A stretch of 41,642 nucleotides of DNA from a virus. Taxonomy: Duplodnaviria > Caudoviricetes. Position numbers and translations under genes: made by a program. The DNA lies in the IMG/VR virus record IMGVR_UViG_3300027749_000208, positions 1-41,642 of that record; one strand, given 5' to 3'. Under the pieces are notes generated by a model that was given only the letters and a program-made list of their open reading frames with translations, did not search any database and was not told the DNA's origin. The number at the start of each line of letters is the position of its first letter. Within the stretch, counting starts at the first letter, position 1. This document shows positions 1-41,642 of the stretch, piece by piece.

Positions 1-125
1 CGAAAGACTGGGCGGTGAGTCATGTTCTTGAAAAGTAATGTTTCTTCTTCGCCATTTTCGGCAGCAAGTACAAGGGTTTCAAAGTCAATAGCCTTGACTT
101 TTTGCCAAGAGGCACCCTTCTTAAT
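1..125. repeat. Exact 125-bp copy of 40636-40760 (shared flank of the swapped cassette); diverged similarity continues to ~190
   Basis: Direct base comparison; first mismatch at 126 (c) vs 40761 (t). Confidence 0.95.
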
Positions 126-3100
126 CTCAACTCTTTTACCTTCATTGACTGCATCAATCATATCTGATTGCAATTTGATTGTGGCTTCTTTTAGTCTTTC
201 TTGCCGTGCAGTGCTTGTGCTAGGTTTGCGACCCACTCCGACTGTTCCGCTTCGGACATTTGATAAAAGTTCTTCGGGATTGACACGAACAACCGTTCCT
301 TCCCCGAAGATGCTGTCGGGGTGCTTTTCGTATTCTGATTTTCCAAGGCTGCCACCCGTTCCTCCTGTTGATATTTCTTTAGAGTTCTTTATATCCCAGA
401 TACTGTACTGGTCACGATTAGTGCCAAGTGTAGTAGCAATATCTTCTTTGGCAACATTGTCAGAGAAGTCCAAGACTAATTCTTTAGCCTGCTTATTGTA
501 CCAACCACCAAAGTGAAGCGTTGGGTCTTTCTCAAACACAGCACGATTCTTTTCAAGGTACTGCTTGATATGACCAATAGTTTCATCAACGCTTTGTGAA
601 GGTAGAGTTACCCCACCAGTAGCGCGAGCAACCATATAACCACTTTTTGGAGAGTCATAGGTTACGCCATTGACAGAAAAGCCACCAGCATGAATACGGT
701 TAGCAAGTTCTTGTTCAAGAGTTAAAGGGCCTTGCCATGGTTCGCTGCGTGGGTGCTCCATTGGCTTATCACCAATACGACCTGGGCGACCAGATGGAGT
801 CTCAATGTACTGTTCTACTGAGTGGAATGTGCCACCCTTGGCGTAACGGTCAGCGATTGACTTAACCCCAGATGTAGAAAGAGAACGAGCCTCGTTAATG
901 TCAAAGCGAGTTGAAGAACCGTGGTATGTAACCTTTGATTCTAAGTCAGATAGTGCGCCTAGGAGAAGTTTAACTTCATCTTGTACGCGTAGTGGTCGTC
1001 CACCCTTTTCGGGCATTGGACCTTGACGTTCAACGAAACCTTTTTGGCTATCTAGTAACTCACCCAAGCGTTGGTTAATATGCTTAGCCATCTGGTCACT
1101 GGTCATGTCATCGTTGCGTAGTGCATCAACGTAGCGACCAACTTCATCGGCTAGAACTTTGGAATCATCTGTTCGACCAAGAATCACATTGATGTGGTCA
1201 CCTAAACGTGAGAATCCAGTCTTACGGTTATTGAAGAAGCGTGCTGCTCCCTCTTTACCGTTGGCAAGAAACATACCTGGAAGGGCAAAGCCCTTAGCAG
1301 CCATAGACAGTTGAGCCTCTGTTACGTTTCGGACTGTATATCCAAGGCGCATGAGTACAGATGTTTTAAAAATATCATTGACGGTATCAAGGGCTGCTAA
1401 GCCCTTCTGTCCACGCAATGCTAAATCTTGTGTGTCAATGCTTGAAAGAATTGTCTTAAGAGAACCTTCATGTGCATCAATAGCGTATTTAAGTTTACGC
1501 ATGTCAGCAATGATTACAGTGTTGGCTGCTTCGCGGTTAAGCATTGGAGCAACTGCATGCTGGATAGTATCGCCTACGAAGTAGGAAATAAAACCTTGGT
1601 CTTTATGCTTTGCAATGGCACCAGCACGGCGTGAATCAAACAACTGATATAGAGTATCAATTTCATCTGATGAATACTGTGGAAATAAATGTCCAAGTGC
1701 TGACTGCTCTGCCTTAGTAATAGCATCTAAGCGTTCTACTTCTGTTGCAGCATTAAGGTAGTTATCTGCAAGGACACGACCCTTAGCGCCAAAGGTACGA
1801 CCAGATAAGTCATTGACTTCACGCAAGAATGTATTGAACTCTTGGAAAGAGTTACCATCGTTGACATTGAATACACCGCTTGGTAAGTCCTCGCGGAAGT
1901 AATTAACAACTTTAATAACTGGGTGAAGGCTTGTCTTTTGGAAAGTCTCAATTCCTGGCTCACCAAATGTACGGGCTGCTTGCTTTTCGCCAGCCTTAAT
2001 TGATGCGCCCTTTGAAATACCACGCTCGAAACCATATTTAAGTTGTGTACCGCCAGTGGCAACTTTATCTAGTGCCATTGAGTAGCGAGTATCCGTTGCA
2101 ATTAAATCTGTTACATAACTAGAGATAGCAGCGTTATGTTCTTCTGATACAAGAATGTCGCCTTGTAGTTTGCCATCTAATAACTGGCGCTCAGCATGTG
2201 AAGGACCATCAAGAAACTTCTCAAGAACTAAACCAGTCTCTGGGTCACGCTCAGCAAGGGCAGCCATAGCCTTTGTATTCTTGCCAGTAATAGCACTGAA
2301 TACTTCGCCAACTTCTTCTACAGTTTTAGTACGACCAAAGAGAAATGCCATAGCATCAGGGTTGGTAACCTTCTTCTTTGCCCAGTATCCTGCTTGTCCA
2401 GCAGCATCTGTTTCTGCTAAGTACTGTAAGTCTTTAGCAGCAGGGCCTTCGCCCTTAACACCAGCAGCAACTAAAGCATCAACCTTTTCAGGTGTCATTG
2501 CTAACTTACCAAATACAGCACGAGCCATACGCCCGTTAATCTGGTCAAGCATTGTTGCCTTTGATGCAATTACTGCACCTTTGCCAAGAAATCCCGTAAA
2601 GGTAAGTGGGTCAATGACCGTAGATGCAACAACATCTTCCATACCAGATATAAACTTACCTGTGTATTGGTCTTGGAAAGCAGCCTTGCGGTCCTCGGCA
2701 TTAAAGATGTCAAAGCCTGCAGACATAAAGCGTAGGTTGTTATCTGTCCAGTCTTGGAAGAAACCGCTACGGTCTGCTGAGTTTTTGCCAGGTGATAAAA
2801 GTGAGAGTGTTGCTTGACCTAAAGAAATCTGGTCTTTGTTTGCATCAACACGAGTCTTGTAAGCATCATAAGTTTCATCAGTGTTCTTAAACTTGTTATA
2901 CATCAAAGGCGTATCAAGGATACCCTTTTCAATTGCTTGGCGTGCAACGCCACCCAACTTGTAGGATTCTTCACCTACGGCAAGTACACCTTTAACGGCA
3001 GCACGAACTGGAGTGCTTCCAATTTTACCAATATCTTTTGCTACGTTTAAACTGTCAACATACCAAGGGTCGCTGTTAGACATTGAAGTAGATAAGTCAT

Positions 3101-3173
3101 GGTATAAACCTGTGAGTCCAGTAAAGTCGGACACACCTTTAGCCATCTTGCCAATGGAATCAAACCAACTCAT
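3..3173 (-). CDS. Giant internal virion (ejection) protein, N-terminal ~1057 aa including cassette allele A; runs off the left end and continues at 40635->37479 on the circle (~2109 aa total)
   Basis: ATG at 3173-3171 overlaps the TGA of the upstream gene (ATGA). Frame read manually MSWFDSIGKMAKG...FKNMTHRPVF with no stop; absent from the ORF track because it has no stop in the window. Bases 1-125 equal 40636-40760, in frame with the 37479 ORF. Confidence 0.85.
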   Translation of the reverse strand, partial: MSWFDSIGKMAKGVSDFTGLTGLYHDLSTSMSNSDPWYVDSLNVAKDIGKIGSTPVRAAVKGVLAVGEESYKLGGVARQAIEKGILDTPLMYNKFKNTDETYDAYKTRVDANKDQISLGQATLSLLSPGKNSADRSGFFQDWTDNNLRFMSAGFDIFNAEDRKAAFQDQYTGKFISGMEDVVASTVIDPLTFTGFLGKGAVIASKATMLDQINGRMARAVFGKLAMTPEKVDALVAAGVKGEGPAAKDLQYLAETDAAGQAGYWAKKKVTNPDAMAFLFGRTKTVEEVGEVFSAITGKNTKAMAALAERDPETGLVLEKFLDGPSHAERQLLDGKLQGDILVSEEHNAAISSYVTDLIATDTRYSMALDKVATGGTQLKYGFERGISKGASIKAGEKQAARTFGEPGIETFQKTSLHPVIKVVNYFREDLPSGVFNVNDGNSFQEFNTFLREVNDLSGRTFGAKGRVLADNYLNAATEVERLDAITKAEQSALGHLFPQYSSDEIDTLYQLFDSRRAGAIAKHKDQGFISYFVGDTIQHAVAPMLNREAANTVIIADMRKLKYAIDAHEGSLKTILSSIDTQDLALRGQKGLAALDTVNDIFKTSVLMRLGYTVRNVTEAQLSMAAKGFALPGMFLANGKEGAARFFNNRKTGFSRLGDHINVILGRTDDSKVLADEVGRYVDALRNDDMTSDQMAKHINQRLGELLDSQKGFVERQGPMPEKGGRPLRVQDEVKLLLGALSDLESKVTYHGSSTRFDINEARSLSTSGVKSIADRYAKGGTFHSVEQYIETPSGRPGRIGDKPMEHPRSEPWQGPLTLEQELANRIHAGGFSVNGVTYDSPKSGYMVARATGGVTLPSQSVDETIGHIKQYLEKNRAVFEKDPTLHFGGWYNKQAKELVLDFSDNVAKEDIATTLGTNRDQYSIWDIKNSKEISTGGTGGSLGKSEYEKHPDSIFGEGTVVRVNPEELLSNVRSGTVGVGRKPSTSTARQERLKEATIKLQSDMIDAVNEGKRVEIKKGASWQKVKAIDFETLVLAAENGEEETLLFKNMTHRPVF
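779..905. repeat. Exact 127-bp copy of 41516-41642 (other shared flank of the cassette)
   Basis: Direct base comparison; the match extends to 762/41499 with one mismatch at 778. Confidence 0.95.
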
Positions 3174-3628
3174 TGTGCTGTTGGCGTTCCTATTTGGCTT
3201 TTAAGGGCGCGGTAAAAGTTACGAGTTGCATTACTTGCATTAGGCATCTCCGCGATGCGAGCGTATATTGGAAGTACGGCTGCAAGTCTAGCCATATCCT
3301 CATTGTTTTGTGCTTGTAGATAAGCAGTTGATGGTAGAAGTTCCATGCCACCGCCAGGACCAGTTGCTGCTCCTGTTGCTGGGTGCTCATCTGGGCGTTG
3401 TGTTGGTGCATCAAGTGCAACACGCTTTTCATCCATGTTCATTACAGGTGCTTTTCCACCTACACCTTTAGGTGTTGTAACGCCTGACTTATTCATCTTT
3501 GCTGATGATTCTAATTCTTGAAAATCTTGGGCATTGTCAACGCCAGAAACATAGTTTGCTGCTTGACCTGAACTGCCTGCACCGCCCGTAGCGGAGACTT
3601 GAAAGTTTTTTGCTGCTTCGACTGCCAT
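3170..3628 (-). CDS. Hypothetical virion-associated protein (152 aa)
   Basis: ORF with AAGGA SD in the late operon; ATGA-coupled to the giant protein. Confidence 0.75.
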   Translation of the reverse strand: MAVEAAKNFQVSATGGAGSSGQAANYVSGVDNAQDFQELESSAKMNKSGVTTPKGVGGKAPVMNMDEKRVALDAPTQRPDEHPATGAATGPGGGMELLPSTAYLQAQNNEDMARLAAVLPIYARIAEMPNASNATRNFYRALKSQIGTPTAQ

Positions 3629-3696
3629 TGTTTTATCCTTCGCTATAAGAGCGGTATTGTGAATGGACAGTTTTTAATCATGTCCAGGATTGATAA

Positions 3697-3885
3697 TTAC
3701 TTTGAACCGCGTGTGCCTGATGGTTGTGTTGTAAACATCGTTGTAGATGCCTTAGGCTTGCCACCTTTAGGCGTACCTGTCTTAACTGGTTGCGCGATGT
3801 TTGCCTTTGCCATTCCACCCTGATTAGCGGGCTTTGAGCCTTTTCCAGGTTGGTTCTTTGGCTTAACTGGATTTCCAAATGCCAT
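3697..3885 (-). CDS. Small Lys/Gly/Pro-rich basic protein (62 aa, MAFGNPVKPK...)
   Basis: Strong GGAGGAGG SD before ATG at 3885, directly after the portal stop. Confidence 0.7.
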   Translation of the reverse strand: MAFGNPVKPKNQPGKGSKPANQGGMAKANIAQPVKTGTPKGGKPKASTTMFTTQPSGTRGSK

Positions 3886-3901
3886 GGTTTTCCTCCTCCC
3901 C

Positions 3902-5719
3902 TTAGATAGGTTGTCGCCGTGCGACAGTTGCTTGTAGTTGAGGTTCGCCACGAGAACCAAGAGATGCTAGTAGCGATTGAATATCTGGTCTACCACCTGG
4001 GGCCATTTGCCCTGGAGCGACTCCCTGCATACGACCCGAAGGATTTAGTCCTGGAGGTAGTTGTTCTTGCCCCGCACCTGCTGGAACCGCACCTGGTTGC
4101 CCTAATTCGGGACTTACTCCTGCAGGGGTAGCAGCAGGTGGGGGATTCTGAGGTGCCCATGCCTTTTGGATAGCAACTTCTATTGCTGTTCCCTTTTGGC
4201 GTTCGCTAATGACGGTAGAAAGTTTCATAAGAATGTCAGAAGGGTCTTGTCCTTGTGAGGCAAGGGCTGGAATAGCCTGTGCGTATGAAGCAATCGCTTG
4301 TTTCATGGCATCGCGCAGTTCTTCCGTCTCAACTTTTTCTTCTTCTTGTGTTGCATTAAAGTTAAATGGCATCTGTCGGCGTAGGAAATCGCGTGAGATT
4401 AACTTATCACCTCGTGCTTGTAGTCCAAAGACCAGTGCACGGTTAGGGTCCAGACCAGCCATGAGTCCGTATTGGACATCTACGGTGTAGTCACTATCAA
4501 TATCACGACTTGGCTTATATTTAATGTTGTACGGCGTACCATTAAAGATACCCGATAGTGTTTTTTCCTTGTTACCAAAGATTTTTTCGTCTGTCTTGAG
4601 TGCTAAGGCTAGTAATTCTGTGAATACACGGGCAAACATTGAGTGTGCTGTCTTGATTTGTGTATCAAAACCACCCATAAGTGCTTGAACACCACGGCCT
4701 GTGATGATAGAAGCATCTGAATTACCTGTTCGTGTCTCTGGATAACGTGAACCTAAGCGGAGTTCACTTTCAAGAACATGCTGCTGTTGGAAAGTATTAG
4801 CAGGTATTTCAAGCGGGACTCTGCGAATTTCATTAGGCTTACTGGAACGCATAATTGCATCTGGTCCAAGGGCTAACTCCTGTACATCCTGAGGCATCGC
4901 TATCGGTGCCTGTACTGATTTGGTTGCTGCTTCCAAAGAAAGCAATGCATAACGTGCTTTAGCAACCTGAATTGCTAGTACATCATCGAACTGTCCTCGT
5001 GCTTGGTCATCAATAGATGGTCGGCGTACAATGCGAACCATACATTCGCCCATCTCATTGACTGCCTTATCTAAAATAAGGTTACTTCTTTGAGGTAAAA
5101 ACAGTACATCTTGGTCTTTATCGTGGAAACGAATGACCTCTGACATAGATGATTGACTATTCTTGTCATAAATCAAGTGTGCAATCTCTGGATACTGTGA
5201 CATTAGTTCCTGAGTTGGCTTGTTAATGCGCTGGAAGAACATCGTGCATCGTCCAAAGCGGTCAATAACTGGGTATGAACCCATAGAATCAAGGAAACGG
5301 ATACGAGGCATCATGGCATCGTAATCAATTTCAACCTGTGCAGGAACAAACCCGTAAGTTACATAGCGGTCAGCAGCAACAAACATCTGTGACTGTAAAT
5401 CGGAGAAGTCAACGTATCCGTTAACAATTTCTTCGCGCTTGTCAGCCTTCTTGCGAACTGTCTCAGATACCATAGATGTTGAGTTGCAGTTAAAGGCTGG
5501 AAGTGGAGCGATTGTTTCGGATAAGTCACGGGCAGCAATGTCAACCATATTAGCCACGATAGGATTTTCAAAAGGACCATCGGGGAATAAATCAGGGTAA
5601 ACATCACGCATCCTACCTTGACGAACTAGCAGAACTTGGTTCATACGCTGGTCGCGGTCATCGTACATACGCCGATAACGGTCATAAGTATCTTTGATTT
5701 CGGAAATGGAGAGCGCCAT
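3902..5719 (-). CDS. Portal protein
   Basis: 605 aa directly downstream of terminase; helical body with Gln/Pro/Gly-rich C-tail typical of podovirus-like portals; GGAGG SD. Confidence 0.85.
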   Translation of the reverse strand: MALSISEIKDTYDRYRRMYDDRDQRMNQVLLVRQGRMRDVYPDLFPDGPFENPIVANMVDIAARDLSETIAPLPAFNCNSTSMVSETVRKKADKREEIVNGYVDFSDLQSQMFVAADRYVTYGFVPAQVEIDYDAMMPRIRFLDSMGSYPVIDRFGRCTMFFQRINKPTQELMSQYPEIAHLIYDKNSQSSMSEVIRFHDKDQDVLFLPQRSNLILDKAVNEMGECMVRIVRRPSIDDQARGQFDDVLAIQVAKARYALLSLEAATKSVQAPIAMPQDVQELALGPDAIMRSSKPNEIRRVPLEIPANTFQQQHVLESELRLGSRYPETRTGNSDASIITGRGVQALMGGFDTQIKTAHSMFARVFTELLALALKTDEKIFGNKEKTLSGIFNGTPYNIKYKPSRDIDSDYTVDVQYGLMAGLDPNRALVFGLQARGDKLISRDFLRRQMPFNFNATQEEEKVETEELRDAMKQAIASYAQAIPALASQGQDPSDILMKLSTVISERQKGTAIEVAIQKAWAPQNPPPAATPAGVSPELGQPGAVPAGAGQEQLPPGLNPSGRMQGVAPGQMAPGGRPDIQSLLASLGSRGEPQLQATVARRQPI

Positions 5720-5735
5720 ATCTACCTCCTGTCTT

Positions 5736-7598
5736 TTATATTGTTATTAAGTCGGATAAGGAAACGGTCATTTGTTGAGACTTGTCATAACGCGTATGGA
5801 ACATGGAGGCATTGTTATGATTACGAGCATATATGTTTGCGCTATTGATTCTGTCTCGCACGGCGAGTTCAGTAAACCAAAGTGCCATTACACAGTCAGT
5901 CTTTTGTGATTTAGGTGCATCTGGATACCAAGTAACCAACTGCTCAATGAGAGCCTTGAGTCCTTCTGATGCATGAGTAGAAGGAAACTCTATAAGAGCA
6001 TTACCTTCTTGATACCCATGGAAAAGTGTGGTTAGAGATGCAACACCGAAATCGGTATCCCATTTGTTTTGGCCCGTATGATGTTCTCGTAGGGTTGCAC
6101 CTCTAGCCGATAGGTATTCTCGTACCTCACGGTCCTGAGTTAACATTGCTTGAAAAGCATTTTTTTCTACACGCCACTCAGAGATTTTGTATTTGTCGGT
6201 CCAGTCTTTAATTAAACTTCTAATATCGTCAGGTTTCATGCCAGGAACATTTGACACGTCAAGCAAGTACCGTTTTTGTGTGTTGATGTCTACACCCATA
6301 CATACGGCTGCCGTATAACCTGACATTGCGGGGTCAAGCCCTGCCACAATAACCAAACCATCCATACCGTGGTGGCGGTTACCTGCTTTGCCTTTAGGAA
6401 TTAAGCCAATGTTGCGTGCTCCGTTAATAACACCCTTGACTGCTGCTCCTGGGAAGGCTGAATCTTCATGTACCTGTTGTTGCTGATAAACCATTGCCCA
6501 CAAGTTAGGTGAGATACGCCCACGCTTTTTAAATAGAGCAGGTCCTGACCATTTATCGTATAGTCCGTTTTCGTCAGGGATACCTTTACCAGATACGGGT
6601 GGCATATTAGTCTTAGGCCAAAGCGTTACCCAGTCATTCGGGTCATCTGCAAACTCAAGGACAGCGGGTTGGGCAAAGTATGTCCAAGGGCTTTCCTCAT
6701 CAGGGTAGCGCATAGGGTCGCGCAGTTCTGAATATAAGTCTTTAGGGCGTAGGCGTGTACCTACAACAAGTAACTTACCGCCGTCATTGTCAATACGCGA
6801 CATAACTTCTGACTGAATCCAGTCAATCTGGCGTTCGTACTCATGGGCGTTGGTATGGTCAACACAGTCGTCCATGATGATTAAGTCAGCACGGGAACCG
6901 TAGATATGTCCACGAATACCAATGGCCTGAACAGTAGGGTCCTTTTCACCAGAGTCGCGTGACTCCGAAGAAAGGTAAATTAAGTCCTGCTTCCATGAAT
7001 CCGAATTTTTTTCAAATCCGCCTGGAGGTCCAAAGGCGAGATGTAAGTCTTGATACCTTGGATGGGTGAGTCGGTTTTTTATGGAGAGCAGGAACTTTTG
7101 CGCCATAGCCTGTGTCTTAGATACCACCATTATTCTGATGTTGGGGTTCTGGCAAATCCGATATACGGCATAGTTGACCGTGATGGTTGTAGACTTAGCG
7201 TGCTCAGGTGGTGTATTAACAATCAATAAGTCGGAGGCACCTGGCTCATATACAATGGCTGGGTGCACATCAGTGATGGGTCTGGATTCTAATAAGTCAA
7301 TCCAATGCTTCTGATGTGCGAATACTTCTGTGCCTAGATACTTAAGAGAGAACTCGTCAAAGGGTGGTACCTCAACGGTACCGCTCTGGAGTTCGCCACG
7401 GGCGGTCATGGACCGCACCTTGTCTATTTGCAATCCGAAGGATGGGTCAGTCTTACGGTAGTACTCGTAAGTTTTGACACTTCTGCCTACGGCATCCATT
7501 GCTTTCTGGACTGAGTAGCCTTGCATAAGGAACTCAATGACTTGCTTCTTAATAGCATCTGCATTTAAAGATGCTGCGCTTTTTGGCTTTTTTTCCAT
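5736..7598 (-). CDS. terL: Terminase large subunit with N-terminal HTH extension
   Basis: Walker A NTPPEHAKST, Walker B IIMDD, coupling motif VGTR, RNase H-like nuclease GLDPA...E...KTDCVMALW. Confidence 0.93.
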   Translation of the reverse strand: MEKKPKSAASLNADAIKKQVIEFLMQGYSVQKAMDAVGRSVKTYEYYRKTDPSFGLQIDKVRSMTARGELQSGTVEVPPFDEFSLKYLGTEVFAHQKHWIDLLESRPITDVHPAIVYEPGASDLLIVNTPPEHAKSTTITVNYAVYRICQNPNIRIMVVSKTQAMAQKFLLSIKNRLTHPRYQDLHLAFGPPGGFEKNSDSWKQDLIYLSSESRDSGEKDPTVQAIGIRGHIYGSRADLIIMDDCVDHTNAHEYERQIDWIQSEVMSRIDNDGGKLLVVGTRLRPKDLYSELRDPMRYPDEESPWTYFAQPAVLEFADDPNDWVTLWPKTNMPPVSGKGIPDENGLYDKWSGPALFKKRGRISPNLWAMVYQQQQVHEDSAFPGAAVKGVINGARNIGLIPKGKAGNRHHGMDGLVIVAGLDPAMSGYTAAVCMGVDINTQKRYLLDVSNVPGMKPDDIRSLIKDWTDKYKISEWRVEKNAFQAMLTQDREVREYLSARGATLREHHTGQNKWDTDFGVASLTTLFHGYQEGNALIEFPSTHASEGLKALIEQLVTWYPDAPKSQKTDCVMALWFTELAVRDRINSANIYARNHNNASMFHTRYDKSQQMTVSLSDLITI

Positions 7599-7764
7599 AG
7601 GCTGCGTAGCAGAAACACTAACTTGTTTGTGTGTTTCGCTTAACTCACTTTCCTAACCGTAGGCTGTAGCCCCAAGGCGGAAGCCGTAGGTTAGGGCTTT
7701 ATTTAGGGTATCAGCCTAAGGGCTGATTGCTTACTAGCGAGGGGCGGAAATAAAGAAGCCCCTC

Positions 7765-7793
7765 ACTATAGTATTAGGTGTCCAGAAGGACAC
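7765..7793 (-). promoter_or_regulatory. Candidate late promoter: GACAC-N7-TATAGT on - strand, with GACAC part of the inverted repeat GTGTCC-AGAA-GGACAC
   Basis: Lies upstream of terL. GACAC is the known WhiA-binding motif; function is inferred. Confidence 0.4.
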
Positions 7794-7812
7794 TGTTGGA
7801 CATACATACGCA

Positions 7813-7828
7813 TGTGATTTACATCACA
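7813..7828. promoter_or_regulatory. Perfect CRP/GlxR-type site TGTGA-N6-TCACA
   Basis: tgtga tttaca tcaca in the intergenic region between the divergent late and early operons. Confidence 0.55.
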
Positions 7829-7970
7829 TATACCTGTAGCAGTATAAGTGCAGGTCAGAGCCTACATGACCCCCCTATCAAAGTTATGTAGGTCTCTACA
7901 TATAGGCATATACGCACGCATATTTAAAAACCCTGGGTTCGCTCTCTGTCGTTCGCTCCCCTAATAACAA

Positions 7971-8012
7971 TGCTTGCACGCTTGCCCTGCTTGCACGTTG
8001 CTTGCTTGCTAG
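7971..8012. repeat. Iterated GCTTGC/TTGC short repeats near the putative genome end or packaging region
   Basis: tgcttgcacgcttgccctgcttgcacgttgcttgcttgcta in non-coding DNA. Confidence 0.5.
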
Positions 8013-8383
8013 TAAGTGAGCAGGTCTATCTCGCTTGAGCGCGACTACTCTTTAAGCGCGGGGGCATACACAGCGCCCCCCCTCCTCGTTTAAACGCTGC
8101 CCGCATCGCAGCGCATGCAGCGCCAAGGTAGTTGAAAGTTAAACTACCTCATAAGTTACTCATTGGTAACATCGCTAAAACCAGTTAAAATCATGGGCGA
8201 CAGCGATTATGTGAAATCATGCAATGGCTAAAACCAGTATAAATCAATGCTTTCAGCGCCTTACTCGTGAGTAACTTAGCCATGGCGCATCTATTGGCGC
8301 TCAAGCCTTAGCCATGCCCGCCCCTAATCGGGGCACGAATTGAGGGCACAATTAGCCTTGTGAGCAGCACTTATGCAGGGTGC

Positions 8384-8412
8384 TTGATATTCCTACAGCA
8401 CGAGAGTATTCT
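8384..8412 (+). promoter_or_regulatory. Sigma70/SigA-type early promoter TTGATA-N17-TATTCT
   Basis: Near-consensus hexamers with a 17-bp spacer ~50 bp before the first early gene. Confidence 0.65.
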
Positions 8413-8460
8413 CCGCGTAGCGGGTTTAAACAGTAAGCCCCTCAACCGTAAGGACTGGCA

Positions 8461-9042
8461 ATGAATCGTGAACAATGGCTCAACGAGTTAGCGAATCAGG
8501 CCCTGCCTGTAATCGCTCGAACTCTCGATAGTTATGCTCAATTCCGCGAGGAGGAATCGGCTGTACGCCTCTCCTGTGGGTTCCCTGCTCAGCAAGGCAA
8601 GCGCAACAAGGTTGCAGCCTGCATAGTGCCTCCTACCGCCTCCGATGATTTCAGCGGGGAGATATTCGTATCCCCTACGATTTCGCAGGGCAACGAGGTT
8701 GCCCTCGCTGTGCTGCCCCTATTGTGCGCCACAGTGACAGGCGACTATCGCAAGGGCGCTGCCTATCGTGAGGCACTCAAGCGCAACCGTTTAAACGCTG
8801 CAAGCCTGCCTGCATGGGCTGCTGCAATCGTGTCAACCTTGCCCGCTTACCCTCACGCTGCAATCACGCTGCAGCCTCAAGATAAGCAGACTACCCGCCT
8901 CCTCAAGGTTGCCTGCTTAGGTGACCTAATGAATGGCGAACAGCATGCAGCCTACATTGTGCGAATCTCTCGCACTACCCTTGCCAATTATGGCAGCCCA
9001 ATCTGCCCACTATGTGGTGCAGCACTAGCGGAAGGAATCTGA
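8461..9042 (+). CDS. SprT-like (zincin-fold) phage protein with degenerate HExxH motif and C-terminal Zn ribbon
   Basis: Family motifs REQWL, VRLSCGFP, EIFVSP, YPHAA, KQTTRLLK, PICPLCG. The position expected for HExxH reads LPLLCA. Confidence 0.65.
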   Translation: MNREQWLNELANQALPVIARTLDSYAQFREEESAVRLSCGFPAQQGKRNKVAACIVPPTASDDFSGEIFVSPTISQGNEVALAVLPLLCATVTGDYRKGAAYREALKRNRLNAASLPAWAAAIVSTLPAYPHAAITLQPQDKQTTRLLKVACLGDLMNGEQHAAYIVRISRTTLANYGSPICPLCGAALAEGI

Positions 9043-9044
9043 CC

Positions 9045-9779
9045 ATGAGCGCAACCTACGGAATTGAACTAGAGATGAGCGACCTCTCAATCTCCTCAGC
9101 CCAAGCACGTTTAAACGCTATCGGCTTGAACTGGTCATGCAAGCCTGACGGTACCCGCGGGGTTACCGCGGAGGCTGTTAGCCCTATCCTTGCCTACACT
9201 GACCTAAGCGAGGGCAGCAAGGCAGCCCGCGCACTGGCTCAAGCAGGCGCAACAGTCAACAAGCAGACAGGCTTCCATGTGCACTTAGGCGCTGACCACT
9301 ACGGCCTAGAAGGTATCGCCCTCCTTGTGCAGAATTGGAATCTGGCTCATGAGACAATCGGGGCGCTTGTTGCACCCTCCCGTTTAAACAATCACTTCTG
9401 CAATTCTGTACCATTGAGTCAAATTGACTCATGGGTAGAGAATGTACGCGCAGGCAATATCCGCAACATGGGCAACGGAGGGCGCTACTACAGCCTCAAC
9501 CTTAACGCCTATGCAACGCATCGCACGGTGGAGGTTCGCCTACATCATGGCACGCTTAACGGTAGCAAGATTAAGGCATGGGCCGAGTTTTGCGGGGCCA
9601 TGGCTCAATTCTCCGCTGACGGGGGAATCCTAGATAGTCAATTCTCCAACATTGCAGACCGAGAGGGTGCCCGTTTAAACGCGGTACGAAATCTCCTAGA
9701 TATTCTCTCCGAGAATCATCTCGACATTGCAACAGCCTCTTATCTCAAGGGTAGAGCAGCAGACCTAAACGCCCGCTAA
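9045..9779 (+). CDS. Putative amidoligase (COOH-NH2 ligase, Amidoligase_2 family)
   Basis: YGIELE, PDGT, EAVSPIL, TGFHVH, RYYSLN, TVEVRLHHGTLN motifs; ATG 9045 after AAGGA SD. Confidence 0.88.
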   Translation: MSATYGIELEMSDLSISSAQARLNAIGLNWSCKPDGTRGVTAEAVSPILAYTDLSEGSKAARALAQAGATVNKQTGFHVHLGADHYGLEGIALLVQNWNLAHETIGALVAPSRLNNHFCNSVPLSQIDSWVENVRAGNIRNMGNGGRYYSLNLNAYATHRTVEVRLHHGTLNGSKIKAWAEFCGAMAQFSADGGILDSQFSNIADREGARLNAVRNLLDILSENHLDIATASYLKGRAADLNAR

Positions 9780-9786
9780 GCGGGCA

Positions 9787-9832
9787 GCCTGCCCCTAGTG
9801 GGTGAGCGAGGGTGCAATCCCCTCGGCAGGCA
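9787..9832 (+). ncRNA. tRNA-like mini-element (7-bp acceptor stem plus 5-bp T-arm, no anticodon arm)
   Basis: GCCTGCC(9787-93)/GGCAGGC(9825-31) plus discriminator A; GAGGG-TGCAATC-CCCTC T-arm; only 14 nt between the stems. Confidence 0.55.
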
Positions 9833-9899
9833 CTCATGGCGCAAGCCATGAACACGACAAGCACAACGCGAACTCGTGTTTAAACAGTAAGGACTGGAA

Positions 9900-9989
9900 A
9901 TGAATCTTTCAATCATAGACGGGCGCTCATTCTTAATCGTTGCAATCATTGCTGCCGTGTGGATTTGGTACTGGTGCGGTGAAAGATAA
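9900..9989 (+). CDS. Small membrane peptide (29 aa, MNLSIIDGRSFLIVAIIAAVWIWYWCGER)
   Basis: Manual translation; preceded by the AGGACTGG RBS motif; one hydrophobic helix. Confidence 0.55.
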   Translation: MNLSIIDGRSFLIVAIIAAVWIWYWCGER

Positions 9990-10155
9990 CGAATTGTTAT
10001 ACATCGTTGAAGGTGTAGACCCTAGCGGGCGCAAGTTCGCTGGGCTATACAACATCGAAGAAGCCCGCGACCTAGCGAGCGCTAATCGTTTAAACATAGT
10101 GCGTGACAGATACACGCATGCTGTGATACAATCAACTAATCAATCGAAAAGATAG
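9979..10155 (+). CDS. Hypothetical protein (GTG start, ~58 aa)
   Basis: In frame with track ORF 9940..10155; fills the gap in the early operon. Confidence 0.55.
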   Translation: MKDNELLYIVEGVDPSGRKFAGLYNIEEARDLASANRLNIVRDRYTHAVIQSTNQSKR

Positions 10156-10166
10156 GACTGGAAAAT

Positions 10167-10988
10167 ATGTGCGGAATTGCTGGATTTTGTTTAACGCCTG
10201 CCGAATGTGCAACCTCATTAGAGGTTAGCAACATGGCAGCACAGATGCTGCTTGATATTGAACACCGAGGCCAAGATGCCACTGGTGCATCATGGGTTAA
10301 CACTGGCACTAAGAAGCGGGCAATCTTAAAGCACGCTATCCCTGCCTCTCAATTCGTGCCAATCGTAGGCGATTACCTATGCGAGAACGCGCAGACTGCA
10401 ATCTTACACACAAGATACGCAACCAAAGGCAGCCCCAATAACCGCGACAATAATCACCCAATCGCACGGGGCAACATCGTGCTCACACATAACGGACACA
10501 TCAGCAATGACGATGAAGTGTTTAAACGCTTAGGTGTACAGCGCAACGCTCAAGTTGACAGCGAAGCAGCAGCAGCATTGCTTGCCTTCACTAGCAAGTA
10601 TCACCCCGCCGAAGTACTGGGCACTCTTAAGGGTGGCGCAGCCCTTGCATGGATTACATCTACAGATGCAGCAACGCTACATCTAGCACGCCTTGCCTCC
10701 TCTCCCTTGTGGGTAGGACAGACGACACGGGGTAGCCTTGTCTATGGCTCAACCTATGAAGTTATATTCAACGCAGCAATCATGCTCAATGACGACCTAT
10801 CATGGGAGTACGAAGTTGATAACGGAACTTATCTCAAGGTGCGTGACGGGCGCATCATCGAACACGAGACGTTTAAACCAGCACTCTCTGCCGTGTACAG
10901 CGTGGCATCGTGGCAAGATAAAAAGATAGACACGAGTTACAAAGCACGCGCACATCGCACAAGAATACAGGAACTACTGCCCTTCTAA
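10167..10988 (+). CDS. Class II (Ntn) glutamine amidotransferase
   Basis: N-terminal MCGIAG, HRGQDATG, HTRYAT, NNHP, HNGHISN, VDSE. Confidence 0.92.
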   Translation: MCGIAGFCLTPAECATSLEVSNMAAQMLLDIEHRGQDATGASWVNTGTKKRAILKHAIPASQFVPIVGDYLCENAQTAILHTRYATKGSPNNRDNNHPIARGNIVLTHNGHISNDDEVFKRLGVQRNAQVDSEAAAALLAFTSKYHPAEVLGTLKGGAALAWITSTDAATLHLARLASSPLWVGQTTRGSLVYGSTYEVIFNAAIMLNDDLSWEYEVDNGTYLKVRDGRIIEHETFKPALSAVYSVASWQDKKIDTSYKARAHRTRIQELLPF

Positions 10989-11001
10989 TCACTACAACAT
11001 C

Positions 11002-11030
11002 AACCCCTCGCAGAAATGCGGGGGGTTTTT
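11002..11030 (+). terminator. Intrinsic terminator
   Basis: AACCCCTCGCA-GAAA-TGCGGGGGGTT followed by a T-run. Confidence 0.85.
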
Positions 11031-11253
11031 GCTTGCCGCCAGGGGTTCGTTTCATTATGTGTTTAAACACATAGAGTTTATCTTCCCAGGCGGCTGACAT
11101 CTTGATGTTTAAACATGTGCCTGGTATGTTGCAAGCGGCTGCGTTTAAACAGAAAAAATAAATTAAAATCTTTTGAAATGTACTTGACCTGCATGTATCA
11201 GGCATGAGAAGATTCATCTATAGCAACCACGCTATACATAACAAAGGACTGAC

Positions 11254-11406
11254 ATGATTACTAACACAGATTTAATTGCGATAATCATCGCGCTAGTATC
11301 GGCTGGCTTAGTGCTTGCCATTGCACTACGAAAGAACTACTTACTGGAACAAGAGAACGCAAACCTCAAGCGCAGGATTAAGATTCTTAAGAAGGAGAAA
11401 GACTAA
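11254..11406 (+). CDS. Small membrane-anchored coiled-coil protein (50 aa, MITNTDLIAIIIALV...)
   Basis: Manual translation; AAGGACTGA RBS; TAATG coupling to the next gene. Confidence 0.7.
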   Translation: MITNTDLIAIIIALVSAGLVLAIALRKNYLLEQENANLKRRIKILKKEKD

Positions 11407-11591
11407 TGAGTACAGCAGGTAAAGCACAACAGCATGCAGTCAAAACTTTAGTAATGAAATACCGCACCGAGTACGAAGAACTATACCGCGCAGAAGTTAC
11501 GCGCCTTGGTGGAAACGTACGCCCTACAAAAGAACTACGAATTGCAAGACTCAAAGCACAGATAGAACAATTAGAAAGCGAAGGTGTTTAA
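11406..11591 (+). CDS. Hypothetical protein (61 aa)
   Basis: Coupled ORF with AAGGAG SD. Confidence 0.7.
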   Translation: MSTAGKAQQHAVKTLVMKYRTEYEELYRAEVTRLGGNVRPTKELRIARLKAQIEQLESEGV

Positions 11592-11593
11592 AC

Positions 11594-11866
11594 ATGAGTG
11601 TACATGCTGGTATCTACGCCGACAAAACTTACTCAGGCTGGCGCAACTATGAAACATGGAACTGTGCCCTATGGATTAACAACGACTATAAACTATACAT
11701 CTCTGCTTGTGCTTTCATGCAGGGATACAAAGGCAAGACACCTTACAAGACATGGATAAAGATTGCTGACCTAGAAGGCAAGCAAACTATAGACGGCGCA
11801 CGCTGGAGTGGTAAGAAACTATCTTACACTCAACTCAATAACATGATGAAAGAACTAGTGGAATAA
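11594..11866 (+). CDS. Conserved phage hypothetical protein (Y.GW.NYETWN.ALW family)
   Basis: YSGWRNYETWNCALWINND motif common in phage early genes. Confidence 0.7.
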   Translation: MSVHAGIYADKTYSGWRNYETWNCALWINNDYKLYISACAFMQGYKGKTPYKTWIKIADLEGKQTIDGARWSGKKLSYTQLNNMMKELVE

Positions 11867-12240
11867 TGAAACACCCAGAAGTTAAAGGCGTAGTGTTATT
11901 TACAGATGGCACTCACGAGGAACGCACGTTTAAACAACTCAAGGACTACCAAGATGCAGTCGGTGGACTCATTGAAATCGTAAAGTTATACGATGCAGCG
12001 GGCAAAGACTTAGCCACGGCCTATGTAAATGAGGAGGGGATTATGCTCAACCTACCGTTAAACGGATTCGGTGGTGCACTCTCTTTCATGCTGGGAAATA
12101 ACCCAATGCTAATGGGTAACATGATAGTAGTAGGCACCGATGATGGCGAGGGATATGACACAGACATAGACCTAATGCTATTGTCTTTCATTAAGCATGT
12201 GTTACCAACGAGTAAGGAATTAGAAGATGAATCTGTTTAA
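11866..12240 (+). CDS. DUF3846-like protein
   Basis: LKDYQDAVGGLIE...YVNEEG...LPLN...GNMIVVG pattern. Confidence 0.7.
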   Translation: MKHPEVKGVVLFTDGTHEERTFKQLKDYQDAVGGLIEIVKLYDAAGKDLATAYVNEEGIMLNLPLNGFGGALSFMLGNNPMLMGNMIVVGTDDGEGYDTDIDLMLLSFIKHVLPTSKELEDESV

Positions 12241-12670
12241 ACATATACACCCACATGCACGCATTTGGTTTATCACTGTACTAATTCTAATCGGAGTGTT
12301 GTTCGTGAACCCACGAGTGGAATATGTAATTCACCCACCTAAATCTCAGGTGCTTGCTTACTACACAAACGATTACCAACACTTCGCCATTGGCGAACTC
12401 ATCAAGCAGAACAAACTTGAGCAGTACCCATGCCTCTATGAACTATGGCAACGAGAGAGCAACTGGCGACCCGCTGCCGTTAACAAGAGAAGCAAAGCCT
12501 CAGGTATTGCACAACTCATGCCCAACACATGGCAAATACTTAAGGTTAAGCCAACGAAAGATGGGTTTAAACAGGTAACAATCGGATTGAAATATATTGA
12601 CCGACACTACGGGAAAGACGGCGGAATATGCAGAGCATATGCACATCACCTAGCAATGGGGTGGTACTAA
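12227..12670 (+). CDS. Membrane-anchored lytic transglycosylase (SLT-like, actinobacterial type)
   Basis: N-terminal TM helix; LWQRESNW, ASGIAQ, GLKYI..HYG, C-terminal GWY. Confidence 0.85.
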   Translation: MNLFKHIHPHARIWFITVLILIGVLFVNPRVEYVIHPPKSQVLAYYTNDYQHFAIGELIKQNKLEQYPCLYELWQRESNWRPAAVNKRSKASGIAQLMPNTWQILKVKPTKDGFKQVTIGLKYIDRHYGKDGGICRAYAHHLAMGWY

Positions 12671-12858
12671 TGGCACCTACAAACTACAACACATTGAAAG
12701 ATGAGATTGTCTTTCACCTTATTCAAAGCGGATACACATTCTCATCAGAGAACGGCGACCCCGTGGTAATCAGACCAATGAAGGTAGCAGTGCTGCTAGA
12801 TTCAGTGCTTGACTACATGATAGGGGCTGGCTATGCAACCACAACGAAACTCTCCTAG
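12670..12858 (+). CDS. Hypothetical protein (62 aa, MAPTNYNTLK...)
   Basis: TAATG coupling with the SLT gene. Confidence 0.6.
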   Translation: MAPTNYNTLKDEIVFHLIQSGYTFSSENGDPVVIRPMKVAVLLDSVLDYMIGAGYATTTKLS

Positions 12859-13243
12859 CGTAAAGTTTATCCACATGCTCAGCAATATACCGAGAGCATA
12901 CAAGCCACAATTCCACAGAGTTATGAAGTCAAAGGTAATAAATGGCTTGACCTACTACCGTTTAAACTACAATGCTAAAGCCTTCGAAGGTGCAGCATGT
13001 GCTGGTGCCGATACGGAAATGTTCTACCCCGATAGCGTGCAATTCAGCAGAGAAGAAGCCCTGTTCTATGCCACATTATGTAGTGATTGCCCCGTCAAAG
13101 CAGCATGCTTGGAGTGGGCACTAGCCCACGAAAGGCAGGGTGTATGGGCAGGAACCTCACCCGAAACACGAACTGCCCTACGCAAACGCCTTAAGATAGG
13201 ACTCAAAGACCCAAACGATTACACCGACTCAGAGTTGCGGTAG
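12833..13243 (+). CDS. whiB: WhiB-family Fe-S transcription factor (start uncertain, may be downstream)
   Basis: AAC...EMFYP...LCSDCPVKAACLEWAL...GVWAG motif. Confidence 0.9.
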   Translation: MQPQRNSPSVKFIHMLSNIPRAYKPQFHRVMKSKVINGLTYYRLNYNAKAFEGAACAGADTEMFYPDSVQFSREEALFYATLCSDCPVKAACLEWALAHERQGVWAGTSPETRTALRKRLKIGLKDPNDYTDSELR

Positions 13244-13246
13244 TTG

Positions 13247-13255
13247 TGATAGAGT
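13247..13255 (+). promoter_or_regulatory. Extended -10 promoter TGnTAGAGT upstream of the candidate sRNA
   Basis: tg-a-tagagt lies 7-8 nt before the first hairpin. Confidence 0.45.
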
Positions 13256-13261
13256 AAGTGT

Positions 13262-13353
13262 TAGGTACTCAGCCCCACGAAGGGGAAGCGCGGGATTGAG
13301 TGCCCATAAAGAAGCCCCACCACAGGAACCAGTCCTCCTGTAAGTGGGGCTTC
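13262..13353 (+). ncRNA. Candidate two-hairpin small RNA; hairpin 2 may also terminate the converging - strand operon
   Basis: Hairpin 1: GGTACTCA...TGAGTGCC with loop AAGGGGAA. Hairpin 2: GAAGCCCCAC/GTGGGGCTTC plus ACAGGA/TCCTGT with loop ACCAGTCC. Confidence 0.5.
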
Positions 13354-13365
13354 GCTATGTTTAAA

Positions 13366-13908
13366 CTATAATTCCTTAGACTTAGCAAGCATGAATACTT
13401 CATCTGCTAAATCAGATAGTGAACCAGCGTTAAGGATTACATCATCAAAGCGCCAGTTATCCATCGCAGTTTCAGATGCATGTAAGTTAACTGGCTTATG
13501 ATTCTCACGCTGCACACGCCACACTTGCCCGCCCTTATCAACGATAGCCTGTGCCTCATTAGGAAAACGAACATCGTTGAAAACGATTCGCTCATCATTG
13601 GTTATCTGTTTAAACGCAATGTCTACCCAAAAAGATTCACCAAACATTTTTCGCCCAACTTCGGTACCAAATACTTGTAGCAATCTGCGTGCATCGGTAT
13701 CTTTCTTAGCCCACTCCCACCCATATACATCTACTGCTTCATCAAGGTACATCAAGCGAGATGAGTATGCCACTATCGGATTCAATGCTAACAAAGCCTT
13801 ACGCATAGGCTCAGCGAATGAACGGCGTTCGTATTCATAGTTAAGTAGCAATAGTTCTGCAACTGTATCTTTACCCGATTGTGCGTACCCACTCAAACCA
13901 ATTATCAT
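13366..13908 (-). CDS. Deoxynucleoside monophosphate kinase
   Basis: IIGLSGYAQSGKDT, SFAEP, RRLLQVFGTEVGR, DVRFPNE, HASE. Confidence 0.92.
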   Translation of the reverse strand: MIIGLSGYAQSGKDTVAELLLLNYEYERRSFAEPMRKALLALNPIVAYSSRLMYLDEAVDVYGWEWAKKDTDARRLLQVFGTEVGRKMFGESFWVDIAFKQITNDERIVFNDVRFPNEAQAIVDKGGQVWRVQRENHKPVNLHASETAMDNWRFDDVILNAGSLSDLADEVFMLAKSKEL

Positions 13909-13911
13909 TGA

Positions 13912-14034
13912 CTATAACCCCCACCAAATAGCGATTACAACTGGACCAAAGAACAACTCAACACATCTCAAACCATCATAGTAAGCAGCACCAACCATAA
14001 ACATGCGCCAATTAAACTCAAATACAAACTTCAT
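13912..14034 (-). CDS. Small hydrophobic protein (40 aa, MKFVFEFNW...)
   Basis: ATGA overlap with the sigma-like gene; AAGGAG SD. Confidence 0.5.
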   Translation of the reverse strand: MKFVFEFNWRMFMVGAAYYDGLRCVELFFGPVVIAIWWGL

Positions 14035-14705
14035 TCTTGCTCCTTTAATTCTGCCTGCGCTTGTGCGTTGGACTTGCGGTACCTTCTGTTGTTCCATATC
14101 GGTGCATCACCACCGAGTCTATCTTGTAACTTAGTAAGGGCACGACTAACACGCTTGCGTATGGCTTCCTCAGAGGCAGTGTATTCAATGGCTAATGCAT
14201 CGAAGTCAGTACCACCATCATCAAACCTGCGCTGGAGTAGTAACCTATCTGCATCGTTTAAACGCCTCAATGCCTGGGCCACATCAGAGAGCAGAGCAAG
14301 CCTATTGTTTCCTTCACTTGGCTTGGTACTTCTACTAATGAACTCACTATCGGCAGGTGTTGAGGACTGCACCCAATACTCATAGTGCCACACATCTTTG
14401 AGTAACTCTTGTAGTACCTCGTGTGTGTAGTAGAAAGAATCACTTGGACTTGACTTAGATTTATACGCTCGTTCTTTTGCTGCAAACTTTTGACCCTCGT
14501 TGTTAAAGGTACGGCGCAGTTTAAACACGAGGCTGTCTTGCGCTTCCCATTCTTCTATCTTGTGCCAGTGTTCCAATGCCCATACATTCAGGTGTTGATA
14601 CACATCATCAGAGGATACAATGTTGCGATGCACTCGCGCTGTGCGCTGGCTCGCCATCTTTGCTACCTTAAATATCTGGTCTAATAGTTCTTCTTTGTTA
14701 CTCAT
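14031..14705 (-). CDS. Sigma-70-family sigma factor-like protein (region 4 HTH)
   Basis: ALRRLNDADRLLLQRRF...DALA...SEEAIRKRVSRALTKL matches region 4; N-terminal DDVYQ helix is region 2-like. Confidence 0.75.
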   Translation of the reverse strand: MSNKEELLDQIFKVAKMASQRTARVHRNIVSSDDVYQHLNVWALEHWHKIEEWEAQDSLVFKLRRTFNNEGQKFAAKERAYKSKSSPSDSFYYTHEVLQELLKDVWHYEYWVQSSTPADSEFISRSTKPSEGNNRLALLSDVAQALRRLNDADRLLLQRRFDDGGTDFDALAIEYTASEEAIRKRVSRALTKLQDRLGGDAPIWNNRRYRKSNAQAQAELKEQE

Positions 14706-15087
14706 TGATTAACTTCCTCGTTGCTGTTAGTAAATCTTCTACCGTAATGAGGAAGCCCTTGCTTAAGTTTGGTGGTATCTCACATGTTATTTCCCTGCCA
14801 AAGTTCTCAACTGCATACTTAAGTGTTGGTGTTGTCACCATCACGACACTCTTTTCTAATACGAACGCCCAGTAGTCTGCCTCTGTTACGTTTAAACCCG
14901 AAGGTTGCCATGACATAGACTTCCTAAAGAAACACTCAACCTCAATGTAAAGGTTGTTAGTTTTCCACCACTTCCTATCACGCTTGACTTCAATAGTCCT
15001 ACCACCAGTGAGTAAGTCCTCAACAAGTTGCTCACCCTTGCGACCATATCCGAAGTCTAAATCAAATGATGAGCGATTAACCATCAC
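14698..15087 (-). CDS. PD-(D/E)XK-like nuclease-fold protein
   Basis: G.KGE...IEVKRD...NLYIE...SGL..T.ADYWAF pattern. Confidence 0.6.
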   Translation of the reverse strand: MMVNRSSFDLDFGYGRKGEQLVEDLLTGGRTIEVKRDRKWWKTNNLYIEVECFFRKSMSWQPSGLNVTEADYWAFVLEKSVVMVTTPTLKYAVENFGREITCEIPPNLSKGFLITVEDLLTATRKLINE

Positions 15088-15246
15088 CTAGCCCCCATCA
15101 TTAAGCCCAAGCAATTCCCTAAGAGTCTTACTTTTTGGGTCATTGCGGTGCTTGAAAGACCAGAGCCAACTCTGGCACTGGTAATAAAACTCCTTAACAA
15201 AGTGTGCTATTGTCATTCCTATTGCTATTTGTAACCATAGTTCCAT
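15088..15246 (-). CDS. Small hypothetical protein (52 aa, MELWLQIAIG...)
   Basis: Manual translation; AAGGAG SD. Confidence 0.6.
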   Translation of the reverse strand: MELWLQIAIGMTIAHFVKEFYYQCQSWLWSFKHRNDPKSKTLRELLGLNDGG

Positions 15247-15314
15247 TGTGTTCTCCTTAGTTGTAGTCTAGATATAGTGGTCGTGGTATTATGTTAAGTT
15301 GTACTCTTCTCTGT

Positions 15315-15554
15315 TCATCCCAACTCCTTCTCTATGGCTCGGATAGTCCTGCAAGGATAGACAACATAGGTGTTGCAGTATTCATCACAGAATAACCCTG
15401 AAAGGCTATGGCAATCTATGTACTCTGCTGAACAACCACCAGTTTCATCAGGCTTATGCAACTCCACTACTGCACGAAGTGCTGCATTGTCCTGACTCCC
15501 TGCGTACCTACGATTAGTTGAACTTAATTTTTTCAGCAATTCATCGTGTGTCAT
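15315..15554 (-). CDS. MTHDE...AIEKE family small Cys-containing protein, copy 3
   Basis: MTHDELL...LRAVVELHKPDE...IRAIEKELG; ATGA coupling. Confidence 0.7.
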   Translation of the reverse strand: MTHDELLKKLSSTNRRYAGSQDNAALRAVVELHKPDETGGCSAEYIDCHSLSGLFCDEYCNTYVVYPCRTIRAIEKELG

Positions 15555-15757
15555 CGCATCTCCTTTTCTATGGCTTGGATTGTTTCGCAAAGGTATTGAT
15601 TGCATACACCGCAATGGTTGAACTCATCAGGCTTATGCAACTCCACTACTGCGCGAAGGGCAAACCAAGAAGCATTATCTCTACGGCAGGATTCACAATC
15701 ATCTCCACATTTTGTGAAATTGTCGTCTATCTCTGCCAACAATTCATTGTGTGTCAT
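15551..15757 (-). CDS. MTHNE...AIEKE family small Cys-containing protein, copy 2
   Basis: Shares a 29-bp exact repeat (15624-15652 = 15445-15473) with copy 3. Confidence 0.7.
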   Translation of the reverse strand: MTHNELLAEIDDNFTKCGDDCESCRRDNASWFALRAVVELHKPDEFNHCGVCNQYLCETIQAIEKEMR

Positions 15758-15906
15758 TTAAGTTCCTCCTCTATGGCTTTGATTCCCTCTAACACTTTGC
15801 CCCATACTGCGGAGCCATAGTTAGTATTGAAGTATTCAAACATCTCTAAGCCTGCTTGAGTTTTAATATCAGACTTATCCGATTGATATGTTTCATCGTG
15901 TGTCAT
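15754..15906 (-). CDS. MTHDE...AIEEE family small protein, copy 1 (50 aa)
   Basis: Manual translation MTHDETYQSDK...IKAIEEELK; ATGA coupling. Confidence 0.6.
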   Translation of the reverse strand: MTHDETYQSDKSDIKTQAGLEMFEYFNTNYGSAVWGKVLEGIKAIEEELK

Positions 15907-15908
15907 GT

Positions 15909-16526
15909 TTAAACACCTGCTCGCTTGCGTAAACCATCGGCACCTTCGTTGAGGTACACATCATTTACATCAGCACCCTCAGGCATGAACACAGGGAACA
16001 CGTTATCTAGTTCACGACTAAGGTTCTTAGCCATCTCTCTGCCTGCATTATCACCATCACATAGCAGCACAATCTTGCCCCAGTCTGCCAGTACACGAGC
16101 GTAAAAAGGTTTCCAGTTGTTAGCCCCTGGCAACCCGACTGCATTGAAGCCAGCCTGCGTTGCTACTACAGTGTCAAGTTCTCCCTCACATATTACGAGG
16201 ACTTCTGACTCCTCGTATAACGCTTGTACGTTATAGATATGCGTGGTCGCTCCTGGCCTTGACAGATACTTTGGTCCATTATCCATGACGATACTTCTAA
16301 ATCGTAGGTCAATGGGTCCAGCGGGTGTAAGATAAGGGATTGATAACTTCCCAGTGTACGGTTCGTGTCCAATCTCAGGCTCCTTTACGAAGCCGAGGCG
16401 AAACGTACGAGCCGTCTCCGCTGTTATACCGCGACCCATTAGATACGGAAGTATCTCGTCTAGGTTTTGCTCGTAGTTCACCGTTGCTTTCGCCAGTAAT
16501 TCTCTCTGCGATTTGCTTAGCCTCAT
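15909..16526 (-). CDS. DNA primase, TOPRIM part
   Basis: YL..RGI, IPY, KYL, ICEGELD, CDGDNAG, DVND. Confidence 0.9.
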   Translation of the reverse strand: MRLSKSQRELLAKATVNYEQNLDEILPYLMGRGITAETARTFRLGFVKEPEIGHEPYTGKLSIPYLTPAGPIDLRFRSIVMDNGPKYLSRPGATTHIYNVQALYEESEVLVICEGELDTVVATQAGFNAVGLPGANNWKPFYARVLADWGKIVLLCDGDNAGREMAKNLSRELDNVFPVFMPEGADVNDVYLNEGADGLRKRAGV

Positions 16527-16755
16527 TGAATGGCACTCCTTCTTTCTTCATAATGATGGAGTACACATCACCTGCCATGTCGCAGCCGAAGCATCTGAAT
16601 CCACCGTTGTCTATGTTTAAACGGGCTGACTTAACTCTATCACCATGGAAGGCGCATCGCACTGTAATCCACCCGCGTTTTTGTGCGGGCAATTCGAATC
16701 CATAGTGTTCTAATACTTTTCCTATGTCATGTTTAGAGTTTGGCGAGAGCATCAC
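16375..16755 (-). CDS. DNA primase, CHC2 zinc-finger part
   Basis: CAFHGD...SA...FRCFGC...GD...EG..F.EA. Confidence 0.88.
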   Translation of the reverse strand: MMLSPNSKHDIGKVLEHYGFELPAQKRGWITVRCAFHGDRVKSARLNIDNGGFRCFGCDMAGDVYSIIMKKEGVPFNEAKQIAERITGESNGELRAKPRRDTSVSNGSRYNSGDGSYVSPRLRKGA

Positions 16756-17098
16756 TAAGCCTTTGCACTACATAAGCCTCACTAATCCCCTTGTTTGAAG
16801 CCTTAATAACTACCAATGGCGTAGGCGCTACCTTTAAATGCTTAGCCTTGCGATAGTTCTCTGCCTCTACATCTGCCTCACGCAACCAACCCGATAGGTC
16901 AATCTTTCCATCACGGCGTGGTGCCTTGGCTTCGATTACATATATGTCATTGTCTGTTGGTAGTGCAACATCACCAATGTCGTTGCGCCCTGCTCGTGGT
17001 AGACGTTGAGCGTTTAAACCCTGTGTCATCAACCAATCTGCAAGTTCAATCTCAAAGGCTGCACCTCTGCGCTTGTTACTTTTCTGTGGTGTTGTCAT
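16733..17098 (-). CDS. Holliday junction resolvase (Hjc-like PD-(D/E)XK)
   Basis: NKRRGAAFE...R..RAG.NDIGD...IEAK. Confidence 0.8.
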   Translation of the reverse strand: MTTPQKSNKRRGAAFEIELADWLMTQGLNAQRLPRAGRNDIGDVALPTDNDIYVIEAKAPRRDGKIDLSGWLREADVEAENYRKAKHLKVAPTPLVVIKASNKGISEAYVVQRLSDALAKL

Positions 17099-17810
17099 TA
17101 GACTGTGCCTCCGCTGCTTTCGCTGCTTGCCAATACAATGCATAGAAGTTCTCATCGAAGGCAAATCGTTTCATGTGTTTTGCAATGGCACCTGTATGTG
17201 CATGCACATCAATACCTGCTGCTTTTAACTTACGGAAGAACACAATGTCCTCACCTACAAACTTTTCTCCTAAGTTCTCAACCTCAGCAAACATAGACTG
17301 GTCAGGGAACTTGGCTCGTAGTAGTGGAACAACTGACTTATGCATGAGCGTAAGTCCTAGTCCAGCACAATCAACCTTAACCACTTGATTTTTAGGTAAC
17401 GGATGCAAGTATTTAATCTGGTGCTCATGGCTACCTTCATCAAATAGAGCAGGCATAGGTTGCATCAATGATGATTCCATCTGTTTAGATATAAAGTACA
17501 CACCACTAACTACTGGACGGGCTATCTTATCTGCCGTATTCCATAGTAGTTCTAGTATGTCAAGGGTTAACACTATGTCGGAGTCAACCCATAACAACCA
17601 GTCTGTTTTAATACTGTCAGCCCACATGTCAAAGAGGGCTTGGCGCTGCCTGCCTATCTGATTACCTTGCACACGCACGGCATTATGAATACCAATTCCA
17701 CGCGTTGGTGCTGTGATAGTTGTATAGAGTAAACCTTCGGTAAACTTACCATCAGTCAAACCATTATCACACCAACCAATAGATAGTGTTTCTTTACTTG
17801 AGTGTGCCAT
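17076..17810 (-). CDS. Glycosyltransferase family 2-like (GT-A fold) protein
   Basis: RQ...DWLLWVDSD (DxD), VVSGVY, AGLGLTL, GEDIVFF, H...H.K. Confidence 0.8.
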   Translation of the reverse strand: MAHSSKETLSIGWCDNGLTDGKFTEGLLYTTITAPTRGIGIHNAVRVQGNQIGRQRQALFDMWADSIKTDWLLWVDSDIVLTLDILELLWNTADKIARPVVSGVYFISKQMESSLMQPMPALFDEGSHEHQIKYLHPLPKNQVVKVDCAGLGLTLMHKSVVPLLRAKFPDQSMFAEVENLGEKFVGEDIVFFRKLKAAGIDVHAHTGAIAKHMKRFAFDENFYALYWQAAKAAEAQSNDNTTEK

Positions 17811-17812
17811 GT

Positions 17813-18172
17813 TTAAACTTCTCCCTCTGAAATGTCTAGTACTTGCATTGCGTTCTCTGCCATCTCTTTCCAAGCCGTAGCCATCTCAAAGAGTTGGTCT
17901 GCTAAAGCGGTAGTACAATCATTAGCACGGCACTCTTGTAAGTGCTTACCTAATTGACCAACATAGTCTGCAAACTGTATTGACTCTAACCATATTGCCG
18001 AAGGGTTATAGATTTGTTTCGTTGCATCTTCGATGCGGTCCATAACCTCAGGCAATTCATGTCTAAGTAGTTCCTTCACTTCCGATGGAATGTTTGACTT
18101 CTCCACCATGGCTAGGATTTCCTCTGGTGTATTCGGCAGTTCCCGTTTCAAGAAACTGTTTAAACTCGTCAT
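17813..18172 (-). CDS. Hypothetical protein (start uncertain)
   Basis: ORF within the - strand operon; stop lies inside the GTTTAAAC junction at 17811. Confidence 0.55.
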   Translation of the reverse strand: MTSLNSFLKRELPNTPEEILAMVEKSNIPSEVKELLRHELPEVMDRIEDATKQIYNPSAIWLESIQFADYVGQLGKHLQECRANDCTTALADQLFEMATAWKEMAENAMQVLDISEGEV

Positions 18173-18389
18173 CTGTGAGTTCCTGGAATCTACCAGTCTC
18201 CTTTTTCTTCCAAACAATCGCTTTCCATCCAATCGTATAGGTCGCATTTGCTGGCACTAACATCAACTGTGCCTTCATATCAGTTAGCAACTGCTTGGTG
18301 GGTATTGTTAATTCATTTGTTACTTGTTTTAGTGGAACCTCACCACCGTTTTCGGCTACGGTTAGTTCCCATTCACTTGCGTTACTCAT
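18063..18389 (-). CDS. Hypothetical protein
   Basis: ATGA-coupled to the helicase gene. Confidence 0.6.
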   Translation of the reverse strand: MSNASEWELTVAENGGEVPLKQVTNELTIPTKQLLTDMKAQLMLVPANATYTIGWKAIVWKKKETGRFQELTDDEFKQFLETGTAEYTRGNPSHGGEVKHSIGSEGTT

Positions 18390-19165
18390 GCTTGCACCAT
18401 GTCCAATACACTCATACTTGCGGGGTCATAAGAAAGCCAGACTGGTGAACCACCACTGGCATCAGCAGGACCGTAACGATTTTTAACTGCGTTAACTCCC
18501 ATAGTTGCTAACTGCGGATAGACAGTCAGGATAAGGCTTGGCGTTTGTGCTACCTTGCCATGTAATGCAAAGCGTGGAGGACAAGGGTTACCTTGTACAC
18601 CCTCGCTAGTGTGATGACAGACAAGCACTGCTGCGCCTGTCTCTCTAGCCCACCACTTGAGTTCCTTCATCAGTGTGCGTAATCCGCCCCACTCATCTTG
18701 TCCATCAAGGGTTACATCAACTGCATTGTCTAAGACAATCAAGTGCACATCTTCACCAAGGCGCTCTCGCGCAGCAAGGACTGCATCTTCAATGTCTTTT
18801 AATGTTGGTGCTGAATCAAACTCCCACATGATGTGGTCAGCAGGCTTGAGCATTTGTGCTGCCCATTCCCTGTCTTGGTCCATCAAAGGCTCAACCTCTT
18901 GTTGAGGTTTACCTGTGAGCATAGCCAATAGGCGTAGGCTCATGGTGTGTGAGTGTGTATCAGCAGATATGTACAGCGTGGGTACCTTGGCATGTACTGC
19001 CAGTGCTAAAGCAAATGTAGATTTTCCAGCCCCTGGAGGGCCAGCAACCATGCTTACCTCACCGTAACGAAATGAAATCTGTTGCGCTCCAAGAGAGTGC
19101 CACACTGTAGGCAGCGTAGCACCCCCTTGGGATGCGGTCTTAATAGCCCGCGATAGTAAGCGCAT
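18386..19165 (-). CDS. DnaB-like (SF4) replicative helicase
   Basis: GEVSMVAGPPGAGKST, LYISAD, IVLDN, CHH, VKNRYG. Confidence 0.88.
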   Translation of the reverse strand: MRLLSRAIKTASQGGATLPTVWHSLGAQQISFRYGEVSMVAGPPGAGKSTFALALAVHAKVPTLYISADTHSHTMSLRLLAMLTGKPQQEVEPLMDQDREWAAQMLKPADHIMWEFDSAPTLKDIEDAVLAARERLGEDVHLIVLDNAVDVTLDGQDEWGGLRTLMKELKWWARETGAAVLVCHHTSEGVQGNPCPPRFALHGKVAQTPSLILTVYPQLATMGVNAVKNRYGPADASGGSPVWLSYDPASMSVLDMVQA

Positions 19166-19167
19166 GA

Positions 19168-19575
19168 TTATCCCTTAGCGGAACAAGCAGTCTCTCGTGG
19201 ATTTGGGCAAGCAAAGAACGACTTGTATGGCTTACCCACTTTACTAATGCCTGCAGGAACCATACGCATAGGCAAGCCATGGTCGCAGGTTGGTGAAACA
19301 CTAGGTGTTGATTGATACGGAGTTGTTGTGGTGTTAACTGCAGTTGGTGCAATAGCACCGTAATGTGCCTGTTGTGCCACAGGTTGTGGATTTAATCCAG
19401 CACTTGATAGTGCACCCAAGGCTGTAACTGTCTGCTCAAGAGCAACGATGTTAACGATGCGTGTTGTTAATGAATCAATGTACTGGTCTAACTCTGCCTC
19501 ACTCCATGCACGGACATTAAGAAGTGTTCCGCCAGGGGTCTTGAGGTTAATCTGAAATGGTGCTTCGTTACTCAT
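19168..19575 (-). CDS. Conserved actinophage protein with C-terminal Zn-binding motif
   Basis: PTCDHGLPM...GISK.GKPY..FFACP; lies between nuclease and helicase. Confidence 0.65.
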   Translation of the reverse strand: MSNEAPFQINLKTPGGTLLNVRAWSEAELDQYIDSLTTRIVNIVALEQTVTALGALSSAGLNPQPVAQQAHYGAIAPTAVNTTTTPYQSTPSVSPTCDHGLPMRMVPAGISKVGKPYKSFFACPNPRETACSAKG

Positions 19576-20419
19576 GGACTTCGCTTTCTGTTAGTTCGGG
19601 ATAGAGATATGAATCTTTGCCGTTGACGGCATAACAAGCATGATTGACTGAACAAGTACCACACATGAATCCAGTGTTAGGCATGAAGATGTTGTTCTCC
19701 ACTGCCAGTTTAAACGACTTAACACGGGAGCCAAGGCGTGACTCTGTATAGTGTGAGAGGTCGGCGGGGCTACTTAATTCCCCAGTCCTAGCCATCCAGT
19801 AGGCACCCTTGACAGGGAGCATACCAAATACTTTCTCTACCAGTATTGCGTAAGTGCCCAACTGTTCGTTGGACTTAGGTTCTTGTGCGCTTGTCTTGAT
19901 GTCAATGACAGTGAGTTCACCGTCAGGTGAGACCATGAGGCGGTCAAGATAGCCTCGCACTTTTACTCCATGTACTTCTTTTAGGAGTTCAGTTTCGATT
20001 GCTGGCCTTCCATCAGGCATAATGAATACCTGATACCCGCTTTCTTGGCGGAATTGAATCCAGTAATCAACCATCTTTGGACCATTGGCAAGCCACCATG
20101 AAGCATCTTCCTTGTTTGGATATGCCTTAGTTGACCTACCGCCTGCCCTGAATGGCATGCCAGTATCGCTGGCTGCGTACTCTTTGTTCCACTCGTTGGT
20201 AAATACCACCGTAGGGTCAAAGACTCCCGCATCAGCGGGCCATGTGTCATATATTTCAGTTGCAGTGTGTACAGATTTACCGCCTACTAACCAGTAGGAA
20301 GGGTTCTCAGTTACGTTCTGCACTCGGCTAAGGTAATAGTTCCAGCCACAGTTGAGCCAAGTTGTAATGGCGCTGTGACTGACGTAATCCTTGCCAGTTA
20401 GATTTTGTAATGTTGTCAT
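19568..20419 (-). CDS. RecB/Cas4-like PD-(D/E)XK exonuclease
   Basis: SHS...CG..Y, G.SVH, RGYLDR, IDIKTS, QL..Y, C..C.....C Fe-S motif. Confidence 0.88.
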   Translation of the reverse strand: MTTLQNLTGKDYVSHSAITTWLNCGWNYYLSRVQNVTENPSYWLVGGKSVHTATEIYDTWPADAGVFDPTVVFTNEWNKEYAASDTGMPFRAGGRSTKAYPNKEDASWWLANGPKMVDYWIQFRQESGYQVFIMPDGRPAIETELLKEVHGVKVRGYLDRLMVSPDGELTVIDIKTSAQEPKSNEQLGTYAILVEKVFGMLPVKGAYWMARTGELSSPADLSHYTESRLGSRVKSFKLAVENNIFMPNTGFMCGTCSVNHACYAVNGKDSYLYPELTESEVHE

Positions 20420-20431
20420 GTTTCTCCTTCA

Positions 20432-20508
20432 ATAGAGGAGACTACTACACAATCTCTCCTCTATCGAGGTCTGTGCATAATTATTTTATCGGCGTGTCTC
20501 GGCGTGTC
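20432..20508. promoter_or_regulatory. Divergent control region: 10-bp inverted repeat ATAGAGGAGA/TCTCCTCTAT plus tandem TCGGCGTGTC x2 (GACAC boxes on - strand)
   Basis: Inverted repeat 20432-41/20455-64; direct repeats 20489-98 and 20499-508 at the strand switch. Confidence 0.55.
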
Positions 20509-20776
20509 GCACACAAATGTAGAAAAACCATGTAGTACACTCCTGTTCGTGCAGAGCAAGGGTGTATTGGCGAGGTTCCACCGAGCCAAACGAGTTAAGC
20601 AGAAGCCTAGCATAGACCTGCGAGGAATACCAAGCCATGCCTGTATATGTGGCTCATTGGTATTTAAAGTCAAGTGCATGTTTGAGGACAATAACATTTC
20701 GTTATGGTTTGTTGATGCAGAGTGCGACCAATGCGGAGCGTTGGTAACCGTGCCTACCCCAGTAGATGTGCTCTAA
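20504..20776 (+). CDS. Zinc-finger hypothetical protein (true start probably downstream)
   Basis: DLRGIPSHACICGS...ECDQCG...PTP. Confidence 0.65.
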   Translation: MSHTNVEKPCSTLLFVQSKGVLARFHRAKRVKQKPSIDLRGIPSHACICGSLVFKVKCMFEDNNISLWFVDAECDQCGALVTVPTPVDVL

Positions 20777-20937
20777 TGGAAAAGACTTTAGAGATACACC
20801 TTGCTGAATTGCGTGAGAAGATAGCCAAGGACATTGAAGATGGCGGATACGTTTGGTTCAATAGCGAATCAAGTAATATCATTGTCAGAAAGATTATCAG
20901 TCAAGCAGCAGAGTATGCCAGAGGAAATGGTGAGTAA
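20776..20937 (+). CDS. Hypothetical protein (53 aa, MEKTLEIHLAELRE...)
   Basis: TAATG coupling. Confidence 0.6.
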   Translation: MEKTLEIHLAELREKIAKDIEDGGYVWFNSESSNIIVRKIISQAAEYARGNGE

Positions 20938-20938
20938 C

Positions 20939-21028
20939 ATGAAGAAAGAAAACCTAGTCAGTATCTTAATCTTCACACTCATGGTGTTAAGTTTTGCCAT
21001 GGGCTACATCTCTAAAGCATACGGATAA
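20939..21028 (+). CDS. Small membrane peptide (MKKENLVSILIFTLMVLSFAMGYISKAYG)
   Basis: Hydrophobic 29-aa ORF directly after the preceding stop. Confidence 0.45.
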   Translation: MKKENLVSILIFTLMVLSFAMGYISKAYG

Positions 21029-21034
21029 CAGCCT

Positions 21035-21208
21035 TTGATTTACCCATACCAATGCACCAAGTGCAGCATCACTGTTGAACTTGAGCGTTCTATCCATGCC
21101 GAAGCAGATGCTCCTATGTGCACACCATGCGGTGAGCCTATGTCACGCATATTCAGCGTGCCAGGAGTTAAGTTCAATGCCCCTGGTTTCTACTCAACGG
21201 GTGGCTAA
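21035..21208 (+). CDS. FmdB-family zinc-ribbon protein (TTG start, 57 aa)
   Basis: Manual translation: IYPYQCTKC...MCTPCG..M.RIFS...KF...GFYST. Confidence 0.8.
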   Translation: MIYPYQCTKCSITVELERSIHAEADAPMCTPCGEPMSRIFSVPGVKFNAPGFYSTGG

Positions 21209-21774
21209 TGGATTATCCTAACTGGTTTATAGACACCAATGCCATAGACAACTTCAAGCGCCACCTGCTGCCCCTTAAGGGCAAGCCAGTGGATTTCCTG
21301 CAGATAGGTGCCTATACGGGTGATGCATCCAAGTGGATGCTAGATGAAATCTTGAGCCACCCCGACTCAACCTTGACTGATGTTGATACATGGGAAGGTA
21401 GCGATGAAGCACTCCACGAAAACATGGATTTCGATGATGTATTTAAAACATACATAACAAAGGTTGGCAACTATGGCAACCTTACCTACCGCCAAGAAAC
21501 AAGCGTTGACTTCTTTGGAAGTAACAAAAAGTTATATGATTTTATCTACATAGATGGCGACCATACAGCCTTCGGTGTAATGAAAGACTTGATGAGTTCA
21601 TACTCAGCCCTTAAGTCTGGCGGGATTATTGCATGTGATGATTACCAATGGTCAGAAGGCAAGGGTAATTACTTTGACCCACGCCCTGCCATTGATGCTT
21701 TTTTCAACATAACACGCGACTATTTTACAGTCATTGAAATTGGCTGGCAAGTATGGTTTAAACATGCAGCATAA
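21208..21774 (+). CDS. Class I SAM-dependent methyltransferase (Methyltransf_24-like)
   Basis: LQIGAYTG, DVDTW, YDFIYIDGDH, LK.GGII..DDY. Confidence 0.85.
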   Translation: MDYPNWFIDTNAIDNFKRHLLPLKGKPVDFLQIGAYTGDASKWMLDEILSHPDSTLTDVDTWEGSDEALHENMDFDDVFKTYITKVGNYGNLTYRQETSVDFFGSNKKLYDFIYIDGDHTAFGVMKDLMSSYSALKSGGIIACDDYQWSEGKGNYFDPRPAIDAFFNITRDYFTVIEIGWQVWFKHAA

Positions 21775-22093
21775 GTTGCTTCTTAAGAACCCAACTTTGC
21801 GCTTTGGCATCTGTATCATTTGTGGCCCTACAAAATTAAAGAAGAAACAGTACGGCTGGTCGTGTCGTACTAAGTACAACCAATACCGCTCTAGTCATTA
21901 CAAGTTAAAGAAACTGCATTGTGAACTATGCGACTTTGTAGCAGAGCACCGTGCCCAGTTAGATGTGGACCATATAGACGGTGACCACGATAACAATGAA
22001 CCTGAGAACTTACAGACTTTATGTGCTAACTGCCACCGTCTTAAGACAGTAAACAATAAAGATTGGGAAAGCAAAAAAGCCCCCCGCAATTAA
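21764..22093 (+). CDS. HNH endonuclease
   Basis: CELC...LDVDHIDGDHDNN..ENLQTLCANCHRLKT. Confidence 0.9.
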   Translation: MQHKLLLKNPTLRFGICIICGPTKLKKKQYGWSCRTKYNQYRSSHYKLKKLHCELCDFVAEHRAQLDVDHIDGDHDNNEPENLQTLCANCHRLKTVNNKDWESKKAPRN

Positions 22094-22105
22094 GCGAGGG
22101 GCTTT
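22073..22105. terminator. Intrinsic terminator at converging operons (U-tract on - strand)
   Basis: AAAAAAGCCCCCCGC-AATTAA-GCGAGGGGCTTT. Confidence 0.8.
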
Positions 22106-22119
22106 GTCTGTTTAAACTA

Positions 22120-22320
22120 TTAGTTAGAACCAGGGCCGTAATCTTTTGAGTGCTTGTTAGCCCACTTGGTCAGCGGCAGGGCCAATGAACCAATAAGAAC
22201 TGCGTACTGAGGTTCTAGGTTGGCAACTAGGGCAACGCCCATAGTAATTGCAGAGGCAATGACGGCTAGACCGTAATCTTTAATAGCCCTAATTTGTTTG
22301 TCTGATAAAAACTTCTTCAT
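22120..22320 (-). CDS. Putative holin
   Basis: 66 aa with two hydrophobic segments, next to endolysin; C-terminal KWAN...DYG. Confidence 0.7.
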   Translation of the reverse strand: MKKFLSDKQIRAIKDYGLAVIASAITMGVALVANLEPQYAVLIGSLALPLTKWANKHSKDYGPGSN

Positions 22321-22823
22321 TATTTACTCCATTTCGGTCTACCGAAGCCCACGATGTATGGCTTTAGTTTTGCTTTGTTGTTTGCTTTGTAAGCGCGAGT
22401 GCGGATAGCAACTTCCCCACCGTTGGCTTGGGAACCCTTCGCTTTCTTTTCAGGTGAAGTATTACCTTCAATGGTAGTAACAGTACCGTCAAGGTTATCT
22501 TTAACCACGATGCCAACATGCTCCACCTTCGCTCCACCTTCAATGAAATCAAAGAATACTATGTCTCCAGGTGCTGGCTTAGCAGTAGCAGCGTTGCTCC
22601 ACGTTCCTATACCTTGAAAACCTGACACCCCAGCAGGGGTATAAATACAATTTGGAATCTTTAATGCTGGCTTGAGTTGTGCAAAGCACCAGTTAACAAA
22701 GGAACCACACCAGGGTTGTCCATCGTGTCCACTCCACTTGCCATACTTTGTGTGGTTTTCGCCTGCTTCTACAGTGCCAACCTCGGCCTGTGCTATTGCT
22801 AATAAATCATTTGTTTGCGTCAT
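22320..22823 (-). CDS. Endolysin, CHAP/NlpC-type amidase
   Basis: PWCGSFVNW, PGDIVFFDF, HVGIV, TIEGNT. Confidence 0.9.
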   Translation of the reverse strand: MTQTNDLLAIAQAEVGTVEAGENHTKYGKWSGHDGQPWCGSFVNWCFAQLKPALKIPNCIYTPAGVSGFQGIGTWSNAATAKPAPGDIVFFDFIEGGAKVEHVGIVVKDNLDGTVTTIEGNTSPEKKAKGSQANGGEVAIRTRAYKANNKAKLKPYIVGFGRPKWSK

Positions 22824-23070
22824 CGTATCTCGCCTTCATCACAGCAACATCAATTTTAATAGTATGTTGGTGTTCAAGTAGTTCTTCAACTTTGTTAATT
22901 AACCCAGTCTTACCATCGTTATACAAGGCGTACATAATCTTGCTTAACTGGTCTTTCAATTCTTCCGTTTGCTTTGCTACATAATGTCTTGCCATTATGC
23001 TGCCACCTGCAAGGATGGCAATTCCAACAAAGAAGTATGAGTAGACGATGGTTGCTGTATCTGGGTTCAT
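22807..23070 (-). CDS. Membrane protein in the lysis cassette
   Basis: One TM helix plus coiled coil, upstream of endolysin. Confidence 0.65.
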   Translation of the reverse strand: MNPDTATIVYSYFFVGIAILAGGSIMARHYVAKQTEELKDQLSKIMYALYNDGKTGLINKVEELLEHQHTIKIDVAVMKARYDDANK

Positions 23071-23082
23071 GTGGGATATTCC

Positions 23083-25116
23083 TTATACGACAGTACGGGC
23101 TACGACTTGGCAAATGCCTCCGAAGCCTGAGTAGTTGCGGGCGGATGGGGTTGCGCGAGTGAATGTAATCTGTTCGATAACACATTCGATAGGTTCTCCA
23201 CCAGCGGTGAAGTCCTGAATAACAATGGTTGCACCAATGCTTTCAACTGACTCAAGTGCAAACAATCTGTCACGAGCATAGCCTTCATAGCCTATTATGT
23301 TGCCAGTCTTATCAGTCTCTCTGTCATACATGAATAGTGGAATCTGTAGCACACGGGCACGAGTTGGTGAAGGTAAGGCTTTAACAGCAAGACCAACTAC
23401 AACAGGACCAGTAGTAGCATCAGTACTTCTTTGAAGTAACTCAACTGTAAATGCAGCATCTGGAGTTACACTTGGGTATGCATCAATCAAATCAATATCT
23501 GCAGCAGTTGTAGTATCTTCCGTAAATGTTTTAATAATAGTTTCAGAACCATCATAGGCAAGTTTGTATAGTTCAATGTCACCATTGGCTGTATCATTTA
23601 AGGTACGCACACGCACACGCTTCCATGCTTTATTTTCCATGGTGTCGTAGCGGATTTTACCTGAACGAATCGTGCCAGAATCAACTAAGTTAGTAGCATG
23701 TTCCATCCATATACCAGAGTTTTCAATAGCAAAGATAAGACGGCTTGGTGAATCAAAGATACGAACGGAACGCACTGTTCCAGTGATACCTTCGGCATAA
23801 ACATCGGTTGCGCGGGCATATACACCAGTTGAAATAGGCTGAGCGTACCCTGAAAGGGTAATAGGTTGACCTAGATTGATACGCATTGTTCCTGAGGCAG
23901 AGTTAACACCGTTGGTATTGGCTGCCCAAATGTAAGAGTCACGGCCTTCAAAGTCATAGACACCGTTCTCATTGTGAAATACCAATGGTCCGTATGTCAT
24001 GTCACCGTTTTGGTCTAGCGTTGCAATGCGAGCGCCCTTGTTTGAACCAACCATAAGGTATGTTCCAAGGTATGCATAGAGCGATAAGATAAGTTCGCCT
24101 CGTGGCATTACAGCAGCAGTAACAATAGTTCCTAGAACTCCTGCATTATCTACTTGTAATTTAAAGATAGTAGAGTGGTCACCTGCGTAACCACCAAGGT
24201 AGATTGCAGCAGAGCCTTCGGTTATGGCACTCCATGTCCATAGTACGGGCATGTTGACTGAACCATTGATAAGAGTTCCTGATGCTGCCACCATTGTTGT
24301 CTTAATATCAACGGCTGCGCCAGCACCTTTGCTGTTAAAGGTAAGTTCATATGCTGAGTAAGTTAAATCAGTAAACTTAAATGCAGCAACGATACGGCTT
24401 TTAACATACTTAAGAACCACATGGTCTGCTGTTAGACCATTGTAGGCATAATGTTTATGTGTTGTGCCATCAGATAGTTTGACATCGTAGATGCCAGCAG
24501 TTGTAGCCACATACATGTATGTACCATCTGAGGTAGTAGCAAGGACTGTTTCATTGTTAATAGAGGCATAGTTAACCAAGGCAGTAGAGACACCAGCGGT
24601 AGTAATCTTATACATGGCTGTAGTCTGTGTTGTGCGTACTGTCATATCTGTAGCAACGGCAAAGGCAACACCAGTAGAACTAGCACCCGTATCAACCTTG
24701 CACTTACCAGTAAAAGCCTGAACAAGTGTTGTCTTTTTAAGCAGAGTTAATTGGCCTGGAGTCCATACATCTACGCCATAAGAGTTATTGAAACGAAAGC
24801 GTACTTCGTTATCATTACCTTCCATTGGCTCTGTGTATTGGATACCTTCGCCATAGTGCCAAGAGGACTGGCTGCGTGTCCAATAGCCTGAGCCTGCAAG
24901 CGTATGCTCACCTGGGTCACGCATCTGGTCTACACGCTGAGCACGAAACTCTGCAGTCTGTCGCTTGTATGGTGTGTTGTCTGTTACTGCCATAATGAAT
25001 GGCAAACCAGCAATAGCAACATCGAAGGCATTAGCGTTTAAATCATAGTATGTGGATAGACGGCCCGATAAATCAATTATCGTGCGCTCGGTAATGTCAG
25101 GTGCTCTTGATACCAC
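23083..25116 (-). CDS. Tail protein (probable nozzle/tail tubular B-like, beta-rich)
   Basis: 677 aa beta-strand-rich protein in the tail module; role inferred from size and position. Confidence 0.6.
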   Translation of the reverse strand: MVSRAPDITERTIIDLSGRLSTYYDLNANAFDVAIAGLPFIMAVTDNTPYKRQTAEFRAQRVDQMRDPGEHTLAGSGYWTRSQSSWHYGEGIQYTEPMEGNDNEVRFRFNNSYGVDVWTPGQLTLLKKTTLVQAFTGKCKVDTGASSTGVAFAVATDMTVRTTQTTAMYKITTAGVSTALVNYASINNETVLATTSDGTYMYVATTAGIYDVKLSDGTTHKHYAYNGLTADHVVLKYVKSRIVAAFKFTDLTYSAYELTFNSKGAGAAVDIKTTMVAASGTLINGSVNMPVLWTWSAITEGSAAIYLGGYAGDHSTIFKLQVDNAGVLGTIVTAAVMPRGELILSLYAYLGTYLMVGSNKGARIATLDQNGDMTYGPLVFHNENGVYDFEGRDSYIWAANTNGVNSASGTMRINLGQPITLSGYAQPISTGVYARATDVYAEGITGTVRSVRIFDSPSRLIFAIENSGIWMEHATNLVDSGTIRSGKIRYDTMENKAWKRVRVRTLNDTANGDIELYKLAYDGSETIIKTFTEDTTTAADIDLIDAYPSVTPDAAFTVELLQRSTDATTGPVVVGLAVKALPSPTRARVLQIPLFMYDRETDKTGNIIGYEGYARDRLFALESVESIGATIVIQDFTAGGEPIECVIEQITFTRATPSARNYSGFGGICQVVARTVV

Positions 25117-25135
25117 TATGACTCCTTAAATAGTA

Positions 25136-25381
25136 TTACGACAGTAACAACTTCGCTTCATCGGCGCTAATGCCAAGTCTGGCGAGTAGGGCTGCTTTGG
25201 CTGTTGCCTGTGCAGCATCTTGTTCTGCCTTCCAAGCATCATATTGTGCAAATCCCGCGTTAAATTGCGCTTCTGTAATTGGCTCACATTCTAAAAACTC
25301 TATGCCTTCATACTCATCACCGCGAGCAACATAGCCGCCATTGGGAATTAACATACTTAAAACATTTTGGATTGTAGCCAT
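25136..25381 (-). CDS. Small fibre-associated (chaperone-like) protein, module 3
   Basis: C-terminal AALLARLGISADEAKLLL shared with two paralogs. Confidence 0.6.
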   Translation of the reverse strand: MATIQNVLSMLIPNGGYVARGDEYEGIEFLECEPITEAQFNAGFAQYDAWKAEQDAAQATAKAALLARLGISADEAKLLLS

Positions 25382-26055
25382 TATGCACCAATTTCCATAA
25401 GTGTAATTGAAGAAGGAAAAGTGTTCAATGTTACTAGACCACTACTTGTTGATTCATAAGGTGCTGCTTGTGTTTTGTAGGTTGTCGCGCTAGTAGTTGC
25501 TGGAGAATCTAAGTAACAAGCCGTTAAAAAGCCCGCACTAGCCGAACTTGTACCACTAACTACATTTATCCCAAACGCTATTACACGACTGGCTAAGACA
25601 GTTGCACCGCGTAAGTATTGCCAACCGCCCCAACATCTATAAGCAGCCCTTTCGGCCTCACCATATTGCGAAATTAAAACTAAAATTTTGCTTGTATTTA
25701 ATGTCGGTGTAATTGTTGCCGTTAATCCAGTATCGGTAAAAGTAGTTGTTGAAATGGTTGTTCCTGTTGAATACTGAGCCGTTATAACTTGCAAAACTTT
25801 ACCGCTTGAAGGCAATGTTGCCCACGCTAACCCTGTACCTGCAGTTGAGTCAGCCTTGAGATATTGTCCATTGGTACCAACTGCTAGACGAGATACCGTA
25901 TCGGCAGCGGTACCAGCAATAAGGTCGCCCTTAGCATCTGCAATAGTTGCAGGTATTTCTCCGTGACTATGCCCACCTACTCCAATTGGATACCAAACAT
26001 TGTCGGTTGAATCCCAGACATAACCTGGTCTGGTTGTGTTACTAAATGTAGCCAA
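25381..26055 (-). CDS. Short tail fibre/receptor-binding protein, module 3 (TTG start)
   Basis: AKGDLI...RLAVGTNGQ.L...WAT linker followed by a GKVLQV...ITLMEIGA tip domain. Confidence 0.7.
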   Translation of the reverse strand: MATFSNTTRPGYVWDSTDNVWYPIGVGGHSHGEIPATIADAKGDLIAGTAADTVSRLAVGTNGQYLKADSTAGTGLAWATLPSSGKVLQVITAQYSTGTTISTTTFTDTGLTATITPTLNTSKILVLISQYGEAERAAYRCWGGWQYLRGATVLASRVIAFGINVVSGTSSASAGFLTACYLDSPATTSATTYKTQAAPYESTSSGLVTLNTFPSSITLMEIGA

Positions 26056-26056
26056 G

Positions 26057-26335
26057 TTAGTTTCCTCCTAGGAGTAGTTGTGCTTCTTCGGCAGTGATAC
26101 CGAGACGAGCAAGTAGTGCTGCTCTGGCTGTAGCAATATCAGGCGCAATTACTGTGCCATTATGTGCTGCAACAATTGGTATTGCTTTATCTTTGTCAGA
26201 TTCAGCAATGTTTAACCATAGGTCTTTGTTTTCATCTATAAGTGGGCGACCAGTAACTTCAACACCAATAACCTTTAGTTCCGCTACTAATTCTTCACCA
26301 TTAAGATTTGGTGGTGTATCAAATTGAATTAACAT
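26057..26335 (-). CDS. Small fibre-associated protein, module 2 (MLIQFDTPPNLNG...)
   Basis: TAATG coupling; C-terminal AALLARLGITAEEAQLLLGGN. Confidence 0.6.
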   Translation of the reverse strand: MLIQFDTPPNLNGEELVAELKVIGVEVTGRPLIDENKDLWLNIAESDKDKAIPIVAAHNGTVIAPDIATARAALLARLGITAEEAQLLLGGN

Positions 26336-26937
26336 TATGCTCCTAAGTAACTGAATTGAAGTTGAGTTGAGTAACCAGCAATAAGGTTTAACGCACCACC
26401 AGAGTTCTGACCACATCTACTATCTATGTAATCTCCCGCTACCAAATTTAATACTAAAGATGCTGAATGAGTAACTTGGCTGCCAACACTAGTATATGTA
26501 TGAAAAGTTCCAAATACATCTGTTCCATTTTTATAGATGTAACTCCATTTAGCGCCTGTTGCAGTTGCAGCCCAACAATGTTGATAGTTAATTAACCATT
26601 TTCCACTATATCCTGTAGGTACAGTTAAACGAGAATTGTTGGTAACATTGTCGTGGATGTTATTAGTATCATAATATTCGGCATCCCATGTAATAGTATT
26701 ATCGCTACCGCTTGTGCAAGATTGCACGGCAGTTTTATAAACCGATGCGCCCACATAAGTTGAACCGCTTGCAGGTGTAGCCCAACTTGGAATACCTGAT
26801 GCCACAGTCAAGACCTGAGCAGATGAACCGATACCTAAACGAGCAGGTGTACCTGCAGCAGAGGCATAAGACATATCACCAGCAGTGGTAAGTGTGGATA
26901 GATTCTGCGCCGTTTTCTGCGCTCTTGTATTAGCCAT
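26335..26937 (-). CDS. Short tail fibre/receptor-binding protein, module 2 (C1q/TNF-like tip)
   Basis: PARLGIGSSAQVLTVASGIP.WATP linker; W..E.YDT...H....NSRLT.P...G.W...L..GDYI pattern. Confidence 0.7.
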   Translation of the reverse strand: MANTRAQKTAQNLSTLTTAGDMSYASAAGTPARLGIGSSAQVLTVASGIPSWATPASGSTYVGASVYKTAVQSCTSGSDNTITWDAEYYDTNNIHDNVTNNSRLTVPTGYSGKWLINYQHCWAATATGAKWSYIYKNGTDVFGTFHTYTSVGSQVTHSASLVLNLVAGDYIDSRCGQNSGGALNLIAGYSTQLQFSYLGA

Positions 26938-27176
26938 TAGTTTCCTCCAAGTAGTGTCTTAAACTCATCTGCAGTTATGCCAAGACGAGTGAGTAGGGCT
27001 GCTTTGTCGGTAGCGGATTTATCAGGCAACGGGTTAGCAATAGCAGCGTTAATTTCTGCCTCTGTTTTTTTATCATCGGTAAGCCAGACAATATCGCCAA
27101 TTTCATCACCTGATAATGTCCACTCTTTTGCACCTAAATCATCAAGTGCTTTTACAATTTCTTTATGTGTTGTCAT
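26937..27176 (-). CDS. Small fibre-associated protein, module 1
   Basis: C-terminal AALLTRLGITADEFKTLLGGN. Confidence 0.6.
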   Translation of the reverse strand: MTTHKEIVKALDDLGAKEWTLSGDEIGDIVWLTDDKKTEAEINAAIANPLPDKSATDKAALLTRLGITADEFKTLLGGN

Positions 27177-29653
27177 TAGTACACTTCCAATACGCTAAAG
27201 TTGTTATTAAATCCAGCATTTGCACCGTATAGCGTTACACTACTGCCATCTGTTTTCATTTGTAACTTAAATACTGTTGATGATGCAGCAACATTTGTAA
27301 AATAAAACAAAACATTAAATTGAGTGTATCCAGTTGCACCTCTTGCACCAGTATAAAGCAATCCAGAACCTGTTGCGCCTGCAAATAACTTAAAATCTAT
27401 TGCAACATTTGCTGCACAATAAATGCTAAAACTTGCTTTGACTTCAATTTTGTTTGTTGCAGAAACAGGTGTGCGTGTAATTGTCATATTTGTTACATCT
27501 ACATAGGTTGTTGAAGTTGTTGAAAAATCTCCACCTGCTGCCGTTGTTGTTAAGACTGGCAAAGTGCCACCAGAAGGCGTAGCCCAAGTTGGGATACCGC
27601 TTGCGACTGTGAGCACTTGGGCAGATGAACCAATTCCTAGACGGGCAGGAGTATTAGCAGCAGATGCGTAAATGATGTCACCTGTTGTAGTAGTCAAAGT
27701 CTTAGCCACATAGGTAGTTGCAGCAGCAGCAGTTGTAATTGTATCTGTGTATGCCACCTGTAAGGCGGCAATAATTTCTACAATATCGCTTGTAACTGTT
27801 GCGGTAACAAGGACTACGCTAGTACCAGTAGTTGCTGTGTAATCAGAACCACGAGATAGAAGTACACCGTTAAGGAATACCTGCTCATACCCTGGGGTAT
27901 AGGCAAGAACATTTGTTGTATCATCTGTACCGCTAAGAGTTGTAGTTCCATTAGTTGGTGCTTTAGACCAACGAGTAACTACTGTAGTTGGTGCAGTGCC
28001 ATCTGTATCTACCCAGATAAGTCCATCTGTAGGAGATGAAGGTTCAGTTGGTTGAGCAAGAGAACCTGAGATAGCACCCCAAGAGGCAGCAGTTCCATTA
28101 GTTGTTAGATACTTACCTGAGTTAGATGTCTGTGAGGGAACTACATAAGCAGATGTTGTATCAAGAGATACGGTAACTGCGCCACTTGCGCCACCACCTG
28201 TTAATCCCGTTCCTGCTGTCACCGATTCTATATCTCCGCTTGTTGCCATAACAGACCAAACAGAGCCAGTCCAGACATACATAGCAGCAAGAGTTGAATT
28301 AAAGTACAGCGCACCAGTAAGAAGTGCGTTGCCATCATTGTCTAGTGTAGGTGCAGATGATTTAGCACCAAGGTATCTATCATCAAAGTTGTCATAAGTT
28401 GTGGCTGCATCTGATGCGCTAGTTGCTGCACTAGATGCCGATGTAGATGCACTAGAAGCACTGGTTGCTGCTGCTGTCTGTGATGTTGCAGCAGACGATG
28501 CGCTTGTTCCAGCAGAAGATGCAGATACTGCAGCATTTGCTGCAGATGTAGAGGCAGCCGATGCGCTAACACCTGCGCTAGTTACGCTTGTACTTGCTGC
28601 AGTTGCACTGGCAGCAGCACTGGTAGCAGAAGTAGCAGCAGCGGTTGCACTGGCAGCAGCCGATGTAGCAGAAGTACCCGCTGCTGTTGCAGATGCTGCA
28701 GCAGATGTTGCGCTAGTTGAAGCAGATGTAGCACTTGTCGCTGCTGCAGTTTGACTTGTTAAAGCAGATGAGGCAGACGTTGCCGCGCTAGTGGCAGACG
28801 TTGCAGCACTTGTTGCTGACGTGGCAGCAGCAGTCTGGCTTGTAAGAGCCGATGCTGCAGAAGTTGAAGCACTAGAAGCACTGGTTGTTGCAGAAGTTGC
28901 AGAGGTTAATGCAGAGGAAGCACTTGTTGCTGCAGAAGTGGCACTGGTTGCTGCTGAGGTAGCAGAGGTTGCTGCACTGGTGGCACTTGTGGCTGCGCTT
29001 GTGGCAGAAGTAGAGGCAGCGGTTGCTGAACCAAGAATAGAGTCAACGTAATCCTTAGGGGCTGCAGATGATGAAACCATACCTGCACTAGATAGACCAG
29101 TAATAGTTCCAGCACCGCTAACAACAATAGATGCTGTTGAACTTACTGTACCCGTAAGGGTTGCACCGTTAATAGTAGGAGTAGTAAGAGTCTTGCGTGT
29201 AAGAGTAACTGCTTGAAGTGAACCAACTACATTGCCATCGTTGGCTGCAAGCCCGTGGATATGTGTTAGTCCAGCAGAGGCAAGAATGGCTGTATCATTG
29301 TCATAACCGCGAGCAGCCTGATGAGTTTGTTCTTCTTTAAAGTCACGACCAGATACACCGTGGCGCACAGATGTACCAGCAGCATGAGAAACAGCCTGAG
29401 TATTATCTTGTCCACGGGTAATAGTAAGGGTTGTAGATGTTGCAGCCGTTACCGTTACTACTTCTTCTTTGGACCCATCTGGGTCAAGGATAAGTGTGTA
29501 AGGAACCGTTGATGGAAAACCGCTGACAGATACAACGGCAACGCTTGTTGTTGTATCACCAGTTGCTGCTGATGTAATAGAGTTAACCAGCGATGTTTGA
29601 ATTGCTGTAGCGGAAAAGTTCCGCTTGAGTACGCCTGGGTCGCCTGCTGCCAT
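27176..29653 (-). CDS. Long tail fibre with Ser/Ala/Thr heptad-repeat shaft
   Basis: (SATSAAT)n at ~28420-29030, FDDRYLG motif, shared PARLGIG linker before the tip. Confidence 0.85.
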   Translation of the reverse strand: MAAGDPGVLKRNFSATAIQTSLVNSITSAATGDTTTSVAVVSVSGFPSTVPYTLILDPDGSKEEVVTVTAATSTTLTITRGQDNTQAVSHAAGTSVRHGVSGRDFKEEQTHQAARGYDNDTAILASAGLTHIHGLAANDGNVVGSLQAVTLTRKTLTTPTINGATLTGTVSSTASIVVSGAGTITGLSSAGMVSSSAAPKDYVDSILGSATAASTSATSAATSATSAATSATSAATSATSAATSASSALTSATSATTSASSASTSAASALTSQTAAATSATSAATSATSAATSASSALTSQTAAATSATSASTSATSAAASATAAGTSATSAAASATAAATSATSAAASATAASTSVTSAGVSASAASTSAANAAVSASSAGTSASSAATSQTAAATSASSASTSASSAATSASDAATTYDNFDDRYLGAKSSAPTLDNDGNALLTGALYFNSTLAAMYVWTGSVWSVMATSGDIESVTAGTGLTGGGASGAVTVSLDTTSAYVVPSQTSNSGKYLTTNGTAASWGAISGSLAQPTEPSSPTDGLIWVDTDGTAPTTVVTRWSKAPTNGTTTLSGTDDTTNVLAYTPGYEQVFLNGVLLSRGSDYTATTGTSVVLVTATVTSDIVEIIAALQVAYTDTITTAAAATTYVAKTLTTTTGDIIYASAANTPARLGIGSSAQVLTVASGIPTWATPSGGTLPVLTTTAAGGDFSTTSTTYVDVTNMTITRTPVSATNKIEVKASFSIYCAANVAIDFKLFAGATGSGLLYTGARGATGYTQFNVLFYFTNVAASSTVFKLQMKTDGSSVTLYGANAGFNNNFSVLEVY

Positions 29654-29662
29654 GTGGGTGCC

Positions 29663-30580
29663 TTATCTCTGATAGTGTGAACGAATTGGGAATTGACGGC
29701 GCATGTTCTCCGCCACTTCGTTTAAACGAGTGTTGTAAACATTGAACAGGAAACGTGCTGCATTAGCACCACTGCCTGGTCCACGTTGGTTATCAAGTAC
29801 ATCTGCTTCTGCAGATAATGGACCTAAACGTGCAGGGTCAAGGAATGAAACCATACGAAAGGCTGCACCATAGATGAGCACATCTTCTGCATAAGTTGGT
29901 ATGCCAGTAATGGTTGACATTTCTTGTGTTGCTGTAGAGTTAATATCAAAAAGTGTTGGGCGCTTGGCATAAGCCACGTTAACTAATCGCCCTGGAACGA
30001 TTGGTGAATACACGCTTAGGCTGTGCCCAAAGTTAGTACCATCGCCAAAGGCTGTTGGATTAGCAGTTCTATCAATTTGCCATGCACGCACTGGTAGCCA
30101 TTCTTTAGATGGACCAATAACTGCGTGAGTAACTGAAAGGATATTCTCAACTGCATCTGGAATATCATAGGTTGTGCGAGCAGCAATGTAACTGAATTGA
30201 TACTGGCCTATGCCAAAGACTTGAGGATAGACAGAGTTAAGTGAATCGTTAATTGCTTTCTTGATTTCATAACGTGGAAAGACTGGAGCAGTAATAACCT
30301 TAGAAAGGTTATCGTGTGTAGCAGCAACTGAGCCACGCTGACCGCGCCCCCATGGGGCTAGGGTTAACACGTTATCAATGTTGTTGGTGCTATTGACATA
30401 CATGAGTTCATCGCCTACTTGTGCAAAGCCACGGCTAACAACGCTTGCATCATTAACTGCGATGCTGGTAGTTACTGCATCAGTGATAGCAGCAGTTAGC
30501 CAAGTGGTTGATTCAGTGTTCATGCTGTAGCCGTGGAGAAGTGTCTCAATACGGTCAGTCATCTGTTCAAGAGTGCTCAC
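29663..30580 (-). CDS. Head-tail adaptor / tail tubular A-like protein
   Basis: 305 aa between capsid accessory genes and the fibre; role inferred from position. Confidence 0.55.
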   Translation of the reverse strand: MSTLEQMTDRIETLLHGYSMNTESTTWLTAAITDAVTTSIAVNDASVVSRGFAQVGDELMYVNSTNNIDNVLTLAPWGRGQRGSVAATHDNLSKVITAPVFPRYEIKKAINDSLNSVYPQVFGIGQYQFSYIAARTTYDIPDAVENILSVTHAVIGPSKEWLPVRAWQIDRTANPTAFGDGTNFGHSLSVYSPIVPGRLVNVAYAKRPTLFDINSTATQEMSTITGIPTYAEDVLIYGAAFRMVSFLDPARLGPLSAEADVLDNQRGPGSGANAARFLFNVYNTRLNEVAENMRRQFPIRSHYQR

Positions 30581-30852
30581 AGGTTAATGCTCCTTAAGGC
30601 TGATACTGCTGACTTACCAGTGGTGCCAGCAAGTTCGTTGCATACTGCGTTTAAACCTTTGTAGTCATTTGGCTGGCGAGATGCACTAGCCTTGTAGTTA
30701 AGTGCTCCTAATAGGTCCTTGCCAGTTGTGCCAGCATAGGCATTAGCAGCCCCTGGTGCCTCTAGGAAGGCAGTACGGGCTGGGTATGTGCCTGAGTTAG
30801 CAAGCCGATTTAATTCTGCTACGAGTGTACTTCCGTCATATCCAGTTGCCAT
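30577..30852 (-). CDS. Small virion-associated hypothetical protein
   Basis: ELNRLA / LNAVCNELAGT internal motif; AAGGAG SD. Confidence 0.65.
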   Translation of the reverse strand: MATGYDGSTLVAELNRLANSGTYPARTAFLEAPGAANAYAGTTGKDLLGALNYKASASRQPNDYKGLNAVCNELAGTTGKSAVSALRSINL

Positions 30853-30862
30853 TACTTACTCC

Positions 30863-30991
30863 TTATTTGTTTCCTTTGATTTCAACAGGTGGCGTATTAA
30901 CGTCACGGCCACCAATCCCGTATGGGTTAACTGTTCCAAAGTTGTCGTCTTGGTTGACTTGGGTACTCCCACAGCCGCATGTAGAGCACAT
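30863..30991 (-). CDS. Mini-protein with N-terminal MCxxCGC motif (42 aa)
   Basis: Manual translation MCSTCGCGSTQVNQDDNFGTVNPYGIGGRDVNTPPVEIKGNK; fills the gap exactly. Confidence 0.6.
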   Translation of the reverse strand: MCSTCGCGSTQVNQDDNFGTVNPYGIGGRDVNTPPVEIKGNK

Positions 30992-30993
30992 GA

Positions 30994-31716
30994 TTACTTG
31001 CCCTTTTTCTTGAGCATGGACATTCCTTTTGAAACTTCCTTCTTAACCTGAGCCTTTGATTCGCCCTTCTTAAGTTCCATCTTCTTCTGGCCCTTAGGCT
31101 CAGTCTTTTCAAAGGCTGCATACGCTGCCTTCTTTGCAATCTTCTTTGGTGCTGCCATGATATTCCCCTTTTGTGTTATGACTTTGACATCTCCACCAAC
31201 ACTAATTGTGTAGTCGGCAGAAATCTTAATTGCCCTGCGTGCTGCGAACTCTGCAGCCTTCATAGAGTTCTTGTTGAAGCCAGTGGCTAATGCACCCAGT
31301 GCTATTGAGCCACCGCTTCCTACTGCGTACAATCCACGGTCATCCCTTGACCATAAATAGTCCTGGTCTACTTCGTAGATAATTCCGTTTAAACAGATAA
31401 GAGCATCAAAGCCAGCATCTTTATCGGCTGTATCTGGTGTGTAACTGTTCTCTCGCATAACTTCACGCAAGGAAGGTAGAACCTTTGTCTGTATAAATAT
31501 ATCCGTAGGCACTGTCTTTATCACCTTGGGTGGTGCCCATATAAAATTCGCTATATTGCCAGCAATGGCATCACCTGCAAAGGCAAATACATAATCACCC
31601 TTGCGTGTTACCTTTTCAAAACTTTTGGAAAAGTATGGCTTGTCATTATAGGTAGTCATGGAATCTGCTGCTATAACTGCCCAGCCTTTTCCCTGAATAC
31701 CTACGATGGCTGTCAT
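30994..31716 (-). CDS. Proteasome-beta/HslV-like Ntn hydrolase with in-frame Lys-rich C-terminal segment
   Basis: M-T N-terminal nucleophile, IAADS, K, AFAGD, YAVGSG..ALGAL; internal AAGGGGA SD before ATG at 31158. Confidence 0.8.
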   Translation of the reverse strand: MTAIVGIQGKGWAVIAADSMTTYNDKPYFSKSFEKVTRKGDYVFAFAGDAIAGNIANFIWAPPKVIKTVPTDIFIQTKVLPSLREVMRENSYTPDTADKDAGFDALICLNGIIYEVDQDYLWSRDDRGLYAVGSGGSIALGALATGFNKNSMKAAEFAARRAIKISADYTISVGGDVKVITQKGNIMAAPKKIAKKAAYAAFEKTEPKGQKKMELKKGESKAQVKKEVSKGMSMLKKKGK

Positions 31717-31985
31717 CCCTTAAATCCTCCCGTATTGGCATCAAATGCTTTGCCAACTTTGTTGGAAGCATCTATTGCTGTTTGAATTTGTTTTGTAGAT
31801 GTGCCTGCAGGTTGTATACCTTGCTCACGAGCAGACTTGTAAAGGTCTAACTCTTTGTTCCATTTCTTTTGTGGCATATTTTCTGCACGACCTGCATCGC
31901 CAGTGCCTAATTCTAATGTACTAATCTTGCAACCAAAGCAGCCTTCAACAAACTCAGGGTGCTGGGTTCTCTGATGTAGACTCAT
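31713..31985 (-). CDS. Conserved phage hypothetical protein (HP..VEGCFGCK)
   Basis: ATGA-coupled on both sides. Confidence 0.7.
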   Translation of the reverse strand: MSLHQRTQHPEFVEGCFGCKISTLELGTGDAGRAENMPQKKWNKELDLYKSAREQGIQPAGTSTKQIQTAIDASNKVGKAFDANTGGFKG

Positions 31986-32254
31986 AGTGCTGTTATGTTC
32001 TCCCCGTATACGCCACCGATAGAGGCATCGGTTAGGCGGTTTTTAGTTGCCTCATCAATAGTGTACTCGTGTCCACCTAGATAGTGTTCAGAGGATGCTG
32101 CAATGTCTGTCTGTGCTGGGAAGCGATAACTAGAGTATAGCCCATCAATCATAAGGACAGATACTCCACGGTGGATACCGTAACGAATAAACAGTCTATC
32201 CCACGCTATAGGTGTTTCAAATACTGTGGGTGGTACAAACTTGTACTGTGCCAT
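31982..32254 (-). CDS. Hypothetical virion-associated protein
   Basis: AAGGAG SD, directly after the capsid gene. Confidence 0.7.
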   Translation of the reverse strand: MAQYKFVPPTVFETPIAWDRLFIRYGIHRGVSVLMIDGLYSSYRFPAQTDIAASSEHYLGGHEYTIDEATKNRLTDASIGGVYGENITAL

Positions 32255-32273
32255 TTATTCTCCTTTTAAGCGC

Positions 32274-32309
32274 AGAGGGCGGGCGAAAGGAAACTAACTC
32301 CCGCCCTCT
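32274..32309 (-). terminator. Stem-loop after the major capsid gene (no U-tract; attenuator or mRNA stabiliser)
   Basis: AGAGGGCGGG/CCCGCCCTCT perfect 10-bp stem. Confidence 0.55.
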
Positions 32310-32318
32310 ACTATCAAA

Positions 32319-33491
32319 TTATGACTGGATTGATGAACCAGTCTCAATGCGGTATAACGCAGCCTGACGGTATAGTGAGAATCCGAGGACTCCGTACCAA
32401 CCGATAGGACGGAAACGCATCAAGCGGTCAACGACTGGTCCGATGATAACGTTTGGCTCCTGTGCAACTGCCTCAGCAAGTGCTTGCTTTCCAGCAAGAA
32501 TTGTGCGGTAGTTAGCAACTACTGGAGTTACTGTTACAACGGTTGTCGCTGTTACTGCTGCTGTGTTAGCAGTGTCAACAGTGATTGTAGTAGTTGAACC
32601 TGATGTAACCAAAGATGTAATCTTTGCACCTGATGCAACGCCTGTACCTGAGATTTTATCTCCTGCTTCTGCAGAAGTAGCAATGATTGATGTTGAAGCA
32701 ACACCAAATGTGTAACCTGCTGATGTACCAGCAACAGTTACTGCAGTTGTAGCAAATGCTGAACCATCTGCACCATCTATGCCACGGTACATACGAGGTG
32801 TTTCTACGAAGTAGGCACCCTCAAATGTTCCGATAGTTCCTGGCCAGAACTGTCCTGTGCCAGTCTCTGCGTACTTGTGCATGTCGTTCCATCCACCAAC
32901 GCCTGTTTCGGCGCGTAGGTCATGTGATACTTCTGGGTGGATACCACACCAGTAGAGTGAGCCTTCGCGTGGAACAGCCTTGTTTGAACGCAACTTAGCA
33001 ACAGCCTTACGGATGTTTGCAGCAGTTAGTGTGTCAGATGCTGTGATTGTGGCTGTTGTTGTACGGGCTCCGCCGTAGATAACATTTGTGCCAGTACGCA
33101 ATGTTTCCATTGCAATCTTGTCAAGTGAGTCAGCCATGTTGAAAGCGATGATGTCAGCAACTGCTGGGTCAACGTCAGACAATGAGAATAACTGCAACTT
33201 GCGAGTTACAAGTGAAGCATTACCGTATTCAGCAAGTGATACTGAAACGGTTGAAACATCTGACAATGCTACTGCATCTGGGTCAGTTGTCTCTGATGAT
33301 AGTGCGGATGTTGCCGCAGCCAAGTCATTGTAAATTGAGAATACAACGCTTGAACCTGGCATCGCTTGCTGAGCAGGGCGCTTGTCGGCTACTGAACGAA
33401 TCAGTGGCTGAGCACGAAGCGCGAACTCTACATAGCGGTCATACGCGGTTTTGATTAAGCCAGCGAGTGCTGACGAATCTGTGTATGCCAT
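32319..33491 (-). CDS. Major capsid protein (N4-gp56-like, HK97 fold)
   Basis: EYGN, DS.D, IRKAVAKL, IHP.V.HDLR, GTIG.FEG..FVE, G..ALA.A, DRL.RFR.IGWY; GGAGG SD; follows scaffold gene. Confidence 0.9.
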   Translation of the reverse strand: MAYTDSSALAGLIKTAYDRYVEFALRAQPLIRSVADKRPAQQAMPGSSVVFSIYNDLAAATSALSSETTDPDAVALSDVSTVSVSLAEYGNASLVTRKLQLFSLSDVDPAVADIIAFNMADSLDKIAMETLRTGTNVIYGGARTTTATITASDTLTAANIRKAVAKLRSNKAVPREGSLYWCGIHPEVSHDLRAETGVGGWNDMHKYAETGTGQFWPGTIGTFEGAYFVETPRMYRGIDGADGSAFATTAVTVAGTSAGYTFGVASTSIIATSAEAGDKISGTGVASGAKITSLVTSGSTTTITVDTANTAAVTATTVVTVTPVVANYRTILAGKQALAEAVAQEPNVIIGPVVDRLMRFRPIGWYGVLGFSLYRQAALYRIETGSSIQS

Positions 33492-33518
33492 GTGTTCACC
33501 TCCTGGTGATTGGTAGTG

Positions 33519-33986
33519 TTAGTTATATGTTTGAATACCAAGGATGGAACTTAAATCAGCAGCCGAGGTAGCATTTAAAATCTTTGCAAGTGCATCTTCG
33601 TCCACCCCTGGAGGTGTACCTGTTTGCATCACATCTTGGATTCTGCGTTGTGCTGCGTTAGCAGGGTCCTTAGCCTTTTCATCGGCTGGTGCCTGTACTC
33701 CGAACACATCGCCATACTCAGCAAGCCATGCTGACACGGCTTCTTCTGTAGTATCAATATCCTGTGGGATAAATGCTGCGACTTTAGGGTTAATACCCTT
33801 TGCTGATAGAACATCCTTGACAGTACGTTGACGTGTCTGATTTTTCAGACCATTTGCTTCTACCTCAAGTTCTTTCAAACGCTTTTCAAGCGTGCGATTT
33901 ACCTTGCGTAGTTGCTTAACAACGTCTCCACCATCGGTGGTTAAGTCGTCATCTTCGTCGTCGTACTCGTTGTAGTTGGTAGCCAT
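33519..33986 (-). CDS. Capsid scaffolding protein
   Basis: Acidic N-terminus, coiled coil, immediately upstream of the capsid gene. Confidence 0.75.
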   Translation of the reverse strand: MATNYNEYDDEDDDLTTDGGDVVKQLRKVNRTLEKRLKELEVEANGLKNQTRQRTVKDVLSAKGINPKVAAFIPQDIDTTEEAVSAWLAEYGDVFGVQAPADEKAKDPANAAQRRIQDVMQTGTPPGVDEDALAKILNATSAADLSSILGIQTYN

Positions 33987-34109
33987 CTACCTATCTCCCT
34001 TTTGTTGGTTGTATTCGCAATCCACAAACAAGGTTCGGGGAAACCAAGTTGGCTATTGCTACCAGTCTTGTACGCTCCTCAGGGCTGGTGGGTCTGAGTG
34101 AGGATTCTT
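33987..34109 (-). promoter_or_regulatory. Structured 5' leader of the scaffold/capsid genes (candidate pseudoknot plus hairpin with UUCCCC loop)
   Basis: Stem 34094-34102 pairs with 34075-34082; loop ACCAG (34085-89) can pair with CUGGU (34061-65); long hairpin GCAAU...GGUU-UCCCCG-AACC...AUUGC ahead of the SD. Confidence 0.5.
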
Positions 34110-35585
34110 TTATACTGCGCTATTTGCTTTAAGTGATGCTGACCCAATGCCAGTGTTACCACCAAAGCGTGCTACTTCACGCGCTGCACGGCGTTGTGAG
34201 TCAAGAATTGTTGCTTGGTCTTTACCAAGGATTGCGGTGACTGCATCAAGGTCATTGTATTGAGCACCTTCAATGGCAGATAAAGAGCCTTGGCTATTTG
34301 CAAGTTGACGAGCCTGTTGGAATGTAACATCAAGTGATTGAAGGTCCATGGTTCCTGCAGCGTTAATGAATGACTCAGCAACACCGTAACCTGCTTGTGT
34401 CTGTCCAAAGTCAAACTTAGATTTAAGAGCCTGTGCACCAATTTCAGCAGCACGAGATTGGCGCTTGATAATATCAAGGCCAACTGTTGGATTAAGAAGG
34501 TATGTAATTGCTGCTGACTTATCTACACCATAGTAGAGATTAAGTTCTGCAAGAACATCAGGGTTCTTTTCAACATCTTGTGATGCAATGGCTACTCTAT
34601 CTTCAAACTCTTTAGGTGAAGTTAAGCCACCAATGTACTTACCCATTTCAGCAGTAGTACCAAAGATATTCTTGTCAATGCCATAGTACTGCAAGGTTTG
34701 CAAGAAACCCTTTTCCATGTTGATATATGTGCCTTCGTCAACTGCTTTACCAGCAGCGCGTAGAGCATCCATACCAGGAAAGCGTGCTTTGTAAGCAGGG
34801 CTTTTGATTAACTCTAAATACATCTGTGCTTTTGTGTAATCGTTTTTGATTAAACTATCTAATTCATCAACTAAATCCTGAGGTAGGCCAAGGCCCTTCA
34901 TGGTATTGGCATACTCAACATTGGCTGCAAGTCGTCCTTGTTTTGCTATGTCAGCAGCAGTCTCTGCTGCAACGTCAACAATGACACCGTTCCTATATGT
35001 TGAACCAAACATGCTTCCACTAAATGGTTTGCCATCTTGAGTAAATGGGTCAGCAACTGTACCGCTACCACCAAAGTTGCCAGCAGTAGAATTGGCTGGG
35101 TTTCCAACTTTGACTATTCCATTGGTATAAGTCTGTCCGTTGTATACGCCAGTAAAAGGTGCACCATTAAATTGAAGTACTCCACCTACGGTTTTGTAAC
35201 CAGTAGTATCTGTTGCACCTGTAACAGCAGTGCCTCCGCCACGAGAACCTGATACAAAATCAGGATTTTTTTCAGTAACAGTAGAAACCTTTTCTCCACC
35301 CTTACCGTCAGCAGTTACTGCTCGGCGTAGTGTTCCAGTTGTAGCAGTATTGTTTTGGTAATCCCAACGGACAAATGTTCCTGCTGCAGGAAATGTAACC
35401 GCAGCCTTTGTGACTACAGGCACAGCAGTGCTTACTACAGTACCTGCGGTTGCTGCACGCAATCGTGCATCCATTTGAGAATCAGTAAGTGCTGGTGCCT
35501 TAGTTACCACTACTGGTGCTGCAACTACATCTAGTGCTGCAAGTGATGACATTCCTCCGCCATCGGCACTTGTATATTCTCTCAT
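34110..35585 (-). CDS. Internal virion protein (putative)
   Basis: 491 aa; Thr/Gly-rich N-half and helical C-half; in the run of coupled genes before scaffold. Confidence 0.6.
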   Translation of the reverse strand: MREYTSADGGGMSSLAALDVVAAPVVVTKAPALTDSQMDARLRAATAGTVVSTAVPVVTKAAVTFPAAGTFVRWDYQNNTATTGTLRRAVTADGKGGEKVSTVTEKNPDFVSGSRGGGTAVTGATDTTGYKTVGGVLQFNGAPFTGVYNGQTYTNGIVKVGNPANSTAGNFGGSGTVADPFTQDGKPFSGSMFGSTYRNGVIVDVAAETAADIAKQGRLAANVEYANTMKGLGLPQDLVDELDSLIKNDYTKAQMYLELIKSPAYKARFPGMDALRAAGKAVDEGTYINMEKGFLQTLQYYGIDKNIFGTTAEMGKYIGGLTSPKEFEDRVAIASQDVEKNPDVLAELNLYYGVDKSAAITYLLNPTVGLDIIKRQSRAAEIGAQALKSKFDFGQTQAGYGVAESFINAAGTMDLQSLDVTFQQARQLANSQGSLSAIEGAQYNDLDAVTAILGKDQATILDSQRRAAREVARFGGNTGIGSASLKANSAV

Positions 35586-37042
35586 TAGCCCACCATTCCA
35601 AACATCTTAGCCATGTCCAGTGCATTTGTGCTATAGACTTCTTTAGCATTGCGTGTCTGTTGCCATAGTGGGTCTGATTTAACTTCTTTAGTAAAGTCTG
35701 CAAAGGTACGAGCAGCACCTGTAGTTGTATCAATAGTCTTTTTCATTAAGTCATTCCAAGAAACATTGCTTTCATCTACTTCAAGTAGACTAGCCATCTG
35801 TCCTCGGTATGCACGAGTTGCCTCATAGAGTGTGCGCCCTGAATCAAGTGCAGTTTTAAATGCAACATTGTTAGGGTTTTCAATCGCCTGACGGCGCATC
35901 TCTGCAATGTAATAGTTTGCATCTTTAGAATCTGTTGGGTCAAGCAGAGAGTTGTTAATTATCTTCTCATAGGCGGGTGTAAGAGTTACGCCATAGGCAT
36001 AGGCAGTATCACGAATCTTAGATAGTGAACTACCAATCTCGCCACCACCAGTAAAGACAATAGGTGCCTGTCCAGCAAGATAATCTTTAAGTTGGTTATC
36101 ATCCCAGCCGTTCTTGACGGCTTCCTGTGCGATACCACTGACATAGCCAGTCTTATCAAATGCTTTGCCTGTTATAGGGTCAATGCCCTGCACGTTTAAA
36201 CCAAGTTGTTCTAAGTAACTAGATACTGAGGCAACCTTGTTACGGATTAACTCAACAGTTGTTGACTGTTTGCGTGGGTCATGTGTATCTAAATACCATG
36301 AGCGTAGGCTAGGTAGCGTTGTCTGCCACCATGATGTGCCTTCAAGTTGCATTTGGAACTGGTCTGCTGTCCAGCCTTCGGTTGATGCCTTATCAAATAA
36401 TCCATCAATCTGACTCTTTTGGTCTTTGTTATCTAAGCCAGCAAAGGTTGAGCGTAGGTAGTCAACATACATTGTTTTAAGTGCTAATTCTTTTGCGGTA
36501 ACTGCAGCATCTGCAACGCCTTTTGCTTTTGCTGCTTTATCAGATGTTGCTTTTGCTGCTGCTGTTTTTGCATCGGCTGCTGCTTTGGCATCTGCTGTTG
36601 CTTTGTCAGTGGCTGCTTTTGCAGATGCTGCAGCAGCATCTGCTGCTGCTTTGGTCTCTGCTGGTGTCGTTGTCATTGCAGAAGGGCGTACATAAGTACC
36701 CTGCTCATAAGCAGGTGTACCTGGAGCAAGGCTTTCACCCATTGGGCCATACTTAGGAGCAGGCTGTCCAGTTAAATCTTCTTTGCGCTTTGCTGCTTCT
36801 GCTGCAGATTTTGTATCTGTCGCAGTTTTTGCTTTTGCTTTATTGGTAGCATCGGTCTTTTTGATTGCATCAATTTGATTTTGATAATCTACAAGAAGGG
36901 CTTTGGCAGCATCATATTTCTTTTTTGTATCATTGTAGTAATCACTACCAACTTTAGAGGTTGACATTTGGTTCTGTAGTTGGGCAATAGTAATCTGCGT
37001 TGGTTGCAGTTTTTCTCTAAGTTGCGGAAGCGTAAGTGCCAT
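35585..37042 (-). CDS. Internal virion protein (putative) with Ala/Lys-rich helical segment
   Basis: 485 aa; TAATG coupling at both ends. Confidence 0.6.
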   Translation of the reverse strand: MALTLPQLREKLQPTQITIAQLQNQMSTSKVGSDYYNDTKKKYDAAKALLVDYQNQIDAIKKTDATNKAKAKTATDTKSAAEAAKRKEDLTGQPAPKYGPMGESLAPGTPAYEQGTYVRPSAMTTTPAETKAAADAAAASAKAATDKATADAKAAADAKTAAAKATSDKAAKAKGVADAAVTAKELALKTMYVDYLRSTFAGLDNKDQKSQIDGLFDKASTEGWTADQFQMQLEGTSWWQTTLPSLRSWYLDTHDPRKQSTTVELIRNKVASVSSYLEQLGLNVQGIDPITGKAFDKTGYVSGIAQEAVKNGWDDNQLKDYLAGQAPIVFTGGGEIGSSLSKIRDTAYAYGVTLTPAYEKIINNSLLDPTDSKDANYYIAEMRRQAIENPNNVAFKTALDSGRTLYEATRAYRGQMASLLEVDESNVSWNDLMKKTIDTTTGAARTFADFTKEVKSDPLWQQTRNAKEVYSTNALDMAKMFGMVG

Positions 37043-37479
37043 TATTTTGCCTGCGCTTTTCTAACATCGGCTGCAACAGACTGATAGATAACATCAAGAT
37101 ATTTATTATCTTGCTTTATCTTATACTCTGGTGATGCAGTAATTGAATTGGTAAGGGCTTGTTGGCGACCATACATGCTTGTATCTTGTGACTGGCCCAT
37201 GATGAGATTGATTGCTTTTGAGTAATCGTTACCTGTGGCATTACGCCCAAGCATCTGTTGGTAAACAGTCTGTACTGCATAGTCTGCTTCTTGCTTTGTA
37301 AATACAGCCCCAGTTGTACCAGATGTTGTACCACCACCTGCTGCCTTAACTGCAGCAAATGCTGCTGCAAGGTCAAATGTTCCAGATGTCTTAGTCACTA
37401 CAGGTTTAGTTGTTACCGCTGGCGCTTTAACAGTGGTGTCACCCATTGCTGCTGCGCCTTTTTCTATAGGACTTGTCAT
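37042..37479 (-). CDS. Small internal virion protein (putative)
   Basis: 145 aa; YQQMLGR.A motif; coupled to neighbours. Confidence 0.6.
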   Translation of the reverse strand: MTSPIEKGAAAMGDTTVKAPAVTTKPVVTKTSGTFDLAAAFAAVKAAGGGTTSGTTGAVFTKQEADYAVQTVYQQMLGRNATGNDYSKAINLIMGQSQDTSMYGRQQALTNSITASPEYKIKQDNKYLDVIYQSVAADVRKAQAK

Positions 37480-40400
37480 TAGAGCACCACCGAATCATTT
37501 GCGAAGTAACGGTTAATAAATTGTTCAAACTCTGGACTACCATTGGTTAGTTCGTCCACAAACATTTTGTAAACTTGAGCAACATCTGTATTGCTTTTAG
37601 CACTTAGGCTTCCTGAGCCACCAGCGTTATTGCGCTCTGCAAGAATTGCAGCAAATTGTTTGCGACCATCAAGATAAGCAAGTGCTTGCTTGACAACTGC
37701 ACGGTCACCGTTCTGAGCCATCCACTTTTTGTCTTTAAAGACATTATCAAGGATTACTGCACGGCGCTCATACTTTGCTCTATCTGGGGAAGCATAGGCT
37801 GAGTACCAGTCAAGATTATCTTTCTTCATCTGGTCCAACCAGACAGATTTAATCTGCTTAATGATTCCAGCGTTAGGGTCATTGGCATCTGTGACACCAT
37901 TTTGCTTTTGGTATGCACTGATTTGACCCATTACATCTTGATACTGTGTCCACCCACGCTTGACGTTGGCTTCAATAAGGAGTTCGTTGGCTGTACGATT
38001 CTGACGGTATGTGCTACCACTGCCAGGTGTTGCACCATGCTTGTACTGCCATTGATAGGCAGCCTGTGAGAATGTGTATTGGTTATCACCATCATTAGCA
38101 AGGAAGCCTAGAAGTTCGCTATCACCTGAACTCTGAGCCATAGCCATAATGTTGCTAAACTTCTTAAGGTTACGCACAGTCTGAACGCTTGGCTCTAATC
38201 CGCCTTGGTTCTTTGACTGACTAATTGTAGCCTCAAAGAAATCTGGATACATTTGAAGAAACTTAGCATCTGCCATTCCAAGTACACGTTCACCAGTTTG
38301 TGGGTCGCGGTAGTCAGCATATTGCTGTTGGAACTGACGGTATGTTTGAGCGTAGAAGTCAACCTCAGGAGCCACGGCAAATGGTGCTGAGATAGAAGTC
38401 AAGGCACGAAGGAAGAAGAACTTATTAGTTCTATCTGTAATTTCCTGTACCGTTGGAGCGGTAGTGCGCTTGCCTTGGTTAAAGTTGTAAGTCTCATAGC
38501 GAAGCATCTGATTGTATGAGCGAACATACAAGTCATCTCTGCTCCACACAGTGCTCAAACGGCGCAGTGCGCTTGGTAGGAACAAGTCTGTTGCCTTCTG
38601 TGGCATACCCGCTGGGAAGAATACCTTGAGAGCATCTTCTAATTCAGGGCGTTCCTTAAGTATTAAGTACGCTGGAAGAACTGCGAATGGGCCAAAGCCT
38701 GGGTTACCTGGCTGGCCCTGTGTCACAACATCAAGGCTGTTTAGCGGAATGTTAATGTTCTTAAATGAATCTTGAACAATACCTTGCCATGACTTAGGCA
38801 GTGTGTCAATGAATCCTTGAGGTACACGCACTACAAGGTTAGCCATCTTGCCACCTTGTAACTGGTTTGCATCTGTGATGCGGTTACCATCTTGGTCAAT
38901 GATTGTTTGACCATGTACAACCTGTGCGATTGTACGGCCTGCTGTTGCGATAAGCGATGGGTCCTCCATCGCCATACCACCCCAACGGCGGATAGTGTTT
39001 TCGTAGGCTGCGTAAAAAGGAAAGAGTAGTTTAACTACACGGCTAGATGATGCACCACTACGGCGAACAATAGTGAACAAAGTCTTTTCAACTTCTTGGC
39101 GTGAAGTCTCACGGGCGTGAGTTACTGCACGGTTAAGTTCGTTAGCAGTAAGTCTTTCTTCACCCTTGACACGAGAAATAGCAGCGATGTTAAGTTTAAG
39201 TTGTTTGTCATACATGGCTGATGCCAATGGGTGACGAGCAAATACATCTTCTGGTAGTGAACCAAGGAAGCGCATAACACGGCGATTAACAGTGTCAATG
39301 ATACGCTCTTGGTCTTTGTATTCTTTAGATGTTACAACAAGTAAACCGTTAAGTGGTGTCAACTTCTCGGGAGCAGAGGCAAAGCGTTCTGTTAGGAACT
39401 GTTGAATCTGTCCACCTGAAAGTGGCTTGCCATCTTCTTTACCAGTACTAAGAATTACTGCTGTCTCATTATCTGGAATATAAGCCCTGACTCCACCACG
39501 AGTAATGTTTATCTTTTCAAGTAACTTCTCATCCATTTCACCGCTTGTTACTTTGTGGAAACCAAAGTACTTGCCAGGTTGAGTGTATGTTGAGTTAGCA
39601 TAGATGCTACCTTCGCGGGTATGAAACCACTCAAGGATTTTCTTGTCAGACTCGTTATCAAGAATCCTACGAACAACATCATCCATAACGCCTGTCTCAG
39701 GGTCGCGGAAGTGCATATTAAGAATGTTTGCCCAGCCTTCAAAGTAGCGTGGGTCAGTAGGCTGAATTAGGCGAACGCTGCGTGAGCCAATTCCTGTAAG
39801 GAAAGCCATCTCCTGATTAGATACTTGGTTGTTCCAAGTCTGCTCAGCAGAAGTACGCCCAAAGAACCATGATGCATCTTGATATGCCTTAGGTAATTCA
39901 TAGGACTGTCCACCAGCAGTAATTTGATGATAACCGTAACCAACGCGTTGTTTAACAGCATTAGTTTCTGCTACATCAATACGAGCACCAAGGCGAGTAA
40001 CTGCATCATCAAGTGCTGCAAGAGATGCAGCCTTGCTACGAGCAATGTTTGCAGCAGCATCTTCGATACCGTTGTTAATCATTGACTGTAAACCATCTTG
40101 TAGATAGTAAGGTGATATAGCGTTATCTCTAATGCCTGAGCGAGCACGCTTCTTGGAAGCACGGCTTGCAAGACGGCGTTCTGCTGGATTCATATTGGCA
40201 GCCTCAAAATCAACTGCAACATCTGCCATAGCCTGAGGCAATACACCTTCTTGAACTGACTTAAGGTATTGCTTTACCTGACGTTCACGGCCTGCTGAGC
40301 CAATAGCGCCAGGAAGAATAATGTGGCTTTGTCCAGCAGCACGCTTGTCATCTGAAACAACAAGACTTCCGTAGCCATTTTCTTTTGCCCAACGGCTAAC

Positions 40401-41642
40401 CGTATCGTCTGGGTTCTGCCAACCTTTTGTTTTAAGCCATGTATTAAAGTTGGAAGATTTGTCAGCAAATGCTTCTGTCTTAAGTTCTTCTGGCAAGTTG
40501 CGCCATGAACCAACAATATCTGCTGGTGTCATATCGCTTTTGCCTGCAGCAAACTCTGCTTGTGATTTCTTGGTAAGGGTTAAAGCCTTGCCATAAGAAC
40601 GAACCTGTGCTGTCTTACCTTCGTTGTAGCCAACGCGAAAGACTGGGCGGTGAGTCATGTTCTTGAAAAGTAATGTTTCTTCTTCGCCATTTTCGGCAGC
40701 AAGTACAAGGGTTTCAAAGTCAATAGCCTTGACTTTTTGCCAAGAGGCACCCTTCTTAATTTCAACTTTCTTACCTGCATTAACTGCATCAATCATATCT
40801 GATTGGAGTTTAATCATGGCTTCATTTTTAATATCAGTACGCTTAAGAGATACTTTTTGTTCTGGAAGTATTGCTTCAAGTTTTACAAGACGACCTTGAA
40901 CTGGCTTGCGGTCACGACTTTCAATACCTGGAGCAACGCCAATTTCTGAATCTTGTATTGAAACAACTTTAAACTTTACACCTGCTGGAAGTAGGACTTC
41001 TTGTTCTGAACCAACGCTAGTTGCTGTTTGGTCAATATTAAAGCCCTTATATGTTGCTTCAATATCTAAACCAGGGTGACCTTTCGGTACCTTGATTTCA
41101 AAAAGCGTTGGTTTAAATCCCCCGCTAGCACCAACAAATGCACTACTACTTGCAACATTTATATCTTTGCTTGTAGAAGTAAAGCCCTTTTCAGAAATTA
41201 CTTGTCCAACAGTTAAGTTTTCGTATGGCGTACCAGAGGCGGTAATGCCACGATAAACCGTTGTATTCTTATTAACAGTACTGCGTTGAACTGTGCGTTT
41301 TAATCCAGCAACCCATTCTTCGCCTTGCTTGTTTAAACCTTCTGGTAAGTAATCTTCATTAAAATAAAAACCACGAAGTTGTGACTGCTCAATACCAGCA
41401 ACACCAGTCACCCATGGGCGTACATACTTACTAAAATCTGCTTTTGGCATTTGTGCTACAACACCTGGAGTACCAATTTCGGCTCCTGGGGCAAGAGATG
41501 GCTTATCACCAATATGACCTGGGCGACCAGATGGAGTCTCAATGTACTGTTCTACTGAGTGGAATGTGCCACCCTTGGCGTAACGGTCAGCGATTGACTT
41601 AACCCCAGATGTAGAAAGAGAACGAGCCTCGTTAATGTCAAA
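37479..41642 (-). CDS. Giant internal virion protein, C-terminal part with cassette allele B (R-S-E ADP-ribosyltransferase domain at ~40950-41400); open to the right end (~2143 aa on the circle)
   Basis: Frame is open from 41642 (checked 41451-41516 manually; the rest equals 779-905). ART motifs TVYRG, GFTSTS, LFEI..P.G, EQEVLLP.G.KFKV. Confidence 0.88.
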   Translation of the reverse strand, partial: FDINEARSLSTSGVKSIADRYAKGGTFHSVEQYIETPSGRPGHIGDKPSLAPGAEIGTPGVVAQMPKADFSKYVRPWVTGVAGIEQSQLRGFYFNEDYLPEGLNKQGEEWVAGLKRTVQRSTVNKNTTVYRGITASGTPYENLTVGQVISEKGFTSTSKDINVASSSAFVGASGGFKPTLFEIKVPKGHPGLDIEATYKGFNIDQTATSVGSEQEVLLPAGVKFKVVSIQDSEIGVAPGIESRDRKPVQGRLVKLEAILPEQKVSLKRTDIKNEAMIKLQSDMIDAVNAGKKVEIKKGASWQKVKAIDFETLVLAAENGEEETLLFKNMTHRPVFRVGYNEGKTAQVRSYGKALTLTKKSQAEFAAGKSDMTPADIVGSWRNLPEELKTEAFADKSSNFNTWLKTKGWQNPDDTVSRWAKENGYGSLVVSDDKRAAGQSHIILPGAIGSAGRERQVKQYLKSVQEGVLPQAMADVAVDFEAANMNPAERRLASRASKKRARSGIRDNAISPYYLQDGLQSMINNGIEDAAANIARSKAASLAALDDAVTRLGARIDVAETNAVKQRVGYGYHQITAGGQSYELPKAYQDASWFFGRTSAEQTWNNQVSNQEMAFLTGIGSRSVRLIQPTDPRYFEGWANILNMHFRDPETGVMDDVVRRILDNESDKKILEWFHTREGSIYANSTYTQPGKYFGFHKVTSGEMDEKLLEKINITRGGVRAYIPDNETAVILSTGKEDGKPLSGGQIQQFLTERFASAPEKLTPLNGLLVVTSKEYKDQERIIDTVNRRVMRFLGSLPEDVFARHPLASAMYDKQLKLNIAAISRVKGEERLTANELNRAVTHARETSRQEVEKTLFTIVRRSGASSSRVVKLLFPFYAAYENTIRRWGGMAMEDPSLIATAGRTIAQVVHGQTIIDQDGNRITDANQLQGGKMANLVVRVPQGFIDTLPKSWQGIVQDSFKNINIPLNSLDVVTQGQPGNPGFGPFAVLPAYLILKERPELEDALKVFFPAGMPQKATDLFLPSALRRLSTVWSRDDLYVRSYNQMLRYETYNFNQGKRTTAPTVQEITDRTNKFFFLRALTSISAPFAVAPEVDFYAQTYRQFQQQYADYRDPQTGERVLGMADAKFLQMYPDFFEATISQSKNQGGLEPSVQTVRNLKKFSNIMAMAQSSGDSELLGFLANDGDNQYTFSQAAYQWQYKHGATPGSGSTYRQNRTANELLIEANVKRGWTQYQDVMGQISAYQKQNGVTDANDPNAGIIKQIKSVWLDQMKKDNLDWYSAYASPDRAKYERRAVILDNVFKDKKWMAQNGDRAVVKQALAYLDGRKQFAAILAERNNAGGSGSLSAKSNTDVAQVYKMFVDELTNGSPEFEQFINRYFANDSVVL

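Follow-up and report, generated by a model that had tools for sequence, protein, structure and literature searches.

Described systems and the array

The protease SPRTN (Spartan) binds DNA structures without sequence specificity. ArdC and ArdA are leading- or early-region anti-restriction proteins, the former joining a DNA-binding domain to a zincin as the SprT-ribbon protein described here probably does, and we know of no cognate site array for either. The Cluster A phages possess stoperators, 20–30 or more cognate sites of the L5 or Bxb1 repressor spread genome-wide, mostly within genes and some in promoters; according to PMC6550527, these sites are 13-bp and asymmetric, are oriented with transcription and are read by the helix-turn-helix repressor of a temperate phage. 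The bound repressor halts the elongation of transcripts and confers immunity. Cluster AZ phages are described in PMC8758107 as temperate and homoimmune, with a repressor that is not known. A preprint (10.1101/2025.05.26.655371) names the Cluster AZ SprT protein as a repressor candidate and reports clear plaques for Liebe, whose SprT is N-terminally truncated; its main text has no match for 'TAAAC' or 'operator', so that text reports no cognate site.

The window (the whole stretch of 41,642 nucleotides analysed here) is a complete 41.6-kb genome of a freshwater (lake) podovirus of actinophage type, in which GTTTAAAC forms an array. Its 37 sites across the window, 25 of them wholly coding, resemble Cluster A stoperators, as does the divergence of the word between lineages together with a protein. 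Unlike stoperators, the window sites are 8 bp long and palindromic, related-word variants are unoriented, the podovirus arrays are graded from one end, the co-varying protein is SprT-like with a zinc ribbon instead of a helix-turn-helix, and the window yielded no integrase, whereas the Cluster A phages are temperate. We found no description of the site array in the literature, searched mainly as titles and abstract beginnings and with few subscription papers. We tentatively favour, at somewhat less than an even chance, a self-limiting, stoperator-like repressor or roadblock on early DNA formed by the array and the ribbon protein.

The word is exact and selected as DNA

Exact matches to GTTTAAAC numbered 37, the figure that an earlier hand count had approximated, against a mean of 0.94 and a maximum of 3 in dinucleotide shuffles (n = 100), and GTTTAAAC was the top over-represented 8-mer of the window. 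The word can be regarded as exact because only 11 one-mismatch variants were present window-wide. The division of the sites into 19 in 8088–13366, 12 in 13608–22117 and six elsewhere was likewise as originally reported:

8088..22117, no strand: main array, 31 exact GTTTAAAC sites
Main-array starts, part 1: 8088, 8424, 8789, 9109, 9382, 9673, 9878, 10088, 10520, 10871, 11061
Main-array starts, part 2: 11107, 11143, 11586, 11928, 12235, 12565, 12960, 13359, 13608, 14256
Main-array starts, part 3: 14519, 14890, 15907, 16615, 17012, 17811, 18158, 19708, 21756, 22110
29720..41338, no strand: five outlying sites in late genes, starting at 29720, 30649, 31387, 36194 and 41331
3045–3052: sixth outlying GTTTAAAC site

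It had been proposed that the sites occupy different frames and that the constraint is on DNA and not on protein. The 25 wholly coding sites indeed fall in two frames, read as x-L-N and x-F-K. There were 26 CDS matches, one site being shared by two overlapping ORFs, compared with 2.07 ± 1.37 (maximum 8) in 2000 within-gene synonymous shuffles. The constraint on DNA was supported by the use of the own word in preference to the sister word at codon opportunities: in the first 10 kb, GTTTAAAC genomes used their own word at 96/117 opportunities and the sister word at 0/109, while GTCTTAAK genomes used 0/12 opportunities for GTTTAAAC vs 55/86 for GTCTTAAK. Avoidance of the sister lineage's word, which would be expected under repressive binding, was not significant (0 observed vs 3.1 expected, P about 0.05). 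The late genes of six GTTTAAAC genomes carried the word at 45/72 codon opportunities; they are therefore selected too, and the gradient of the array is a gradient of selection strength. Carriers offered 2.8 codon opportunities per kb vs 0.47 per kb in sister phages, and in one relative (G013) the array had been converted at the word change, LFKQ becoming LFRQ and AFKR becoming AFRH. Selection thus reaches into the protein sequences themselves, and a change of word converts the entire array.

The array had also been called quasi-periodic. Its 23 sites in 8088–14890 were more even than random (mean gap 309 bp, CV 0.41, against a CV of 0.94 for random placement), a CV as low as 0.41 occurring in 0/20000 simulations; no fixed period could be shown.

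The array and the likely end of the genome

5736..7598, minus strand: large terminase subunit (identity with Streptomyces Beephvirinae phages about 49%), the reference point for where the array starts
7599..8460, no strand: non-coding gap between terminase and first early gene; likely physical genome end (predicted)

It is clear that the GTTTAAAC array is selected at the DNA level and has its highest density over some 10 kb that start at the gap beside the terminase. The same profile, starting just upstream of the terminase, was found in relatives, as the original prediction required. The terminase of Immanuel3, a cultured relative, starts 679 bp from the genome end. In the 500-bp stretch upstream of the terminase, contig ends were about 4-fold denser (12 ends among 23.5 kb at risk), which is weak evidence because assembly breaks also fall in spacers. 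It is plausible from these positions that the array start coincides with the genome end, and the array-dense arm likely enters the cell first.

Density tracked distance from the end and not operon borders, an observation that does not favour a repressor: the dense plateau crosses a convergent operon border, and the helicase, SSB-like and exonuclease genes of the same leftward operon have almost no sites. An end-anchored layout was also seen in the unrelated phages L319, L162 and Venkman. Genome entry is stepwise in phages of the T5/T7 type, and on this model freshly made ribbon protein would bind sites on the emerging DNA and ratchet or time its entry. A plateau that extends some 10 kb from the likely entry end and runs across the operon border, together with the end-anchored layout in unrelated phages, suits such an aid, which we nevertheless consider very unlikely, as siphoviruses have uniform arrays and plasmids have both gene and sites. 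A pulling ratchet would matter most on late-entering DNA, and for this reason a protein that pulls in the entering DNA, one of the candidates originally put forward, is disfavoured. Of the other candidates, shielding of the entering DNA and stoperator-like silencing are retained.

The first early gene and its zinc ribbon

8461..9042, plus strand: first early gene, SprT-like with C-terminal zinc ribbon, 193 aa; likely array reader; its own site at 8789
8716..8730, plus strand: degenerate protease motif, P-L-L-C-A (residues 86–90) where homologues have H-E-x-x-H in the alignment
8875..9039, plus strand: zinc-ribbon domain, KQTTRLLK..C..YIVRISR..G.P.CP.C; predicted DNA-binding module

The gene had already been labelled SprT-like, and this label stood, while its role as the likely array reader had been missed. 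In a tblastn search the protein matched 102 phage records, and most among the matches listed were annotated as SprT-like protease; homologues match PF10263, and the window protein itself had no Pfam match. Its best Foldseek match was the DNA-protein-crosslink protease SPRTN (PDB 6MDW/6MDX), weak at E = 0.04, with which it has in common a metalloprotease fold and, C-terminal to it, a small zinc-binding domain; unlike that of SPRTN, the zinc domain of the window protein is a ribbon, would have 8-bp specificity and can stand alone.

The window copy lacks the HExxH of the Cluster AZ/EH SprT-like protease and is predicted from its sequence to be catalytically dead. HExxH was lost in several lineages, and in three relatives (G004, G012, G019) a ribbon of about 55 aa is left alone with the array, the rest of SprT being gone. 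The ribbon is therefore the retained unit, which is in keeping with a repressor; the Liebe truncation, on the other hand, implicates the protease half, which is dead in the window.

The ribbon family comprised 2424 cluster representatives at E ≤ 0.001, and in the 30 long representatives checked the ribbon was almost always fused to SprT. Its AlphaFold2 model (pLDDT 78) gave no Foldseek match at E ≤ 0.001, and the best VIA match (Z 3.3) was to ribosomal zinc ribbons; no solved structure of a relative was found by sequence. Zn_ribbon_SprT (PF17283) was not among the 25 families listed of 34 for 45 ribbons, and an Atlas feature match of 0.75 is a lead only.

Co-variation of word and ribbon

We fetched 80 terminase relatives, 46 of which were informative: 25 carried GTTTAAAC, 2 GTCTAAAC, 12 GTCTTAAK, 1 GTGTAAAC and 6 no word. 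The word assorted with the ribbon-bearing SprT gene and not with the terminase tree, a quick tree only, on which GTCTTAAK requires 4 changes, 3 of them forced by starred branches. The array-less records searched whole (G008, G014, G017) were without the ribbon gene in 3/3 cases. At least three GTCTTAAK were present at 66/66 SprT loci with an RNTN ribbon, and at least three GTTTAAAC at 79/80 loci of a second SprT-ribbon group, mostly one clade.

The pairing of the ribbon with GTTTAAAC or GTGTAAAC recurred in the unrelated cultured phages Venkman (GTTTAAAC, 34 copies vs 1.7 expected), Yang (GTGTAAAC, 20 copies, 0.08 expected), Percival (14), Crosby (19 in 23.6 kb, 0.02 expected), VroomVroom (18 copies of one or the other word), Arya and R5C (5 GTTTAAAC each). 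In Dismas, Armstrong and CN2 the ribbon is degenerate and the array absent. In the reverse search, loci with at least 10 copies outside the window's clade had the ribbon in 10/18 cases; seven of the other eight are fragments 15–49% complete, and one is a 440-kb record of 25% GC. Among 80 near-random viral loci only one had the ribbon, and that locus carries the array. The word-gene pair is carried by phages of Actinomycetes and of alpha-, beta- and gamma-proteobacterial hosts and by two plasmids, including one of Pseudomonas viciae in which the ribbon gene adjoins tra genes, with seven copies of CGTGTACACG. Three ribbon loci (L285, L146, L155) had no array.

The ribbon residues suggested a partial code: QS/TTR mostly with GTTTAAAC, QGTR with GTTTAAAC and/or GTGTAAAC, RNTN with GTCTTAAK, QPTR with ATTTAAAC and QSKR with GTGTACAC. 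A simple code did not hold, as the QTTR loci L177, L228 and L231 also carry some GTGTAAAC, and the GTCTAAAC ribbon showed no obvious residue difference from GTTTAAAC ribbons. GTCTTAAGAC was rejected as a 10-bp palindrome, the true word being GTCTTAAK. The asymmetric words occurred in both orientations (Yang 6/14, Percival 6/8, Crosby 11/8), unlike stoperators, which counts against a repressor.

Judged on the sequences compared, word spelling and ribbon allele vary together across phages that are unrelated, and very probably the zinc ribbon binds the word directly. Through such binding, a large and uncharacterised domain family, present in plasmids and in phages of several bacterial classes, would gain a cognate DNA site; the pairing bears on the repressor question of the temperate Cluster AZ phages, and cultured phage–host pairs make it testable. 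With its natural variants in specificity, a binder of 50 residues could moreover prove useful as a tool.

The word in host genomes

A Chi-like tag had been among the candidates. GTTTAAAC was enriched in none of 401 Actinomycetes genomes (0–19 copies each; one of them, G311, is unpublished and enters this tally alone), and the word tracks the phage gene across several host classes, which gives no support to a host Chi-like or methylation tag; a Chi-like recombination signal is also unlikely, the word being palindromic and, in these 401 genomes, not over-represented. The 31 small Actinomycetes genomes are host candidates by size and GC only (46–48% GC in five checked). They contained 139 copies vs 163 expected (94 vs 133 in 24 genomes), and avoidance was weak: among 166 palindromic 8-mers the word came third in depletion, in a 600-kb sample that had itself been selected in part for depletion. 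No close prophage was found in the genome-contig scan.

A host protein or methylase might recognise the word, the link with the ribbon being hitch-hiking. The mild depletion in small genomes fits this, as does the identity of GTTTAAAC with a known restriction site, that of PmeI. We regard this reading as scarcely credible: the same pairing recurs beyond the phages of Actinomycetes, in those of hosts from three proteobacterial classes, the word switches with the phage gene between close relatives, none of the 401 genomes is enriched, and the one ribbon that the 31 small genomes contain (locus L403 of G349) is accompanied by 4 sites within 3.1 kb.

A possible protective mark on phage DNA

It is possible, if doubtful, that the ribbon on the array coats incoming phage DNA as a self-tag and that an intact HExxH tethers a SPRTN-like protease to it; that this protease would strip host restriction, silencing and other defence proteins from phage DNA only is equally a minority view of ours. 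The 37 copies in the window exceed those of any of the 401 genomes (maximum 19), and phage DNA would therefore be distinguished from that of the host by the word. Array-less relatives carry anti-restriction genes in the early region instead: G008 has ArdC (PF08401 + PF18818), and Planktophila phage E7 an ArdA homologue (PMC10202952), no array being seen in G008, G014 or E7. The near-constant fusion to SprT and the P. viciae plasmid, with its sites and ribbon gene beside tra, agree with a tag, and so does the even genome-wide spacing in Yang, Percival and Crosby (CV 0.44–0.47, P ≤ 0.004); members of Cluster AZ, to which Yang belongs, have cos ends, according to PMC8758107. Against a tag, the lineage with the densest arrays has a dead or deleted protease, selection is strongest over only 10 kb although survival depends on the entire genome, and AGCT, CCGG and GATC, with zero occurrences, are already entirely absent from the phage. 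Lsr2 was not found in the 31 small Actinomycetes genomes, which weakens a tag and led us to reject Lsr2 counter-silencing.

More broadly, a ribbon of about 50 aa with allele-specific 8-bp specificity may mark the element's own DNA by a word rare in the host and tether a SPRTN-like protease to it or, where the protease has been lost, form a bare coat; this would be a barcode-and-reader module widespread in phages and plasmids, which we think rather unlikely. If true, it would be the first case of a DNA-tethered protease guided by sequence, and would also be the missing Cluster AZ/EH immunity system.

Predicted promoters and proposed early repression

8384..8431, plus strand: ribbon-gene promoter (predicted, consensus match) TTGATA-17-TATTCT at 8384–8412, with a site at 8424–8431, 11 bp downstream
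11061..11189, plus strand: three-site cluster (spacings of 46 and 36 bp) that follows a terminator at 11002–11027

The three-site cluster ends 33 bp upstream of a predicted -35 (TTGACC, 11184) with an A-tract between, a layout common to 6 relatives (33–40 bp to the -35); an activator could sit at this position, which is a point against a repressor. Iteron-like sites by the A-tract (11061–11183) might also load host replication proteins, or the array might organise the last-packaged DNA. The conserved cluster of 3–5 sites plus an AT-rich tract, and the lack of a DNA polymerase among the annotated window ORFs, would suit this highly improbable role; most sites, however, are dispersed through genes, and Yang, Percival and Crosby have genes for a polymerase of their own and no such clusters.

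For the repressor or roadblock that we favour, we put the whole mechanism at about an even chance if the ribbon binds the word. The ribbon gene would be transcribed first, by host RNA polymerase, and its protein would fill the array and then shut its own promoter, so that the amount of protein would scale with genome-copy number. Protein bound every 300 bp or so would throttle rightward early transcription and limit read-through into the convergent replication genes. The protease domain would be dispensable for this role in the window's lineage. In temperate Cluster AZ/EH members such a pair could account for silencing in lysogens and for immunity to superinfection, and the ribbon protein is a candidate for the Cluster AZ immunity repressor. 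A repressor role is not favoured by the Pfam/PHROG matches of the 54 window ORFs scanned, which included no integrase or repressor, nor by Arya, which encodes its own CI-like repressor.

The site at 8424–8431 is predicted from its position to be an autoregulatory operator of the ribbon gene. Promoter consensus matches in the region were not above chance (17 found vs 22.1 expected), and an exact site within 170 bp before the ribbon gene was present in only 1/4 GTCTTAAK genomes. In line with an operator, a site within the predicted ribbon-gene promoter or shortly downstream of it was found in 10/10 GT[TC]TAAAC relatives and also in Yang, Percival and VroomVroom, and two further predicted promoters of Percival have a site in the -35/-10 spacer.

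A selected octamer array

The octamer GTTTAAAC occurs in 37 exact copies in the window against 0.94 expected from shuffles, and the hand-counted division into 19, 12 and 6 copies of the original prediction was reproduced exactly. Twenty-five sites are wholly coding; 26 coding matches were observed, whereas within-gene synonymous shuffles gave 2.07 (maximum 8 in 2000 shuffles). Only 11 one-mismatch variants were found. Between 8088 and 14890, the sites are spaced much more regularly than random placement would give (CV of the gaps 0.41 versus 0.94). The array is genuine and strongly selected.

Many sites fill the spacer between the ribosome-binding site and the start codon (window 11586, 15907 and 17811; phage Venkman 2154, 2375, 2611, 3789 and 4658), which is probably the cheapest neutral slot for a site.

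Words and gradient in terminase relatives

Eighty terminase loci were fetched, 46 of them with informative upstream DNA; of these, 25 carried GTTTAAAC, two GTCTAAAC, 12 GTCTTAAK, one GTGTAAAC and six no word. In whole relative records, the words were mutually exclusive and the profile was alike; the predicted gradient is common to relatives, but the same word is present only in part of them. In pooled data from six genomes, each kb bin contained 14-24 sites as far as 7 kb, 10-12 as far as 10 kb and 0-6 further on; the density runs across the border with the convergent operon, near 5.7 kb, and falls before the helicase.

In a reciprocal codon test of the first 10 kb, a genome's own word filled 96 of 117 opportunities in one lineage and 55 of 86 in the other, and the sister word 0 of 109 and 0 of 12, respectively; in the late genes the word still stood at 45 of 72 opportunities. 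The test shows lineage-specific selection on DNA, in agreement with the constraint originally claimed. In relative G013, homologous sites are changed to GTCTAAAC, two of them with K-to-R in the site codons.

Locus L077 (1-3665) carries seven DnaA-box-like TATCCACA upstream of the terminase, together with four GTGTAAAC and a divergent ribbon.

Pairing with a zinc-ribbon protein

In GTTTAAAC and GTCTAAAC phages, the product of the first early ORF (window 8461..9042) is SprT-like, carries a zinc ribbon at its C-terminus and has lost the HExxH motif. Three genomes (G004, G012, G019) retain the array with a ribbon of about 55 aa alone, having its own ribosome-binding site. GTCTTAAK phages have a different SprT with intact HExxH and an RNTN ribbon; SprT loci with this ribbon carried GTCTTAAK in 66 of 66 cases, although this word label needs four changes on a quickly built terminase tree. 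The SprT/ribbon gene is absent from array-less G008 and G014, the former having ArdC in its early region.

The pairing reaches beyond the window's clade, to cultured phages and plasmids.

Carriers outside the clade
Venkman, cultured phage: 34 copies
Yang, cultured phage: 20 copies
Percival, cultured phage: 14 copies
VroomVroom, cultured phage: 18 copies
Crosby, cultured phage: 19 copies in 23.6 kb
Arya, cultured phage: 5 copies
R5C, cultured phage: 5 copies in 23.7 kb
pUT1, plasmid: 2 copies in 22.8 kb
P. viciae plasmid: 7 copies of GTGTACAC

In Dismas, Armstrong and CN2, the ribbons are degenerate and the array is absent. A second locus group had at least three copies in 79 of 80 loci, which are mostly one clade and so not 80 independent cases. 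Searching by word first, the ribbon was found in 10 of 18 non-clade loci with at least 10 copies, and seven of the eight misses were fragments. Among 80 loci chosen by a mostly chance pattern, one contained the ribbon, and the array with it; a second array locus had its ribbon elsewhere in the same record. Exceptions were L285, L146 and L155, with a ribbon and no array. Very likely, the sites of the array are those recognised by a zinc-ribbon family that is so far uncharacterised.

On the P. viciae plasmid (NZ_CP123772.1, L370 7889-16965), long repeated promoter blocks adjoin the SprT gene, five with CGTGTACACG; two further copies lie between traK and the relaxase operon, the expected oriT position.

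Possible function

A site lies inside or just after the predicted ribbon-gene promoter in 10 of 10 GT[TC]TAAAC relatives and likewise in Yang, Percival and VroomVroom; an exact site was present in the leader in only one of four GTCTTAAK genomes. Judged from sequence, this placement points to a putative regulatory role; autoregulation by itself does not show control of transcription to be the chief function. We tentatively suggest as the most likely function, at somewhat below an even chance, that array and ribbon protein would act on early DNA as a self-limiting repressor or roadblock. A protective tag with a tethered protease is a less likely alternative; consistent with it are the even spacing, the rarity of the word in hosts, a weak match of the SprT protein to an SPRTN-like fold and the Ard proteins of array-less relatives.

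As to the repressor or roadblock, Cluster AZ phages are temperate and homoimmune, and no repressor is known for them (PMC8758107); the main text of a preprint (10.1101/2025.05.26.655371) names their SprT as repressor candidate and does not report the sites. The nearest known system is the Cluster A stoperator array (PMC6550527), but site length, orientation and protein fold all differ, so the likeness is at most one of working. No published description of the array sites was found in the literature.

Probable host and genome end

As a virus record, the window is complete; it encodes WhiB, a sigma-like factor, a split primase, a DnaB-like helicase, amidoligase and glutamine amidotransferase; neither integrase nor DNA polymerase was found among the 54 ORFs scanned. 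The terminase shares about 49% identity with those of Streptomyces Beephvirinae phages and 46% with that of OX376640, a record whose name agrees with Planktophila phage E7 (PMC10202952). The DNA occurs in freshwater metagenomes, and the host is likely in the Nanopelagicales.

Hosts do not explain the word, which never exceeded 19 copies in any of 401 Actinomycetes genomes. In small genomes of this group, it was mildly depleted, a weak effect; the ribbon was found in one of 31, on a contig stretch with four sites.

In 600 kb of such small genomes (L373-L402), the most depleted hexamers were sigma-A -10-like (TATAAT, TACCAT, TACAAT, TAAGAT, TACACT), which suggests that streamlined genomes strongly avoid cryptic promoters; Lsr2 was not found in them. 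AGCT, CCGG and GATC are entirely missing from window 1-41642 (230, 62 and 98 expected) and freely present in five candidate host genomes.

Because the terminase of the cultured relative Immanuel3 starts 679 bp from its genome end, the gap 7599-8460 likely holds the physical end of the window phage; the early arm would therefore be packaged last and ejected first. In G004, a stretch of about 120 bp is directly duplicated where ribbon and amidoligase meet, 1.0-1.2 kb or so upstream of the terminase start; the duplication lies near the record's end-to-start join and is probably the terminal overlap.

The contig ends (1-905 and 40636-41642) overlap by about 1 kb, matching only at 1-192 (94%) and 762-905 (99%). 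They seem to carry two alleles of a variable segment in one giant virion protein (frame 3200-3 continuing into 37479-41450), the right-end allele containing an ADP-ribosyltransferase domain (PF03496).

Follow-up and report, generated by a model that had tools for sequence, protein, structure and literature searches.

The whiB-dNMP kinase intergenic region

The stretch of DNA analysed in this study (the window) is an entire virus record of 41,642 bases, whose ends appear to overlap each other. PHROG scans revealed (i) an early block on the + strand (positions 8461-13243), encoding an amidoligase, a glutamine amidotransferase, a transglycosylase and a WhiB-like protein, (ii) a replication block on the - strand, with genes for an exonuclease, a helicase, a primase, a sigma factor and a dNMP kinase, and (iii) the virion genes, also on the - strand. 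No tRNA or tmRNA was found in the window. The nearest major capsid proteins in GenBank are those of OX376640 and OX376641 (67%), and of Streptomyces phages, e.g. FlowerPower (about 50-53%). The first two records (LanE43-AprE7 and LanE43-AprF5) were taken, from the accessible part of PMC10202952, to be the cultured Planktophila phages E7 and F5 of that paper. Since the closest capsid relatives are Planktophila and Streptomyces phages, we infer that the host of the window phage is a freshwater actinobacterium.

The element studied here lies in the 122-base gap between whiB, whose likely start (judged from the starts in relatives) is at 12875, and the dNMP kinase gene (Table 1). The whiB/dNMP kinase region has no nucleotide match among GenBank phages. 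All of the positions given in the original prediction for the tags, the loops, the leader matches and the -10 sequence hold on checking, and its description of an extended -10 followed by two hairpins is confirmed.

Table 1. Features of the window discussed in the text.
Feature	Position	Strand	Evidence
Tag AGGACTGG before first early gene, ATG 8461	8451..8458	+	
Tag AGGACTGG before 29-codon ORF, ATG 9900	9890..9897	+	
Tag AGGACTGG before glutamine amidotransferase gene, ATG 10167	10154..10161	+	
Tag AGGACTG before 50-codon ORF, ATG 11254	11245..11251	+	
whiB-like gene, end of early block, upstream of element	12833..13243	+	PHROG 472, E 1e-16
Extended -10 TGATAGAGT, predicted promoter of small RNA	13247..13255	+	TGnTAnnnT conserved
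Predicted small RNA, about 95-100 nt, ends inferred	13262..13360	+	fold z = -6.1; covarying stems
Hairpin 1, loop AAGGGGAAG at 13280-13288, complement of scaffold-leader C-loop	13264..13304	+	
Hairpin 2, loop ACCAGUCC at 13328-13335, antisense to early RBS tag	13305..13359	+	
dNMP kinase gene, last in converging replication operon	13366..13908	-	PHROG 139, E 3e-49
Scaffold-capsid operon leader, structured	33987..34107	-	covariation in 30 leaders
Leader P1	34102-34094 with 34082-34075	-	
Leader pseudoknot	34089-34085 with 34065-34061	-	
Leader long hairpin, loop UUUCCCCGAA	UUCCCC at 34042-34037	-	
Leader SD GGGAGA	33999-33994	-	

The motif TGnTAnnnT is located 5' of the first hairpin in 58 of 67 distinct sequence windows (row L032, anchored inside whiB, is scored as a miss), compared with 83 of 6271 background windows (1.3%). 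The whiB stop codon of the window phage is TAG, and therefore the TGA of the -10 motif is not a stop codon. None of 200 shuffled sequences was as stable as the two-hairpin fold of the element, and the loops AAGGGGAAG and ACCAGUCC are each unpaired with p > 0.8. The final T of CCAGTCCT and the CCUCCU that follows it sit in the stem, outside loop 2. No Rfam 15 family matched the element or the scaffold-capsid leader at its gathering score, and the Rfam search returned for 13305-13359 only a chance-level microRNA match.

The same gap, with variable stems and two recurrent loop-2 types, was found in 80 IMG/VR loci retrieved via the dNMP kinase. When these kinase loci were combined with a pattern scan and fetched genomes, hairpin 2 was present in 155 of 156 kinase-gene sequences (104 of class A, 49 of class B and 2 of class A'), the single exception being cut by a contig end. 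Double-sided changes occur at 14 of 23 consensus pairs in 40 two-hairpin copies, and the loops are fixed while the stems turn over among relatives; GGGGAAG is invariant in alignment A1, whose rows were selected by that very motif. Hairpin 1 favours the + strand (G-U 87 vs A-C 24; the + fold is better in 35/37). The + strand bias of hairpin 2 is weak (63 vs 38; 28/43), as expected if it terminates in both directions. These conservation and strand counts describe related sequences and not independent events. The conserved motif and the strand bias support the predicted + strand RNA with its own extended -10. Hairpin 2 is likely to act also as a bidirectional terminator between whiB and the dNMP kinase gene: it is placed between convergent genes, flanked by an A-tract and a U-tract, and contains a terminator-like match on the - strand (13330-13313).

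Three other regions of the window were noted. A 1323-aa protein of the virion region (37479-41450, - strand, running on at 1-218) has a weak ADP-ribosyltransferase-like PHROG match at residues 50-168 (E 5e-6). The intergenic region before the exonuclease gene (20420-20700), which has stretches in common with G009, contains a hairpin of -22 kcal/mol adjoining the RBS and is a possible middle promoter or leader. A GC-rich spacer with a strong fold (-45 kcal/mol) separates the amidoligase gene from the 29-codon ORF (9776-9850, + strand).

Loop 2 and the ribosome-binding tags of early genes

The exact reverse complement of AGGACTGG, the tag found before three early genes, is located at 13329-13336, within hairpin 2; a fourth + strand copy of the tag, at 24864, does not lie at a + strand start. 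The starts at 8461 and 9900 also have a longer repeated lead-in in common. In a blind scan for 8-mers that precede at least three start codons and have their complement in a strong hairpin loop, this hairpin was the sole match in the window; the 7-mer scan of the window returned it together with two others. GACTG occurs in 4 of 11 early initiation regions and in 0 of 33 others (Fisher p = 0.002). The predicted duplex spans the SD and the spacer, 1-5 nt before the AUG. Groupwise, early genes are not set apart from other genes by duplex energy, with p = 0.22 (loop plus stem), 0.056 (loop only) and 0.13 (a third probe), and with the CCUCCU of the stem in the probe several late genes score as high as early ones. 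The block of early translation in the earlier proposal would apply to the tagged genes, which are only a part of the early genes here. A further word, GTTTAAAC, occurs 37 times in the window genome-wide, is dense at 8088-14890 and often lies directly 5' of tags or start codons; it may be a host methylation or DNA-binding motif.

The prediction from sequence that early RBSs are the targets of loop 2 is well supported by relatives, in which a change of loop goes with a change of RBS tag; this is the covariation across related phages on which the original prediction was to be judged. Class A combines the loop UUCCAGUCC with the RBS tag GGACUGGA (GGACTGG or AGACTGG before early genes), and class B the loop UCUCUCCUGUC with the early-gene tag ACAGGAGA. 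Own loops scored 1.89 and 6.10 in classes A and B, respectively, and swapped loops 0.33 and 0.06. The amidotransferase gene, with its unambiguous Met-Cys start, is preceded by GACTGGA in each of the 16 distinct copies from class A; no copy of this gene was found in class B. The loop complement was the top start-proximal 7-mer (ties counted) in 15/34 genomes of class A, i.e. under half, 18/20 of class B, 18/22 of class C, 2/2 of class D, 5/5 of BF, 1/1 of K and 1/1 Planktophila phage, the A and B rankings being based on loci for which 3 kb or more of early DNA was available. The sense control averaged 0 to 0.32, and 1.0 in K.

On a quick protein tree of the sigma factor and dNMP kinase (69 rows), class B requires at least two changes. 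The two classes also differ in genome-wide word usage (GTTTAAAC: 37-57 copies in class A vs 1-3 in class B; TTAAGAC: 2-10 vs 25-48), and a comparison of their RBSs by orthologue yielded few tagged orthologues in common, with noisy start calls. Because of these word differences, the few common tagged orthologues and the linkage of the hairpin to the early block, the A/B switch is confounded with lineage. The recurrence of the match across lineages, loci and strands is the stronger argument.

In a distant clade, an extended -10 and a hairpin with the loop GGCUCUCUCCUUGU head the replication operon, and the genomes carry AAGGAGAG tags (ranked first in 18/22). An anti-RBS hairpin was also found in 18 further genomes of at least 30 kb, by the blind scan in 11 and by a directed search in the remaining 7. 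The loop CUAUCUCC is accompanied by 7, 6 and 7 sites of the tag AGGAGATA in its three genomes, compared with at most 3 in other genomes, and the loop GUGUCUCC by the tag AGGAGACA (5 sites in G028). The tail bases after GGAGA also track the loop. The match at the edge base is not perfect: of the 7 genomes with the loop UAGUCUCC, 4 hold more AGGAGACA than AGGAGACT, and G039 has 5 ACAGGAGA vs 3 ACAGGAGG. Only 0-1 tag sites were found in G036, G038 and G041.

Among relatives the hairpin changes locus and strand yet stays antisense to the tags. Further loop/tag pairs were identified in distant relatives, among them both cultured Planktophila phages and five BF phages of Streptomyces. In E7 and F5 the hairpin is on the strand opposite to the early genes, where 7 and 8 tagged starts are located, with 2 on the same strand; tags in these phages also precede two replication-operon genes. 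All five BF phages examined have a hairpin with the loop CUCUCUCCCC and covarying stems, directly after early genes tagged AAGGG(G)AGAG. The FlowerPower anti-RBS hairpin (L100:38036-38139, - strand; also L306-L309) lies between early genes 74 and 73, and on the hairpin strand of a BF phage all 9 of 9 GGGAGAGA sites are at start codons.

For the class A' loop, UUUCUAGUCC, the predicted tag is GGACUAG; the early genes of the two sequences (L147/L301) lie beyond the contig. A scan for this loop led to two chance matches and to an unrelated phage that combines the loop with matching RBSs (L302, L304). In this whiB-bearing phage (L302:6020-6170, L304) the intergenic RNA has three hairpins, and its loop GUUUCUAGUCCUUUC matches GAAAGGACTAGAAA starts on the other strand. 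Two further assemblies, G007 (76.6 kb; two different phages end to end) and G030 (two anti-RBS hairpins of differing classes), may be chimeric.

Loop 1 and the scaffold-capsid leader

The leader of the scaffold-capsid operon is a conserved, uncatalogued pseudoknotted RNA family. In an alignment of 30 copies, 95% of the cells are paired and double-sided changes occur at 13 of 23 pairs; the leader was found in about 970 stretches in IMG/VR. A conserved ATA(T/A)AA precedes it and may be a late promoter.

The original prediction connected this leader with both loops of the element, through GACTGGT (34067-61) and TTCCCC (34042-37), both on the - strand, the latter complementary to GGGGAA at 13282-87. 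The GACTGGT match alone is not beyond chance, because 8 copies of this word occur on the - strand. The CUGG of the leader covaries in cis with CCAG (CCAG/CUGG in 96 and CUAG/CUAG in 6 of 103). GACUGGU is kept by 0 of 11 class A relatives and is present in a class B genome, E7 and F5, i.e. in phages with a non-pairing loop. Among the 51 leaders near this phage it is present in 8, and among the 103 of a wider set in 64, with no relation to loop class; the covariation proposed between loop 2 and the leader was not borne out. The idea that loop 2 opens the leader pseudoknot was rejected.

Pairing between loop 1 and the leader C-loop is possible on the sequence evidence, at slightly below even odds, and activation of the scaffold gene through this pairing is more tentative. 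Of 30 genomes, 26 were found by script to have a GGGGAA-loop hairpin, and 28 when the limits were relaxed; one was recognized by eye in G013, and none was found in G028. Genomes without hairpin 1 beside whiB have the GGGGAA-loop hairpin elsewhere, usually just 5' of a terminator or in the replication operon. Of 204 GGGGAA sites, 35 (17%) are in a hairpin loop, compared with 1.4-7% for 12 non-overlapping permutations. The claim that one RNA does both can apply to no more than part of the family, the two hairpins often being at separate loci.

In the window, the duplex of the leader loop with the G-loop (-15.2 kcal/mol) is more favourable than that with its own SD (-9.8 kcal/mol), and the G-loop probe outpairs the own SD in 59 of 61 leaders. 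Leader loops pair better with their own SDs than with shuffled ones (2000 of 2000 shuffles beaten). The leader loop keeps four Cs, although its own SD has three Gs, and an A at -1 of the loop occurs only with GGGU SDs (6/6). The energies and the SD match fit an anti-SD loop that would be released by the G-loop. Against this reading, the loop and its own SD clash as U-U in 33 of 59 leaders. The cores of both loops are nearly invariant, and variant leaders (UACCCCUG) are not accompanied by a compensating change in the G-loop; strict covariation was not found. The capture of the anti-SD loop by loop 1 is a plausible prediction. No G-loop partner of the BF scaffold leader (loop UUCCCUA) was found in FlowerPower or in four partial BF genomes. 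In clade 2 (L221:7490-7560 and relatives) a GGGGAAG hairpin is embedded in the resolvase gene (read as codons AGG GGA AGY), where the motif is kept in most copies and lost in some.

Proposed function and relation to known systems

We propose that the element encodes a trans-acting antisense RNA directed at tagged early mRNAs, with a G-loop that may free the scaffold RBS, and assign to this reading as a whole a probability of about 0.7. Repression of the tagged early genes in trans is, by itself, probable. Transcription, pairing in the cell, the direction of the effect (repression) and its timing are all predictions. A small RNA of about 95 nt would be transcribed from its own extended -10 promoter, and its terminator loop (loop 2) would pair in trans with a private RBS tag on several early mRNAs; a duplex over the SD and the spacer would then block their translation. 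In the window phage the RNA follows whiB and could provide delayed negative feedback. Where relatives have the hairpin at the head of the replication operon, the RNA would be expected in the middle stage and would cause shut-off then. The C-loop of the leader is predicted to sequester the scaffold SD in cis; the G-loop, a separable second module, is predicted to outcompete the SD and may free the scaffold RBS.

A strictly cis-acting element, whose loop pairs with RBSs on its own transcript, is improbable. In the window this would involve pairing of the 3' end with upstream RBSs of the early polycistron, and in the replication-operon relatives a pseudoknot with the RBS of the next gene, i.e. 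two separate mechanisms would be required. Such pairing would suit the position of the hairpin at the end of the early block in the window, and in clade 2, E7, F5 and G043 the RBS of the gene that directly follows the hairpin matches in part or in full. The conserved promoter-like motif directly 5' of the hairpins argues against it, as do the tagged starts on the opposite strand in E7 and F5; moreover, the window has no following same-strand gene. CsrB and RsmZ, which titrate CsrA, are the model for a protein decoy. On the - strand, hairpin 2 displays the tag GGACUGGU in its loop and might titrate a tag-binding repressor or nuclease. Its terminator-like appearance on that strand, its weak strand bias and the CAGGA contained in class B tags would agree with such a role. 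This explanation is nevertheless very improbable, since hairpin 1 shows a strong + strand bias, the promoter-like motif of clades 1 and 2 is oriented along the antisense strand, and the specificity of the protein would need to change with every new tag.

It might also be argued that the RNA targets host mRNAs or is a generic anti-SD, the phage tags being merely strong SDs. The tags of classes B-E and K are indeed purine-rich, SD-like words, and the stem CCUCCU is what lets several late genes score like early ones. The class A tag GACUGG does not resemble an SD and is nevertheless tracked by the loop, and the tail bases after GGAGA track the loop as well; we consider that there is only a slim chance of this explanation being correct. 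Still less weight is given to the view that hairpin 2 simply terminates transcription in both directions and that its loop, left as a relic when an early-gene start cassette was inverted, matches the tags without any function. The convergent genes with their A-tract and U-tract flanks would fit it, as would the lead-in common to the starts at 8461 and 9900. A relic would not account for fixed loops on stems that turn over, nor for loops that track new tags in several lineages, also away from convergent ends. The trans-acting antisense RNA is thus the preferred reading.

C-rich loops serve as generic anti-SD seeds in several host sRNAs, e.g. RNAIII/RsaE, cuckoo/CcsR and actinobacterial 6C. The predicted RNA resembles these in having a single-stranded pyrimidine-rich loop as a seed against the SD regions of many mRNAs; unlike theirs, its seed is specific to the lineage and changes along with the tag of the phage itself. 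For the G-loop, the parallels are the anti-antisense activation of rpoS by DsrA and the scaffold autoregulation of P22, in that a trans factor is predicted to free a leader-held RBS and the supply of scaffold is controlled at translation. The trigger proposed here differs from both, as it is a 6-8 bp G/C loop-loop contact made by a phage RNA. As for the term riboswitch in trans, used in the original prediction, there was no Rfam match and nothing pointed to a ligand.

The element would work like the c4 and OppZ/CarZ RNAs, as these are described in the accessible parts of the sources, and probably belongs to neither group. The c4 antisense RNA of phages P1/P7 acts in trans through loop-displayed complements of sequences around a phage mRNA RBS (PMC12197685, PMC2864571, accessible parts). 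The element, too, is phage-encoded and displays in a loop the complement of a phage RBS region, as found by sequence and covariation. c4 targets the ant mRNA and functions in the immunity of temperate proteobacterial phages, whereas the RNA predicted here matches a tag repeated on many early genes and has a second loop directed toward a late leader. No match to C4 (RF01695) at the gathering score was found in the window, nor was any integrase, repressor or antirepressor detected among the 40 proteins scanned; the tags precede early metabolic and small genes.

OppZ and CarZ of Vibrio cholerae are autoregulatory 3'UTR-derived sRNAs, cut out by RNase E, that act on their own operon (PMC7398697, accessible part). 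Like them, the predicted RNA would, in the window, clade 1 and BF phages, derive from the 3' end of the operon whose initiation regions it is predicted to pair with; in clade 2, E7 and F5 it is located elsewhere. The predicted RNA differs in its predicted own promoter, its loop-borne seed, its several targets and its occurrence at sites away from them. The conserved promoter-like motif points to primary transcription rather than processing. There is also a precedent for terminator loops in regulation, which according to the accessible text of PMC11979758 likely operate there without base pairing. The element is not described in the accessible parts of PMC10690425 or PMC4351075, and five motifs were not found in 6 of the 9 supplementary files of the former; it may nevertheless be among the candidate RNAs of PMC10690425. 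No published account of the loop/tag RNA or of the G-loop link was found in a search that left most subscription journals outside.

A private, over-conserved RBS tag on non-structural genes is also a feature of Cluster K phages. According to the accessible part of PMC3203893, their 13-bp start-associated sequence (SAS) is present at the RBS of non-structural genes, a single opposite-orientation copy occurs in four K1 phages, and the question of whether an RNA or a protein binds SAS is posed and its partner left open. Start-associated sequences also occur in Cluster EF Microbacterium phages (PMC7302621, accessible part). The tags of the window are likewise confined to early RBSs, i.e. to non-structural genes; they differ in sequence and belong to unrelated phages, and the 13-bp consensus GGGATAGGAGCCC is absent from them (GGACTGG, ACAGGAGA and others). 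The reverse SAS copy of Anaya proved to form, on the mRNA strand, the loop of a hairpin between genes (L098:34830-34920; about 59830-59920 of the record), in a region found in 193 phage records and, over most of its length, in 136. The same loop, GCCUCCUAUCCC, is present on the mRNA strand in Amelie (L124:4100-4180) and in Omnicron, where it has a perfect stem near the left end (L128:1085-1165). No anti-SAS hairpin was found in the whole genomes of TM4, Ekdilam and Yuna, in the last 7 kb of Pixie, or between the genes of the Microbacterium phage AnnaSerena. Since 3 of the 7 Cluster K phages examined fit, the anti-SAS hairpin is a lead to an explanation of the SAS motif and not a rule.

Early-to-late control in lytic phages is usually credited to proteins, i.e. 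sigma factors, repressors and nucleases. Control by an RNA whose seed changes in step with a barcode carried by the early genes of the phage itself would be different in kind and programmable, and it directly suggests a hypothesis for the hitherto unexplained SAS motifs in actinobacteriophages. The link between the G-loop and the leader, if real, would represent a phage RNA that activates a late gene through loop-loop contact. Joined into one reading, these elements would define an actinophage family (freshwater, Planktophila and Streptomyces) with a two-address RNA code, in which an RBS barcode is silenced by a loop, a G-loop unlocks the pseudoknotted scaffold-capsid leader, and the same logic underlies some Cluster K SAS, open since 2011. 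This joint reading is rather unlikely; were it true, one 95-nt RNA in the window phage would turn early genes off and head assembly on. Anti-RBS hairpins are present in phages with laboratory hosts, namely the Streptomyces BF phages FlowerPower, Manuel, Immanuel3, Abafar and Kumquat, and the mycobacteriophages Anaya, Amelie and Omnicron. In the cultured Planktophila phages E7 and F5 all three parts are present.

Follow-up and report, generated by a model that had tools for sequence, protein, structure and literature searches.

The 41,642-nt stretch of tailed-virus DNA analysed here (the window; IMG/VR record IMGVR_UViG_3300027749_000208) raises a simple question: why do its two ends carry different sequences between the same flanks, in the middle of one very long gene? 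Positions 1-125 are an exact copy of 40636-40760, and positions 41516-41642 an exact copy of 779-905. These unstranded overlaps form, respectively, the downstream and the upstream flank of two alternative branches, as a reading of the sequence alone had proposed. Both branches, allele A (126-778) and allele B (40761-41515), lie on the minus strand; their sizes of 653 and 755 nt were confirmed, and both are open in the frame of a single minus-strand gene. They differ by 102 nt, so that one reading frame is kept with either allele. The frame of ~2,100 aa announced earlier is by arithmetic 2,109 aa long with allele A and 2,143 aa long with allele B, the lengths of two database proteins (P0003 and P0006), and the overlaps yield, again by arithmetic, the two genotypes of 40,635 and 40,737 bp that had been predicted. 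Each branch includes some homologous flank that has diverged, the two alleles differing at 11 of 67 nt on one side and at one of 17 nt on the other. The unrelated cores are therefore shorter: 193-761 (569 nt) in allele A, which encodes an uncharacterised alpha/beta domain of ~115 aa, and 40828-41498 (671 nt) in allele B, which encodes a predicted R-S-E ADP-ribosyltransferase (ART).

The two branches are those of an assembly bubble, as suspected: in the unitig graph of run X1 both overlap the same flanking unitigs. The unitig of allele B (815 nt) has a depth of 28.2 and that of allele A (713 nt) a depth of 5.5, which sum to the depth of the flanks (33.2 and 35.3); allele A is thus the minor genotype, around one-sixth of the population, and B the major one, in a run that is possibly the window's own source and hence not independent of it. 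Run X2 has pieces of allele B and one A-specific piece of 156 nt at depth 2.2, and run X5 has a contig of 7,928 nt that carries allele A across both flanks. Run X3 has pieces of B without cover of A, which is not evidence that A is absent there. Runs with small word shares were left out of this comparison, and linkage rests on contigs and unitigs, all sequences being assemblies of short-read metagenomes. In these graphs each allele is joined to both flanks. This confirms that the bubble is real and that the contig ends are its branches, in a freshwater phage of ~40.7 kb that encodes WhiB. Two other accounts of the ends were considered. That a single genome holds both payloads, within a terminal repeat, is disfavoured, since the unique part would need to be traversed twice, the depths sum, and complete relatives have a single slot. 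A mobile element, an intein or a site-specific switch is not supported either: we found no inverted or further direct repeats of at least 25 nt at the slot, and the window ORFs that were scanned included neither an integrase nor a reverse transcriptase.

The gene that carries the alleles encodes a giant putative ejection protein. Its constant N-terminal part (aa 1-798; 779-3173, minus strand, within ORF 3-3173) and its constant C-terminal part (~1,093 aa; 37479-40760, minus strand) both match phrog_10618 (E 1.5e-47 for the latter) and are homologous to gp9 of the Streptomyces podophage Immanuel3 (hhalign 99.9% over 672 columns for the C-terminal part) and of other Streptomyces Beephvirinae; the scaffold profile matched no PDB sequence. 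The gene lies between the portal gene (3902-5719, minus strand; 39% identity to the annotated portal of Immanuel3) and the major capsid gene (32319-33491, minus strand; PF13252, E 6e-13), i.e., it encodes a large multidomain protein among virion genes. The large terminase is encoded at 5736-7598 (minus strand; 49% identity to the annotated one of Immanuel3). WhiB, a marker of actinobacterial hosts, is encoded at 12833-13243 (plus strand; PF02467, E 5e-14), and serves as such a marker in the part of a freshwater phage study available to us (PMC6802176). Together, WhiB, capsid, portal and terminase indicate a tailed phage, likely of Actinobacteria. We found no prophage relative in the genome contigs searched. 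The three genes downstream of the giant one (145, 485 and 491 aa; 34110-37479, minus strand) likely encode other internal or ejection proteins, the 485-aa product matching Immanuel3 gp11 (NlpC/P60) and gp12 (SLT) and the 491-aa product matching gp13. A cluster of large genes with partners that match the peptidoglycan-hydrolase-bearing gp11 and gp12 is what is expected around an ejection protein. From this gene context and the fold matches, the giant protein is likely an ejection protein, and we regard its entry into the host as quite probable.

Other genes of the window deserve mention. The 485-aa protein (35585-37042, minus strand) has the C-terminal half that is common to gp11 and gp12 and is Ala/Lys-rich where these have NlpC/P60 or SLT; it is possibly a second variable site. 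Among the virion genes there is a proteasome/HslV-like Ntn-hydrolase (30994-31716, minus strand; PF00227, E 3.9e-7), which could process virion proteins. A pair of Amidoligase_2 and GATase_6 genes, with an unknown gene upstream, is found at 8461-10988 (plus strand); it is a kind of phage module for which a role in modifying the cell wall of the host has been proposed. A direct repeat of 38 nt (95% identical, 179 nt apart) lies at 15445-15661, where the alignment of the relative G001 is broken into several short segments.

We classified the stretch between the GRPG and KLQSDMIDAVN motifs, hereafter the slot, in 189 homologous proteins (the best 120 of 304 matches, 68 more from the best 120 of 208, and P0124), a sample biased by the queries used. 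Six states were found: empty (75), a predicted helical hairpin of 74-79 aa (42), an ART (38), a ParB/Srx-like domain (22), the domain of allele A (11), and an ART and an A domain in tandem (1). The homologs thus vary widely at exactly this slot, as the existence of a swappable site implies. The earlier reading holds overall in having recognised the swappable slot; it missed that the slot is often empty, that its repertoire counts four payloads and that a constant ART-fold domain surrounds it. With 75 slots empty and 42 filled by a hairpin without evident catalytic site, payloads seem dispensable. In ~1,900 aa of scaffold, large insertions occur at the slot alone: among 123 slot-less scaffolds we found no other insertion of at least 25 aa, the only one seen being of 22-23 aa. 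Five viral records with an estimated completeness of 99-100% hold one state each (A, ART, hairpin, empty, ParB-like), and the reading frame is intact in every state at the 77 loci with both flanks. No fifth class of payload was found among the 189 proteins and 111 slot-bearing loci (77 and 34), which overlap one another and the 189 proteins, and exclude two loci that are apparently the window's own record; 10 and 4 loci lacked a flank. In three full-length members of one cluster (P0124, P0359 and P0361; slot at ~806-1215) the ART, which reads YRK and E-D-E, stands in tandem with the A domain. Empty linkers have few recurring lengths (20, 27, 28 and 32 aa) and are near-identical across distant clades (e.g., L025:6407-6466 and L019:6437-6517), which suggests that empty alleles may travel by recombination as well.

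The identification of allele B as an R-S-E ART stood up well. The YRG, STS and EQE motifs that had been read from it are all present (R at 41250-41252, STS at 41169-41177 and EQE at 40998-41006, minus strand), and it matches PF03496 with 48.1 bits for a cut-off of 23.4 (E 1.1e-12), as well as Alt-like PHROGs that include T4 Alt-like ARTs. A profile of 12 ART payloads had 25 matches among PDB sequences with an E of at most 0.01, of which 23 are named as ARTs or toxin-effectors and two as viral histone-like proteins. The matches include enzymes of the VIP2, iota and CdtA type and entries named as R-S-E ARTs; the top ones are the PAAR-repeat proteins 6dre and 6drh, which we take to be the antibacterial effector Tre1. 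In 27 ART payloads, the arginine and the second serine are invariant (27/27 each), and both glutamates of E-x-E are present in 26. The E-x-E motif marks NAD+-dependent transfer to arginine, and allele B may accordingly be predicted to transfer ADP-ribose to arginine at the expense of NAD+. The ParB-like payload has a G-x-H-R-type motif (EGNHR in 15/15) and matches the ParB-like phrog_1033 in nine out of nine cases (best E 2.6e-4). PF02195 is found on 3 of 17 of its relatives; direct Pfam matches are under the cut-off and there is no PDB match.

The domain of allele A (minus strand) carries the motifs GGFSV, FGGW and TGGTGG, with their first codons at 684-686, 510-512 and 366-368. It has 816 relatives at E 0.001, and on 15 of the 23 long carriers that we scanned there are Pfam domains, MuF, portal, zeta toxin, NUDIX, GNAT, 2H and DUF7178 among them. 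It had no match in Pfam, its profile had none in PDB, and in the Atlas it matched only unnamed clusters, at 0.86-0.87. Its model is confidently folded (pLDDT 91.6) and matches 23 viral models, none of which has a name for this domain; among solved folds Foldseek found nothing in PDB and the best VIA-align match had a Z of only 4.6. We had presumed a resemblance to SAM lyase or to DUF3293-like domains. This is not supported, as no PDB fold matched and DUF3293 reached only E 0.53 in the viral library. Some carriers (P0125-P0131) are fusions of portal or head-protease-like proteins, with HPRDxxGRF-type motifs repeated between cargo domains. The A domain is likely an effector delivered from the phage head, and we point it out for study as an uncharacterised effector family.

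If payloads are dispensable, the slot might simply be a permissive loop. Its payloads would then be near-neutral passengers, gained and lost through recombination, that adjust neither host range nor the evasion of defences. In line with this, more slots are empty than hold any one payload, and none of our measurements ties payload to host. We nonetheless find it unlikely: the catalytic motifs of the ART and ParB-like payloads are invariant, none of the 132 payload pairs with dS of 0.05-1.2 reached a dN/dS of 1 (medians of 0.35-0.41), and just four kinds of payload recur, three of which have relatives in phage conflict proteins.

It has also been proposed, for PF03496 in 24 freshwater phages, that such ARTs act against protists (PMC6802176); here the ART would be a "Trojan horse", poisoning protists when they feed on infected bacteria. 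In the part of that study available to us, domains are counted per genome in freshwater actinophages, and the text examined refers neither to a slot nor to alternative payloads; family and habitat are the same as here, and these ARTs may include members of the present family. The match of the payload profile to VIP2, iota and CdtA-type enzymes would fit such a toxin. Against it stand an ART embedded in a 2,100-aa protein of the virion gene cluster, where it is interchangeable with a ParB-like domain, the T4 Alt-like ARTs among the PHROG matches, and a scan of ORFs in which no binding partner was seen. The best PDB matches, moreover, are the PAAR-repeat proteins that we presume to be antibacterial. 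We therefore hold the anti-protist explanation to be improbable for this family.

The sequence-only reading held that payloads are exchanged by recombination in the conserved flanks, and this is supported by the incongruence of payload and scaffold and by diverged tracts beside the slot. Four proteins whose scaffolds are 98.6-99.4% identical (P0031, P0032, P0035 and P0037) have ParB-like, ART, empty and hairpin states. Conversely, ParB-like payloads that are 97% identical reside in scaffolds of 63% identity, and the nearest payloads of allele B (77-79% identical) in scaffolds of 59-63% identity. Different payloads in near-identical scaffolds and near-identical payloads in distant ones indicate that payloads move sideways. 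In a scaffold tree of 118 rows, built after removal of a duplicate and of four rows that were short, the states require 38 changes for a minimum of four, a count that cannot separate gain from loss and that is inflated by the clustering of the protein database at 90%, which hides near-twins with the same payload. The ART state alone requires 22 changes for 24 rows. States are nevertheless clustered on the tree (shuffled mean 49.1 changes; none of 200 shuffles as low as 38). The identity of ART payloads is nearly unrelated to that of their scaffolds (Spearman 0.11, 276 pairs), the relation is weak for ParB-like payloads (0.23), and it is strong for the A domain (0.90). We compared flanks at 57 unique loci, in pairs that are at least 93% identical at 300-900 nt from the slot and are not independent of one another. 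In the first 100 nt from the slot, identity dropped by a median of 20 points in 34 pairs with different payloads and by 0 in 16 pairs of the same class, the pattern expected if a payload arrives from a diverged relative together with short tracts of its flanks. Over 148-778 the window's allele A is identical to the locus L003, which resembles allele B at 126-147 and whose identity falls to 90.5% further downstream; this mosaic indicates recent and repeated crossovers. From these comparisons, payloads are very probably swapped by recombination. A PD-(D/E)XK nuclease, an L5 gp49-like protein and a RecA/DnaB-like ATPase, encoded at 18386-20419 (minus strand), are candidate recombination machinery.

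The same comparisons bear on the idea that no exchange took place and that an ancestor with several payloads in tandem gave rise to the slot states through repeated losses. The ART and A tandem of the three full-length members just described could be a remnant of such an ancestor, and counts of changes are blind to the direction of change. Yet this explanation, already disfavoured by the incongruence of payload and scaffold, is about as improbable as the anti-protist one: loss alone would leave unexplained the four states in 99%-identical scaffolds, the 97%-identical payloads in 63%-identical scaffolds and the foreign-looking tracts that adjoin the slot, and the tandem is found in only one of the 189 proteins. 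A chimera, in which the assembler had joined alleles from unrelated phages, is very improbable. The window is indeed a short-read contig, linked via short overlaps in a run that may be its own source, but the depths sum, other runs and records also contain the two alleles, and the 77 two-flank loci are in frame in every state.

What surrounds the slot is predicted to be a second, constant domain of ART fold. We modelled an empty-slot homolog (238 aa, alignment of 24 rows, pLDDT 82). Its best match by VIA-align was the anti-CRISPR protein AcrIF11 (6kyf; Z 9.3, rmsd 3.5, 116 residues aligned), followed over the same range by ART and RES folds (SAIP, MbcT, NatT, diphtheria toxin, ParT and PARPs, Z 4.4-6.4), and its residues 40-140 matched SH3-like and Hfq-like barrels (Z 4-6). 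In the window, the first half of this domain is encoded at 830-950 (minus strand), with His751 at 921-923 and Tyr777 at 843-845, and the second half at 40290-40604 (minus strand), with an acidic pair (DD) at 40347-40352. Inserted in the fold is a segment made of the KLQSDMIDAVN helix and a predicted SH3-like barrel (40632-40811, minus strand), and the slot is the loop immediately before it, the least confident part of the model (pLDDT 63-65). Both His and Tyr are present in all 123 scaffolds, 26 residues apart, and each D of the pair in 122. AcrIF11 requires H20/Y46 and D146/E147 according to the accessible text of a preprint (bioRxiv 10.1101/2024.08.26.609590); the His-Tyr spacing is the same, and an acidic pair near the C-terminal end is likewise conserved, the residues being likened by spacing alone and not by residue-level superposition. 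The call of an ART fold rests on VIA-align and on a weak match to PF18760 (ART-PolyVal; E 0.047 in one of 24 members and 0.097 in one of 18 half-domains); with the scaffold model Foldseek found nothing at E 0.001 or better, and AcrIF11 did not match the constant domain at the level of sequence. AcrIF11 itself is small, stands alone and targets Csy1, whereas here the fold would lie inside a giant protein with an insert of ~100 aa. Immanuel3 gp9 has 114 aa where the freshwater scaffold has ~457, and appears to lack the ART, SH3 and slot module. With allele B in the slot, an R-S-E ART would be nested inside an ART of another clade. As a flexible loop on an SH3-like barrel, the slot would place payloads outside the scaffold fold and make them optional.

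Variable effectors delivered from the head are well established, as polymorphic toxins (PMC3482391), polyvalent proteins (PMC5512222), MuF toxins (PMC5576092) and head-fused ARTs (PMC9503650) attest, judging from the parts of these papers available to us. Polyvalent proteins are described as large, multidomain, encoded among late or virion genes and predicted to be injected, commonly with ART and ParB-like domains (Iyer et al. 2017, PMC5512222); mosaic orthologs have been reported, such as jhp1044 of H. pylori. Their domains are strung along the chain and freely rearranged, and their ARTs are of the H-Y-D clade. In contrast, we found a fixed scaffold of ~1,900 aa with a single slot, predicted to be nested in an ART fold, that takes one of four payloads including an R-S-E ART, and two alleles caught co-segregating. 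No MPTase, LPD, ArdC or SWI2/SNF2 hub domain was matched by Pfam in both window parts and 10 homologs, where the scaffold is mostly unannotated.

MuF toxins are C-terminal and come with immunity genes. In the present family, an internal slot is carried by a protein other than MuF, and no gene is inserted downstream. MuF and other head-fused effectors do share with the present system a conserved virion protein with variable enzymes, ARTs among them (PMC5576092, PMC9503650, as far as available), and the A domain also occurs on MuF and portal proteins; MuF toxins are reported in the former as restricted to temperate phages. Polymorphic toxins diversify effectors by recombination on a conserved carrier, and so does this system. 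It does not place them at the C-terminus: the slot spans aa ~799-1000, with ~1,100 constant aa beyond. No cognate immunity gene was found downstream, where the same 145-aa gene family lies within 870 nt in 55 of 56 loci (14 of 14 ART loci), and no orphan toxin cassettes, since profiles of payloads and flanks matched only the two branches in the six frames of the window. The polymorphic-effector design put forward earlier thus holds for the internal slot and for recombination on a conserved carrier; with neither immunity gene nor orphan cassettes, the likeness to polymorphic toxins is by analogy only. While departing from them in three respects, the system may by this analogy work like polymorphic toxins, polyvalent proteins or MuF head effectors.

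T4 Alt, described as packaged in the head and injected (PMC5512222, in part), and other VIP2-class ARTs (PF03496, phrog_802) share the R, STS and E-x-E motifs of allele B; Alt is a separate protein, whereas here the ART is an optional insert. The ejectosomes of podoviruses, i.e., cyanophage A4 (PMC12002296, in part) and gp9-gp13 of Beephvirinae (of which Abafar is a podovirus according to the available text of PMC11536984), are, as here, encoded by large genes grouped between those of portal and capsid, with hydrolase-bearing relatives. Residues 1418-1598 of a chain of the A4 pre-ejectosome (9k3a_B, by numbering likely gp27) match our ART-fold model with a Z of 5.7, a middling value that may reflect shared fold only. 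"ADP-ribosyl" does not occur in the main text of the A4 paper, and an ART fold in podophage ejectosomes has possibly gone unnoticed. In the literature searched, which covered few subscription journals, we met no description of this design, one optional bay nested in the conserved ART fold of an ejection-type protein.

Overall, we consider it probable that the window records two genotypes of a freshwater phage that differ at one internal slot of a likely injected giant protein, with payloads likely swapped by homologous recombination and likely directed against defences; taken on its own, the anti-defence role is somewhat favoured. The giant protein would be packaged with the ejection proteins and would enter the actinobacterial host alongside the DNA, where allele B would ADP-ribosylate arginines of host targets, as T4 Alt does. 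When two such phages infect one cell, one payload would be exchanged for another by crossovers that fall 20-200 nt inside the conserved flanks, and changing host defences would keep several alleles circulating. A more speculative and rather doubtful extension, built on the fold models, is that the constant AcrIF11-like ART is itself active in the ejectosome protein and that its variable region, the one for target recognition, is now an exchangeable bay; in AcrIF11, recognition of the target is predicted to lie with a variable helical region (10.1101/2024.08.26.609590, in part). Phages of acI-type Actinobacteria might then trade a second ART of another clade, a ParB-like nuclease or NTPase, an effector of new fold or a hairpin, each adding a second activity and shifting the target of the constant ART on entry, and the A domain would be an undescribed anti-defence family of more than 800 members.

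Near-identical phages that differ in one injected module are a natural controlled comparison. With them, what effectors delivered from the head do can be put to a direct test, and so can the contested part that PF03496 ARTs play in phages of fresh water, whether in host takeover or as toxins against protists.
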